A stretch of 64,000 bases of DNA, taken from Owenia fusiformis. Its lineage: Eukaryota. Location of the stretch: NCBI GenBank assembly GCA_903813345.2, contig CAIIXF020000001.1:11470001-11534000 (forward strand), given 5' to 3'. The notes beneath the pieces were generated by a model. The model was not told where the DNA came from. It searched no databases and worked only from the letters and a program-made list of their open reading frames with translations. The first letter of the stretch is position 1. Every line of letters begins with the position of its first letter. The position numbers and the translations under genes were made by a program. Positions 1 to 64,000 of this stretch are shown here, piece by piece.

Positions 1-1
1 C

Positions 2-605
2 ATGTATTATACCAGCAGACTAAAAAAGGATGCTGAGGATGTTAAAGAACTCTTTGTCCAAGGATTGAATACATCTACAAAGAACTTTGTAAGGCTCAAA
101 GAACCTGAAAATTTAGAACAAGCTGTTAAGTTCGCAAGGATTCATAGCAACATGCCCCAAGATTCAGCGCCAGAGATGTTAGCAGCCTCGATTAAAATTC
201 TCACGGATAAAGTCGATAAGCTATCCGTTGCTGCAGTCACAGTCGATGCCATGGGTCAACGCTATGCCAACAATAACCAGTTTCCAGTGCAACAAAGTGC
301 CCAAAGACAGCAGAACCAGTATCAACCGCAGAATCAGTACCAACCGCAAAAGCAGTATCAACCGCAGAATCCGTTTCAACAACAGAACCAATTTCCTGGG
401 AATCAACAGTTTACGCAACAACAGAAACGGTATCCCCAACATGACCAACAATTTATGCAGCAAAATTCATCAAGCAGAAACCAGTGTGAGAGGTGCGGTA
501 AGTCAAACCACCTTTCATTAAATTGTTATGCTAGGTTTAAGCAGTGCTTTCAGTGTGGTCGCGGGGGGGCATTATTCATATATGTGTCGAAACGTTGCTA
601 AATGA
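2..605 (+). CDS. gag: Gag C-terminal part (Q-rich linker and zinc knuckles), 5'-truncated by the window
   Basis: CERCGKSNHLSLNC is C-X2-C-X4-H-X4-C. A second knuckle (CFQCGRGGHYSYMC) is restored by removing one G from the G7 run at 563-569, which moves the stop from TAA 599-601 to TGA 603-605. Confidence 0.85.
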
Positions 606-3600
606 GGACTCGCGCCTGTTCCTCATAGGGATGGGCACCTTGAAACTAAAGTTGACAATCAAAAGTTTAAACAAGTGAAAAGTGATAGTGGCAAGGTGGC
701 CATCCCTGCAGTTCAATCAGTCAAGGTTAATTTGCAAAGATCAGTTTCAAACATAATTATTCATACAAACATAGTTGACAATAATATCAAAGCCTTGGTA
801 GATACTGGTGCAGAACAATCCTGTATGAGATTAGCACTCTATGAAAAATTGAACTTGCACAAGAATTGTCCTATCAGTCCAACTAATATTGAGTTATATG
901 GGGCTGGGGGAGAAACTCACAAGCTAGAAGTACTGGGTGTGGCAAATGTTCCTCTAAAATTTGAAGAATTTGAGTACGTTCAACCAATGCATATCCTCAA
1001 AAGTGCAAATCATGATGTAATTTTAGGTGAGGACTTCTTCTCACAAAGTCAAGCACTCATAGACTTCACACAAAAAGTTGTCATTTTACAAAGGGGAGAT
1101 CCTATTAAACATAGTACATATACTACTAATGAACCAAGACTAACAGCATGTGTAAATAATGTAGCTACTGGTAGTGAAGTACAAACATCAGGTATCAATC
1201 TAGAGAAATGTAAATTACCAGAAGGGGAAAAGGCAGAATTGATAACTTTCATTGATAAAAATAAAGATGTCTTTTCTCAAAACATGAATGAGCTAGGCTG
1301 TGCAAATAGTACATATGAGCATGTTATAAGAACAAAATCAGATAAGCCAGTCCAGCAAAGATTCTATAGGTATTCTCAAGAACAGAAAAATGAAATTGAC
1401 AAACAATGTGACCAAATGTTAGAATATGGCATAATTGAACATTCTGTGTCAGAATATGCTAGCCCTGTTGTGTTAGTGAAAAAGAAGTCAAATGAGTACA
1501 GGTTAGCAATAGACTACAGAAGGCTCAATAAAAACACAGAAGCAATTCATTACCCTCTTCCACAATTAAATGACATTATAGATTGCATAGCGCATTCAAA
1601 AGCAACAATATTTTCAGTTTTGGACATGCATAGTGGGTTTTGGCAATTACCTCTTAGTGAAACCTCAAAGCATAAAACAGCATTTGTAACCCACAAGGGC
1701 AAATTTCAGTTCAACAGAATGCCTTTTGGCCTCAAAAATGCACCAATGTCATTTCAGAGGGTCATGAATGATGTTTTGAAAGGTCTTACATGGGACTTTG
1801 TGTTGGTTTACTGTGATGACATAATTGTTTTCAGTAAAGACATGAAAGAGCATTTAAACCATTTAGACCAGGTATTCACAAGACTTAGAAAAGCAAATTT
1901 GAAGCTTAAACCCTCAAAATGTAAACTAGCACTGGAAAAGGTTGTTTATTTGGGTTTTGTCTTCACCAAAGAAGGTATAACAGTAGACAATGAAAAGATC
2001 AAGGCAATTCTATCATACCCACAACCTACAAATGTCACAGAGGTAAGGGCATATTTGGGACTTTGTAACTTTTACCGCAGATTTGTTAAGGGTTTTAGTA
2101 ACATAGTAGCCCCACTAAACAATCTTATGCGAAAAAATGTCGAGTTTGTTTGGGATGAACAATGTGAAAATGCATTTCAAGAATCAAAAATTATGTTGAC
2201 TACAGAACCAGTGTTAGTATATCCTGACTTACAAAAGCCGTTCATTATATCATGTGACGCTTCAGGTACAGCTATTGGTTACATATTAGGTCAAATAGAC
2301 GAACAAGGGAGAGAGAGAGCAGTTAGCTATGGAGGTAGGTCACTCTCAACAGGAGAGAGAAAGTGGTCCATTACTGAGAGAGAATGCCTTGCTTTAATTG
2401 AAGCAATCAATGAATACCACATATACATAGCAAATGCACATTTTATAGTTTACACTGATCACATCTCATTAAAGTACCTGCAATCAATTAAAGATCATAC
2501 AGGTAGGCTAGGTAGGTGGTCAATCAAACTTCAAGCATATGATTTCACCATTGAGTTCAGGTGTGGCAAATCAAACTCAAATGCAGATGCATTAAGCCGG
2601 AGACCATATGAAGTAAATGAATGTAAACAAATGTGTCAACAAACCACAACAATACAAACAGAGGACTCAGGTATTACACAAGACAACTGCACTGATGAAT
2701 GGGTAGCTTATAGTATTCCAAGCCCTACTACAATGCAAACAGGTAATATAGGGTCAGAAGGTCAAAATGTTAAGTGTCCAATAAGTGAATCAAAACAACA
2801 AACAGGTATGTGTAGTGACCTAAGTGCCCTAAGTTCAATATGTGAAATTACTCAATCATCAAATGAGGTGTTTCAAAATAAACAAAGACAAGATCCCCAA
2901 CTGCAAATATACATAAAGTATTTAGAGCAAGATGAGTTACCAGACAAAGAGAACTTAGCAAGAAAGGTAATACTTGAAAGTCAGGATTTTCTTATCAAAG
3001 ATGGTATTCTATATCATATGTATTATCCAAGGGGAAAGGGTCATAAATCAGACAGAGTTGTAATACAATTAGCAATACCACAACAATTGAGAGAGGATGT
3101 TCTACAGTGTTATCATGACTCCTTAATGGGAGGGCATCAAGGTCAAGATAGGACATACAACACAATCAGGTACAAATATTACTGGCCAAAAATGTATTCT
3201 GACATAGAGAAATATGTAAAATCATGTGAAATTTGTCAACAATCAAAAAGGTATCATGGCCAGAGAGCACCCTTACAACCATTACCAACAGGAAGTCTAT
3301 TCAGTCGTGTCCACATGGATATACTAGGACCTATACACAAGGTAAATGGATTTCAGTACATTCTTTTGATTGTAGACTCATTTTCGAAGTGGCCAGAAGC
3401 GGTAGCCTTGAAATCTATAGAGGCAACAGAGGTAGCCAGGGTATTGTTTACAGAATTCATATGTAGATATGGTTCCATGAAGACTTTAATCACAGATAGA
3501 GGCCAGAATTTCATGTCAAAAGTTATTCAAGAATTGTGTAGAATGTTTGGTATTGAACACAGGGCCACCTCAAGTTATCACCCTGAGACCAATTCAAGCT

Positions 3601-4454
3601 GCGAAAGGATGAACAGTACAATCAATCAAGCATTTAGGTGTTTTGTTGATAAACAACAATCTAATTGGCCACAACTTCTACCAGGTATTTTAGCCTCTCA
3701 TAGGTTTTCACCAGCAACTGAGTCAACTGGGTATTCCCCTTACTATTTGCTGTATGGTAAGGAACCCCTTATGCCACTAGATACTATGGTACCAGTAAGT
3801 ATGGGACATAGTACAGTCACAGACAGACTACAAGATATACAGACTAACTTAGAGGTAGCAAGGGATATAGCTAAAGAGAATCAAGAAGCTGCAAAGATAA
3901 AGACTAAAACCCAACATGATAAAAAGGCGAAACTACCACAGTTCAAGGTAGGTGATAGAGTATGGTTACATGTGCCTAAAACTCCAACAGGTCTAACACC
4001 TAAACATTGTAGAAAATATCATGGTCCATATTACATTGTAAGGGCTAATGCTAACATGACATACAAACTAATAAGGTGTAGTGATGATCGTTTATTGAGA
4101 TCTTTGGTACATGCAAATAGATTGAAGCCTTATGTAGATCCAGAGACAAGACCAACAAATATACCAAGAGTTCAACAGGGACAGGTATTACAGGATGACA
4201 ATCATATTGATCAAGGTAGTAGTAGTATTAGTGATAGTAGTAGTGAAAGTGATCAGCAGCCACCTCAGGTACAAGAAGTTGAGCGACTCTTGGCATGTGG
4301 TAAACACAATGGAAAAAAGTGTTATAAGGTGAAGTGGCGTAATGAGAAAAAGAGTACATGGGAGTATGAAGAAAATATTCCAAGAAATTTAATAAGGGAA
4401 TACCATATCACCAAAACAAACACTGGTAAAGTAAGGAAAAGGAAAACTAGATAA
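606..4454 (+). CDS. pol: Pol polyprotein: protease, reverse transcriptase, RNase H, integrase, chromodomain-like tail
   Basis: Motifs LVDTGA (PR), VYCDDII (RT), SCDASG and YTDHISL (RNase H), HDSLMGGH...CEIC plus HMDILGP, ITDRG and GPY (IN). The frame is open from 606, directly after TGA 603-605; the ORF-track start at 675 is only a GTG. Confidence 0.95.
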   Translation, partial: GLAPVPHRDGHLETKVDNQKFKQVKSDSGKVAIPAVQSVKVNLQRSVSNIIIHTNIVDNNIKALVDTGAEQSCMRLALYEKLNLHKNCPISPTNIELYGAGGETHKLEVLGVANVPLKFEEFEYVQPMHILKSANHDVILGEDFFSQSQALIDFTQKVVILQRGDPIKHSTYTTNEPRLTACVNNVATGSEVQTSGINLEKCKLPEGEKAELITFIDKNKDVFSQNMNELGCANSTYEHVIRTKSDKPVQQRFYRYSQEQKNEIDKQCDQMLEYGIIEHSVSEYASPVVLVKKKSNEYRLAIDYRRLNKNTEAIHYPLPQLNDIIDCIAHSKATIFSVLDMHSGFWQLPLSETSKHKTAFVTHKGKFQFNRMPFGLKNAPMSFQRVMNDVLKGLTWDFVLVYCDDIIVFSKDMKEHLNHLDQVFTRLRKANLKLKPSKCKLALEKVVYLGFVFTKEGITVDNEKIKAILSYPQPTNVTEVRAYLGLCNFYRRFVKGFSNIVAPLNNLMRKNVEFVWDEQCENAFQESKIMLTTEPVLVYPDLQKPFIISCDASGTAIGYILGQIDEQGRERAVSYGGRSLSTGERKWSITERECLALIEAINEYHIYIANAHFIVYTDHISLKYLQSIKDHTGRLGRWSIKLQAYDFTIEFRCGKSNSNADALSRRPYEVNECKQMCQQTTTIQTEDSGITQDNCTDEWVAYSIPSPTTMQTGNIGSEGQNVKCPISESKQQTGMCSDLSALSSICEITQSSNEVFQNKQRQDPQLQIYIKYLEQDELPDKENLARKVILESQDFLIKDGILYHMYYPRGKGHKSDRVVIQLAIPQQLREDVLQCYHDSLMGGHQGQDRTYNTIRYKYYWPKMYSDIEKYVKSCEICQQSKRYHGQRAPLQPLPTGSLFSRVHMDILGPIHKVNGFQYILLIVDSFSKWPEAVALKSIEATEVARVLFTEFICRYGSMKTLITDRGQNFMSKVIQELCRMFGIEHRATSSYHPETNSSCERMNSTINQAFRCFVDKQQSNWPQLLPGILASHRFSPATESTGYSPYYLLYGKEPLMPLDTMVPVSMGHSTVTDRLQDIQTNLEVARDIAKENQEAAKIKTKTQHDKKAKLPQFKVGDRVWLHVPKTPTGLTPKHCRKYHGPYYIVRANANMTYKLIRCSDDRLLRSLVHANRLKPYVDPETRPTNIPRVQQGQVLQDDNHIDQGSSSISDSSSESDQQPPQVQEVERLLACGKHNGKKCYKVKWRNEKKSTWEYEENIPRNLIREYHITKTNTGKVRKRKTR

Positions 4455-6483
4455 GAAAGCAAATCGATACATCATGCATGCATTTGAGTCCCATATTAGT
4501 TAGTTGTTTGAGTAAGTACATGTAGGCATTATATGATGTATGATATGGTATTGTAAAGAAACTATAGCAGTTTATTGTTTGATATATTCTATGGTACAAG
4601 TATACAGCACAGGTGAGGTATAAGAGATGATGCTATTAAATTAAGGTAAGGGTATCAGGTGTAAATGTAAAGATAAAAGAGTATTAAGTGAGAAATAATA
4701 AAGTAAATGAAATGTAATAAAGCAAGTGAAATGATAATAAAGCAAGTGAAAAATAAAGAGAATATCTGGTTCCAATCAAGAGGATTAAAACACAGGTCTA
4801 CTTAATGTACAGGTAGATCTGCGGATCCCAGGAAGATCAAACCTTAAAGAAAAGGTTAACCTAGGACAACGTGCGACCTAGTCTGAGTTATCTTATGGCT
4901 AAAACCCCACATTACAAATGCAGTAATAAGACGTTGTTATCTGTGTATGTAATTGTGTAGCCAGTGTCTTAACGTCTAATTAAAGGGGCAGGTAGTGGCT
5001 CACGAATGCGGCAACCCCACCTTGCTGTCATTTATACAGTAAGGTAAGTCCAAGTTCTGACATAAGCACGTAGTACATATAGTGTGTAGAAGTGTTAGTT
5101 AGAATAACATATGTAGTTCAAGTGAAAGTAAAACAAATGTAGTCCAAGTGAAAGTGAAAGAAATGTAGTTCAAGTGAAATCCTAAGGAAAAAGGATAAGA
5201 TATAGTGAGCCAAAATAAAAGTGTCAATATTGCATGGCCAACCCTGCTAATATTTTTAGATGTCTTAACCTGTAAACTAATAAAGTGTTAGGATTATTTA
5301 CTAATATTTAGTATAGTGCCTTCTGGTAAATATAGTTACTGGGTGCAAACTACTTCCTGGGAGCTAGACACTAATTGGGATAATTGGGACCAGTTAATTT
5401 GAGAATGACAACTTATAATAATCTTAATTGTTCAAAATATATAATTAATTAATCCTAAATTGAATATCTATGTACAACTTAAATTGAATTCATGGACTGC
5501 TACAGTCAGTTTACATTGTTTAAGAAGTTCAATTGCAAGGGATTATTTGCCTTACTTCTCTTATACTTCATCAATGTGAGTTTCTCATTATTATTTAAAT
5601 GTGCCAGACAAAGGTCATATACCAAAGCATTATGGTAGAGATAAAGTTTGCACAAACAATTATGATGTGCATCATTAACAGTGTTTATAAACAAAACTTA
5701 GTAGAAAGGTAGGATTTAGTGCAAGTTACTTTTAACTAGATATGGTTATAATAGGCCATAAAAGATTTTTTTTCTCATGTACATATGATTGTAATTTTTA
5801 ACTCAAGAAAATACAGGATTGGATTGTGCCAAGTTGATAAGTTTTTACTGGCAACAGAATCATACGCGTAAAATTCTGTGCTGGTGCATAATGAGTGATC
5901 AATTACCTTTGTTGGTTGTTAATTGCAGTTTGGGTATTTTCAAAAAGAAATTGTCCTGTTTATAATTGTTTTATTGAGTTTAATAATTATTATGGTAGTT
6001 TATGATGATTTTAGTTAGATAAACAGTATGTAAATTGTAAAGTAGAGTATACAAATAGGTGTTTAAAAAAAAATATATATATATGCGACCACTCTGAACA
6101 CTAAATTGCTTAAAATAAGAATTGCTAGCAGACAATTTGAAAGTTGGTAGACTTATGGCCTCAAAAATTATGGAGGAGTTATTAATCTTCTAATATGATG
6201 AATTTCTTGATTAATGAAAATTATGCTGAATTATATTAACTCTGATAGTGCAACAACTACTATTATAAACAATGTGACTTTACTTCAGGAAGGAAGGACA
6301 ATATGACACTCCTCATCTCCAGGCGATGACATCAACATTGGACGATGACATCAACGTTGGACGTTGATATAACATTTTAACATATTTTATACTTTGATAG
6401 AATTTAACATTACAGGTTATATATTTTTAACTTGGACTGATTAAACGGAGTGATTTTCATTTAGAATGCGGGACGCATTCTTT

Positions 6484-6497
6484 GGAGGAGAAGCAAA
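6484..6497 (+). other. Polypurine tract of the Gypsy element
   Basis: GGAGGAGAAGCAAA lies immediately before TGT at 6498 and is preceded by the hairpin AGAATGCG-gga-CGCATTCT. Confidence 0.75.
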
Positions 6498-7136
6498 TGT
6501 GACGGAGTGATTTTCATGTTGTATTTTATAATTAATATCTTATACTTTTACTTTGTTTTTACTTTGTAAATTAATTAATGGAAACATGATACAAAAAGCA
6601 TTTAGATAAACAACAGGTCCTGTAGTACACCTGGGATATCTCTGGTCAGTTTCTCACATTAAATATGCAATCATTACAATTGTTCAGAGCATCTTCAGAC
6701 TTACAAATGTTTCTTTAATTTACATTTAATTTACATTTCTATATCTTGGATTCTAATTAGGATTTGAAGCAGTCTTCCTATTGTTAAACTTTTTACATAA
6801 CAGATTTGAAGTGATCATGTGATGTCTGGTTTTGAAGAATATACTATATGCCATGTGAGATTTGGGTCACTTTTCGGCCTAGACTTCAAAAAGACATAAC
6901 TAGATTTAGCAGTAGATTAGAAGTGAAAACAAGTGAAATAAATAAAAGATAGAAATTAAAACATCACACTATTGTGTAGAATTAATATAAAGAGAGCCCG
7001 GTCATAATATATTCAGTGTGTTTGATTCAAATTATTGGGTCTGTTGCAAATTGATATTTTACTGAATACAGCATAAAATTGAGCTAAACTGAAAAGAATA
7101 AGAACAAACTAGTGGCTCGTATATGTGAGCGTGACA
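6498..7136 (+). repeat. 3' LTR (~640 bp)
   Basis: Starts TGTGACG right after the PPT and ends CGTGACA (inverted termini, 1 mismatch), with AATAAA near 6937. The 5' LTR is not in the window, so the right boundary is unconfirmed. Confidence 0.7.
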
Positions 7137-7959
7137 TTAAATCTAAAATACGGCCAGCCGAAATTGACAGGTTTTAGGTTTAAGAGTTTTATGATAAATG
7201 AATGCGATTGAATTGAAGAAGAAGGAACGTCATAAAAACAAATACCAACCATTTATATAAATGTTTCATTATTTTAGCATATTTTGTTTTAAATTTCATT
7301 TTACTATATCAATATTTGCTTCTATAACAGTAATGTTGATTTGTTATTCAGCTATGCAATGAAAACATAGTTGAAAAGTTGGCATCTGCAGCTATTGAAT
7401 GTTCAACTGAACAAAAGTGTCAATTATTTTACAACTCAAATATCTTAATTAATATGTTACCATTCAAAACTTACATAAATTGGGAAACTGTCACTGTAAA
7501 CTTTGTTTATATTTCTAAATATTTTATAGCATATTTATTAATGAATCAGATACCGGTATATATTTCTACATACAATTTCTGATTTGCAGTTAAAATGAAC
7601 AACGCTGAATAATTTTAAATTTTAATATTTTTAAAGCCGTGTGAAATAATTCAAGCATTGCAGTTAAAATTTATGGATTTGCAGATTTGAACAACACTGA
7701 ATAATTATGAATTGTAATTTCGTAAAATCGTAAAGATCGTCAAGTATAACAATTGGAATTTCATGTGTCAACTATTTTTCTCATCAGAATAATATTATAA
7801 TATCTGACGTTTCTAGAAGCTGAGAAATTTGAGACATACGTAACTCAAAAATATCAAACTGTCACCTGTTTTTTCAATGTCAGGTCAATGACATGTTAAT
7901 ACTGATGGTACAAGTGAAGATGATACGTGACGACATCAACACATTTTATAGTCTTATTC

Positions 7960-8158
7960 CAGGCCTGTAGCCAGGATTTACCTGGGGGGAGCAGTTTTAC
8001 CAAGGGAGGAGTTTTTGCCAAGGGGGCAGCTTTTTGACAGTTTTGGCAAAAACTCATGCGAAAAGTGCTCAGAATGGTGAAAAACTGCATGATTTTGAAA
8101 GAATTTCTGACCAGGGGGGAGCAGCTGCTCCTTTCGCTCCCCCCTGGCTATGGGCCTG
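7960..8158. mobile_element. MITE with CAGGCC...GGCCTG termini and 5-bp TSD
   Basis: TIRs CAGGCCTGTAGCCAGG / CCTGGCTATGGGCCTG, flanked by TATTC on both sides. Confidence 0.8.
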
Positions 8159-10180
8159 TATTCTGATAACATTAGATTCAGACAAATTCTTAGTGATCTC
8201 TTTGGTGAATCATGTGCCAAAATGATAAGATCCTTTCACCTTATTAAAAGTCCCCGATAACATTGATTCTTTTAGCAAAATATTAGTTCAGTCTCAAAGT
8301 GTCACTAGATTTCGGAAATATTCTCCCATTAATTTCTTGGAAAAATATTGGAATATTTGCCACCGCTTGGGGCAGAATTTTCAATCGAACACACTCTGGC
8401 ACTAAGAATTCAGATTGGATTTATCCGGCAGTTTTTAATTGATCACTACGTTGTGTTATTCTTTGTAATGTTGCCATATTTAATCTGATCATTTGTTCAG
8501 TAATCTGAACCACAGCTTGTGTTATTTTTTCATCTATGTGTAGGTCTCTAAGTGAGGAGGGGGTCAGATTTCTATGTGAAGAGCTGTCTAGATGGGTGTA
8601 TATGTAATGATAAGTGGCCCTAGAGGAAATCTAACACCCCTCCTTCTACACAGAGAGCAAACAATAAATACTAAGCACAATGTATCAGTTCTTTGATTAC
8701 AGCACTCTTACCAACAGCAAGCATACGCGGGATCTACATAGCTATTCCATTAGAAATAGAATGTCACCTTTGAAAATACAAAGTTAAATGTGTATTCTGC
8801 TTGTTGTCACACTTACCAACATTTGTTTGTACATGTGTAGAGAGAGAGATTCTGCCATGTTCTTGCCACGTCAGATCATGGTGACATTAAATGTAAAATT
8901 TTATTTCAACACCAAGTTGTAACATATTCTTATTGCCACCATTTTTTGTGAACAGCATTCTGTGTCTCTTAACAGCAGTTGGTGTTTGCATTGATGTCTG
9001 TAACAATTCTGTAACAACTGTTACACTTTTGTAACCATTTTCAGGTTGTGACATTTTGCTTTTAACCTTGGGGCAATGGATTATGTGATAAACACTATCT
9101 GAAATATGATAATATATCAATATACTAAGTTTGTACTTTTGATTTATGGAAAAAAAATTCTGAATTTTTCTCAAGATCGATTATGATGTCAGACAAATAA
9201 AAGATGCTGGTTAAATTGCTGCCTAATTGCTTGACTGACACCCAATAAAATCACTTGGTCTTTAAAAGGCTATACAATCTGTCACAACATAATTAACGTT
9301 AATTTATAGTTGTAAAACTTTTTATAATATTTAACCATTTTGAAAACTTCAGAGAAAACAATTATTCTTTTGAATTGAAACTAACTTTATGTGTGTGATA
9401 TTGAGTGGGGTACAAAAGTTCCCGCTGAGGATGTTGTACTAAAACACAGACTCTCTCGTGAAGATTTGATAAATGGAATCGCTGTAACAGATGGCAAACA
9501 GGACCATGAAGGTAAGCTTGAGGGGTACAATAGCCACTCCACCTTAGTGACAGTACACCAATTCCCATACAGTTGCCAATCGACTTAAAGAACAATTCAA
9601 CAACTATTTACATTAAAGAACGCTATGATTATTATAAACTTACAATCAAGTGAAAGCGTTTGGAAAATCATAGGTTAAGATAGAGGATTAATCTGTCTCC
9701 CCGATTTTATTCAATTGGACTTTTTTTGCTTCGAGTGTTTAGTTTGATCAACTAATCATAAATGTACTATTCAAAGATTGAAGAAATAAGTTTTCAATGA
9801 CAGCCGGTGAGTGAAGTAATAATATTTTAATAGAGCAATACCTCGCATTTTATTTCAATACAAAAGAGGAAATTCTTTATGTTTCAATAGAAAACTTCTG
9901 ATTTTTAACACACAGGGATACAGTCTGGCTGTATTGATCTATTTAATGTTACAGAATAAATTGTAATATCTTCTGCAGTCAATATCAAAGCTGAATATTT
10001 AATGATTATGTTGAGTTGAAAAGTGCAAAGTTTTCTATGGGAGTATAGAAACGTGTGGCAGACATGGTCATGTGGCGCCATGTCCCCTACCCCCTAGGAT
10101 CCGACCCATGCTTCAGTGGATCCTGAGGAGATATCACTGCTACCCAGACCCTTTATGAAATTATTGATTTTTACTTTGGA

Positions 10181-10226
10181 AATCAATCAATCAATCAACC
10201 AATCAACCAACCAATCAACAACCAAT
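10181..10226. repeat. (AATC/AACC)n microsatellite
   Basis: aatcaatcaatcaatcaaccaatcaaccaaccaatc read directly. Confidence 0.8.
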
Positions 10227-13200
10227 TAAATAAAGCCATCTAAAAACTCAAACATTACATATTGTGAAAGTGGGTTGTTCTAATGATTATTTGGATAATT
10301 TGTTAGAGAAAACCAAATTAAAATACATTGAAATGAATTACCAAGAGAGGTGTTTATACAATCATACGCTTTAATGACTTCATCTTAAGATCTCCACATT
10401 CATCTCTTATGTTCCATGTTGTTGATTCCAACATGAATCCTTAGTTTTCAACTCAACTAGAATGAAAGAGATAAAACATGCCGAGTACGTACATATTTAT
10501 TTTACTGTAAAAATATTAACTGGTTGATTAAGCACTGGAGAATTTGGACCTGGGGTAGGGTACTTGTGATATGCGATACCCCAATGATCACCTTTATAAG
10601 GATAATTGACACCTTTTATGACAAAAAACACACACACTCAAACAGAACAAGGAAACTTTTCATGTTTGTTTACTTTATTTTTTTACTTTTTCATGAATAT
10701 GTTGTTCTACCGTGGGCTAGTGATATTTGATATAGGTCTTCTTTGTTGGGGTTCTTATTGCCTACCCTAGTATTGATAACATTTTATCATTCAACTGCAT
10801 TTAATCAAACAGCATCGGGTGGTCTGAATCAGCAATATTACACATCATTACAGTCTATAATTGAAATTTTACACAATTTTAATTTTTTGATCAGAAATAA
10901 ACTCAAAAAGTATATTAATTTTTCTGATAGCATTTTCTGTAACATTTTTGTTTGTTTGCTAAGCTTCCACCAGTAAGTGAATATAGTTCCTCCAGTAGCT
11001 GAATGTAGTCTCTAGAGTCGTTGAATACAGTCCCTACAATCAATGATGACGTCCCTACAGTCTATAATATAGTCCCAACAAGTTGATGAATGTAGTCCCT
11101 ATATTCGCTGAAGATAATAGGCACTAATCAAGCAAAGATGGTTTTGTTGGGACATGTACATGTAATGTCATGAACCTACAGTATATGACAAATCTCAGAA
11201 ACATTTTCAAGATGCAACAATCCATAAAAAAACAACTTAAGAACTACAGCTTATCTTTCCCATTTTGAAGTAAGCATGGATTTATTTGCAACACATTGAA
11301 ATTGCATTGAAAACACATTGATATTGCATTGAAAAAATATAACTTTATCATTGAGTTTAATTTTGTGTTTAATTACAGGTATATCATTTAGTTCAACTTG
11401 GTGTTTAATTACAGGTATATCATTGGTCCCAGTATGAATGTAGCTAGACCAAGTTAATTATTGCTATCTTCAAAGTCAAGCCGAAGTTCGCCTCCTCTAT
11501 GTTATACCAATTATCCTTCCCTGATTGTCTAATTGGGTAGGGAGACATGTTGTGTGAAATGAAAGTTTGGGCAATGATTCGTAAAAGGGCCCACATCTGA
11601 CCGAGGATACACACCTCAATGTGTTTGTTGTCCTTACGTTTCATTAGATAGACACAAACAACACATAAATGTTTGTCAAAAAAGTTGAGTTCTCACGACC
11701 GTGTTATTTTTTGATGTGTATTTTCGTATATGTCCCCCGCTATGCATAATGATGTGTTATTTGTTAATTGTGTTTATATTATGTTTTCTTTAATTAGTTT
11801 TCTTTATGAGAGGAATGGCTGAAGGCGTGATGACTGCGTGTCCTGTATCATTGTATCATTGTACTGCATCGACTAGAATAATATAAAAAGTATTATTTCG
11901 CAAAATATCGTTCTACTTGAGTTCGGAGAACCAAAATTAACACTCTGCAACTTGAATTCACCTAATTGATTTTTGATATTTTTATTAACCTCACAATATA
12001 TGAATACAAATATTATTTAGCTAATTATTTGCTTATGTAAATGACATTCTTAAGATTCCATGTTTGTAATGTTACATCTGCTACAACTTCGTAGAATATT
12101 AAGGATCTTCATTTTATTAAAATAAATCCATGGGACCGAACCAGGACTATCGGGAAAAATCTTTTTACACGTGCATTGTGTTTTTGAAGGCTCTTGAGGA
12201 CTCTCATTAGGAAGAGGCTTAGAGGGAATATGTTCTTTGTTCAGTCTTTGGGGTGGGCTTTCCAAGCACCTGATCGGATGTCCGTAAACATCTATGCCCT
12301 GATACCAACTTCATTCACCTTATAAGTGTCCCCTGTATTGTACTTTATATTGCCACTTATTCTTCTAGTCAAAACTAATTGATACAGTTTAGCTGGACAT
12401 CAACAATAATTTATTTAATAATTATCCTCTCGTTCAGGAACTAAGTGGGGATTGAACCTTTTGGAACAATCAGCTAAAGAAATGGCAAGTGTTCAATTTT
12501 GATATTTCTGAGGGCTATTTTGTTGAATATATCACATTACAATTGTCTTAAAGGGCAGGTGCCCCTTGAATAGAGGCCCCAGTTGATGGAACCTGTGATA
12601 CTTTGCTGTCCATTCACATGTGGCTCTGTGTTGCAAACAATGCCAAACATAACAGTTTTCCAACTTGAAAACCAAAAGCCCCCCAGTGAGTCTAGCTACT
12701 CAATTTCTGGCAAAATACTGAAAAGGGACTCAATTATCTTTGAGTTTGAACGTTTCATTTTGAGAAACTAATTAAAGGTAGGATTTTCTCTACGGGTGAA
12801 AATGATGAAGTGTGACACAGAACATTTATAAGAGTATTTGTGGTGAGATACTTAGATACTTCAACTAATGAATATATCTGAATTAAAATGGTATAACCAC
12901 AATTACCAGAGTCTCAAAATGGCACACAATGGTATAATTTCAAATTCTAAAAACCCATATTTCAAGAAAAGAAAGCATAGATAACAAACATATATGGACA
13001 TTTTTTTAAATTAACATACAGTATTCTAAAGCACAAAAAAATTAAACCAAACATTTATAATATGATAATTTTGTTGTCATCTACTAATTTAATAATATCT
13101 ATATACTGTACTCAAACATATGATACACACAAAATACCTGCAACCAGCTTAACTTCATAAATTAAAAGAAAATGGTTCCAGTAATAGAGCCATATGGTTT

Positions 13201-14299
13201 CTCCATGTTACTCCATTTGTGCCTGTCTGTCAAGAAATAAAATTGCTTCAATTACATTCACAGCAAGGAAAGCAAACCTAACATAACTCTGATTAGAGTG
13301 TAACACAAACATTTATAAACAACCAACCACATATCTCAGCTAACAACATTTCATATCACATGTGTAACTAGCTCTTAGGCTAATGAATAAGTCATGGAGG
13401 AAATGATGTTCCTTACCCTTTTGAGAGAAAAACACATGGTTTAAGATCACAGTTGTATAAATACTGACCTCCTCCTACTCATACTCCCGTGGATTTGGGG
13501 TAAGTGTGTGTAACTATTTTTTGTAAACCATGCGTGACATACCTTACTCATACAGTGCTGCCCTCTTTTAAATTAACCAAGAATAGTTAGAATATTTTGA
13601 AGAATCAATTTAGTTAGTAAACAAAATACATGTAGATGCATTACTTTACAAAGGCTTTGTTATTTATTGCTTTAACCTTGTATACAAAGCTTTGTTTTGA
13701 TTGGGGAGAAATTTCTGGTATTAATACTAAAACCAGGTGTAGGACCTGTCAACAAAAGTTCACAGCCAGTTGGTGTTTGTTTCCAAGTTGCTATAAAAAT
13801 ACTCAAACCAATTTGTCTATATCTGTTTTATATATCATAGTTGAGTGACAGTCTTTTTCCAAATATCTTGTTCATTATTAGCATCTCTGATTTATCTTAC
13901 AGATTTAATTTGGTTTAGCAAAAGAGGCAAATATTTGAAGAACACCCCAGTAAAGCATATTTAAATTATAACTGAGATCTATGAATTGCACCTCAGCTCT
14001 AAAAATCATCTTCCAAATACATCTAAAAATAGAATATATAATTCATGATACTCATCAGTTCAATGTTATATCAGTCATAATATGTAATTCATGAAGGCGA
14101 TTAGTTCAGTGCTGTATTAGTCAATAGAGCAAGGCATAATAGTTCAAGATAAAGCAAGTGCAGACAATGAACTCCTCACATACAAGAAAATACTCTGCTA
14201 CTCTTTGATTTTGCTCTTTGTTATTATGAATGCAAATTCTACCTCAAAATTAAACACATGTAATAGAGCTGAATGATTTGATGTTTTTTATATTTACAG

Positions 14300-14426
14300 G
14301 GTGTCCTGAATATTGTTGACTCTTCAAAAAGGGTGCTTCTACAGGGTGTCCATGAACTCTATGACCAGCAACCAACAACAGAGTGGGAACCAGAGGAATC
14401 AAGGACCAACACAGTAGTATTTATAG
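14300..14426 (+). CDS. ZNG1: ZNG1/CBWD (COBW-domain zinc-regulated GTPase), penultimate coding exon, CobW_C domain
   Basis: tttacAG acceptor and GTgag donor. Translates GVLNIVDSSKRVLLQGVHELYDQQPTTEWEPEESRTNTVVFI(G), matching the recalled CobW_C pattern KG...QGVHELYD...W...RTN..V.IG of vertebrate CBWD1. Confidence 0.9.
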
Positions 14427-16633
14427 GTGAGATCGAATTTATTTTTTCAAATTGACTTAATTTTACAATGTTGATACATTGATCATTGACAAGTATAAGA
14501 TTAAACTTGATACATTATGTTTAGTAATTTGAATTCTAGATGTATAATGTGCTGAAAAATAACATATAAAAAGTGCAACACAAATTCCATAAAGTCTAAT
14601 GTGTTGAAAAGAATCTTGGTATATATTGCTATTTGAAAGACTAGATAAAAGCAGAATTGCTACCATATGGTATAGTTTATACTAAAGGTATCATCAACAT
14701 AGCTCACTTTCCATTATTTATACCATTTATTTGAACACAGTTGATGTTAAACTGTTACTTTTCCCAAAATTGTTTTGCCAAATAAGCAAACATTTTAGTT
14801 TGTTTTATTATGTCTGTCAGGAGAACAAGCCAAAAATGGTTTAGTTACCCAGTGTGGAACTCTTCAACAGGAGGGGGCATATATAAGATAACATTCATAC
14901 TTGTTCGGCCTACTGGCTTTTAGTCATAGATATTTGAAATCGTAGGTTTGATTCTATATTGATTGATTATTTATTTTTTCAAAGTTCCAACATTTGTGAT
15001 GCAGGAGCCTATAAACCTGCACTCTAGACATCATCCAAACTGAAGGAGATTAAGAAAACACATCTTGTAATAGTGTAAGCCAACGGGGAAGAATTTGTAA
15101 TTGGTAAAACATTTCATGATTATCCTTGATATTTCAGATTTTTCAAGCATTTTTGCACAAGCTTTTATTTGATATATTATACTAGCCCTAGACATATATT
15201 GATGCTTATTAATCAAACTATACAAGGTACCTGGGGCAGGTTATCATACAAGGGTTCAGAATTATTTGACTGATCACCCTGTATAGTTTGATATGTCCCT
15301 ATTGAGTCAGCTGCTACATACAGGGTGTTAAATGATTGCTATAACTTCCCTTGTCAATCAACCTTGTATATTAAATCAAGATTAAATTGCCAACTTCCAC
15401 ATGTTGGCCTTACCAAGCTTTGATCAGGGAACCTCCAAACAAACTAACCTTGGTTTATTTTAAACCAGCTCTCTCAAAATAAAGCTAATAACTTCAGAGC
15501 AATTTTTTCCAATCCAAACACAAACTGAAGAATCCATATGGTTATTCCAAACAAACAGCATGCATTCCGGCAGATTTGTATTCCACTTTAAAATGTTTAT
15601 TCATATCATATATTTCACTGCAGGTATCAAGCTAGCTAAATTCTATCCACTAGACTTCTCTAAGCTATCAACATGTAAGCTTTCCAGTAAGGAGATGATC
15701 TCTAAAGATAACATCAACACCCCAATCTGTCTCATCTCTTTCACATTGAAAAATCTCATATCCTCCACCAACTAACAAATTGATATTGAAAGAAGGGATA
15801 AAGAGAGTATTTAGCCATGATAATTTCACTTTGATATTGGGTTTTAAATCAGTAGAAAATTTGATCAAATCTGTTAAATATTTTTGATTACAGATATCGG
15901 CCAATTTAATTAGAACAAGGAAAATGTTGAGATTAATATTACTTAATGTAATCAGAAAATTTGAAAATTTCAGTGTTGGTTAAGAATTGCACTTTACTCA
16001 TAATCAATTAAAAAATAAGTGTAAAGGTAATTTGTACATAAATAAGATGAGCATGTGGTCAAGAAGGGTGTCCATTAGAGACAAGTGTTCACTGGAGTAA
16101 GGTGTTCACTAAGACAGGTTACTGTATGTGCTTTTTGATGATCATCCTTGCCTTGTTCCCACGTTAGTGTCATATTTTCTCTGCAGTAGTCAGTTAAGCT
16201 GTTGTTGAGTATGCTGTGTCAGTCGTATTCGTGGAGCCACACCCTATGGGTCACCTGTGTTTAGAACCCCTGTAGCTCTCTGTGTATGTCGCCTGTGTGG
16301 ATCCCTACAGGTATCTGATTACAGGTGTATTGCTGGAGCAGATCAACTATAATGATTGATGCTTGATTGTCTTTTCTCATATATTGATTGTTTTGAATAA
16401 ACCAGTGGATTGTTGATCAAACATAACTTAACAAAACAATTTAAACATATCATGTTTTTCAGCTATTAAAAATGAATCAAGATATATTTGATTGGTTTTT
16501 ATTGTGGTAAGATCTTATGAATTATGGTGAGAAATTATAAGTATGATTGATTTATTATCCATTGTACACTCTGTCTATCATTAAGAGAGTTATAAACTGT
16601 TTGTAAAAATTCAAAATAAAATACAAAATGATG

Positions 16634-16795
16634 CAGACTCGTAGCTCCTTTTGCCAAGGGTTCTCTTTTCACAAATTTCCAGGGGGGGCTCATATTTGAC
16701 AACTTGGCTCAAAATCACTTAAAAAGTGCTCAATGGTGAAAAACTGCATGCTTTGAAAGAATATTTGGCTAGGGGGGTTACAGACTATGGGCCTG
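16634..16795. mobile_element. Degenerate second copy of the 7960 MITE family
   Basis: Shares AAAAGTGCTCA..ATGGTGAAAAACTGCATG..TTTGAAAGAAT and the CTATGGGCCTG end; flanked by TGATG on both sides. Confidence 0.75.
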
Positions 16796-18153
16796 TGATG
16801 TGTGCCCATATGAGTTATTAGTGATTAGGGTCATGCAGGGCTATTTTCAAAAGCAGATTTAACATCATTAGTAAATACATATTGATTCTCAAAGTTCTTG
16901 TTTAATCTCAATATTGTCATTACCATTGTGTTCACCTGCTGTATGTGGTGGTTTGAGAGCTTCATCTGGCCAATTAATAGTGGCACAATCAGTTGTATCA
17001 CCAGGTAGCCCCAACACTTGTCTGAATTCAGCATAGCACACAGTCCTGAGAAAACATCGCTAATCTCCAGTATTACCACACACAACTTGAAATACAAGGG
17101 GAAAAATTGTAGGTTCTTGTAGAGATACACTAAATATTTTTTGTCATGACACTTTTTCAAAGTGTTATATTGTCATCATATTGGGCTGATGGGCATATGT
17201 CTGTGTGGGTGGGTGGGCCGCCACCACATGAATCTTGTCTTAAATTGACCAATTTTTATACAATCTTATTTTAGAACTCAGTTTTGATGTATTGATATAG
17301 TCTTACTGAATATTACAAGAAATCTACATTTCACCCTGGATTACGACAGCCACGGACATCGAGGATACGCTCCACTCGTGTATCTCCAATAGGTACTGAT
17401 ATGTGTGACCACGTCTTATTTGGAAAATTTCTGAAATAAATTGTATAATGTAAACACGGCTCCTTGAAGTCATGTGGCTTGTTTGACCATCTGAAGATAC
17501 TGATGTAATGTAAATAGGTTTAATTGTAATTGTTTTGCCAGTTGTTTTACAAATAAGATAAAAAAAATGTGCCCTGGGTATACAGTGGTTGTGGTCAGGC
17601 TGTCAGATATGCACTATATTCCCCATGTATATGCCAAAGTAGTACCGGCAGTCAGCTTCATGGTTGTGCCATTGGTGTCGTGTCAGAGAAGCAAATACAC
17701 TATCTTTTTTTTATTTTAAGTGTCAGTCATGCTGTTTCAAATTGAATAATAAAAATTTCTTCTAAAATAAATAAGATTTGATTCACAATTATGTCTGGTT
17801 TCTAGTTAAAGCTTAAAAACTAGAAGTACATGCAAAATGGAGATAACACAACAAAAATCCTCAATATCCTCAGACAACAAAAGTCCTCAATTTTGGCATT
17901 GATTTTATGTATGAAAGTGAAATTAGGTTTTTGAGCCATGTTGTTGAGTGATATTATAATGATAACCTATGGCGGACACTGTTCATATACTATATAATTA
18001 CAATCACCATGATTATTATGCATATTACCAAAAGGATATATGTCCCATGTGATGCGTACTTGTTCCCATTGAGTTGAAAGTTAGGCAAGAATAATATCTA
18101 CCCCATGTTCATCCATGTAGGTAGACCACAATGTCCAGCCACTTTGGCATTTA

Positions 18154-20057
18154 TTATGTCACCACCAAAAGTGGTGACATATTGTTATGGTCTCCGTTTT
18201 TTTGCGACGGCGTCCGGCGGTTGGAGGTTGGAGGTTGGCGTCCGGCGGTTGGCGTCTGTAACAATTTCTTACAACTTCCTATAACTTAACAAATACTGTT
18301 TAGACTGACTTCAATTTTTTTCTAAATCATCTACATGTTCTCAGAAGTTCAAATCTGACTTTAGATTTGACATTTGACCTTCAATGACCTTCTCAAGGTC
18401 AAAAAGGTCTTTTTTCAACTTGCTTCACATTGACTAATTTTTTTTTCAAAATCATCTACATGTTCTCAGAAATTCAAATCTGACTTTAGATTTGACATTT
18501 GACCTTCAAATCTGACTTTAGATTTGACATTTGACCTTCAATGACCTTCTCAAGGTCAAAAAAGGTCAAAAAGGTCTGTTTTCAACTTGCTTCAAATTGA
18601 CTAAATTTTTTTTTCAAAATCATCTACGTGTTCTCAGAAATTCAAATCTGACTTAAGATTTGACATTTGACCTTCAATGACCTTCTCAAGGTCAAAAAAG
18701 GTCAAAAAGGTCTGTTTTCAACTTGCTTCAAATTGACTAAAAAAAATTTTCAAAATCATCTACGTGTTCTCAGAAATTCAAATCTGACTTTAGATTTGAC
18801 TTAAGATTTGACATTTGACCTTCAATGACCTTCTCAAAGTCAAAAAAGGTCAAAAAGGTCTTTTTTCAACTTGCTTCAAATTGACTAAATTTTTTTTTCG
18901 AAATCATCTACATGTTCTCAGAAATTCAAATCTGACTTTAGATTTGACATTTGACCTTCAATGACCTTCTCAATGTCAAAAAAGGTCAAAAAGGTATTTT
19001 TTCATCTTGCTTCAAATTGACTAAATTTTTTTTTCAAAATCATCTACATGTTCTCAGAAATTCAAATATGACTTTAGATTTGACTTTGGATTTGACATTT
19101 GACCTTCAATGACCTTCTCAAGGTCAAAAAAGGTCAAAAAGGTCTTTTTTCAACTTGCTTCAAATTGACTAATTTTTTTTTCAAAATCATCTACATGTTC
19201 TCAGAAATTCAAATCTGCCTTTTCGATTTGACATTTGACCTTTAATGACCTTCTCAAGGTCAAAAAAGGTCAAAAAGGTCTGTTTTCAACTTGCTTCAAA
19301 TTGACTAAATTTTTTTTTCAAAATCATCTACATGTTCTCAGAAATTCAAATATGACTTTAGATTTGACATTTGACCTTCAATGACGTTCTGAAGGTCAAA
19401 AAAGGTCAAAAAGGTCTTTTTTCAACTTGCTTCAAATTGACTAATTTTTTTTTTCAAAATCATCTACATTTTCTCAGAAATTCAAATCTGACTTTAGATT
19501 TGACCTTTGACCTTCAATGACCTTCTCAAGGTCAAAAAGGTCTTTTTTCAACTTGCTTCAAATTGACTAATTTTTTTTCAAAATCATCTACATGTTCTCA
19601 GAAGTTCAAATCTGACTTTAGATTTGACATTTGACCTTCAATGACCTTTTCAAGGTCAAAAAGGTCTTTTTTCAACTTGCTTCAAATTTACTTAATTTTT
19701 TTTCAAAATCATCTACATGTTCTCAGAAGTTCAAATCTGACTTTACATTTGACCTTCAATGACCTTCTCAATGTCAAAAAAAGTCAAAGAGGTATTTTTT
19801 CAACTTGCTTCAAATTGACGAATTTTTTTTTCAAAATCATCTACATGTTCTAAGAAGTTCAAATCTGACTTAAGATTTGTGTGCAACTAGTTTTAACTTG
19901 CTTCAGATTGAACAATTTCTTTTTTCAAAATCATCTACAAGATCCCAGAAGCTCAAATCTTCAAAAACATTCTTAAGGTCAAAAGGTATTTTCCAACTTG
20001 CTTTAAATTGACCAAATTGTTTTAGGTGGTGACATTTTGTCATGTTAATGCCTTGTT
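18154..20057 (+). mobile_element. Non-autonomous Helentron-type element (HINE/DINE-1-like) with internal ~130 bp tandem array, copy 1
   Basis: 5' palindrome ATGTCACCAC-caaaa-GTGGTGACAT, GGCGTCC/GGTTGG microsatellite, about 13 tandem units, 3' sub-TIR GGTGGTGACAT, then TTAATGCCTTGTT; T-rich junctions and no TSD. Confidence 0.8.
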
Positions 20058-21587
20058 TTAGTGATGTCATAATAACAAAGATGTGTAACAGTAGTGTACT
20101 TTATGGTGTTACTTAGTGCATATACAGTAACACAAGTTAATATGAACACCTTCTTTTAGTGAATACATAACTTCATTATATCACTGTCATATTCCCCACT
20201 CTCTTGTTGGTCTACACATTACATGTGACTTAGAAATAAGAAAATGTATTCAACGGCCTTGCCAGTGACATCAGAAACTTTTTGCACTTTCAGAAAACTT
20301 ATTGCACTTTCAATGATTCCGCAAGGTGTATTCCCCTAAGGGCTTAGAAAATACACCTTGCTAGAATCATTGAAAGATGAACAGATATTCACCTCAATAG
20401 TATGAAATATTTGTATATTATTGGACAATACTATGTAGTGAAAACCTCTCAGAGCATTAACATGAATGGTTATATCATAAAGGTTCGAGGACAATATTGT
20501 CATGTAGTTAATTTTTAACATTTCTTTGTTTTGAACACATCCCTGTTTTGAACATCTGTCTTGATGCAGCCAATGAACCCCTTTCTGAAGTAAACACCTT
20601 ACTGCAGTAGGTGTCTTCCCTCAAAATTTTGAATCCATCTATTCCTACTTTGAGAGCTGTAAAAACCAACTCCTGTGTGCACTTCTCATACAAACTGTTC
20701 ACTGTTAGGGGTTTCTCTGTATTATACCATCTAATATGTACAGGTGAGTGACCACAAGATCAATTTGATGCCAGTGTAATCCTTTAATTATTATTCTTTT
20801 GTGATAATGGATTTATCTATTATATCATCCTTCAATGTATGTAATCTACACCTGTGCCTTTCTTTAATCTTCCAATGAATTTTCCCATTGTTTCTTGTTT
20901 GACCTTTGTTTTGAGGAACCTATATATCATATAAGGTCTATGTCTACATATATCACAATATACACTATACAATGTACACATTTACTCAAAGAAAGCCATG
21001 CCATCTTGTCATATCCCAGTAGAAATTTAAACATTAATTGAAGCAAAAACTAATACAGCAAAATTAATAGGTATTGTTTTCCTTGTCATGACTATATGAT
21101 TTTGTTTTTCAAATGTTACAATTTGTGCTTTCTGAAATATCACATTGATGCTATGTTGCCATTTTTTATATTTCACCTGTAGAGCATGTGATGCACATTG
21201 AAGGTATCATATCTTGGGAGGACTAGATACTCTCACTTGATTAGAGAAATTAGCGAAAATTACAGGCCACACTTCATGTAAACTCTTTCCCCCAATGACT
21301 CAATCAGCCATTTAACATCTATCAAACACTTATAATGATAACTTTTGACATTAATTAATATGAAACTTGAGTCTAATATTATGGTTTGTGATAGCTGATA
21401 TAGGTGTTATCTGTCAGAATATGCTGTGTATATTAGACTGGGGATCCCAGAGGCCTGGCTGTTTGGGCACTTTCAGTACAACAATCCAACTGTGTGGACT
21501 AGATATTGAAATAATTATTTATTCATCTGTCCTGTTTCATCTTCCTTTTGATCAAGTGATATTTTACACCCCTTTGCTAAACATTGT

Positions 21588-21679
21588 TTTAGCACAAAGG
21601 ACGCCTTATATGGCGTATTTAACACAAAGGCAGCCTTATATGGTATATTTAACACAAAGGCGGCCTTATATGGCATATT
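21588..21679. repeat. 30-bp tandem repeat, 3 copies
   Basis: TTTAACACAAAGGCRGCCTTATATGGYRTA unit read directly. Confidence 0.85.
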
Positions 21680-22386
21680 AGGTGGTTGGAATTGAGTCTC
21701 TCATCAACATTAGGAGGATGACCATCCTAATTATGATTCATTAAATCAATATATTTGGCCTCATTTAATTTTTATTTTTTATTAGATATTTCCTTTCTGA
21801 AGTCATATGAAAGGGGCAACATTTGGAAATCCATGATCGTAAAAACTCTATTTCATTTAGCCACTAATTAACCTAGATAAATACAAATGTATATGTATCA
21901 TTACCAAGAATGAAAGTTCAATGTACTTTGACGGAATAGATTTTTTGTACTTTATTTTTCGTACTTTACTGTCATGTCACCTGTGGGGGAATAAATAATT
22001 TATTTGATGTTACATTTGTGTTGATTTTTAAAAAATATAATGGCTAGATATCCTATTAATTATAGATGTGGAATTTATTTTCAATGTAGTATTTATTCTG
22101 TGTATTGGATTTTTTGTCATCCCCAGAAGTGGTGACATATTGTTATTATTAATTCCATGAGAATGATTTAGATATGTTATCCTTTCAATCAAAATGGTTA
22201 TAGTGACAATAAACTGAATGAACATTTGTGAGTTTATTATTAATGAAATGTATATTGTTTTGTATTGTGATTTTACCATCAATGGATGTGAGCAATACCT
22301 GTATATTTAACTGTCATAATAATCTTGGATGGCTGATCTGACTCTGGAACCCCTTCTTGAAGGATTCCTGTTTTCTTTTATGTTTA

Positions 22387-23010
22387 CTGTACTTCTACTT
22401 AATTTGGCACTATTTATTTTGGCAGATTTGCTGTTTTGAACATTTGGTGGTTACGTAATTTAGCGGACTTACAATATTGAAATCTATATACATGTACATT
22501 TACTATACTTTTTTACGATAGACAAGATGCGAGTAGAAATATTTAAATACAAGTATATAAATATGAAAATTTAATTTTTTTGAAAATGTGACTTTTAGTT
22601 CGAGTTGATTCCCCATACAAAATTATTTGACAGATAACATTTTCTTTTACTGGACATATTTTAATTTGGTAACTCTTTTCTTATATGAAAATTGAACCTC
22701 TAAAACAGGGAACTTTCTACCATACTCACAATTTAAGTTAAAGGGAACTTTCTACAATACCCGCAATTTAAGTTAAAGGGAACTTTCTACAATACCCGCA
22801 ATTTAAGTTAAAGGGAATTTTCTACCATACCTGCAATGCTATCTGACCCGAACGAGCCACCTGGTAGTGGAACTGCTAACTACCTACTCACATCTGCATT
22901 ATTGGGAGATGAAATGTTGAAATTGGCAGCTACTTAATTTGCCTGACTTAAACAATTTAACGGATTCGCCAAATTAAAACAGCCACCATGCAAATTAAGA
23001 AGAAGTACAG
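22387..23010. mobile_element. TA-flanked MITE (Tc1/mariner-pogo type) containing a nested element
   Basis: TA-CTGTACTTCTACTTAATTT ... AAATTAAGAAGAAGTACAG-TA inverted termini. Confidence 0.75.
22707..22837. repeat. 35-bp tandem repeat (~3.7 copies) inside the nested element
   Basis: AGGGAACTTTCTACAATACCCGCAATTTAAGTTAA unit. Confidence 0.85.
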
Positions 23011-26000
23011 TATTCTATTCATACATGTATATAGATATACAAGTTCATACCACAGCCTTTTTATAAGCACCAATTGGTCTGGAGTTCCTACTTTCTGTGT
23101 GGTTAGCTACTTGAATATTATGTACCTGGGGGCAAAGCCAGACACATTATTTTACTGAAATATATTCTTTCAGAAGTTTTTATTTCAAAAGTGAACTTGA
23201 CAATGAGGTTCACTTGCAGTAAATGTATTTTACTATTTTATAGCTCATTTATTTGTCAAAATCTACAGATATTCAAATCGAAAACTTTCTCAGATTTACA
23301 GTCAATTACTGGCCTAGGTGTCTGTTGTTTAAGTTACCAGTTACATCATAATGTGTCTTTCTTTTGAGGATTTATTAATATTTGAATGTGTTGAGTTAAT
23401 AGAATAATTATCTGAGAAAAGACATTTCACTTTGACGTGATAACATGGACTTTCTATGGAGTATGATTTGCCTAGAACAACATTTTGTTTATAGATTTCA
23501 AAAATGATTTTAACCAAAATTTAATAATTTAATCTAATGTCTTGCAAACTATTGCAGTAACTTAGCTTCTATAATTCTTGTTTTATTTCAAGTTTTTGAA
23601 AATCAGCGATGGAGTCAAATTTTGAAAATCTGAAAATTAAAGCAAAAAGAAATAACCACAAAATTTCAAAATTCGAAAAACATTAAATACAATAGCGTCG
23701 AACATAACCAGGAGTATGTTTATATTTGGAGAAATAATGGACAATTGTTTCATTAACAGCAGTTCACATGAAAAACACATCGAATTGTTTTTTTCAAATT
23801 GTCTGTTGTTTTGAAGAACTTCCCATGTTAGAATTCCAATTTTTAGTAATTTTGCCTGTTGTCAGATTAGATCTATTGAAACCCCTGATGGAGAAATAGA
23901 CCTCAGGGGGAGGGTGGCCCCTAAGCAGACACAACATAGGAAGCCCCTTGGGGGAGATGAACCAATACAAACAATGCATGTAATGAAGCTGGTAATACAG
24001 AGGTACCTTGACAGTGGGAGATATACATAATGAGGGAACTGATACACATACTGACAGTGTTTTTAAAAAACAATTGTACATAGGTGCTTGGTTAAGGCCA
24101 TTGTGGATGACTCAAAAAAAGTCCTCTGTTGTCATATTTTTTATAATATTTTACAGAGGTTTGCATTCATCGGGGGAGGGGGCAAATTTGAAAGTATATT
24201 ATAAATATACAGGAAAATTAGGAAAAGTTTAATTTTTGTAGACAAAGTCAAGACTCGGTAGGTTTTTAATTAGACAGCATTGTAGTGTAATGATATGGCT
24301 AGCTATCCTTGCCTCAGTTGTAAATACCTAATTAGCCAGGTTGTTAATTAAGTCCCATAGAGTCCCATGTAGAGAGCTAGACCATCCTCATTAGCAGAGA
24401 TTATGTGTAATGAAGCCAACACATCCTGCAAGTATCTACCCATGTACATCTCAAGCCATCCAGAAGAATCATTGTGCACATAATTTGTTAAACATAATCT
24501 ATGATCGAGTGCAAAAAACCATGAAATGTGTAATTCTTGTTAACTAAATTTAACAGTTCCCAACTGGGTTTAACAAGATATAAGCCACCTTAATAAAGTA
24601 GATCACAAGACGGAGCACTTTATTAATTGCTAAATCAAGAAAGTTAAGTAAATTTTCCAAGAGGGGTGCCCTGCACTTGAGCAGGAACTAAGCCTATATT
24701 TTGGCTCTAATTCGCTTTGATCTAGTATTATACGGATAAAAGTACAGTTAATATTAATTTTTATGGGAACAATTTAGAAACTACTAAAAAGATTTGCCAC
24801 CTGCTTTGATAGGAATGTGAATGAACTCCTTTTGATTATGCTGTTTCATTCTGACCTTTTTCTACAAAAAATTGAACTGTTCATTTATTACGATATTTTT
24901 AGCTATATAACATCCGTTCTTTATTAATGACAATACAAAAGAGTTAGGTCGATTCAGTTTGTGTACACCACATGGTTTATAGGGTCCCATTTAATAGGGT
25001 TTTTATCAAAAGAATGCTTTTTGTAATAGATTTAAATGGTCATTTTGCTCCCGTCATTATATTGCTTAAAAGTGCTTTCACACATTCTGTTCCAAAATAC
25101 AGACCGCACAATAGTGTCAGTTTTAAGAACGATTACTTGTATCAATAAGTTTATGATTTGTTTTTTTTCTCAAATATCTGTTGTGTTCTTTTGATATTGT
25201 ATGTGGTATTGAAACTTCAGGGGCAAGAAAAATAGTTAGAGGGCATGATCAATAAAACTGTAAAAAACTTACCCAGAGCAATCAAAACATTTGCTTTAGA
25301 GACAATATAATTTGTTTGAAACGTAGTGTTTACCAAAACACCACTGGGCCTTTACTTACAGGAGATTATTGAAATTAAGTTGGACTGCATTCCAGACCCA
25401 ATACAGCCCAAAACTAAGTGAAACTGGAGAAATATTGGATATTTTGTTTTTATAATAGAAACAATTATCCTGCTTAAAAAAGCCAGTTAGGAAAAGACCC
25501 GAGGCATTTCTGCAATAGACTGATTATTCTATATCTGTATGGATTTCCATTGCTCCACGAAGGTGACACCTCGCACAATGGGAAAGTAAATAGTAAGAAA
25601 GGTTTGAGAGTTTTGTGAGTTGGTACCCTATCAGTCTACCATATTTGCCATATGGGACATGAATTGGTTTGAATGAATGCTAAGAGGGGGATAATTCACA
25701 CTAATGCGTTTCTATTCACATATCTCTATATATTAAGATTGAATACTAAGCTGTATACATTTAAATAAATAAATAAAAAGCAAGTGATGAATAACCAAAC
25801 AAAAATAAGAATCTTTACAAAGCCACGCTTCTATAAATAAAAAATAATGAATGGATTTATGTTGATCTGTATTCACCAGATGATATGTTATAACATATGA
25901 TTCGAATTTGCATAATTATAAGTTCATCTAAGTTTGGGGTTTTCCATTTTGCCATCAAGTAGCAACTTTCAGCTGTTGTATGGTAGAAAAAAATGGAGAT

Positions 26001-29000
26001 GAAAAAAATGATAAGAAGAAATATTTGACAGTTATAAAATAAAAGTTGCATATGACGAAAAACATATGTGTCAGTGTTATTTCAGTTGGTTCTTGTTCAA
26101 GTCATCTGTTTTGTTATCCATGAACAATGAAAAAAATAAGCAAGTTGGAATCGGGCTGGTTTTAATAAGTAAATCAAATACATGTTTTAGGTTAAGGTTA
26201 ACTAAAAAGAGAAATTAGATAAAACATATTGAAACATTTTTGCTGAAGCAATTTATATTTTGAACGTGAAGCTAAGTTCCCTACGGAGTCACAGTAATAC
26301 AGAGTAAAGTAGTTAAATTCCTCCAATAACATTTTCATCTAAAGAAATAGACTGCATAAATGATATTAACTTGAGCTTTGTCAATTAAGGAACGACATAA
26401 CGAAGAACAAATAATCCTTGTTTGGCTCTAATTGGGATGCATTAAGAGTGAGATTAACCAACGTGACCTGAAAGCTTTAGTAGCCGTCTCATCATCTTCC
26501 CCGGCATTTGAAAACATTTTGATATATAGAAGCACCAAACACATGATGCTATGAAAAGCCAAATGAATTTAATCTCAGTTCTCTTGCTGTAAATCTAGTT
26601 TAGAGGGTCCTTAATCAGTCATGGAGGGTGTTGATGGCAGTTCTAATCCAGCAAATAAGATACCTACATGCTAGCAATAAATGTTTAGTTGAGATGAGAC
26701 CCAGAGATAATAGCCAGCTTCTTGACAAATTAACCAATTTGTTGGGGATCTAATTACATGCTTTCTCTGGGCTGCATCTCATTGTGGACCACTTGTGTGT
26801 GTTTTATGCCTGCTTAAGTTATTACTTGATGAAATACTCCCAATTTGTGAGACAATCATGAATGAGACTGACTTGGAGTGGCCATGGGGGAATTGTCAGG
26901 TTAAATGACCCTCTGAACCTTTTGTCTTTTGCTTTAGTCTCCCTTATTACTTTTAACATCTCAATCTTAGCAACTGCCACAAACATGGATTTAAATCTTA
27001 AACCCCAGCTTCGTTAATTAAAGATATTAGAAGTTGGTTTATTCAATTTATTTCACATTGATTTATTTGACATTGAACAAAGTTTTTCAAAAATGTTGTA
27101 GATCTCAAAAGAATTCTTGAAAAGTCAATGAAATGTGCACATTCTTAATAACTGTCTGTTTATTGATCAAAAAGTACAAAGGGCAACAATTAAATATCAT
27201 AAATGCTTGTTCATAAAAAACCAATAGGCCTAAATGATATCACATAGCAAAACTATTATAAAGCCAACTGTATGCAGTAGTGAGTCTGATCCAGTAATGA
27301 TGCCAACCGTAAGGTGTTGAATGAGGTAATATTTGCAATAAAGGTAATTTTTAAAAATTGTTTCAATTTCATTATCTTTTGAAGCATTTTTTATTCTTCA
27401 AGTTGAGATGGTCTCCAGGGATGGACCCTGGTATGTGAGCAGTATCTATTTTTGTTTTCATGAAAAAATTATATTCATCAAGTTTAAAATGTCTTTGATG
27501 TGTTCCATTGTATGGACAGCCCCCATTTTTCATTTTATCAAGACTGCAAGATTCTTTTGCTGAACTTGAGACGTCCCCTTGTGATGATGCTGTAATTGTG
27601 AAAGAGGTTCATTGAGGGGCATGTATCGGATTAACCCAACCACGCCCTCTCCACTGACAGTTATCCCTAGATGCAGGATTAACCCCTGCCATAGGGATTA
27701 AACTTGATTACCACTTGGCAGATTCCAATATGGACAAGTTTACTAATGATTAATGGAGTTTTGAATAGTTTTCTATCATGCATTTATTTTAAGTGTAGGA
27801 ATAGAGTGGGGGTTTAATGTATGATTTTATATGTATTAAATTTAGAATTTCTAAAAGGTCTAGTAAAATATTTTAATTACAAGGTGTTCAAGAAGTAAGG
27901 TTAAAGACTCTGAGAATTCACATGGAATTATTTCAGTTTTCTGTCATGCGATTATTTTAGGAGGAAAATAATTATGGTTTTATTTTTATTTTTACACCTT
28001 TATACTACAGTTGTAATACTTATTATCAAATTCTTAAGATGATTTTTAATCATCCTTTGATAAAGTTTAAGCAACACAACATCAACTTTTTAGAACCATT
28101 AAATACATTTTGTAAAACACAACACATGGTTTTCATTCATATCATTGTCAATGTACCTCTTATAAGTGGTCCAATCTGAGTTGAAGCTACTTTCACTAAA
28201 ACAATAGTTTGGTTCCTTGTCTAATGGTAGATTGATGACTGTTTATGAAAATTTCCCACATTGGCTGTGGCATTAATAGGGGCTTTGGGGATAAGTTTGG
28301 ATAGGATAACAATATTATCTGAGATATCAGAAACATTTGGGAAGATGATCTGAAGGTTATCTCTTCATGCTTTTAAGGAGGCATCTGACAAGATCAACCT
28401 GTTATTGTTGTTAAATGTTTTTATTTTTCTTTATTGTGATTTCTTGGTGGACTTTAGGTTAACCTGGAAGTGCCCTATGTATTGATTGCAAGTGCTTCCC
28501 ATGCTTTATGTTGTTTCTGCGCCGTCTCTTTAACAAACATATTTTCGTTATTCATTTTAACAATAGGTGAGTTTTAATTAAAATCAAATGACAAAAGCAA
28601 ATATCGTAGCATTTCAAGTCCTGATAATAAAAGATTTGCAAAGAGCCTGTGGGGAAACTGTTCAAAAAAACAATATCATTAAATATAAATGAAATGAAAG
28701 ACTCTTTATTGCATAAATTTTACGCTTTTCAATCTTCGCTAATGCAACTCCAAACAATGCAAATTCCTAATTCATGTTTATCGATATACTTAAAATGTAT
28801 TTCTCAAGACTTTTTCACAGTTTTTGAATAGTTGATTGATTTTCTTCGTGGGGTGAGCCTCTGATACAAAATCGAACTGGCAAAGAATAAAGAAAATATT
28901 TCCATTTGTTCATTGAAAATTCAAACAATAGTGTATTTTAGTAAGTTGATGTTTTCTATAGGCACATCGATAGCTTCTCAATATCACTTCAGTTTGGCTC

Positions 29001-29640
29001 ACAGCAACAGCGTCATTAAGTTAACGGTAACTGTTCCGGTTATTATTGTAAGATGTATTGTTTCCACCCATATCAGATATCCAATAGCCCAAGTGCTTGT
29101 CACTTTCACTGCTTTTGTTTTTGTTTCTATCACCAATAACTGTTTACAAATAGGGTGTAAAGGTGCTGTTTGTCCAATTGATCAAAAAGTGTCTCTATCC
29201 CTCCTTCCATGTTGGACTGACATTGGAAGTGCATAAATGAACATGTAAAAATATTGAAATCACTTTCATTGATTTAATGCCATACTAAGTGCATATGATT
29301 TGGAGTTTTGGACCAATGCCACATTGATGATCTTGCCTAATTTTATTTTTGTAGGTTTTTAGGTAATAAACAATATTTGATGTTTTTCAGTAATTTCTAG
29401 TTTATTATGTACTTTGTAATGATGTTCTTTTTGCTTTAAGAACTATTTTTGGTCATATTTTGTAGATCTGAAGATCAGAGAGAAATGTAATCATTTCCCC
29501 CATCTGTTTCTGAAATCATGGATTTACATAAACTAATGCTTGAAGATAAATAAGGAGCACAATGTCTCTATGACATTTGTGACACAATTGTGTAATACAC
29601 CCATATGTATATCAAGATCCTGTTCTGTTTGTGTTTCCAG

Positions 29641-29702
29641 GCAAGAACCTGGAGAGGGGTGTTCTGCTTGATGGACTCGAGGGATGTTTGGCACAACACT
29701 GA
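29641..29702 (+). CDS. ZNG1: ZNG1/CBWD final coding exon
   Basis: Pyrimidine-rich ...tgtttccAG acceptor, phase-1 compatible with the donor at 14427, giving (G)KNLERGVLLDGLEGCLAQH*, the IG[RK]NL...L..C ending typical of CobW_C. AATAAA at 29901-29906. Confidence 0.85.
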
Positions 29703-30514
29703 TGGCCCAGAACAGAAGCAGTTAGCGGGACTTGTTCCAGCTTCCTGGCCCAGTTGAGGATGATGGGAAATCCAGACTCAGGCACTACAAAGGCATGCCT
29801 GTTTAATGAGGGAATTCTCTGGAATTTCCCATGTTCTTTGGAGTGGCTTGACAGCAGAATCAAAGTGTTGATGAGCACAAAACAGCATGTGTTAGACCTC
29901 AATAAATATTGATTGTACAAATGGGGCTTTCACCAACCTTCACATTAACCCTCCAATCTCTGAAGAGGCGCATGAGGTAACCTGCTGAATTATCAGTGAT
30001 TCATGGGTTAACTTAGCAGAAAATAGCCAGACTTGGGATGAAGTACTTTGAGAAAAGCCTGGAAAGTCGATTATCATTTGGAGTGAAGGCAACTCTGCTA
30101 AGGTTTATTGACACTGCCAGGCTTAGTCGATAAATTTTATGGAATACAAACAAATGTGTAAAGAATGAGTGGCAGCTGGAGAAGGCAGTAAACCAGACTG
30201 CTTGGCACCATTCATTAATGGCTGCGCTTGTTGAACCCCCTCTAGTGGAGGGTCCTGATAGACTGCATGGCTCCATCTGGGTCATAGCGTACTTTTAACA
30301 CTAGACTGCATGTCTCCCATTATGGGTCATACTGGTACATTCACTACTTGAGAATGTGGGTTTCTCTTCCTTAAATATAATGAAAACTGAGCATTCCTGT
30401 TGTATTTGAGATACTTTTGGGAATACTTGGTGGAAATGTTTTTGAAGACGGTTACATTTTATCATCATTCTTGTCAGGAAATCATTCTTGTCGGAATGTT
30501 TCCATGTGATTTTA

Positions 30515-30665
30515 TTATGTCACCACCAAAAGTGTTGACATATTGGTATAGTCTCCAACTTTTTTGTGGATAGTGTTTGGTTGTTGGTGTTCAGCGTTCA
30601 GCAGTCAGTGTTCAGCATCTGCAACAAATGGCAGGTGATGACATTTTGCTCGTTAATGCCTTGTT
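30515..30665 (+). mobile_element. Short HINE-family copy without tandem array
   Basis: Same 5' TTATGTCACCACCAAAAGTG.TGACAT and 3' GGTGATGACATTTTG...TTAATGCCTTGTT ends as 18154-20057. Confidence 0.75.
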
Positions 30666-30823
30666 ATTTGTTTTTATGACCTCACCAGCCAGTGATATAT
30701 ATAATTGTGATTTTATTTTTGTCTTACCAGTGTGTGTCATTGTAATTTATGATTTCACACCCATCAGTTAACATTGGTTACCATTTGTTACATTTTGCAG
30801 TGATTTCTTATCTTTATGGGATA

Positions 30824-30881
30824 TACACTCCCCTCCATAAGTTGGGGAGCTAAGGTTGCCAAACTTATGGAGGGGAGTGTA
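30824..30881. repeat. Perfect 20-bp inverted repeat with 18-nt spacer (miniature TA-flanked MITE-like hairpin)
   Basis: TACACTCCCCTCCATAAGTT ... AACTTATGGAGGGGAGTGTA. Confidence 0.85.
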
Positions 30882-31943
30882 CTTGTCCATGGTATTACCA
30901 ATGACCCACTTTCCTAAAAGTATACCTTCCTATGTACTAAATTGTTGGTAACTTGTGAATGAAGGAATCATCAGAACATTTCACCATATGAGCCCACCAA
31001 ATGATGCCATTTCAGTTAAAGAACCATGTATAAGAACTATGTATCTCATGTATATATCTTCTTGTGACTGTTTTTGTCTCACCAGTGTGTGTCTTTTTGA
31101 TATTTTGTCTTACTGAAATCTTTCTTTGAAACTAAGCCAATGTTTCACTGTATTTTTGTTATTTTGTTCTCTTCTCACCAGTTTGAATCATTGAGTGTCC
31201 TTCTTTAAATTAGATGTATGATTTAGTGTCAACTGTCAATCTTGTTATTTTTCTTTTACATAGTTGCACTGTGTATCATTTAGCATGATTTGGTTTTGGC
31301 TTTAACACCTTTAACACACATGTAGCAGGCTATATATAGAAATGACTTCATGGTTTGATTTTTTATTACTAAATGTAATATTTTTTTCATTTGATTCATT
31401 ACTGTGTACACTTTACCACAGAATGGCAAAATGAGCCCCACCCAGTGTCAATTGTATAGTTTCTAAATAGCTGAATAATGCTGACATAATAGATGTCACC
31501 CTTGTTTGTCTTTGATTTTCTTGGGGCAGATCTCCATTCACCTCAATGCTAGAAACTTGCATAAGTCAATAATTTCAAGATTTATTAAAAAGTGTTGGTT
31601 GAATCTGTCTGAAATTTGAATGGCATACTATTGGATGACCCTGTCAATGTTCATATTGTGATGAAACATGAAAATGTTTGTTGTCATACGAATAAGCCAA
31701 GCTTTTAATGAATTTTAGTATTGCCCCAATGGAGATTTGGCCCAAATTCAAATATGCTATCAAAAATAAAGGAAAGTAAGTCACTAGAGATAAAAAGTGC
31801 AAATCTCTTAAAATCCCATGAAAAACTAGAATTAGCAAGATTTCAAAGCTATTTAGAAACTCCTCTATTGGCAAAGGGGCTCTTGTTGATTTCTCAGTGT
31901 GAATTTGTCAATTTGATACAATTGCTCATTAAATTCTTCATTT

Positions 31944-32060
31944 TTATGTCACCACCACATTTTAGTGGACATTGTTTGGTGGTTGGTGTTTGGCAGTTGG
32001 TGTTGGAATTGGCCTCTGTAACAAATGGCAGGTGGTGACATTTTGCATGTTTGCCTTGTT
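31944..32060 (+). mobile_element. Short, degenerate HINE-family copy
   Basis: TTATGTCACCACC start; CTGTAACAAATGGCAGGTGGTGACATTTTG...GCCTTGTT end. Confidence 0.7.
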
Positions 32061-32077
32061 ACTAAATATTGTAACAC

Positions 32078-32222
32078 GATACATCACGTCCCAGAAGATC
32101 ATGCACACACCCAGCCACCAATAATGCACCAGTATGGATTTTGTTTTGTTTATCTTTCTTGTACATACTGGTGCATTATTGTTAGGTGGGTGTGTGCACG
32201 ATCTTCTGGAACATGATATATC
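32078..32222. repeat. Foldback element, ~59-bp arms with 27-nt spacer
   Basis: 32078-32136 is the reverse complement of 32164-32222 with about 7 mismatches. Confidence 0.85.
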
Positions 32223-34920
32223 ACACTGTGTCAGGAAGAATTCAGGGAAATGGAATGGCTTTGTAAAGGTTAAGGCTATAATAAATATTTGCTACCACAC
32301 TTAGTTTTGTTCTTATTTTGTTGTTTACTGTTTCCTCTTCTTGGTTATTTGAGAATGGGAGCTTATCTCTGAGAATGATGAATCACCTTCTATGTTAGCA
32401 GACTGCGTGGCACCAAAGGCTCTATTCTGTCATAGCAGCTTTCCACAGCCTGTTGTCATAGATCATCCAAACATAGATTGCAATGTTGTGCCTGTAAAAA
32501 AACAACTTCACAGCATCATAAACCACACTCGAACATTTGGACCAACATTGCAAATTGCGTTTGATGGACACAACAGTTAAATAAAAACATTTATTTAGAG
32601 CACTTAAAAGAAGGGCTCACTGAGAAAAGGAAGCTTTGTAAAAAGTTATCCCGAACTTCTATTCCACTGGGCTCTCTCTATAACATGAGTAAATCTGTAA
32701 AACAGCTTTCAAAATTGGGAACTCAGCAACTGAAGGTGTTAACCAGAGTTTGCATAATCTCTCTATAATTTATAGAAAACCCTCAATGATAAATCACCCA
32801 CTTGGATAACGCTAATGTGAATTTCTCCCGCCAAGAATGTGCTCTAGTTCCTTAGTTCACTGTGAAAGATAGCAGACTGCTTGGCACCAAGGAGTGAACC
32901 TGATGACCTGGGGGATCCAGTTTCAAGTTTCAGGGAATTCCACTGCTTAATGCCTTCCGTTCTAATCAACTAGAGTTTCAAGTTCTGGTCAACAACTTAT
33001 GGTGGGCCTCGGTCAACTAACTTGGTGACGCATAGAGTCAACACCATCAAATGTTTAATGGTTTTAATTATACCGATCATCTGTGTAAACATTGTAGACA
33101 TTTCTTGTGTTATTTATCGGCAGATAATTCACCAAGATGAAGTCCCCGGGATGAAGTCATAGAATTTTTACCAAAACTGTTCACCAGTTGGAATTCATAA
33201 ACTAAATATTTGTCAGATACAACAGCGCTGTGTAATAATCCCAAGAGGTGCAAATACTTGAAATAAATTATGAAATGAAGAAAGCTAGTGTTTTGTCGAG
33301 AGAAAATTTGATAGTTTAATACATGGAAAACTTAGGCCCCACATTGAGTATAAAAACAGCATTCAATCTCGCAGGTTACAAACAGTTGTTTTGTTTCATA
33401 TCAGTTTACTTAATAAGTTTTTGGATAGATCCTGTGTATTTGGAATGATGTAGTTTGGGACGTGAGCATAGCAGAAATACAGAGGAAACTGATATTAAAT
33501 AAATAAACCAAGGGTTGAGTATGACTTCGACCCGTTTTGATGTTCATATGGTTCATAATTAGCCCAACGCAAACAGATAACATTTACTTTTTCAACGAAA
33601 ATATATTTTTGTTAGTATGGTGCTAGGTTACATTTGATTGTGCTAATTTCTGTTTTCTTTTGCTACTGACATTTTCATCTTGCCTGCATTTTCGAGCAAC
33701 TTTCTAAGTATGCTTTTGAGACTTGGCAAATTGCAGATTAACTCTTCAGCAGGTTTTTGACATGATGTTTTATTTAGTGTTTCCATCAAAAAGTTACCCT
33801 GTATTGTGCGAATAAAAGTGCGCTATGGTTAATGGCGTTTAATTCTAATAATAATATACTAACTTAAATTATTCATCAAATTTACCCAGGATAAGGTTTC
33901 ATTTGATACTTTAGACAAGTGTGTTTCAACAATTGATATTTAGTACCAACTTCATATCCAAATATTATAGAAGTATCTAAACATTGTCCTTGTGAGAAAT
34001 AAACCAACAAATTAACTTTTTCAAATTAAGGTCAACAGGGTTAAATTCTCTTCCTAAAACCGATGACATACATGAAAAATTGTGTATGTTTTCGGAGTAT
34101 CATCACAGCTAAGTAATGAGAGTAATGGGTTACATTGCATCTGGCCTCCATATGGGAATTTCTTAAATGTTCTGTGTATTCTACTCTGTGTTTCTTCTTC
34201 ATGTTTAGATGAAGAGTATTGCCTTCTCAAAAGTCATTATCAGCTTCATTCCTGCCAAATTGTTTGAAAGACGACATATTACCAGTATCTTATTGGCAAA
34301 ATATTTTCTCTGTTTATTCGGAAGTTTATTTTTAGTGAAGAACTGTTTATCAATTTGGAGGCCGGTGTTTAGAAGACATTGCTGCTTCAAGTAAATTGCC
34401 GTTTGTTGGAATTCTTAATATCTCCCTTTCAGATTTTCCGTACCTGGACGATTTTGCAGCCCTGTTTATTGTTTCTTTACAATCTCCTATATCAGTGGGT
34501 GTAATCTTTTTAAAATTGAAATCTTTATTTTATACCACAAGAAAATCATATAGATGGAGAATGAATCAATTTAAACATTATATCATAAGCTAGGGTATGT
34601 TGAATGGTTAACAGTCGGTATTTCAAAGAAAAATAAACAATATACTTTTGCATTTACAAGTTACACATGCTCCCATTTGTCTCAGATAATTTCATTTAGA
34701 AATAAAGGGTAAAACACCCATAATCTCTATAAGGTGCCTGGGTGTTTCTATTGGATTCCGTCCCCTGGTACGCTTATTTACCAACAGAGAATTGCTCTAA
34801 ATGCGACCCATTGGTGGGATAATAGTGACAATAATCATAATCCGTCTTTTGGAAACAAATCCGCGCGAGCCGATCGTGTAGCAAGTGCCTACAAATAGGT
34901 TAGAGACTTGTTTCTGAATA

Positions 34921-35070
34921 ATCGCTAGCGTTTGTAGCGATTGGCTGAGAAAACCAATAATTAACAGAAGGCGGAGCAGCCAAGTGGCTTCCATTGGCGT
35001 TCCGTACCGATATCGACAGTGAGCCTACCACGTGATAGACTTTGATTAGTGTTTATTGACAGCTCGTGTT
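34921..35070 (+). promoter_or_regulatory. Candidate FoxD proximal promoter
   Basis: CpG-containing segment ~400-500 bp before the ATG with ATTGG (34940), CCAAT (34954), an E-box CACGTG and TTGACAG. The TSS was not determined. Confidence 0.4.
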
Positions 35071-35428
35071 GAAGCTCTTTACAACGTCTATGGTCATTGA
35101 AACAACTTCTGATTTAGACCTTCTTGCTTATTTAGAACGAAGTGGGTGGCTGACCCTCAGTTTTGAGAAAACCTGCGAGCAGTTGACATCTCAATAGACG
35201 ACGCAACTAACAAGAAAAACGAACGTCACGCAATTATAACTGAAAGTTAGCTTCAAAAAAGTCGCTTCCGTATTGGAGCAAATAAATATTTGTTAACACT
35301 AGCGATAAGATCAAGCATTGGTGAAATCATAAGGATTTATTAACGAAATTAGACATTTTTGGCTTCAGCTGAGGACATCACCCTCTACGAGTGAGATGAT
35401 CTGATCCAGATCATTGAATGACTTTAAA

Positions 35429-36916
35429 ATGCGTTTCGACATTGACACTCGATACAGAGAAATGATCGTATTGACACCAAGAGAGCAGAATATTGTGAAT
35501 CAAAATCAGGACTTAAATCTTTCCATAAAATCTGAAGATATGGAGCATTCTGAGGATCTAGCACATTGTGATAATATGAGCGATAACTCCGAAGGATCTG
35601 AACAATACGAGACGGAACCCAAGCCGAGATCGGGTGGGAAAATGAAGGGTCTCAAGCCAAGCGAAATCGAGATGATCCGTAAGGAAATGGAACGAAACAT
35701 TGACGATGAACCCGCAGAAGGTGAGACAACACTTGACGCTGATGGCAAAAAGAAGAAAACCAGTCTCGTAAAACCTCCTTATTCCTATATAGCTTTAATA
35801 ACAATGGGGATTTTGCAATCGCCACAAAAGAAATTGACATTGAGTGGGATTTGTGAGTTTATTATCAACAGATTTCCGTACTACAAAGACAAGTTTCCTG
35901 CCTGGCAAAATAGTATTCGTCACAATCTCTCTCTAAATGACTGTTTCATAAAGATTCCCCGAGAGCCGGGCAACCCTGGCAAAGGTAACTACTGGACTCT
36001 CGACCCAGCTAGCGAAGATATGTTCGACAATGGCAGCTTCTTGAGACGTAGAAAACGATTTAAAAGACAAATGCCCGATTATGCGTTTGCCCAGCAGCAA
36101 GCTTTTATGTCCGCTAATGAACTGTACGGGCACCACCCTGCACTTCTTGCAGCTCACCACCAAGCTGCAGCAGCCGCACATCATCATCATCCAGGACACC
36201 CGACCCACGCTCTGCCATATCCTTACATGGCCCCCATGCACGGACAGGGAGGCCTTTCGCTCATTCCACACCCAGATCTAGCCAGAGCGCATGCAGTTAA
36301 CCCAATGGGGCTTGCAATCTCCCCTCAACACATACAAACATTGCAACGTAGCCTACAGAGAGACATTGCACCTTGTAATAAAACATTATCCAGTGAACAA
36401 CATCTGCCCCAACACTCTGAGCTTGGAAGGGCGCACGTAACTAATCCACTGGGACTAACAATTCCCCAGCACCAATTGCCAAGTGTCCCCAAAGAAGCGA
36501 TTCGCCCCCATAAACCATTGACGGTCAGTACGACAATCGTATCATCCAGAAGCCCAACCTCTAGCAACAGTAGCCAGAAACCAGGCTTTAGTATAGACAA
36601 TATAATCGGGACGTCATCCTCATCGTCATCGCCAAACTCAGACAGGAAGTCCCCAGACTCCCCCGCCGCAGTCACATCGCATTCCTTCAGACCGCCCAGT
36701 TCATCACAGGGACATTTATTATTACAACCCGCCCAACCTGCAATGTCACTACCAGTGTCTCTTGGGATGAGACCTGCTATTTCAATGGACACTCTAAGAT
36801 CTAACGGTAATTCATTCACCAATCCCCTTCATCTGGCCGCTGCTGGCCTTCATGGGATGTCCGGTATAGACTTGGAAAAATATAGACAGTATGTACAGTT
36901 ACCCTGGCATCGCTGA
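35429..36916 (+). CDS. foxD: Forkhead box D transcription factor, single exon, 495 aa from the first in-frame ATG
   Basis: Forkhead domain [12 protein letters not shown]...[58 protein letters not shown] is FoxD-diagnostic; eh1 motif FSIDNIIG at 36587-36610. The ORF-track start at 35414 is TTG; ATG 35462 is an alternative start. Confidence 0.96.
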
Positions 36917-39900
36917 ATCCTTTCTCACTTGGGTGATCATTTCATCTCATTGTTTTCTTCTTTGATCATTTCAACAGAATATCTCAGCGCAATATGTTCA
37001 CAAGTTCTACATTGATATGAAACAAATTACAACAAATTAGTACCTTTAAATTCGTGTTTACACCCAGAAAATTGTCTTTTTGTTCGGTAATAATATAGCC
37101 AGTGGGACTAAAACTATTCTATAGAGAGTTTTATTCACTTTCAATGAATGGCCGACATATGTGGTATCAGATTGAAACTCCTTCTCTTCTGAATCAGTTC
37201 AATTCTATTAAACTATTTTGAAAAAAACAACATTTAGATTCATATCCATAGAAATTGTATAAAAGAGATTGATAGAATCAAGAGGTGGTTGCTTATTTTT
37301 CTGACGGAAACTATCTCGCCTCTTGGATTGTTTATTGTAAAATATCATTTCGTGATAGGGGATTTTTTTCTTTTTATTAGATTTTATAATAACTTGATTT
37401 TCAATACACGTATCGTTTAAATTAAACATAAAAGCAGAGCACATTCTTGCCAAATGAACGTAGAGAGAACTAGTGCTCATTTTAACATAATATTTATTAT
37501 ATTTTCTTGCAATTAGTCTATAGGAGAAAGTATTGTAAATTAAACATAACTTTTTCCATATTGTACATAATGTATTGTATATATCGTCCACAAAGTTGTG
37601 CAATTTTTTCAACATATAAAGTGTAAATATCTCATATTATTGACGGATATATTTGTCCGCAGAAACGAACAACATACTTTAAAAATAAAGGATAATTGAA
37701 ATAACTTGGTATTATAATTTAGATAATTATTTGGTGATCATTCTCCACTCGTCTTGCCATTTGTAATTAATTAACTGTTTAATATTAATGTATATCTGTG
37801 ATTAATATTATGATAACACAATTGTCTTTTTGTGAATTTTAAGTAAAATACAAAATGAATATATGGTGTTCAAAACATAAATATTATATTTTTGTCAGTT
37901 TATTACTTTGTAGTGTGTAACTTAAAAAACTCAGCAGATAATTCCAGCCTCTTTTCTCAACACTTTTATTAGTTTTGATACATTCCCCACAAGTACTTCT
38001 CATTAAAGAGCCTCGTTGCAATCTTCAAAGTTAAAACATATATCATCTTTAAATATCAAAAATTATGAAATGAGATTTTGACGTACTCAACACTCAACGC
38101 ACATATTCAATCGGTATTTATAACCGTGTATGATCTTGACTTACACTATCAAAGTTACATACTTGTTCGTGACTGTAGATATGCTCCAAAATATGAGTTT
38201 TTTAACTTTGTTATACTGACATAAACTTAAGAATGTTTGAGATATCTGTTGGATTATCGTTGATGTTGTTATTACCATTGTTTCTCCGCCAAGATTAACT
38301 TATCTTAAACATCAAAGCAAATTTGTTGAACACACCTGAAACTTACTCGATTAAATTGCAATTAAAGGTAAAACTTTTAATTATACGTTTAAGTTATTTA
38401 AATAACGGCAATTAAATATTTTCTTGTTTAATTTTCTTTCCCGAATGTAGATCGCCCCATGCAGAACCGAGAGATTGTGTATATCGTTTTGCAGTTTTCA
38501 TCATATGCAGTCCATTATTAAGATTTATAGTCATGACATCTTACAAATCGCCACCTTATTAATTTGATAACGTGTTATTATTTAATTGAGATATTATATT
38601 GGAGGTATACATTACACGTGTCTTGGGATTGCTCATTAGCGTAAAACCGACACTAAAGAGCGGCGAATATGCTAGCTTTCAACTACTTTGAGATAATAAC
38701 GTGTTTTATGTCCAAATTAATAGATTGTTCTCTTATATATTCATCAGTTTTATCCCCCGGGTTCTGAAGAAGACATCAATTTATCGCATCCTTACATCTT
38801 TACACGGATATTTGCTCGCAATACTTTAAATTAGTTAGATCTGCTTTCTCTCTGCCCGAGTTGGACTGTTCCCGAAATTCTAACTTGGATCTTTGGCCTC
38901 TCTGCACAGCAATTATGAAATTTGTGATATTTATAATCGAAAATAATTGCAACTGTTAAGAACTCCATAAAAGCATCGTTAATACGAATCAATTATAACG
39001 TTTAAAGCACGTTTGAAATTAGCAACATAATATTATGGTATTTTCCTGCTGATTTGAAACTTTGAATTCAAAGTGTGATTAATCGCTCGCAACTCTCGGG
39101 GTTTTATGCGTATTATACCCTCATAACTCGAGGGGTTTTACAAAATGCCCGTGTGTAATTCTTTTCGTACGATTTCTTCACCAAAATCGGACTTGCTAGT
39201 AAACCGCTAGATCTGACTAATAATGTTTTGATGAAATCATTTTGACCTGTTTTTATTATCGCCCTAAACCATAGCGGGTGGTGGCTATGATACTCTCATA
39301 TTTATTTTTCTTTTATCCTTTTTGTTTTGATCACATATTTGGAATTGAGTTATATAAAACCATAAATATTAAAGATTGTTAAGTGATTAAATGTATAATC
39401 TGATATTATTAATTCATATTTCTTGTTTCGACTTGGGTCTACTGCATTTTGGGCTTGTAGTGCAGCGCATTATTGGAGGGGTGTAGTTTACAGCTTAAAT
39501 TTTTTCTGAAGGAAGGCTCAAAAAATATATTGAATTTATATAGTTTAATCACCCTTTATATTTAGTGTTTCATCAACTACTAGTTCACTCGATTACTAGT
39601 TCACTCGATCTATTACATCTAACAATAGGTACTTAACACAGATACCTGCTCAATTGACCGAAACAGTGCATCTGCTTCGTTAACCACAAATATTTATATA
39701 TATTCACTATTTTATTGAAACTTTGATCATTTTACTGCAAAATGAGGGTAATTTATATCTCAAGTTTAAAAAAATGATGTTATTTTGACATTACAAATCA
39801 GCTTTGCTGTCCTGTTTAGTCAGGAATTGAGATTTTTACAAATACATACTTTTGATAATTTGAATGACTTTATTTTCTCCATATACTGGCGAAGGATTCA

Positions 39901-42900
39901 GAAAAGTACAACAAGAAATCTTTGGTAATAAAAACGAGTTTAATAATCATGCATATTCCGTCTATTAAGCATAGCGAGTCAAACTGGAAATATATACGGT
40001 GGCTAGGGTCATGTTATATTTTGTACACAGAAACTGAATTATCCATAATTTTAAACATGCTCATTTGAATAACATAAAACGATTTCGGCAATTAGTATTA
40101 ACCTCATTCAAACGAATCAAAAATGCTTTCTTGTGCTTTCGAAATGTCATCATCGGTCTAAAATATTCTCATAACTTTGGCTTTAATTTCTCATTATATC
40201 TTTGTACAAATAATAATAATACCTTGATAATAATTACAATGAATATTATATGGTATATAATATTTCAGGTGTATTTATTATTGGATTAAACTAGGGGTAA
40301 TTTATAAATGAGCATCGCGGTATGTAATCATATTGGCCCATTAAAATGACCAACTGATTTGTTAATATACTGTTAAATATTATATACAAGTATATGAAAC
40401 AGAACATATATATAACTTACATTTGGTAATAATTATACGTACCCTTATCACATATGAATCTTAAATGACGAACAATAATTATTAATATCATTATTAAGCA
40501 AACAGCAGATGAATTTTATCGCACCAAACTAAAGCCTGAAAAGCACCTGAAATAGGTCACTTGGAAAGTCTATAATGTGACCAAAAATCTGAAGCTCTTT
40601 TTAAGAAGCGTTATTAATTGAAAATGTGGATGTATTACCATTCGAAAATTAAAATGTGCCACATTGTCGTTATGGTCGTGACGAATAATACATTAAATAA
40701 GAATGTATTAACTTACACATTAAAGAAGGATGCGTTCTTTACGATTGTGTCTCTTGTAACTACTTTTTAAAATAACACTAACCTCAAATGACCACACCAC
40801 GGTGTAATTTTTTCAAATGATATCCAATGAAAAACATGATTCCATTTTATCGGCTTTTGAAGCATAAAAGCATAAAGTAGGATGGGTAAAGGTCAAGGTC
40901 GACCGAAAGCATGCACTAAGAAATGCAATGGGAATTCATCCAGTCGCTGGATATATATACTTCATGCAGTTTACGACATAAGCAATAAACAAAGCTAACA
41001 TTTTGTCATATCTCGAAAATATTTAGAACACAATGGAGTTATTTACCTTACAATTTAGAGGGTATTTACTCAAGTTTACGCGAATATTTTCTTTCCATCC
41101 AAGTGCACTTCAGACTTATCTCTACCATAAAACTCTAAAATTCTGAAGTATTTTATGGTCTTATATTATTCGATCTGGATTTATAGGATATATATAAGCT
41201 TACTCCACGCTTTATTGATATGACCTTATAACACATGTGTTCAGTGATTAGAGCACACTGATATTTTTATTCACATTTTAAGGATAAATTGCATTTATCA
41301 TAGTTGATTTTAATATTCCAGTGTTAAGATACCATGACGTCATTTCAAAATTAGTGCCACGCGTCCGAATGCCAAAATATCCACTCGAATATCATAATAA
41401 TTTCCTGAGGCATTTAACATAATGAGTTTTATCTTACAACTGTCATGTAATTCAAATTTCTTGAGATTCATTAGTAAGTATTACATCATCTGCTAATTTG
41501 GCTCTAAATTGATGTGATTTCCAGTAGAGCTGGAGAGCGTTCTTGCGGATGCTCGGAAGCCTCAAGGGGGTGACTTGACACACGCACGTGGTGGTTTCAA
41601 GCCGCACTGAGGATGATTTGGGTCGGTTGACACGTAACAGTTATGTGATCACACCCTAATGACAGCTCTAAGTAAGCAAATGGAGAAAATGTGTTCTCCA
41701 GCTATGGATATATTATTTCAAATTTGATTAATATTTTCCTACCGTTGGGTTTAATCTCCATTTGAAATGAATTATAGTAATGAGCTATATCAATTTCGCA
41801 TTCCGCCCCAATAAGAATATAATCGTTTTTCCAGCCTTAGAAATTGAAAATATTATTGGCCAAATTATTCGTATATTTCGCTGCTATTTAATATAAATCC
41901 AATTCATTCAAGTGTTTTTGAGGCTCGGTGAATTGGTGTAATGAAAACGAAAAATACTTTGATCATAACTAAATAAACGTTAATTGAATCATTTCAATTT
42001 GATTAATAGAAAAATATATACTTCGTTGGAGAACATTTGAGTCAATAAAATAACAATTATGGAGATTTAATATAGAACTTCGATAGACTCTAATTTCCAG
42101 ATAAGAAGCATTACATTACGAAAAGAAAAATGTGATCAAGTGCAACGTGTAAAATATGATCAGAACTGAATAATGTTATAACAAATGTAATTGTTGGTAC
42201 GTACAATCATATGCAGAATTATCTCGGATACCATAAAACGTCAAATCCAATCCATTTGCAATTTCCGAAATAATATCTGACTAGTTTTCTCGTAAACCCT
42301 ACATATGCTTCAGTAAACAACATCCTGAAAGCGCGTCAAATGGCAGCAAAATGTTAGTTTAGTGAAGCCCTAAAAGAAAACCCAAGAGACTATTAGAACT
42401 AGAATACCAAAGGACAATAACAACTTTATATCAAAATTTAACTCAATGAATTTCCTTTCTTTTGAGCAAAATAAAAATATTAGTTCATAAAAATGATCGG
42501 AATGAAACAGGAATTTCAATGTTGTTGAACCCTTGGGTCATGATCCAAAAGGGAAGCATCAGAAAACATACGTACTCGTAGGCTTACATGCAAGAAGACG
42601 GCGTGTCAAGTGCTTGAGCTTTCAATAATACAACATTTTCAAATCAAAGATTTATCTGTGTAATTAATTCTTAGCATTTACTCTCAAGTCGTGGGAATTA
42701 CCTTTCTCTTGTTACATACGATTACAAAGACAAATATAAGCAATTAACTATGCCCCTCTTTAGCTTTGATATACTGTTTATTTACGATGGGATTATCTGT
42801 GTTGGGATTCATGTGTGTTGTGTAAGCGAGATTTGAGATCGGCTATCAGGTAAGTGAGAGACATACTTATCCTTCTGTCTCGAACCTCTCCCCTCATCCC

Positions 42901-43433
42901 CACCTTTCTTGAAGTGGATTCTTGTCTTTATCTCTCTCCGGTGCCTTAGCACAATAATTATGGCTACAATGATAAATGTTATCTCATAATATCTTATCAA
43001 TACACAGCATAATGTCGGAATAAGTTATTGGATCCCCCAAGTATAGGTAGATGGCTCTTTGGAGTGTCGCTATCTCGCTTCAAAACTGTTATTCATAACT
43101 ACTTGAAATTGCGCACCCACATCAAAGAGGATCGTGTCTTTACTTATCAGAGACAAATAGATACAACGTTATTAACTCTACCGATACACGTAAATGTGAT
43201 TGTAAGTGGAATTGAATTCTTTAATTCCAGAGAATGTGGTATTTTCATTGTCATTGCCTTTGTAAGTTTGGTTAGCGCTGATACGGAATTATATGAAATA
43301 TAAGATGAAACACACGACACATTCTTTCGTCCAACCATGAACGTAGTCTCCCTCTCGAGACTCTTCGTATCCTTCGTATCAGATGTGTGATATTAACAAA
43401 ATCCCAAATGGGGACTGAGATCTGTATGAAATA

Positions 43434-43651
43434 CAGGGTGTCCCAAAAACATTTTACCGGAATAAACAGGGAATAACAGAGTGGTGAAGGAATATTCTTG
43501 AAATATGATCATCTGACATACAATTTAATCATCATGAACATCTGAAAGTTTCACCAGATTACTCTACTTAGTTTTAGATTATTTTGTTTTAGTACCAATA
43601 ACCACATTCAATGTTGTACCGTCTCGGTTGGGTACATTTTGGGACACTCTG
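43434..43651. mobile_element. Tc1/mariner-type MITE
   Basis: TA-CAGGGTGTCCCAAAA ... TTTTGGGACACTCTG-TA. Confidence 0.8.
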
Positions 43652-44827
43652 TAATTTATGCTCCACAAGGCTTTTCGTTTTGCGTAAATTTATTTGTTTC
43701 TTACTTGCTTACTGGTCCTGAAACAATGGAGGCTTCAGTTATAAATCTACTTACTATGTAGCCTTTGTAATAGTTTGATTTTGTTTTTTCTTTCTCAGAT
43801 AGCTCAACAAAGTACCAAGAGTTCAATTCCTCCACACAACTTTAGAATGGATAAAAAGGTGTCAAAATCATCTTTAGTTTTAATGTTTCAAGATACTGTA
43901 AAAGGCTAATTGAAAATATGAAAAATCGGATGACATCTGAAATTATACCACAATGCATTATCCCTCGGATCCAACTCAACACAGTAGGTCTACAGTCAGG
44001 CGTTACGATGGTTTGTGGTAAAATTATCGATGTCTTTTGTACGTACTACGTGTATTACAGCAGTTTGTTTGGGAGCATTTGGACTGCTCCATTGTACCAC
44101 ACAATATAAACTTGGATAATATTCCGAAGTTTTCAGATCTATTATTTATCAAAAATAAACCATAGTCTGAGGGGTTTGATTGATTCTAAAGTTAAAAGTA
44201 TAATACAACTGTAACAATCCTGTATTATGGTTTACTCTAAATTGTTTATGCTATTGACGGGGTATGTAAAGTGCCATAGAATATCACCCTGGGAAATTCT
44301 GCCTATTGATGCCCGTGCCCAGTCTTTCGATTTCCTTGAAAACAAAACATCAACAACTTGATAAATATTTGTTAATATGTTGATACATAATATATTAAGT
44401 ATATCAACCTTTTACAATTTCTTTGGACTTACTGCATTCAGTTATAAATAAGAATCATGAATAAATTATGTTGGGAAATAATCATCTTTAGACCATGTAG
44501 ACTGATTAGTTAGATATGTCAACAGTTGAAATATAGAATCAGATTTTAAAATCTACATTTTCGACAAACCACTATTTAAGAAATTAATTAAACCTAATAA
44601 GTATGATATTTAAACAGGATTTAGTTAAATATTGACAGTTATTACCCTATTGATCGCCGAAAAGAATGCACCTTATATTAAAGTTGAAACTGTTTTTTTG
44701 TCTATTCGAAAGTTATGATATGGAACGTTTTTATATTGATAATTGCAAAACGCCGTATTGTTCTTGTAGTCTTTAATTACAAGAATTGCTTTTAAGAAGA
44801 ATTGAACTGAATATTTCAAATAAAAAA

Positions 44828-44843
44828 GGCGCCATCTGCTGGT
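44828..44843 (-). promoter_or_regulatory. CTCF-like motif
   Basis: Minus strand reads ACCAGCAGATGGCGCC, fitting the CCASYAGRKGGCR core. Confidence 0.5.
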
Positions 44844-45276
44844 GTAGAAAGATACTATATCTAACCAAAAACCAGATTGCGCAGTTTGATAGTATCAACC
44901 AACGTTTATTAATTTAAACGATCAATCAAGTTTATTCCAAAACATTTAATTAGTGAAGATATTGTAGATACCACGACCACTTATGATAACCTCAGTTTGA
45001 TCTTCAATCCTGCGGATGAGCCATTGGAACTCTTGTACATAGTGAATATCAATATCAAAGGCGTGGGTCACGGTTATCTTGTTAATGTAGGAAATGGAGG
45101 TCATTTTAATTGACCTCTCAAAGGGAGCGCAGGAGCACTTATCGCCATGACATGTCATATGGTTTATGATTCCTCAACTGAATATCATGATAATATTTTG
45201 ATATTATTAGTCGCGTATGAATTTCAAACCCTGACAGCTTAGTTTAGTGATTAGTAGCTTGTTCCTTATGTAAGTA

Positions 45277-45451
45277 CAGTAAAACCTGTCTTAGTGAACA
45301 CCCCCCTTTTGAACACCTGTGTTTAATGAACACCACTTCAAGACACATTTTACATTGACTCCTGTATAATATTCCCTCTCCATAGTGAACACCTATCTAC
45401 AGTGAGCACCTTTTTGGCTCCATAGGTGTTCACTATATACAGGTTTTACTG
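45277..45451. mobile_element. pogo/Tigger-type MITE
   Basis: TA-CAGTAAAACCTGT ... ACAGGTTTTACTG with internal GTGAACACC repeats; a related right-end fragment lies at ~16065-16125. Confidence 0.75.
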
Positions 45452-48400
45452 AATTCAAACAGAATGTGTGATCGATGTATTCATATTTACTGTTCGGTGA
45501 TGTAAAGGATCCCAAATTCAGGCTGTTTCAGATCTTTCTCCTCGGTTCATGTTTATCTAATCTTTATCATAGTTTAAACTTCTCCGATCAATTGAGCTCG
45601 TATAAAAAAAAAGAAATGTTATGAAGTACCTGAGTACCGAGGGAGAAAGATGTGATAAGTATCAAAATACGATTTATGTGTGATTAACATGAGTACAGAA
45701 AATATTATCAAAAGGTACAAACCCCGGGTACAAACCCTCACTCTAGTCAGGGACATATAAAATATATATGTTTCTGCCCTACTTATAAACTACTAAGTCA
45801 CCACTCCCAAAACCAAAAATTACAAAGACGAACCTCTCTTTTAAAAAACGAAGTCGAACGAATGCAAAGAGTAACAAATTCCGGAATGATCGGGGCAATA
45901 CAATTTTACTCATTTTTCCGCATGTGTGACATGTATGCCCGGTGAACATCATATAATATAGTTTAGACCCAGAGGCATCAAACCCCTAAAATACCCTAAA
46001 GATAGATTAAAGTTTAAAAGTAGTCTGACTCAACAATAGTAAATATTTGGGAAAATCAGAAGCATACTAACTTGATAAGGTGAAGCTGGAAGGCATCTGT
46101 TTGCTACAGAGTACAGAATAAGCCAGTGATGTTTAATATGTGGAAATAATTAGATACACATATGGTTGACAGTCTCATAGCCAACATACTACCATACATG
46201 CAGCTGCAACATTCATCAATCTCAAAATCGTTCTCCGAAAATTGTATAGGCTATCAACGCCTACCCCAGTGTAGTGACCTGTGGGGATCTACCCCCAATT
46301 CGACCCCATTTATTGTAATACGGAGCAAAATGAGAGGGTGTGGAATGCATCTTGGAATACCCCATATCAACATGTACCCAAATAGGCATTATATGGAGGG
46401 CAAAGGGACTGTTGGTATTTTAGAATTTCACGGTGTGTTCCTTGTTAGGCCTATATATAAAGCTGCTTGTCAGCAAGTATAGTTAACCTAAGGTTGTGCT
46501 GATTTTTCACCATATTTACTGCAAATGATTACCCTGTTGTTACAAAAGGGTGTGAATATGTCTGTTTCCATTTGATATGCTTTCAATCAAGTGCTGACTG
46601 AAACCAAATAGTTGTTTTACTCAAGTAGCTATCTCTTGACCCACCATACAAATAAATATCTGTCCCTCATGGACTCTACCAGCATCATGGTGTCCAATTT
46701 TGAACGCAGTCAAAGGCTTGATTATTGTGGCCCAGGTGCAAGGCATTAGAACACTAGTCATTAACAACCGTAACATTAATTTCAATATTAATACGGTCAT
46801 CCACTTACCATGGCCCTTGAAGAGTCATTACTTTATTTAAAGTATCTTCAAAGATGTATTTAGTCTGTTTAGATTTGGATGTGTTCCGTTTATCTTATTT
46901 TATGGACGCACGTGTGTTTTATTTCAACAATACCAGTTTTCTTGATATTATTTCCCCTTGTTACGATATTTTATGAGCGTAAAAGGCCCTTAACCCTAAG
47001 CTGTGTATGTTTTGAATATGGATTTTGTGTAAATCTTCATAATAAACCCCTCTTAAGAATGTCGAACAACCTTTTTAACCCTAATAAACGATAAGTGGTT
47101 ATAATGCGATGTTTATGATCACATTACGATTTTGTTGACTTTTTAAAACTTTATCGGCAGCACTATCTAGTTCTGGACGAGTTACACTAGTATCCAAGAA
47201 TTTGGAGAACCCGAGACGTTCTAACGTGTAGAAGATAACGTCGGCAATTAGAAATAAGGCGATTCGTTTCAGAAGTAACACACGTACTAAATTAGTTATC
47301 ACTGCGATCAAAGATAGGGCAGTCAAGATATTTTAGTGTATACACACAACCCACAGGTTTGATAAAAAGTCACACTTTTATTGAGCGCAATGGCGAAAAT
47401 TGACATGGGGAGGGGCAAAACATATAATTTATAACAAATCCCGAACCTTAATACCGGATTTGGTGGTTAAAATATTGAATGAACCATTATTGTACATTTT
47501 TATTTCAAAATACAAAACATCCGGGATTTCATCCACTTAGATACATGCCTCCCAAAAAGCCCTCTTTGATTCGCACATTTCAATTTGTTATTCGATAATC
47601 CATAAAAATAGATACAGACCGAATGTTCATTCGGATAACAAACGGTTATTCTGAAAAGGTTGTGTTGTCCTATTGAATGCTGTCGCACTGTCATTTTAAG
47701 TAAGCTAATGAATAACGGGGAAATACTGCTAAATTGTAGAAGCTGAAAGATGGTAGGCTCGAGTCCACAGACGGGAAGGGATTTCACCTCCCCCTCGCCA
47801 ATTTCCAGATAGGACCACTCCTGAATTTTAAAGAAATGCCTCGTATGACATACATTATAACGAAGGGTAACAGCTCGAAACATCATCAAAGAAATGTGAC
47901 AATGTTCATAGGCCTAACGAAAGGTGTCGCCCTTACACATTACGTACGTATTTCTCTGTTAAGGAAATCTACAATTTTGCCCATTCTGCTTTATCTATTG
48001 GAACCCCAGACAACCTGAATTTGCTTAAAACGTATACGTCAATTTGAAACCGTAATATTTGTTCAAAACAATCTAAGTGGTTTCTTAATCCTTGACTCTT
48101 TACACAAAATAAAACATAAATTATAAAACACGTCCTTAAAGTATCCATCAACATTTATTTGAGTTTTTATTATACATTTAGTACATTTGGTGAGAGCGTT
48201 AAGCATCCATCATTACTTTCTGATGTGTTTGTCCGAAAGAATATACGACATCTCCGATAAACGTAAATTTATGGCAATATGAATGGCATTTCACTGTGTC
48301 GTATCACCCAATATATTGTTGAGATAAAAGAAATAATAATTATAACAAAACCTAAACTTTAAGTTATCTTAATATAAAAGTAATAGATAAATTCTTCGGT

Positions 48401-48996
48401 TAAAACAATTAGGATTTTAGTTTGATGAAATATCAATTTACTATAGCCCTCCTTTGAAGAGCTAAAATAAAAGTTTTAAGGTCACGTATTTGACAATGTT
48501 TTTGAGGACTCCTATTCGTTATTCAAGTGGTAAATACTTTGACAATATACACAATTATTTTACTGATAAATCAGTCCTTATCTTAAAAAACGATGATTAA
48601 TTGACTTGCTTGTTGTTTTTATTTATAACTTTGTTATTATAAGCTGATACTCTTATAATAATAATGACTTTATGATATAAATTATCATTTAATGTTGGGA
48701 GAGAAAATATATTATGGGCCATAAAACACTGGCACTCTGAGGTCATTTTTGTCACCACGTACGGTATCACTTTCAGTCACACCTCACAAAGGTATAAATC
48801 ATAAATATCATAACTCGAAACAATAAATAAACATTTTTAAAAAAGGATGTGAAACAATATTGGGCTGGTCACCCCTTCCGATAGTTTGAGGTTGCTTAAA
48901 AGAGAGCTTCATCTTACCCTTTGCATTCGTTCGACTTCATTTCTTAAGAGAGCTTCGTCGTCTTCATCTACAAACCCTGGTACATGAGGGAATATA

Positions 48997-49230
48997 CAGG
49001 TTGTCAAATAAATATGTGTTCCCCCTTAATTTCAATAAAATGAACCTTTGTGCATAAAAGTGCACCTAGTTGAGCTAGTCATCTGAAACTTCGTGTGGAG
49101 TTACTCTGTGAAGCCTATAGTATTGGTGTGCTAAAGAACAATTTAGATATCATGTGTACAGAAAAAAGTTATCCAACATTATGTTGATGTTAAAGCCAAG
49201 GAGGGGAGAACATATTTAATTGACACCCTG
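48997..49230. mobile_element. Tc1/mariner-type MITE
   Basis: TA-CAGGTTGTCAAATAAATATGT ... ACATATTTAATTGACACCCTG-TA. Confidence 0.75.
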
Positions 49231-49299
49231 TATAATCATAATGTACTGACTAAGCTCTGATACCATGGGTATACATGTAGGCTGGTTGTGGAGGAGGCA

Positions 49300-52100
49300 G
49301 TACAATCATCAGGTGATAGCCAACTCCACTTGAAAATACATGTTTAAGTATGATCATTGTTTTGTAATTTTTTGTACAGTCGTCGGACACGAATATCTCT
49401 AATTTGTGATTGCCGTACAACAATATTATTCTAATGATGACAAGTATTATTTAATGGTGATTGTTTTAGATTATTGATTTAAAATGCTCAGTTTTCGTCT
49501 AGTTCCCAGCTAATCAAAAAAACATTTGATATGATATCTGTATTGTAAATACCAATCTATCTTTTTAAATACAGACTGTCTATAAGATCATATGTGATAA
49601 AGTGAACTAAGTTATCTTTTGGCCACACTTTAAAGATATTTTTGAAGTACTCAAGGGTGGGAAAAAACCCAAACTTAATGATGTTGACATAACTTGGGTG
49701 ACACCAGGCAAACAAAAAATATATAAATCCATAACAGAAATTATATGATCTAAAAATCAAAGCTCACCAGGGCTCATAGGCCAAGGAAAAAATAGCATTA
49801 AGCGCAATACAGAAGACCATGTTCCCTTTTGGTGGGCCTTAAAAATTGAGGTCCAAAATATTCCAAAATCCGTTTCTACCCAGATAAACCGGGCATTTTA
49901 GGTTACAGACTGGCATTACTGGGCATTGGTTTTTTAATTTTGAGCCTATTTCTAGAAAAACCCGCTCTTCTCTACATAGTGGGTATTTTTTATAAATCTG
50001 GAATTATCTGGCATAATGTTTTTCTAAATTTGGGGGTTTGAGTCCAAAACAACCCAATAAGGTTAAAGATTAACTTTCCTGTTATCTCAAAATCTGCTTT
50101 GAACTGTACCATTGGGTTTCTATTGGAAATTCCTCAAAGATAAAATTAAGGAACGGGTACCATTTACACAATTTGAGAAATTATTGGTAAACATGAAACC
50201 TAGCATTTATATTATTCAAAAGCGAATAGGACCAATGATTTCCAGTCCTCTGAAGTTTGAAAATGAAAATACCTGGGTGTTAATCCATAGATAATCCTTA
50301 AAAATTAGAAATATTTTTTGGGGATTATATGGAAAACATAAGGAAAATGCATGAAAAAACTCTCCCTTCTTTGTCTTATAGTTATTTCTCCACACCAAGT
50401 AACAGTATTTTAAGATCATATTATAAGTAAGAGAATAGTAAATGGTAAGAAGGGACTTCTTCGTTAATAAATCTTTAATTCCATATAATACACCAATACA
50501 CATTATGACGTGCACGGACCTGGGGACAATTCGGGAAATACGGGCTGATCTCAGCTTTGAGCGTTAATCTCTGCCTTATTTAAAAAGCTAACTATGTGTT
50601 TTATATATCATTTTGAAGCATTTTTTATTCGCAATTCAGTGATATTATTTTTCCTTCAAAATTTTGATGGGATCAAACATATTTTTTAAAGTTAAATATA
50701 TCCCGACATCGTCAAATACGCTGTAAGACGTAACACTTTAAGCTTACAGGGCTCGTTGAAATTGGGATAACTTTTGAAATAAGGATCAAAATTCCCCTAA
50801 AATTTCAAAATTTATTCAATTTAACATGTTCATTTATTACGTCACAATTGCTTAACGGCTACAGTTAAAATTATCTTATATGAACGCTTTTAAAATTTTC
50901 AAAATTGTGTAAGGTTTTGAAGGCGAATGGGACGAGCAATAAGTTTACCTTCATTTAACCTTCTAATTTAAGTCTGATTTGAAAGAAAAATTAACTGCAC
51001 AATATTGTCATGGCGAAATTTACAAAACAATAACCAGTTTGTTTATTTTGCAAATAACATTAAAATAAGACCTGGTTTTCGAGACTTGAAAAAATGTGAC
51101 GCATCAATTTTTTAAAATAAATTCCATACATATCAATGTTTACCAACGCCCCAAGTGGATTTCTTGACCGTTTTTCAAAATTCAAAAGCATTTTAGAAAC
51201 ATTGTCCTCGAGATCTTGCTACCCTGCGAATTTTGTCATGATTAGATAAGGATAAAGTATTTTATTTTTAGGTTGACTAAACTTGAAAAAAATGTGACGC
51301 TTGTCGTTTTTGACGTTGTAAGGCTATTTGCGCCCTATGCTGCTCATTGTTTTGTCTTGGTTTTTTGACGCCATAATGTTACGCTAATTGTCCCCAGTTT
51401 CGTGCGACGTGTAACTGTGATATTTTGTTTTCAACATACAGTATCTAATTTGATCTTTAAAAGATAATTTTTATCAAATATAACTACCAGAAAGGAGTTT
51501 GTATTTACTTGTTTTACAGTTTCTTGCCTGATGTTTAGGTCCCTTGGGTCTTTGGACATTTAGCGATAATATATTTGCTTTTATCCAGTCCTCCAATTCA
51601 ATGTTTGCGTTTTTCATGAAGTGATATCATTATGTGAGATAATTACGTGTGTGTCACCTGCAAAACATATAAATTCAAAGGTAATATATTATATTAGATT
51701 TGTGCACGTCATTAATGTAAAAATAAATAATATGGGTTCAAAGACAGTACCCCGAGGGACTCTATGAGTTATATCTGAGATCTTTGACTTGTTTTTTTCA
51801 AAAAAGACAACCTTTTTACGATCACTGGGGTACTGGTGAACCATGAGAGAGCCTTGCCATAGTGTGAGAGTTTATCAAGGAGGATGTTATCGTCAATGTT
51901 ATCAAACGCTTTTGGAAAATCCAATGTTATATCAAGATATGGTATTTTCTATCATTGGGTTGCCTTATTTTTTCAATGAACGTTTATAGGGTCATATGAT
52001 TGATTTGATTTGTTTTATTAATCTGAATTGGTGTTCATAGAAAATTTCAATTTTTTCAATGAATTAGAAATATAATTAGCTTGAATTGTCACATATTTCA
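49300..52100 (-). pseudogene. Degraded non-LTR retrotransposon (CR1/L2-like LINE) RT and 3' region, interrupted by DNA elements
   Basis: Minus-strand remnants in the expected order: YEHQF (~52030), LDFPKAFDNIDDNILLDKLSHYG (~51860-51925), VPRGTVFEPILF..INDV (~51705-51760), FAGDT (~51655), IGVLYGIKDLL..KSLLTIYYSL...YCYLVW (~50390-50498). Outer boundaries are approximate. Confidence 0.75.
50506..51411. mobile_element. ~0.9 kb non-autonomous DNA transposon inserted in the LINE
   Basis: Inverted termini ACGTGCACGGACCTGGGGACAATT / AATTGTCCCCAGTTTCGTGCGACGT. Exact ends and TSD (TA or ATA) are ambiguous by a few bases. Confidence 0.7.
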
Positions 52101-53691
52101 TTTAACTTACAAAACACATCTAAAAAAGACTGCTAAGGATCAGCAATTCATAAGGTACACACATTTGTTGAATACATGAACTACGTAGGAGCATATCACA
52201 TAAAATGTGAAGAGATAATGAATGTTGAAGAACACTATTTTGAATGGATAAATGAATCGGTGTTCTTTGTGAATGTGTAAATTCCCATAAATGATAACTC
52301 AAGATATTTTGATCATTGCCCAAAGTTGTTGTATTAATCGATTCTAAGCCGGGTCTGTACTGCTCTAATAGATGTTTCATGCCATTGTAGAAGGTGCCAG
52401 AGATCTTTGAGCGAAATGAAAATGTTATTTAAAGATTCGTCCCACACGTCGACGTTAAAGACTCAACTGCAATTGAATTCTGTACTGTTTGTCCAAGGTA
52501 TGAGTATGATCTTCTAAAATGGCTAAAAGCCTGAACTAACATACATCCCCTTGGTGCTATGGGTCTAGACGAAGTGGCAGATTAGTTGGAATATTTCATA
52601 AATTCACCCCTCCCTGAGAATAACAGTCTTTAATATCCCATTGTCTTTTTACCACTTTTCACATTTCATTTACCTTTAGAATGTAACTTAATAAAAATAA
52701 TGTTCTAACAGTGTACTCGCTGGTGGCTTAATTTGTTGACTGACACGAAGTTTTCGTAAAGTATTTAGGAAATCGAACAAAAACTTCCTCTGATATCTTA
52801 ATGGCTATTATCCCAAATTCTTAAGGATTTGTGGATTTTCAGAGGGAATCAATCATGCTGGATTGATTAGAAATCGTTTTCTGAGTTTATATTTTGATAA
52901 AGAATACCAGCAAAAGCCGCAATTTATATTTGTTTGCACTGTGTATTCATCTCTTGCTTGGTTAATGCACCAGAGGGTCGGGGTTTACCATTAAGAGCGT
53001 GTTATTTTAATCTCCCTTCTCCTCCTCTTTTCACTTGTTTGAATTAACTCCTAGATGTCATAACAAATTGATCTTAATGTACGGATAATGCGGCTTAATA
53101 GAGCCCAAACTTTCAAAACCTCTTTTATTCTACTCTAAATTTACAGACCATAACCTCTTTCAAGCGGATTTGCAAAGTTTGTAAACTAACGGCAGATTTA
53201 GCAAAAGGTTCTTTGTCATGCTTCGCAAAACCAAGTGAAGGGGTTTCATATTCGTCAGCTTCCGAACAATGAATGTCAATAGGTTATATACTAGGTGAAC
53301 TCAAAATATCCATAACTGTCATCAAAAGAGTATTAACTGTTCCGAATGCCCCCTAGGGATTTCTCAAGATATGTTTATCCCAACATTGAAACAATTGATA
53401 TGTCCCAAGAGGGATATGAACATTGGAAACAAGTACCTGATATTGAACAACTGATACTAGAATAATACAGATTGATTCAACATATAGCAGATCAAGTTAT
53501 GCATGATTGATTGAAGTAGGTTCTGTCGCAATCCAACCATTTGGTTGGGCTAACAGCCATTCGGATTGCATAAAGGTGTTGGTGAGCGTAAGGTTCACAA
53601 AGACATCTGCTTGAACTTTAGACATTTTTCTTTTCCAAAGTAATTCTGGTTTCATGATGATAGTACTCTATCACTGCACCCCCTGATTCAG

Positions 53692-53860
53692 TACCCTGCG
53701 TGCAGAGTCTAGTTAAACTACAATGACCATATACAGAACGTCGGTCAAAATTGGCCGACGAGCACTGATTGGCGCGGTGAGTTCACAGGTTTATTTTAGT
53801 TTGAAAGAGTGAAGACGGAACTCTCTTTTAAGAAGTGAAGTCGAACGAATGCAAAGGGTA
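53692..53860. mobile_element. 169-bp non-autonomous element with TACCCT...AGGGTA ends and 9-bp TSD
   Basis: Flanked by CTGATTCAG at 53683-53691 and 53861-53869; partial copies of its right end at ~45826-45873 (+) and ~48915-48968 (-). Confidence 0.75.
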
Positions 53861-56014
53861 CTGATTCAGATGGCTGAAAACCAAGTCTCAGGTCCAAGAA
53901 ATGGAGTATCATCATCCAAAATGCAAGGAAAGCAGTTGATCAGGTTTTTGAAACATCTTGGGTGTTTTTATTTTAGAGGATGGTGGAGATTCACGAACCC
54001 AAATATCTTACAAGTTCCAAACACTCCAAAAAGACTGATGTAAACAGTAAGAAACGATTGTCACCCAGGGCCAACCTTAAGTTCTTTTGAAAGGCCAAGG
54101 CAATGTCTCAATTTCAATGTCACGTGAACTTTAATCATCTTAGTATGTTCAAATTTACACTTTTATATGAGTATCAACTTGAGCTATTGGTAACATTTAT
54201 ACTTTTTATATCAGTATCAACTTGAGCTACTTCTTTTTAAAGTTTTCTCACAGGTGTGATGGTATCCTTACACCGAGCTTTGTTTGCCGAAACCACTTTG
54301 GAGGTGTCATTGAGGGTTTGGAATTTGCAAAGAATCTCACCATTTATTTGTAAGTAGCGGTAATACATGTACAAATATTTATGCATTTACAGTTTTGTTC
54401 AAAATAGTTTGGATATAATGTTCTTTGAATTTTATAAAATACAAAGTCAATATTATACTTGTCATAAAAACGTTCTTATATTGTTACAAATAAATATTTC
54501 AACACTTATGTAAGTTGTATTTTTGGGAACTACTTACATCGAAAGGCAAGTGACATTTCATGAATTAACAAAATTCATTTACATTCTTAAGGCTTTAAGC
54601 CATAGTTCTTGAGTCAAAAGACAAACAGGTTGACAAAGCCAAATACGCAACACTCGAGATTTTGGATACACGCTGTTTATGAATGGCCTTATAAAAAGAA
54701 ATTATTTATTTAGTTTATTTTTCAGATTACAAAGAGTGGGTTGTTTAGGTATAGGGGGCACCACCTGTAGCATATTTTTTCTCCCCGGGGTAACAAACAA
54801 ATTTTCATGTGGATCTTACTGTTCATGTTTGGCAAAACTAAAAAGAACGATACATGTGTTGTAACATTATATGCCATGGTAAAACCAATTACTCAGAGAG
54901 GGGTCACTAACTGGACACTCATTCCTACCATAGTCATAGTCAAATATGTCTCCATTAAACAATCCTCCATTAATCTGTTAATTCTCATTCGGTATGTTAC
55001 AAACACATTCACATGGAGGAGGCGGATATCTCATGAGAGGAGGGAACCTCCCAGAGTTCATCAATGTAATATACGGATGACCAATGATGGATGACCCTCA
55101 TCGCTGATTGGTCTGAATGACATAGGCGCCAACGAAAACAAAATGGCGCGTTTCCAAATATTATAGCTTGTTGTTTTACATCAAGATGAAGAAAGTTGTA
55201 AGGAATATGTGGTACATATCATATCCTGGAAAAATTCACGATACGAAGATTGTATCGGAGTGGTCCCCTATTATTAATTATTTGACGAACTGTAGTATCA
55301 TCATTCACTTAGTCATCGGTCTTTATAAGGGAGCAGCCTCATATTTCTAAAAAAGCAACTGCAAACAACTGCACGAACCAATTTTTTATTCCTTCTGGGC
55401 TTTCTTGGTTAGCCTATATTATTTTGAAACGTTTATCCACGTTCATTATACATGTAAAAGGGACTGGCGGGGTTTATTAAAACAATTATCATAACTGTCA
55501 GTTTTAAAATGCTTTAATTGAATTGAAAATTCGTCAGAACAATGTTTTCACACGTATAAAAATGAAAACACACCTAGGACTGTAGATGCAAACAAGAACC
55601 CTAGCTAGAGCATGAAACATCACCATGGCGCATGCGCAGTGTTAATTCCATATAGATTTATAATCTAGATCATGAATTCCAATCTTCAAATGCAATTATT
55701 TGAAGAGATTCCTCGATTGGATTGTGAGTATAATTAAATAAAGAATCTAGTTGAATTCAAAGACGATCCTATCAACAATTTGTCTTTATTGGTATAATAT
55801 TAACTCAACAGTCCTTGGCTAATACAATAATTTGTCTATTCGACCTGAAGAATGCTAGATAGATCCGTCTCTATAATTATCAATTTAATGAGAAATTAGT
55901 TATTATTATAATCGTATCATTGTACTTCTAAAATTATATCATATATATTATAGATAGGTCCAGTGCGAGAGGGCAATTTCTAAGGTGGATCCAATGTTCT
56001 TTATTACCTAATTA

Positions 56015-56444
56015 CCCAAATGCGAGTAGGTAGTTACCAGTTTCACTACCAGGTGGCTGATTCGGGCCAATTAACATGGCAGGTATACAAGAAAGTTCCC
56101 TTAAACTTGAATATTATCAACTTAAGTGGCTCAATTTTCATATAACCCTTATGCGTCTGATACGTATACTAATGAAAATATGTCCAGTAAAGCAAAATAT
56201 TATCTGTCCACTAAAAGAAAAGATATTTCATTTTTAGTGATTTTATAGCATGGGGTCTATGGGGAATCTCCCCGAGCTAGAAGTCACATTTTCAAAGAAA
56301 ATTAATTTTTCAAAGTTGATTAACACTTTTTAAAACCACATTTCTAGATGTAATTTTAGATGTAGATTTCAAATATGATATTATTTTGACTGAATTTTGA
56401 ATTTTTAATGACGTAAATCAAGATTATTTCTACTCGCATCTGGG
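56015..56444. mobile_element. MITE with CCC...GGG termini (possibly piggyBac-like)
   Basis: CCCAAATGCGAGTAG ... CTACTCGCATCTGGG; flanks only approximate TTAA. An inverted homologue lies at ~22523-22896. Confidence 0.65.
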
Positions 56445-58141
56445 TTATTGTCATACGCGACATGCGTTTCAATCAACAGGAACTCATTGAATCATAAATA
56501 TAATGCTCCTTAGAAGATTCCTAAGCTAATTTACCACCACCCTGCTTTGACTGAAACTAATTATTCCGTATATTCTCATTATCTATCGAATGCTTTTCTC
56601 AAATCGTGTTTTCCAGCAGTTATATCCAATTTTGTTGTAATTTCACTTGAAAGTAAGAACTTTAGTATTATTATATTCGATTAGGTCCTTAGCCCTATTT
56701 GTAAACTATCAAATTACCTTAAATCGTAAGATTTTAAGTATTACCGTGAATACTTATCCGTCACAATAGGCGATTTTAGGGCCCATGTTTTTTGTCAATA
56801 ATTTGTTCATATCTGTAAAGCACTGATGGACTTGGTACTTAGCCACACATAAACATATTTAGAAAATCACTTAACATTATCTCTAAACAAAACATAATAT
56901 ATTAAATTGTCATTGTAAGTTACACAAATCATTTTAAAATCCAATATCAAACAGATTATGGTCTTTGTGGTTATCTAAAATGTCTTTGTTGCTTTGAATG
57001 AAACCTCGTTTAGCATACGAGGTTTAAGTATTGTTGAATTAGGTTCTTCATTTACTTCAATCATCGCTAGTGTCATCAAATCACAGGTAAGTACGGCGTC
57101 GAGAATAGAAATAAAAATTGATACACTGAAACTAAGGGCCGCTATCTTGTTAGGCTCATTTCTTTGATTCAATATAATGCCATTTATAACAATTACAGTG
57201 AGATCATCATAATAATTATTGTATCGTAGAAGTTTATCTATCAATTTATCTTGAATTGACGCTCGTTTTCGATTTTGGTCTCACAAACTACGGCTTAGCT
57301 ACTACAACTACGTTTGCGACTCTAACAGTATCTAAACATATCAAGAATGCTATCTTTTTAATAGCGTAATTAAATGAAATCCTATATGCCACTGAATAGT
57401 GAAATCAAAGGCAATAATTATTGGCTCTTCAAATAATATCTGTTGAAACAATTATTTCAAATAATAACTCTAATTATTAACTAACTTGTCTTTCCCCGGA
57501 GATTCTTTTCAATCAAAATATCATTAAGCCTCTTTGTTACGTTGGGTGAGACACATATAAACACTTTTGCAACGCAGTAATAATTTCCTCTTTTTTTAAG
57601 AAGTAGTTTGGTAAAATACAAAATCGCAGCAAGAATATCCTATTAGTTAAATTACAAGAGATGTGAATCAATTGGCGTATTCAGAAGAACAATTGAAAAC
57701 GTTTTTTATTGCAACATTTATTTGTTATTCTGTAGAAATTTATATGTGTAATCTCTAAGCAGAGTGAAGTGAATTGCTTTGATAATTGCTCTGTGTAATG
57801 TGATACGTGATTGAAATATAGCTTTACATTCAGAGTTCATACTGCACTTGAAAATATAATTATAAATAAACTATTCAAAAGGACTAGAAAACATTCTGTT
57901 TTCTGCAAAGTGCCACTTATGTGCTCTATGTTCTTTAAATAACTACTACCGTTCAAAAATTAGATGGGGGAGGGGGACAAACGCTATCCCATTGTTGCCT
58001 CCCCCTTCCCTCCTCCTAAGGGTGGTAGGTAGTCGTTTTTAAAGCCATGGAGATACCCATTGTATTATTTTGATAGAGTGTAAATATTTTCGTCTTTGAA
58101 ACTATAAGATATAGTAGCTTTGCCAAAAACTAGTGGTTTTG

Positions 58142-60007
58142 TTATGTCACCACCAAAAAGTGGTGACATATTGTTATGGTCTCCGTTTTTTTGCGACGGC
58201 GGTTGGTGGTTGGCGTCCGGCGTCTGGCGTCCGGCGTCTGGCGTCCGGCGTCTGTAACAATTTCTTACAACTTCCTATAACTTAACAAATACTGTTTAGA
58301 CTGACTTCAATTTTTTTCTAAATCATCTACATCTTCTCAGAAGTTCAAATCTGACTTTAGATTTGACATTTGACCTTCAATGACCTTCTCAAGGTCAAAA
58401 AGGTCTTTTTTCAACTTGCTTCACATTGACTAAATTTTTTTTCAAAATCATCTACATGTTCTCAGAAATTCAAATCTGACTTTAGATTTGACATTTGACC
58501 TTCAAATCTGACTTTAAATTTGACATTTGACCTTCAATGACCTTCTCAAGGTCAAAAAGGTCTTTTTTCAACTTGCTTCACATTGACTAAATTTTTTTTC
58601 AAAATCATCTACATGTTCTCAGAAATTCAAATCTGACTTTAGATTTGACATTTGACCTTCAAATCTGACTTTAGATTTGACATTTGACCTTCAATGACCT
58701 TCTCAAGGTCAAAAAATGTCAAAAAGGTCTGTTTTCAACTTGCTTCAAATTGACTAAATTTTTTTTTCAAAATCATCTACGTGTTCTCAGAAATTCAAAT
58801 CTGACTTTAGATTTGACATTTGACCTTCAATGACCTTCTCAAGGTCAAAAAGGTCTTTTTTCAACTTGCTTCACATTGACTAAATTTTTTTTCAAAATCA
58901 TCTACATGTTCTCAGAAATTCAAATCTGACTTTAGATTTGACATTTGACTTTCAAATCTGACTTTAGATTTGACATTTGACCTTCAATGACCTTCTCAAG
59001 GTCAAAAAAGGTCAAAAAGGTCTGTTTTCAACTTGCTTCAAATTGACCAAATTTTTTTTTCAAAATCATCTACGTGTTCTCAGAAATTCAAATCTGACTT
59101 AAGATTTGACATTTGACCTTCAAATCTGACCTTCTCAAGGTCAAAAAGGTCTGTTTTCAACTTGCTTCAAATTGACTAATTCTTTTTTTCAAAATCATCT
59201 ACGTGTTCTCAGAAATTCAAATCTGACTTTAGATTTGACTTAAGATATGACATTTGACCTTCAATGACCTTCTCAAAGTCAAAAAAGGTCAAAAAGGTCT
59301 TTTTTCAACTTGCTTCAAATTGACAAAAAAATTTTTTCAAAATCATCTACATGTTCTCAAAAATTCAAATCTGACTTTAGATTTAACATTTGACCTTCAA
59401 TGACCTTCTCAATGTCAAAAAAGGTCAAAAAGGTATTTTTTCATCTTGCTTCAAATTGACTAAATTTTTTTTTCAAAATCATCTACATGTTCTCAGAAAT
59501 TTAAATATGACTTTAGATTTGACATTTGACCTTCTCAAGGTCAAAAAAGGTCAAAAAGGTCTTTTTCAACTTGCTTCAAATTGACTAATTCTTTTTTTCA
59601 AAATCATCTACATGTTCTCAGAAATTCAAATCTGACTTTAGATTTGACATTTGACCTTTAATGACCTTCTCAAGGTCAAAAAAGGTCAAAAAGGTCTGTT
59701 TTCAACTTGCTTCAAATTGACCAATTTTTTTTTTCAAAATCATCTACATCTTTTCAGAAGTTCAAATTTGACTTTACAAGTTCTCAGAAGTTCAAATCTG
59801 ACTTTAGATTTGATCTTTGACCTTTAATGACCTTCTCAAGGTCAAAAAGGTCTTTTTTTCAACTTGCTTCAAATTGACTAATTTTTTTTTCAAAATCATC
59901 TACATGTTCTCAGAAGTTCTTCTTAAGGTCAAAAGGTATTTTCCAACTTGCTTTAAATTGACCAAATTGTTTTAGGTGGTGACATTTTGTCATGTTAATG
60001 CCTTGTT
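58142..60007 (+). mobile_element. Non-autonomous Helentron-type element with tandem array, copy 2
   Basis: Ends and internal units near-identical to 18154-20057; about 12 units. Confidence 0.8.
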
Positions 60008-60605
60008 CAACGTTGCATTGAATTCATAAAATGGTTAGAGCCAGTTCTAAAAAGCAAGCCCAATATACCTCCTCCTAGAACCCCTCTTTTTACTTTTGAA
60101 AATGGATTCTATACATAGAGGCTGTACTATCCAATATGAATCTATTTGTTGAGATTTGAGTTTTTATGAGAACTTGTGATATATTCGGATATACCATTGA
60201 CTAATGACTTAGCATCGAGATACCATCATGTATGTCACCATGGCGGGATCATGACATAAAAAATCTTTTCTATCTTTTCTCAAAACTCAAGTTGATCGAA
60301 TCTCAACAAGTACATTCATATGGGATAGGATTGCAAAAATCCATTTTCAATAGTAAGAAATGGGTTCTTAAACAGGGCCTTTTTGAAATTTTTGGTGAGT
60401 TTTGGTAGTTCTTCTCTTGGAAATAAGGTTTACGACGCTCAATCAAAATAAATAATGGAAATGATTTAAGGGAAAATATAATTCGATTCAATATATTAAA
60501 TTTTCAGCTCAGTTACAGTATGCATTCGAACATAATATATTGTGCAAAAATCTTGTCAATAGAACAAAATGTGTCCATGTTGATCAATCATTACATCAAT
60601 GACTA

Positions 60606-61410
60606 CTAATTCATAGTACCGCTTAATACAGTTGAAACATCTTCTAAATGTGCCTTGCTTGGTCTTGCTGAAGGTGCAGTTGATATAATAACAGGTATAT
60701 GTTTATTCACATTATGTCTGTCTGTTTGAATTGGAGCAAATTCAGGGTAGTGTTGCTCCGAGTACATCTTGAAAAGTGTCCCAAGGTCCAAAGGAACTAA
60801 GGAGGTTTTTGATCGCCCCAGTTGCCTTAGCTTTGCTGTTGTAATTGATGACCTTGACCTTACAGACAATGACCTTGATATTGACCGTGTATTGGCACTG
60901 TCTTGTTGTTCGACTGAGTCCTCTAAAGCTAGCATTAGTGCATCTCTTGAATTTTGTCCATCAATTGTAGCTTCCAGACTTTCATCACCTGCGATTGAAA
61001 ACGAAGGCAGAATAGATGGAAGCCGGAAGTCAGCATTGAGTGCACTTGCAAATGGATCTGTTTGTCCTTTGACATGGTTGCATTGTGGTGTCCATGATCT
61101 CTGGTACATGGTCATTGAAGTGTTGCCTCTTTTAAGGTTTCCCTGTGTCGACTCCCTCAGGAGGCTGTCTAAAGGGAGTCTACATGGCATTGTCTGACTT
61201 CTGCTTTTTCTAAACTCTTGTTGCATTCGAATTTCATAGCTTTTCTGTACCCATTCTTTCGCATTAAGATAGAACTCGTTGTCTCGTAGTGTCGGGGATG
61301 GGGAGGCCAGTGTAAGGATGTGGTATGCAGACGCATAATGACCATACTTGCAGGATAGTAGGAGAGGGGTGTAACCAATGTTATTGCGTATGTCAACCGG
61401 TAGGCCGAAT
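60606..61410 (-). CDS. Ankyrin-repeat protein (ANKRD63/ANKRD34-like), exon 2
   Basis: tctttttcAG acceptor at 61411. Continues FGLPVDIRNNIGYTPLLLSCKYGH (ankyrin repeat) in frame with the 60606-61226 ORF, ending in a Ser/Arg-rich tail. Confidence 0.85.
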
Positions 61411-61580
61411 CTGAAAAAGAAGATAATATCTAAATAGAGGTTGACTGGAAGAGGCAGGTGAAAATATATCTAATATTGAATATGATTAATAAAATGAAGC
61501 GTGTAATATTAATATTAGCGCATTAATTACTTTATTTATACCATGTCATTTCGAAATTTTACAACTTAGAAAACACTTAC

Positions 61581-62116
61581 TTTACAATGACGTTAACGAG
61601 GATGCGAACCACCTCAGGATCACCACAGAGAACAGCATGGTGTAATGGTGAGTTGCCATCGTTGTCAGGATCGTTTATATCTAAAATGTCCTCCTTTAAT
61701 AGTTTCTTCAAGATCTCAGCTCTGCCTTTCATACATGCATAACTAAGAGCAGATCTATTCATATTGTCTTTTAGATTCAAAAATGCCCCAGCTTTTAGAA
61801 GTACTTTGGCCATCTTCAATCCATATTCAACATTATCGAGAAATGTTGTAAGCATAAAAGCTGTTCTTCCATAGTAATCTTTCGAATCCACATTCGCGCC
61901 ATGTTTGTTCACTAACAAACGAACTTGGTGTAATCGGCCATCCAGAACAGCTTGATGGAGTGCCGTTTTCATCGGACGCTTGGGATGAACAAGTTTATTG
62001 GCAACAGCGATCGTTGTCCTCCCTGGTTCTCCAGTATCATCCATTTTTGGAGGAAATTCTTCTCGTATCGTGTGAAGGTTATTCGAGTTTTCGAGTTTGT
62101 TTTGAAAAACTAACAT
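61581..62116 (-). CDS. Ankyrin-repeat protein (ANKRD63/ANKRD34-like), exon 1; spliced product 446 aa
   Basis: GCCGCCATG start; repeats TALHQAV, GRTAFM, RSALSYAC, GNSPLHHAV; GTAAGT donor at 61580-61575 (phase 2, 170-bp intron). The family assignment is from recalled similarity only. Confidence 0.85.
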
Positions 62117-62158
62117 GGCGGCTTGCTAGGTAGTAAATCCTCTTATAAGCTATTTATA
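62112..62158 (-). promoter_or_regulatory. TATA-like box and Kozak/YY1-like motif of the ankyrin gene
   Basis: TATAAATA at 62158-62151; GCCGCCATGTT at 62122-62112. Confidence 0.45.
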
Positions 62159-64000
62159 CCACTGGCATATCTTTGTCAGATAACAATACATCAAGAATAA
62201 GTTTGTTATATTTGATGAATGCTTCTATTGAACAAATCGTACCTTGCGTTTATTCGGGAGCATTCAGACGAACGATTGTTTGGTTAAAGTCTCTTAGCGA
62301 CGGGCTTTCACTTAACTTTAGAGATCACGACCTGCTAAGTCGAATTGATCAAATGCATCTAAATCGATACAAGTGTCCCAGACTTGTCCTAGATCCATTA
62401 GTGAGACAAAATAGTCAATTAGTGGCAAAGTGTCAGATAGATCGCGCAATAATTTAATGTAAACAATGCAACGAAATAGTATTGGAATCATTCTGGAAAG
62501 CTTACATTGAGAATCGCGGTAACTTTTCAATTTCAGCAGACCACTTCTTCGAAATATGTGAATGCGTAATATACCTTTTGTTATGCTATTTGGTATATTT
62601 ACAATTGTTTTATGAAATTGTGTAATATCTATTAAAGAAAACCGAATCACAGAACCTAGTTTTAAGGGTACATTCTTGTTTTGTTTGGATAGAAACCTAC
62701 TTGAGCGCAAATTCAATAACACAATTTTAACTGTTCATTCGACTCGATATTTTATTTGCATCAGAATGGAAATGAAAAATCGATAGTTTTAGTTGAAAAG
62801 TTAAAATTGTATTTTATTTATAATTATAATTAATAATAATATATAAATAATAATTATATGATAATTTATAAATTTGGAATCATATGGTCATCATCATGAA
62901 CTATGGTTGTGAAGAATCACGTAGACATCCGTGAATATCCTATCCAGTAAAAAAATTCAAAATAAAAAATGCAGCGATGCAATTTGTTAATTAGTAATAA
63001 TATTTGTTGATCAAACACTAGAATACCTAGAGTGTCTGGTGAATCTATTGACAAAGTACAAATGTCACAGACAGACAGAAGGAAGCTATTGTCTGTTAAC
63101 CGCACCACATTTTCATTTTGCCTCACCTTTCGAACACATCATGCCATTTGTTACATTCTCATTATTGGATTATAAATGACAATACCAATCAACATCAGCG
63201 TTCTCAAAATAATCGTGGCAATTATATGATACAGACAAGGCATTTGACAGTGCAATTATCGAATTTATCTTAGGTAAACAATGACACGTTTTCAGAGACG
63301 ATGGATCTAAAACGCCACAGGCTAACTCGATGATTCGAACTTGCCGCCGAATAGTACTTATACGTGCTTATATGTATTAGGTTTCAGAAGCATAAAAACA
63401 AATATTTGTGAGGTACTTCAATGTTAATTTGATCTTATAAAAATGTATCGGTTTTGGTTTGATACGTATAGGCCTACCACTGTTCAAACTGTACTTTTTA
63501 CATGTATGTCCCCGGGGATTTGTAATTCAATACTTATACTAGCTTGTATCAAGAACACCAAAAGGTTTGATAAAGTGTAAGTAGGTTGTACGTGTCGATT
63601 ACCAATATTATATCTCATGATCAGTTCATTTGCATTCATGAATATAAAATTTCAAAGATACAATTTTTTTCTTTGAATTGTAAACCTACTCAGAAATTGT
63701 GCGTTTTTATATATTTTTGCATCCAAGGCTCTTCAAGTTGATGTGACGTTTCCGGCATTTACCGTTTAAAACTGAGGCCCAGGAATACGTTAAAAATGTT
63801 TAAAAAGTCCCCTAGTGTACTTTTACTATATTACTTACATTGAATAAGAATAAGACTGATTTTTTATCTATGACTGTATACCCGGGCCTCAGGTTTAAAA
63901 CATAACGGTTTCATAATTTCATAATTTCAACAAGGCATTATCATGGAAAAGCACTACCTGTCATTTGTTACAGGCGCCCACCGCCTGACTACAATCGCCG

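Follow-up and report, generated by a model that had tools for sequence, protein, structure and literature searches.

Organization of the retrotransposon

Positions 1-4454 of the window, as the whole 64-kb stretch of DNA analyzed is called here, contain the inner part of a chromodomain-bearing Ty3/Gypsy (Metaviridae) retrotransposon (Table 1). The 5' end of the element is absent because the window starts within gag. The pol product matches aspartyl protease families of Pfam, as well as RVT_1 (6.2e-38), RT_RNaseH (6.3e-33), Integrase_H2C2 (5.5e-25) and rve (2.2e-12), and the domain order protease, reverse transcriptase, RNase H and integrase is that of Ty3/Gypsy elements. In the sequence read beyond 4454 no LTR was delimited. 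The chromodomain (PF00385, pol residues 1224-1267) narrowly passes the Pfam cut-off, with 27.0 bits against 25.1. Gag has no Pfam match; it shows an 18-nt tandem repeat (310-390) that codes for a Q/P-rich part of the protein and, upstream of pol, two CCHC knuckles, one intact and the other split at a run of G. No second copy of the element lies within the window, where a blastn search with positions 1-6500 returned only the query itself.

Table 1. Features of the element and of its gag-pol junction in the window
Feature	Position	Strand	Remarks
gag, partial	2..601	+	Frame as read in the window copy; TAA 599-601 ends the displaced frame after the G run
First CCHC zinc knuckle of gag	485..526	+	CERCGKSNHLSLNC
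Second CCHC knuckle, split over two frames	545..587	+	CFQCGRGG in the gag frame, HYSYMC in the pol frame
G run, seven G	563..569	+	One letter shorter in contigs from two other runs
TGA stop bounding the pol frame	603..605	+	In frame with gag in the family's majority form
pol ORF, 1282 aa	606..4454	+	Opens after TGA 603-605; no stop until 4454
Spacer, stop to stem	606..613	+	GGACUCGC, 8 nt
Hairpin	614..636	+	5' arm 614-623, loop 624-626, 3' arm 627-636
pol protease	717-1097	+	DTG at 801-809
pol reverse transcriptase	1476-1961	+	
pol RNase H	2151-2540	+	
pol integrase zinc domain	3075-3251	+	
pol integrase core	3306-3584	+	
pol chromodomain	4275-4406	+	

The gag-pol junction in the window copy

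Gag is read in frame 2 through CERCGKSNHLSLNC as far as CFQCGRGG, then loses register and stops at TAA 599-601, and the pol frame upstream of TGA 603-605 reads GGHYSYMCRNVAK. The second knuckle has the form CX2CX4HX4C and its halves flank the G run in different frames. A preliminary description of this DNA had noted that deletion of one G from the seven at 563-569 gives a complete second knuckle and places gag, TGA and pol in one frame, which then stays open after the TGA to position 4454; every coordinate of this arrangement was confirmed, and the pol frame codes for 1282 aa. As assembled, the window copy is unable to make Gag-Pol by read-through, because the extra G displaces gag just 5' of the stop. 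A frameshift route is also impossible in this copy, since the gag TAA precedes the TGA that opens pol and therefore the two frames never overlap.

G run and stop codon in other copies of the element

Other copies were compared over the junction using collapsed Logan contigs of two sequencing runs from two studies, X8 and X3. Contigs of both runs omit one letter at 563, with a word depth of 2061.9 of 2061.9 in X8 and 253.3 of 253.3 in X3, and they depart from the window sequence at 578 and 866 too. The sole other difference near the junction, A>G at 578, does not alter the pol product (TCA>TCG), and no variant letters were found at 603-605 in the contigs of either run. The seven G are therefore private to the window copy or to its assembly, the two origins that the preliminary description had offered for the extra letter, and the TGA is the majority state. 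The prevailing arrangement in the family is gag-TGA-pol in a single frame.

Raw RNA reads were taken from two runs chosen by species label, with a depth at the junction of 1-10, and the shorter run appears in one of two reads (X22) and in two of three (X23). As the remaining read of each run does not show it, the seven-G form may occur in real molecules. These reads are one of the points in favor of seven G being native, in which case access to pol would depend on +1 frameshifting, on slippage at the G run or on stuttering of the polymerase there; slippage is conceivable on a homopolymer located right upstream of the junction, and pol was filed in +1 at 10 of the 155 related loci described below. 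We nevertheless regard this explanation as very improbable, since the shorter run is the one found at high depth in both DNA-type runs, a complete second knuckle exists in the shorter form only, gag stops before pol opens, and the relatives, which have no G run, show gag in frame with pol.

In-frame stop codon in related elements

Relatives of the element were collected by alignment-based locus searches. Rough automatic classes of the junction in 155 related loci include 33 fused ORFs and 10 with pol in +1, in agreement with the earlier statement that Gypsy elements mostly rely on frameshifting or a fused ORF. This classification misplaced three loci because their contigs retain little gag, with L004 and L018 called unclear and L005 called -1, and its in-frame stop class also counts some distant loci whose stop lies inside a decayed pol; the junction class of the six near relatives was assigned by hand.

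These six (L002, L003, L004, L005, L018 and L026) share about 45% pol identity with the window. In all of them the last gag CCHC and pol share a frame and are separated by one stop, TAG in four elements and TGA in two. L003 and L018 have a TGA-C context and no stem. In a FastTree phylogeny of 104 pol ORFs, made of the collected loci only and without reference elements, the window falls within a clade of eight rows with a support of 100, which also holds L003, L004, L005, L018 and L026, plus L001 and L006, whose contigs do not include the junction. The five clade loci that reach the junction all have an in-frame stop, and other clades have a -1 frame or a fused ORF.

The stop is thus kept at the same place in all six diverged relatives, as the preliminary description would lead one to expect. 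The reverse possibility is that gag and pol are fused into one ORF in this family, TGA 603-605 being a nonsense mutation private to the window copy. Fused ORFs are common among the relatives in the rough survey (33/155) and the window copy already has one private defect close by; nonetheless this explanation is largely refuted and retains hardly any credibility, because the contigs of both runs are unchanged at 603-605 in spite of their differences at 563, 578 and 866, the stop recurs in five of five junction-reaching clade members and in L002, and it would be a strange coincidence for two disabling changes to fall within 40 nt beside an open pol of 3.8 kb.

The relatives come from contigs that contaminate genome bins of symbiont-type bacteria, and therefore their hosts are probably marine invertebrates. 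A search with a single pol protein gave 57 pattern matches in metagenome contigs, none of which was confirmed, and no pattern match in viral contigs. The N-terminal part of pol (residues 1-260) was also used as a protein query, and none of 726 candidates was found at E <= 0.001. In the sister group (L078-L080) the N-terminal region is long and open, and it contains no knuckle.

RNA secondary structure downstream of the stop codon

RNAfold predicts a 10-bp hairpin (614-623/627-636) of -13.7 kcal/mol, whose first paired base, 614, lies at +12 counted from the first base of the stop, 8 nt past the stop. The 9-bp stem with three G-U pairs (614-622/628-636) that had been drawn at this distance is contained in it, and the fold adds a tenth pair, 623-627. 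The G+C content near the hairpin is 0.57 compared to 0.37 for the whole element. The hairpin is short, and its stability stands out only modestly from that of dinucleotide shuffles of a 35-41 nt piece: z is -1.7, and 13-14 shuffles in 200 are equally good.

A second hairpin, enclosing the stop itself (602-608/620-626), had also been suggested. Its arms are complementary, but it is absent from the minimum-energy fold, reaches -8.2 kcal/mol only with the 3' arm of the main stem removed, and has no support as a conserved feature. It was rejected as a conserved signal, as relatives show just weak and different UAGG/CCUR pairing.

No H-type pseudoknot was found in the window, where the best duplex between the loop (3-5 nt) and downstream sequence is of -1.9 kcal/mol; a pseudoknot of the MuLV type is not evident because the loop of the window hairpin has 3 nt. 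Relatives show no conserved loop-to-downstream pairing, and their duplexes of -1.8 to -6.6 kcal/mol lie at unrelated places. Four of the eight bases of the spacer GGACUCGC are purines, so it is not purine-rich as the spacer of MuLV is. The base 3' of the stop is G (UGA-GGA), unlike the leaky UGA-C contexts listed in two reports (PMC13517186; bioRxiv 10.1101/2022.12.06.519325). Rfam covariance models applied to positions 450-850 gave three chance-level snoRNA matches (E 2-4.4), none of them at 600-640.

Conservation of the stop, spacer and stem

The window, L002, L004, L005 and L026 share a stop, a G, seven further bases and GCCU, and the stem begins at +12 in all five. Across the window and the 155 loci, these five are the only sites that combine this pattern with a subsequent 250-codon open frame. 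The spacers of the relatives are GGGUACGU, GGGUGCGC, GGGUACGC and GAUUUUUC, and their stems run GCCU...GGGC with loops of 13-20 nt. Compensatory changes in the stem had been named as something to look for, and four of the six relatives retain both the spacer of 8 nt and a stem that covaries. In the window, L002, L004 and L005, 95% of the stem cells are paired versus 30-56% when the partner is shifted by 1-3 columns, and three of the ten stem pairs are changed on both sides. The covariation score of the stem is 0.45 versus 0.285 for shuffles, 13 of 500 of which reach 0.45, in a set of four sequences of which L004 and L005 share one contaminated genome bin. Stretches of 40 nt that fold as well as or better than the post-stop segment number 6 of 1472 in the window element, and this segment ranks 2/1384 in L002, 5/1424 in L004 and 37/1501 in L005. 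L026 is a weak fit, missed by the covariance model and with 214 of 1602 segments folding equally well.

The covariance model (R1), run on the window and the 155 loci, recovered just its four training sequences (50-70 bits), with the next best match at 17 bits. It found nothing new in three genome bins, and its best new match in 151 genomes of one family reached 24.9 bits (E 0.009). Separately, 27 viral contigs that match a 16-letter junction pattern were dismissed as chance, R1 scoring them at 19.5 bits at most.

Codon choice in the segment shows invariant features as well. The third codon past the stop has G as its final base in all five elements (GCG, GTG, GCG, GCG and TCG), and these codons make up 7%, 23%, 16%, 6% and 15% of their codon families in the respective pol ORFs. 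The fourth codon is CCT in five of five elements and the Gly codon of the 3' arm is GGG in four of four. The peptide encoded by the stem region is conserved too (G-x-A/V-P-V/T ... G-G-H-K/R), and therefore some of this conservation may reflect the protein sequence.

Proposed read-through of the in-frame UGA

The family probably makes Gag-Pol by read-through of the in-frame UGA, with the likely help of the hairpin; both the other copies and the relatives support this proposal of the preliminary description. We infer read-through, its stimulation by the hairpin and its efficiency from the sequences compared. In the native form gag and pol would stand in one frame with a single UGA between them. 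Most ribosomes would terminate at the UGA, giving Gag, and a minority would decode it by a near-cognate tRNA and continue to Gag-Pol. The G+C-rich hairpin, with its first pair 8 nt past the stop (+12), probably assists; with the stop in the A site, it would lie where mRNA enters the ribosome.

A native in-frame stop could also be compatible with Pol being made by a promoter in the junction, internal initiation, reinitiation or another bypass, a possibility that was left open for Tca2. In that case the stem would serve packaging, dimerisation or RNA stability, or its conservation would be that of the encoded peptide, for example a site cleaved by the protease. This is consistent with UGA-G not being a classic leaky context and with the conserved motifs G-x-A-P-V and G-G-H-K; [DSNGR]GH is found within the first 25 residues in 10 of 120 pol relatives versus 80 of 5476 background windows, and in some relatives Pol begins with M-D/S-G-H-K-G. 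Moreover, the Tca2 junction alone is reported to have given no UGA read-through in S. cerevisiae and to contain a minor promoter (PMC2194720, in the part of the text available). We consider such a bypass unlikely, given that the stem starts at +12 in five of five elements, a position common to proven stimulators, that invariant rare G-ending codons occupy synonymous sites and stem pairs have changed on both sides, and that no read joints marking a spliced pol RNA were found in positions 1-1500 at an RNA depth of 1-10. In addition, the two stemless clade members carry the known leaky TGA-C instead, a swap expected if read-through is under selection.

Beyond UGA read-through itself, it is quite possible, although we propose it tentatively, that this chromodomain-bearing Ty3/Gypsy clade has its own conserved read-through cassette, swapped for a structure-free UGA-C in some lineages. 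The cassette would consist of a stop (UAG or UGA), a G, an 8-nt spacer ending in CGY and a stem GCCU...GGGC, whose 3' arm would double as code for Gly-His of the Pol N-terminus. Such a layout would converge on the signal of gammaretroviruses, although the structure would be a plain hairpin. Literature searches and Rfam did not reveal such a cassette.

If the proposed read-through is correct, an animal-type Ty3/Gypsy clade would join the few retroelements that set the Gag:Gag-Pol ratio by stop-codon read-through and not by frameshifting. The candidate stimulator is compact, of about 35 nt, and its position equals that of proven viral signals; the presence within one clade of a hairpin after stop-G and of a bare UGA-C offers a natural comparison of signal exchange. 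For annotation, an in-frame stop in such elements should not be taken as a defect, and the extra G illustrates that one homopolymer difference can mask a gag-stop-pol architecture.

Comparison with known systems

A survey of gag-pol recoding was reportedly made by Gao et al. in 2003. The in-frame-stop arrangement is already known from MuLV, fission-yeast Tj1 and Tca2, and for Ty3/Gypsy elements it is in print for those of fission yeast. According to the passages available of two reports, the structures of MoMLV, VEEV and CTFV begin at +12, with spacers of at least 8 nt (PMC13517186; PMC3159437). MoMLV resembles the window element in having gag and pol in one frame, a single stop, an 8-nt spacer and a structure at +12 (PMC13517186; PMC3159437), and a G follows the stop in all cases (UAG-GGA in MoMLV, UGA-GGA in the window, UAG-GGG in relatives). 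As far as these passages describe it, the MoMLV signal differs by an H-type pseudoknot and a purine-rich spacer, whereas in the window element only a plain hairpin is evident, after the spacer GGACUCGC. MoMLV is furthermore a retrovirus, and the window element a Ty3/Gypsy retrotransposon with a chromodomain.

The fission-yeast elements Tj1, Tcry1 and Tosmo1-3 are also Ty3/Gypsy; their gag and pol are separated by an in-frame TGA, which was interpreted as programmed read-through, and in Tj1 the stop is reported to be essential for transposition (bioRxiv 10.1101/2022.12.06.519325). They conserve an 8-bp GAA-TGA-CT context, and the available portion of that preprint mentions no downstream structure; in contrast, the window shows AAA-TGA-GG and a hairpin, and among its relatives only L003 and L018 have TGA-C as in those fission-yeast elements. 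Tca2 of Candida albicans, of the Ty1/copia superfamily, likewise has an in-frame UGA between gag and pol and a predicted 3' RNA structure, although its UGA and downstream pseudoknot are stated to have directed no read-through in a yeast reporter (PMC2194720, same part of the text); therefore the architecture alone is not proof. Stems of 10-14 bp with a spacer of about 8 nt and compensatory changes are described, in the part available, for alphaviruses, Colorado tick fever virus, furoviruses and Drosophila headcase and kelch (PMC3159437). The loops within those stems span about 100-270 nt, and the stop context is mostly UGA-CGG or UGA-CUA, whereas the window hairpin is compact and follows stop-GG; the UAG-GGG-UAC context of L002 and L005 is mentioned in the same source for rice stripe necrosis virus (PMC3159437).

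Organization of the gag-pol junction in the window copy

Window positions 1-4454 cover the interior of a Ty3/Gypsy LTR retrotransposon, and the start of the window falls within gag. The Gag tail is Q/P-rich and read from frame 2 (2-601); an 18-nt tandem repeat at 310-390 (4.5 copies, 79% match) codes for a repeated QYQPQN stretch. The pol ORF encodes a protease (DTG at 801-809), reverse transcriptase, RNase H, the zinc and core domains of integrase, and a C-terminal chromodomain (27.0 bits; cut-off 25.1). Tandem arrays 3' of the pol stop, at 4686-4756 (19 nt x 3.7) and 5106-5179 (26 nt x 2.8), may belong to the LTR or to the 3' untranslated region, the LTR being left undelimited because its 5' copy falls outside the window. 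The window has 31-38% G+C and sparse long ORFs; host genes are an open frame of 503 codons with a forkhead domain at 35405-36916 (+) (PF00250, E 9.7e-37) and an open frame with ankyrin repeats at 61577-62125 (-) (E 1.8e-22). Base composition, the scarcity of long ORFs and these genes point to a member of the animal-fungal lineage of eukaryotes, probably an invertebrate.

As assembled, the gag and pol frames of the window copy do not overlap at any point, therefore a frameshift could not join them. All the coordinates in the preliminary description were correct.

Features of the gag-pol junction in the window element and in six related loci
Element	Feature	Position	Sequence	Remark
Window	First CCHC knuckle, complete	485-526	CERCGKSNHLSLNC	Frame 2 translation
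Window	Second CCHC knuckle, first half		CFQCGRGG	gag frame 2
Window	Run of seven G	563-569		Between the two halves of the second knuckle
Window	Second CCHC knuckle, missing second half		GGHYSYMCRNVAK	pol frame, directly 5' of TGA
Window	gag stop	599-601	TAA	As assembled; two bases 5' of the TGA bounding the pol frame
Window	TGA	603-605	TGA	Closes the pol frame upstream; then 1282 open codons to 4454
Window	Junction		AAA, UGA; spacer GGACUCGC; 5' arm GCCUGUUCC; 3' arm GGGAUGGGC
L002	Stop (TAG) and junction	2401	AAA, UAG; spacer GGGUACGU; 5' arm GCCUGUUCGCAC; 3' arm GUGAGCGGGC
L004	Stop (TAG) and junction	95	AGA, UAG; spacer GGGUGCGC; 5' arm GCCUGUCCC; 3' arm GGGGCGGGC
L005	Stop (TAG) and junction	1589	AGA, UAG; spacer GGGUACGC; 5' arm GCCUACUC; 3' arm GGGGGUGGGC
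L026	Stop (TAG) and junction	5881	AUG, UAG; spacer GAUUUUUC; 5' arm GCCU; 3' arm AGGC	Stem interrupted, weaker
L003	Stop	3428	TGA
L018	Stop	70	TGA

The junction in further family copies

No second copy of the element was found in the window. Positions 200-1200 are present in 20 indexed runs of seven studies, all under one species label, and four runs were aligned to window 1-1500 at 90% likeness. Contig pieces of two sequencing runs, X8 (254-772, word depth 2061.9) and X3 (1-1500, word depth 253.3), have one letter fewer at 563, in agreement with the preliminary description, according to which one G too many hides a gag-TGA-pol frame. The sense codon at 603-605 that it had considered for other copies is seen in neither piece, where the three letters are unchanged. 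Two further letters differ from the window: 866 T>A and 578 A>G, the latter (TCA>TCG) silent in pol. X3 was flagged because the window's DNA may derive from it, and it may not be independent; X8 comes from another study. Contigs lose rare variants, and these pieces show the majority state, not every copy. Raw RNA reads, 28 of run X22 and 46 of run X23, were aligned from about 6% of each run, and the shorter G run appears in one of two and two of three reads, respectively. No read joints were seen in 1-1500 in the aligned runs.

Judged from these contigs and reads, gag is in frame with pol across the TGA in the majority form of the family. The state with seven G is private to the window copy or to its assembly; either would fit, as a few RNA reads do not have the shorter run.

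gag-pol organization among related elements

Among 8000 candidates scored, 2747 pol protein relatives were found at E <= 0.001, the best being 46-48% identical. In most of the 120 relatives listed, the ORF starts 3-160 residues before the protease motif, and only one has a CCHC knuckle inside it; thus elements around this one generally have pol as a separate ORF. Several relatives carry names of bacterial genome bins (Sedimenticola, Candidatus Thiodiazotropha), which, for a eukaryotic retroelement, means that the bin contains host DNA.

An alignment of 39 relatives retrieved 76 loci from genome contigs (L001-L076) and 79 from metagenome contigs. The former, from bacterial or archaeal bins such as Sedimenticola sp., Nitrospirales, Stappiaceae and Methanosphaera, and also from two isolate assemblies (coverage about 0.3-0.5), encode eukaryotic Ty3/Gypsy pol, which is not prokaryotic but came into the bins with DNA of the host or sample. 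For each locus, the most N-terminal tblastn match to the window pol was followed upstream to the next stop, and any nearby CCHC frame was noted. A rough automatic survey of the 155 loci placed pol in -1 in 48 and in +1 in 10, fused in 33 (plus three open-ended) and behind an in-frame stop in 14, a class that also includes stops in decayed pol genes of distant loci; 20 were unclear and 27 had no upstream sequence, and L004, L005 and L018 were misfiled, their contigs retaining little gag. The six loci nearest to the window were corrected by hand. All six show the last knuckle in the pol frame and one stop between knuckle and pol.

A FastTree phylogeny of 104 pol ORFs no shorter than 700 aa (window and 103 loci, 1060 columns), from which 52 loci including L002 were left out as too short, grouped the window with L001, L003, L004, L005, L006, L018 and L026 in a clade of eight rows with support 100. 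All five clade loci that reach the junction have an in-frame stop; L001 and L006 do not include it. The sister group (L077, L078-L080) appears to be organised differently; L078-L080, metagenome contigs, show 240-540 open codons before the protease and no CCHC knuckle. In-frame stops near the pol start, which may be native or due to decay, also occur in a distant group of metagenome contigs with 27-29% identity to the window pol (L137, L139-L142, L145, L151 and L153), and L139 has a CCHC knuckle in frame 5' of TGA.

The read-through interpretation of the preliminary description is supported by both tests named there, since the majority form is in frame across the TGA and relatives keep an in-frame stop. 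The native architecture is very probably gag-stop-pol in one frame.

A hairpin shared downstream of the stop

RNAfold paired 614-623 with 627-636 (10 bp including three G-U, loop CAU, -13.7 kcal/mol), starting 8 nt 3' of the stop, and the identical hairpin was obtained in every sequence context folded. The stem previously proposed, 614-622/628-636 with three G-U, pairs as described at that distance but is 10 rather than 9 bp long; the alternative hairpin (602-608/620-626) is complementary but forms only with the main stem prevented (-8.2 kcal/mol). Compared with shuffles of its own 35-41 nt the fold is only moderately unusual (z = -1.7, equalled by 13-14 of 200), while within the element it is conspicuous: a fold at least as stable occurs in 6 of 1472 forty-nt windows, and G+C is 0.57 at the hairpin versus 0.37 overall. 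The junction showed no sign of a pseudoknot and no Rfam match.

The first stem base lies at +12 in all five junctions (window, L002, L004, L005 and L026). A search for "stop, G, seven bases, GCC[TC]" and then 250 open codons matched at five places in the window and 155 loci, all of them these junctions. The stem region ranks 2/1384, 5/1424 and 37/1501 in stability among the 60-nt windows of L002, L004 and L005, respectively; that of L026 is unexceptional (214/1602). When the window, L002, L004 and L005 were aligned, 95% of the cells of the 10-bp stem were paired; shifting the partner by 1-3 columns lowered this to 30-56%. Three stem pairs show changes on both sides, for example the fifth pair of the stem (G-U, G-C, G-C and A-U), and two further pairs a change on one side; the covariation score of 0.45 versus 0.285 in shuffled alignments, reached by 13 of 500 shuffles, comes from only four sequences, two of which (L004 and L005) share one bin.

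Independently of pairing, synonymous sites at the junction are frozen. The codon supplying the first stem base (GCG, GTG, GCG, GCG and TCG) makes up 7, 23, 16, 6 and 15% of its codon family in the respective pol ORF, the next codon is CCT in 5/5, and the glycine codon of the 3' arm is GGG in 4/4; with proteins about 45% identical, agreement of this kind is not inherited noise. The 3' arm codes for Gly-His, and [DSNGR]GH occurs within the first 25 residues in 10 of the 120 relatives listed, several as M-D/S-G-H-K-G (background 80/5476 windows), which hints that the arm may be kept in more elements. A covariance model built from the four sequences gave no further instance in the window and 155 loci, in three bins, in contaminating contigs sought across 151 genomes of a single bacterial family, or among 27 pattern matches in viral contigs.

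L003 and L018, nested in the window clade, lack a stem (folds of 0 to -11 kcal/mol are unexceptional) and read TGA-C instead of stop-G plus hairpin. An extract of bioRxiv 10.1101/2022.12.06.519325 describes TGA-C as a leaky context. The clade thus contains two signal types, and one read-through signal seems to have been swapped for another within it.

Proposed mechanism and comparison with known systems

With the stop in the A site, a structure starting at +12 sits at the mRNA entrance of the ribosome, where the hairpin may slow or disturb termination. A few per cent of ribosomes would, as a result, place an amino acid at UGA and go on to translate protease, reverse transcriptase and integrase, which would fix a low ratio of Gag-Pol to Gag. 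What is shown are the frames, the majority state, the conservation and the pairing; read-through, its level and a part of the hairpin in it are inferred. We consider it probable that Gag-Pol is made by read-through aided by the hairpin. Caution is needed as stop-G is not a classic leaky context, the hairpin is small, the encoded peptide is also conserved (G-x-A/V-P-V/T and G-G-H-K/R), and the searches for a pseudoknot, an Rfam match and further instances of the covariance model were negative.

The following comparisons draw on extracts of the works cited. A 2003 survey, as summarised in PMC5009743, placed pol in -1 in 28 of 51 animal elements and in +1 in two. Fission-yeast Ty3/Gypsy chromoviruses (Tj1, Tcry1 and Tosmo1-3) have an in-frame TGA between gag and pol in a conserved GAA-TGA-CT, and Tca2 and Skipper are cited as further retrotransposon cases (bioRxiv 10.1101/2022.12.06.519325); for Tca2, a yeast reporter showed no read-through with the in-frame UGA and predicted pseudoknot, and a promoter was detected at the junction (PMC2194720), a further reason for caution. 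The context UAG-GGG-UAC of L002 and L005 is that of the rice stripe necrosis virus read-through site (PMC3159437), which may be coincidence. Full-text searches of an open-access library retrieved no paper on the cassette or on a stem-loop-type read-through signal in an animal Ty3/Gypsy element. The junction exemplifies, in a clean comparative setting, a recoding strategy already known, here in a clade for which it seems not to have been reported; specialists would not be surprised by it.

Read-through of gag-pol is established in gammaretroviruses (PMC5009743, PMC13517186, PMC3159437), and the MoMLV pseudoknot, like the stems in VEEV and CTFV, starts at +12; in these systems, shortening of the spacer impairs read-through (PMC13517186, PMC3159437). 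The window element belongs to another family of elements than MuLV and lacks an evident pseudoknot and a purine-rich spacer; however, it shares with MuLV the single frame, the stop-G, the 8-nt spacer and a structure at +12.

Follow-up and report, generated by a model that had tools for sequence, protein, structure and literature searches.

A ZNG1–FoxD gene pair in the annelid Owenia fusiformis and its probable place among ancient genomic regulatory blocks

Described FoxD–ZNG1 pairs and the Owenia locus

The closest described system is the vertebrate CBWD1 (ZNG1A)–FOXD4 pair, no. 11 in the list of ancient genomic regulatory blocks (GRB/CAMP pairs) of Touceda-Suarez et al. 2020, which was built on Irimia et al. 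2012. In PMC7530604, row '11.0 [FOXD4=CBWD1]' of Table S1 carries N_NVsp 5, which we read as five non-vertebrate species or lineages keeping the pair, and key GRS=01011101. Table S3 places FOXD4 and CBWD1 consecutively on chr9. Table S4 gives the ancestry of pair 11 as 'Metazoans' and records, for vertebrates, a conserved non-coding region (HCNR) inside CBWD1 that is paired, as a paralogue, with one near FOXD3. Primates have duplicated the pair, with CBWD2 and FOXD4L1 co-located in the available part of PMC10496407. The first-pass annotation of the Owenia locus had pointed to the human adjacency and proposed an ancient microsynteny, possibly a GRB; both points agree with these tables. The linkage of ZNG1 and FoxD is real and ancient, but it has been published before as a conserved regulatory block. 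The locus described here is an ordinary new instance that leaves knowledge of the pair itself unchanged. What it contributes is an annelid example, with exactly placed exons, introns and spacer, of a bystander/target pair that ranks among the more widely conserved in animals.

Isl–Scaper, Otx–Ehbp1 and FoxC1–Gmds follow the same proposed logic as FoxD–ZNG1. In blocks of the Isl–Scaper type, enhancers of a trans-dev gene that lie in the long introns of an unrelated neighbour would fix the gene order (available text of PMC3514665 and PMC7530604). For those three pairs, vertebrate and amphioxus experiments (4C, reporter assays) lend support, whereas we found none for FoxD–ZNG1 in any invertebrate. 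The clustered Fox genes foxL1-foxC-foxF-foxQ1 likewise show conserved linkage with a Fox gene. Seudre et al. 2022 looked at linkage of this type in Owenia; the available part of their paper makes no mention of the ZNG1–FoxD pair. The Fox cluster consists of paralogues and is broken in Owenia, whereas ZNG1 and FoxD are unrelated genes and their linkage is intact.

We analysed a window of 64,000 nucleotides from the annelid Owenia fusiformis, in which the 3′ end of a ZNG1/CBWD gene lies upstream of FoxD on the same (+) strand. The features of the locus are as follows.

1..14299, strand +: penultimate ZNG1 intron (>14.3 kb), 3′ portion; its upstream exon is off the window
14300..14426, strand +: ZNG1 penultimate coding exon, 127 nt, residues 311-353 with the last codon split (phase 1); part of CobW_C
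14427..29640, strand +: last ZNG1 intron, 15,214 nt, GT...AG, CpG-depleted throughout; carries a satellite
29641..29702, strand +: coding part of the last ZNG1 coding exon; completes codon 353, encodes residues 354-372 and ends in TGA (29700-29702)
29703..35428, no strand: ZNG1 3′UTR and ZNG1–FoxD intergenic region, together 5,726 nt
29901..29906, strand +: AATAAA poly(A) signal, the sole canonical one within 1.3 kb past the ZNG1 stop
35429..36916, strand +: FoxD, one coding exon of 495 codons and a stop, with a Forkhead Pfam match
35771..36025, strand +: Forkhead (winged-helix) DNA-binding domain, residues 115-199 (PF00250, E 9.5e-37)
36587..36607, strand +: eh1-type motif FSIDNII, residues 387-393 (regex match)
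36917..58000, no strand: gene-poor region 3′ of FoxD with near-equilibrium CpG (0.61-1.14 in 2-kb bins)

The ZNG1 stop and the FoxD ATG are 5,726 nt apart, as the 5.7 kb of the first-pass annotation had it, and all of its coordinates and distances proved correct when we rechecked them against the sequence. If used as the poly(A) site, the AATAAA at 29901 would imply a ZNG1 3′UTR of ~200 nt. None of the 68 ORFs of at least 70 aa outside the known genes had a significant Pfam match (one gave a sub-cutoff match). This includes the ORFs of the last ZNG1 intron and those of the intergenic region, where no gene was recognisable between the two. By the adjacency criterion for microsyntenic pairs in the available text of PMC3514665, ZNG1 and FoxD are neighbours, with no intervening Pfam-matched ORF.

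As in vertebrates, members of the two families are immediate neighbours, and a non-developmental, intron-rich bystander is paired with a FoxD trans-dev partner. Human FOXD4 presumably also lies 3′ of CBWD1, in tandem. Of the four FoxD ohnologues of vertebrates, FOXD4 alone retains the partner; Owenia has one FoxD and one ZNG1. The HCNR inside CBWD1 is recorded from vertebrates, and the comparison with Owenia covers gene sequence and adjacency.

Identity of the two genes

Both ZNG1 exons are bounded by canonical splice sites. Exon 14300-14426 lies between ...tatttacag and gtgaga, and ...tgtttccag lies directly 5′ of exon 29641-29702. Joined, the exons comprise 189 nt and encode a 62-aa peptide that matches exactly residues 311-372 of the annotated Owenia protein P0001, a public 372-aa 'unnamed protein product [Owenia fusiformis]' with the Pfam domains cobW (PF02492) and CobW_C (PF07683). 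Exon 14300-14426 alone was sufficient for a CobW_C match (E 2.1e-6; 28 bits, where the cutoff is 22). When we searched the window with the 372-aa protein using tblastn, only these two exons were returned; residues 1-310, which include the GTPase and CxCC motifs, are encoded upstream of window position 1.

P-loop GTPase motifs together with a CxCC metal-binding motif define the ZNG1/CBWD family, and ZNG1 is a zinc chaperone with zinc-dependent GTPase activity that transfers zinc to METAP1. We compared the Owenia protein with ten named ZNG1/CBWD proteins from as many species (among them a nemertean, brachiopod, mollusc, hemichordate, echinoderm, amphioxus, gar, anemone and sponge) and found 56-64% identity over at least 95% of the length. 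The GTPase and metal-binding motifs are invariant in the ten-protein alignment: GxxGxGKT (G39-T47), GCLCCS (96-101), ETTG (126-129) and NKxD (193-196). Within the two exons, the family-conserved residues Q325, V327, H328, E329, L330, W339, F351, I352, G353 and L361 are retained, and the residues of the last exon fit the family C-terminus FIG(K/R)NL of the same alignment. The named proteins among the best 120 matches were ZNG1/CBWD or CobW-domain proteins, and bacterial YjiA scored only 157 bits. The two exons had been called ZNG1 from the start, and the exact match and the identity to named family members bear this out. On sequence grounds, we take the upstream gene to be a single animal-type ZNG1 orthologue, a COG0523 G3E GTPase and predicted zinc chaperone.

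The downstream ORF (35429-36916) is identical to a 495-aa database protein on a contig of the same size as that of P0001 (62,201,769 bp). Its best named matches are FoxD proteins (FoxD1/D3-like) from molluscs, brachiopods, a nemertean, hemichordates and echinoderms, with coverage of up to ~80%; the three exceptions among the best listed are named FoxE3, FoxK1 and FoxC2. When PDB structures were ranked against the forkhead domain, Genesis (2hfh/2hdc), which we take to be FoxD3, scored 222/213 bits compared with 162 for FoxC2, and the other classes (L2, A, G1, K and the rest) ranked below FoxC2. In a tree, a branch with SH-aLRT 96 separates the Owenia protein and 14 named FoxD proteins from FoxE3, FoxC2 and FoxK1; this was a quick search of 18 rows with three outgroup classes, in which the FoxK1 and FoxE3 branches are long. 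An eh1-type motif (named and given a Groucho-binding role in the available text of PMC3627651) occurs in all 14 named FoxD proteins examined, at a similar C-terminal site. Because it is also found in the FoxE3 and FoxC2 rows, the motif is not FoxD-specific. The coding sequence is one uninterrupted open frame, and clade I Fox genes are intronless according to the available part of PMC9539403. The downstream gene is best assigned to the FoxD class of forkhead transcription factors, as the first-pass annotation had proposed. A foxD gene of Owenia expressed in organogenesis and larval development appears in the available part of Seudre et al. 2022; it may be the gene at 35429-36916.

CpG profile, repeats and intron content

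The window comprises two CpG domains. The CpG observed/expected ratio (o/e) is ~0.29 throughout the ZNG1 body and for another ~3 kb beyond the stop (median of 28 bins) and ~0.81 over FoxD and the 23 kb downstream (median of 24 bins, 34 to 58 kb; Mann-Whitney p = 2e-8). Depletion continues through the intergenic region to ~33 kb, where o/e climbs to 0.6-1.0. Across the last ZNG1 intron, o/e ranges from 0.08 to 0.52 in 1-kb bins, and no 500-bp window from this intron to ~33 kb reaches 0.8. Because depletion is uniform and islands are lacking, the last intron looks like ordinary methylated gene body, unlike an unmethylated developmental landscape. Mosaic gene-body methylation in this species is described in the available part of PMC11292947.

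The two 3′ introns of ZNG1 are long (in absolute size, 15,214 nt for the last and >14,299 nt for the penultimate), and bystander genes carry more and longer introns according to the available text of PMC3514665. A Ty3/gypsy retroelement occupies positions 1-4454, within the penultimate intron, and its ORF at 606-4451 encodes a full-length pol (Pfam PR-RT-RNaseH-integrase-chromo). The last intron carries a satellite of 136-bp units (1.4-1.6 kb, at ~18.3-19.96 kb) and dispersed repeats.

Retention of the linkage

Of the 14 invertebrate species listed in both protein searches, 11 have their FoxD and ZNG1 matches on one contig. A shared contig means here that both matches lie on a contig of identical size, which shows co-location and does not prove adjacency; in chromosome-scale assemblies, a shared chromosome shows macrosynteny only. 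The cases on small scaffolds are Lingula (0.94 Mb) and Acanthaster (1.75 Mb). In Bradybaena the locus tags of the two genes are ~749 apart, and they are perhaps not adjacent. The remaining three species (Saccostrea, Candidula and Physella) have the genes on different scaffolds, which is uninformative because their assemblies are fragmented. The available part of Robert et al. 2022 places oyster CBWD1 in a block without FoxD.

The locus is probably the Owenia copy of the catalogued ZNG1(CBWD)–FoxD pair, held together by a GRB mechanism. ZNG1 would be the broadly expressed 'bystander' and FoxD the developmental 'target', and we propose that the pair stayed together because cis-regulatory elements of FoxD are interspersed with the 3′ portion of ZNG1. 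A breakpoint between the genes would then cut FoxD off from part of its control region. This would be the most likely reason that the pair has remained intact since before the protostome–deuterostome split.

It is a good deal less probable that the linkage, although orthologous to the human one, was kept passively in a slowly rearranging genome. The spacer of 5.7 kb and the 23 kb 3′ of FoxD would then house its regulatory elements, and the ZNG1 introns would owe their size to repeat-driven expansion only. The full-length pol ORF in the penultimate intron and the satellite and dispersed repeats of the last one are what such expansion would leave. The low, flat CpG over ZNG1 and the near-equilibrium values from 34 to 58 kb fit a methylated body beside an unmethylated domain, and Owenia macrosynteny is conservative according to the available part of PMC9539403. 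Passive retention accords poorly, however, with the keeping of the pair in human and five non-vertebrate species or lineages (N_NVsp as we read it) and with a vertebrate HCNR located within CBWD1, and the available text of Irimia et al. argues that such keeping is not neutral. Owenia has also lost other ancestral microsynteny of Fox genes, for example foxC-foxF-foxL1-foxQ1 (available part of Seudre et al. 2022), and so does not retain every neighbour passively.

If chance or convergence had brought the genes together separately in annelids and in vertebrates, the locus would be uninformative on the ancestor; this is very improbable, and nothing that we found speaks for it. With a few tens of thousands of genes per genome, we estimate the chance that two given genes are adjacent in the same order and orientation at ~1e-4 or less, to an order of magnitude. 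Co-location in 10 of the 13 other invertebrate species among the matches listed, with two scaffolds <2 Mb, and the published ancestry of 'Metazoans' also argue against independent origin. Finally, only 62 codons lie in the window and the introns are very long, as might be expected of a pseudogene remnant or annotation artefact, but the exact match to the C-terminus of P0001, annotated at full length on this contig, the canonical splice sites, open frame and conserved residues, and the AATAAA 200 nt past the stop make it barely credible that the exons are anything other than a working ZNG1 3′ end.

If the pair is held by a GRB mechanism, the position of the FoxD enhancers is a separate matter. 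That they lie in the ZNG1 introns of Owenia has, in our view, not quite an even chance; the island-free CpG profile of the last intron counts against it weakly and indirectly, and the gene-poor region at 36917..58000 may be an alternative site for the FoxD regulatory landscape. More tentatively, and on balance doubtfully, the locus may preserve an ancestral single-copy architecture, in which FoxD enhancers sit in two expanded ZNG1 3′ introns inside a germline-methylated, CpG-depleted gene body, with a sharp methylation boundary ~3 kb past the ZNG1 stop and ~2 kb before FoxD. Were enhancers to lie in methylated ZNG1 introns, the locus would be a compact spiralian test case (~35-60 kb) of how the enhancers of a developmental gene act from within a methylated housekeeping gene and of what holds tandem orientation constant over >550 million years. 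Published developmental ATAC-seq and methylome resources exist for Owenia; together with a block of a few tens of kilobases, they make the FoxD GRB hypothesis directly testable in this species.

ZNG1 and FoxD gene structure and identity

The 3' end of the zinc-chaperone gene ZNG1 (CBWD) and the forkhead gene FoxD lie in tandem on the forward strand of the window:

14300-14426, + strand: ZNG1 exon A, with acceptor ...tatttacag and donor gtgaga
29641-29702, + strand: ZNG1 exon B, with acceptor ...tgtttccag and stop codon TGA (29700-29702)
35429-36916, + strand (the same as ZNG1): FoxD open reading frame, 495 aa

In a protein search, the 42-aa translation of exon A was 100% identical to part of P0001, a 372-aa annotated CobW/ZNG1 protein of Owenia fusiformis. 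Translated as one, exons A and B reproduce P0001 residues 311-372 exactly (62 residues). The first-pass annotation was correct on the two ZNG1 exons, their coordinates, and the distance and strand of FoxD. P0001 is encoded on a 62,201,769-bp contig and carries the Pfam domains cobW and CobW_C; exon A alone passes the CobW_C gathering score (28 bits vs 22, E = 2.1e-6). Only exon A and exon B were matched in the window by P0001 (tblastn), and residues 1-310 must therefore be encoded upstream of position 1. The two 3' introns of ZNG1 are very long, the last measuring 15,214 nt and the preceding one more than 14,299 nt. An AATAAA hexamer is found at 29901-29906, ~200 nt past the ZNG1 stop.

We aligned P0001 with named ZNG1/CBWD proteins from another annelid, a nemertean, a brachiopod, a mollusc, a hemichordate, a sea star, amphioxus, gar, a sea anemone and a sponge. 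The whole length of the protein aligned, at 56-64% identity, and the motifs GxxGxGKT, GCLCCS, ETTG and NKxD were invariant. The tail encoded in the window retains family-conserved residues, including FIG(K/R)NL, which spans the splice junction. Among the 120 best matches of P0001, all named proteins are ZNG1/CBWD or CobW-domain proteins, and the sole solved relative is the bacterial YjiA (157 bits).

The FoxD ATG lies 5,726 nt beyond the ZNG1 stop. Its product is identical to a 495-aa protein in the collection, which is encoded on a contig of the same size as that of P0001, and contains a single Forkhead domain (residues 115-199, Pfam E = 9.5e-37). Compared with solved structures, the domain is closest to Genesis, which we take to be FoxD3 (2hfh, 222 bits; 2hdc, 213 bits); the FoxC2 structure scored 162 bits and the remaining Fox classes lower. 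Apart from three, the best named matches of the protein are FoxD or FoxD1/D3-like, with coverage of up to ~80%. Their sources are molluscs, brachiopods, a nemertean, hemichordates, echinoderms and a priapulid. The three exceptions, all high-ranking, are named FoxE3, FoxK1 and FoxC2. These cover only ~20% of the query, and their scores probably come from low-complexity His/Ala stretches.

A quick maximum-likelihood tree of 18 sequences separated the Fox protein and 14 named FoxD from FoxE3, FoxC2 and FoxK1 (SH-aLRT 96), with an outgroup limited to these three classes, two of them long-branched. The Fox protein was placed among spiralian FoxD. This placement on the FoxD side and the identity of P0001 to named ZNG1/CBWD proteins bear out the orthology of both genes. 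An eh1-type motif, FSIDNII (residues 387-393), has counterparts in all 14 FoxD sequences and in the FoxE3 and FoxC2 sequences too. No TATA-like heptamer was detected in the 1 kb 5' of the FoxD ATG. Expression of a foxD gene in Owenia has been described during organogenesis and larval development (Seudre et al. 2022).

Linkage of the pair in other animals

The human adjacency of CBWD1 and FOXD4 is documented in Touceda-Suarez et al. 2020 (PMC7530604), where Table S3 gives the two as consecutive genes on chr9. Table S1 of that source lists them as pair '11.0 [FOXD4=CBWD1]' (GRB_ID 39), with FOXD4 linked, FOXD1/2/3 unlinked and CBWD1 as the single bystander. The same entry has N_NVsp 5, a header that we interpret as 'number of non-vertebrate species', and the key GRS=01011101, in which 'GRS' by our reading marks the Irimia et al. 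2012 set; the authors state that they pooled the pairs from that study with those of a de novo search. Table S4 assigns pair 11 the ancestry 'Metazoans' and reports a conserved non-coding element within CBWD1 (hg17 chr9:150124-150231), whose paralogous partner lies near FOXD3 (chr1:63177032-63177138, McEwen ID 386). The linkage is ancient, and both the microsynteny and its reading as a genomic regulatory block (GRB) are already in print.

Among the papers listed in our literature searches, none describes the Owenia ZNG1-FoxD locus itself, and those listed for the pair under other names concern clinical CNV and metal chaperones. In the available text of Seudre et al. 2022, the linkage studied is Fox-to-Fox only. 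In the part of Robert et al. 2022 available, oyster CBWD1 shares a block with OXCT1, SPATA1 and other genes but not with FoxD; this is uninformative for the pair.

As an independent but coarser check, we compared for each species the sizes of the contigs encoding the best 120 FoxD and the best 120 ZNG1 protein matches. Eighteen species were common to both sets, and 17 had both sizes (Batillaria was left out). In 11 of the 14 invertebrates, FoxD and ZNG1 are on contigs of identical size, which for chromosome-scale assemblies means a shared chromosome only. These are Owenia, Lineus longissimus, Glandiceps talaboti, Mya arenaria, Mactra antiquata, Liolophura sinensis, Haliotis asinina, Dreissena polymorpha, Bradybaena similaris, Lingula anatina (937,544 bp) and Acanthaster planci (1,751,410 bp). 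The scaffold bounds the distance between the genes to <0.94 Mb in Lingula and <1.75 Mb in Acanthaster. The Bradybaena locus tags are ~749 apart, so the two genes may not adjoin there. The contigs differ in the other three invertebrates (Saccostrea cucullata, Candidula unifasciata and Physella acuta), whose scaffolds are all shorter than 1.2 Mb. For all three vertebrates the FoxD match is FoxD3, on a contig other than that of ZNG1, as expected of an unlinked ohnologue. Together with the published 'Metazoans' ancestry, the invertebrate result supports the first-pass proposal of an ancient microsynteny.

CpG landscape and the regulatory reading

The best supported explanation of the linkage is the published one. 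ZNG1, a broadly expressed zinc-chaperone gene, would serve as the bystander, and its 3' part would be interspersed with regulatory elements of FoxD that hold the two genes together; we infer this regulatory step. Introns of bystanders are reported to be more numerous and longer (Irimia et al. 2012, PMC3514665).

The CpG observed/expected ratio (o/e) rises in a sharp step at ~33000-34000, from ~0.14-0.48 (1-33 kb) to ~0.6-1.1 (34-58 kb). The step falls ~3 kb past the ZNG1 stop and ~2 kb before the FoxD ATG. The median is 0.29 over 5-33 kb (28 one-kb bins, comprising the ZNG1 body and ~3 kb past the stop) and 0.81 over 34-58 kb (24 bins, comprising FoxD and the downstream desert; Mann-Whitney p = 2e-8). 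The TpG/CpA excess is 1.32 on the CpG-poor side vs 1.14 on the other. Because methylation in Owenia is mosaic and concentrated in gene bodies (PMC11292947), the step fits a germline-methylated bystander beside an unmethylated developmental gene. It is probably where gene-body methylation ends.

CpG o/e stays below 0.8 in every 500-bp window of the last ZNG1 intron and from there on to ~33 kb. The profile is compatible with intronic enhancers, yet nothing in the intron sequence points to a hypomethylated regulatory island, and the domain that looks unmethylated extends downstream of FoxD, not upstream. Overall, we consider an orthologous, conserved ZNG1-FoxD pair probable. We give the placement of FoxD enhancers within the 15.2-kb last intron slightly less than an even chance. 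The main rival is that the linkage was passively retained and that the FoxD control elements are in the spacer (29703-35428) and downstream, which we regard as unlikely. The annelid copy adds little to what is known of the pair. It is chiefly of use as a compact locus on which the GRB model could be tested in a spiralian, in a species rich in resources, published developmental ATAC-seq and base-resolution methylomes among them.

Within the ZNG1 introns, 500-bp windows with CpG o/e ≥0.8 occur only at 7455-7954 and 11455-12204. Each has 10-15 CpGs and falls in the penultimate rather than the last intron; they may be hypomethylated candidates, or plain noise.

Flanking sequence and repeats

Among 68 ORFs of ≥70 aa outside known genes, none had a significant Pfam match, a search that small exons would escape. 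The one sub-cutoff match, to KH_BICC1 (E = 0.0045), is due to chance. No Rfam families were matched and the tRNA scan returned none. The ~21-23 kb 3' of FoxD (36917-58000), with near-equilibrium CpG content and without a significant Pfam ORF, Rfam family or tRNA, resembles a small gene desert beside the developmental gene. The first recognisable gene beyond it encodes ankyrin repeats (minus strand, 60.6-62.1 kb):

60606-62125, - strand: ankyrin-repeat gene, in two frames
61577-62125, - strand: N-terminal exon with at least four Ank repeats, the start Met inside the exon
60606-61469, - strand: second frame with a long Ser-rich tail and no Pfam match

The two frames are probably joined over a ~100-nt intron. 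Compared with the protein atlas, the gene matched generic ankyrin-repeat clusters only.

Repeats occupy parts of the ZNG1 introns and the spacer:

1-4454, perhaps to ~5200, + strand: Ty3/gypsy (chromovirus-like) LTR retroelement, sense in the penultimate ZNG1 intron
18287-19960: satellite array in the last ZNG1 intron, ~10-13 copies of a 136-bp unit, 88% matches
18150-18203, 30511-30564, 30615-30654 and 32012-32051: short dispersed repeats in the last intron and spacer, 88-89% identity

The 5' end of the Ty3/gypsy element is beyond the window edge. Its gag-like frame (2-601) has a weak CCHC match, and its pol is an uninterrupted 1,282-aa frame (606-4454) with protease, RT, RNase H, integrase and chromodomain. 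The 136-bp satellite produces a run of spurious 50-aa ORFs on the + strand. Weaker copies of the dispersed repeats are present at 8895, 9025 and 22108, and a 59-nt inverted repeat (32078-32222) adjoins the dispersed repeats, with which it probably forms a small non-autonomous mobile element family.
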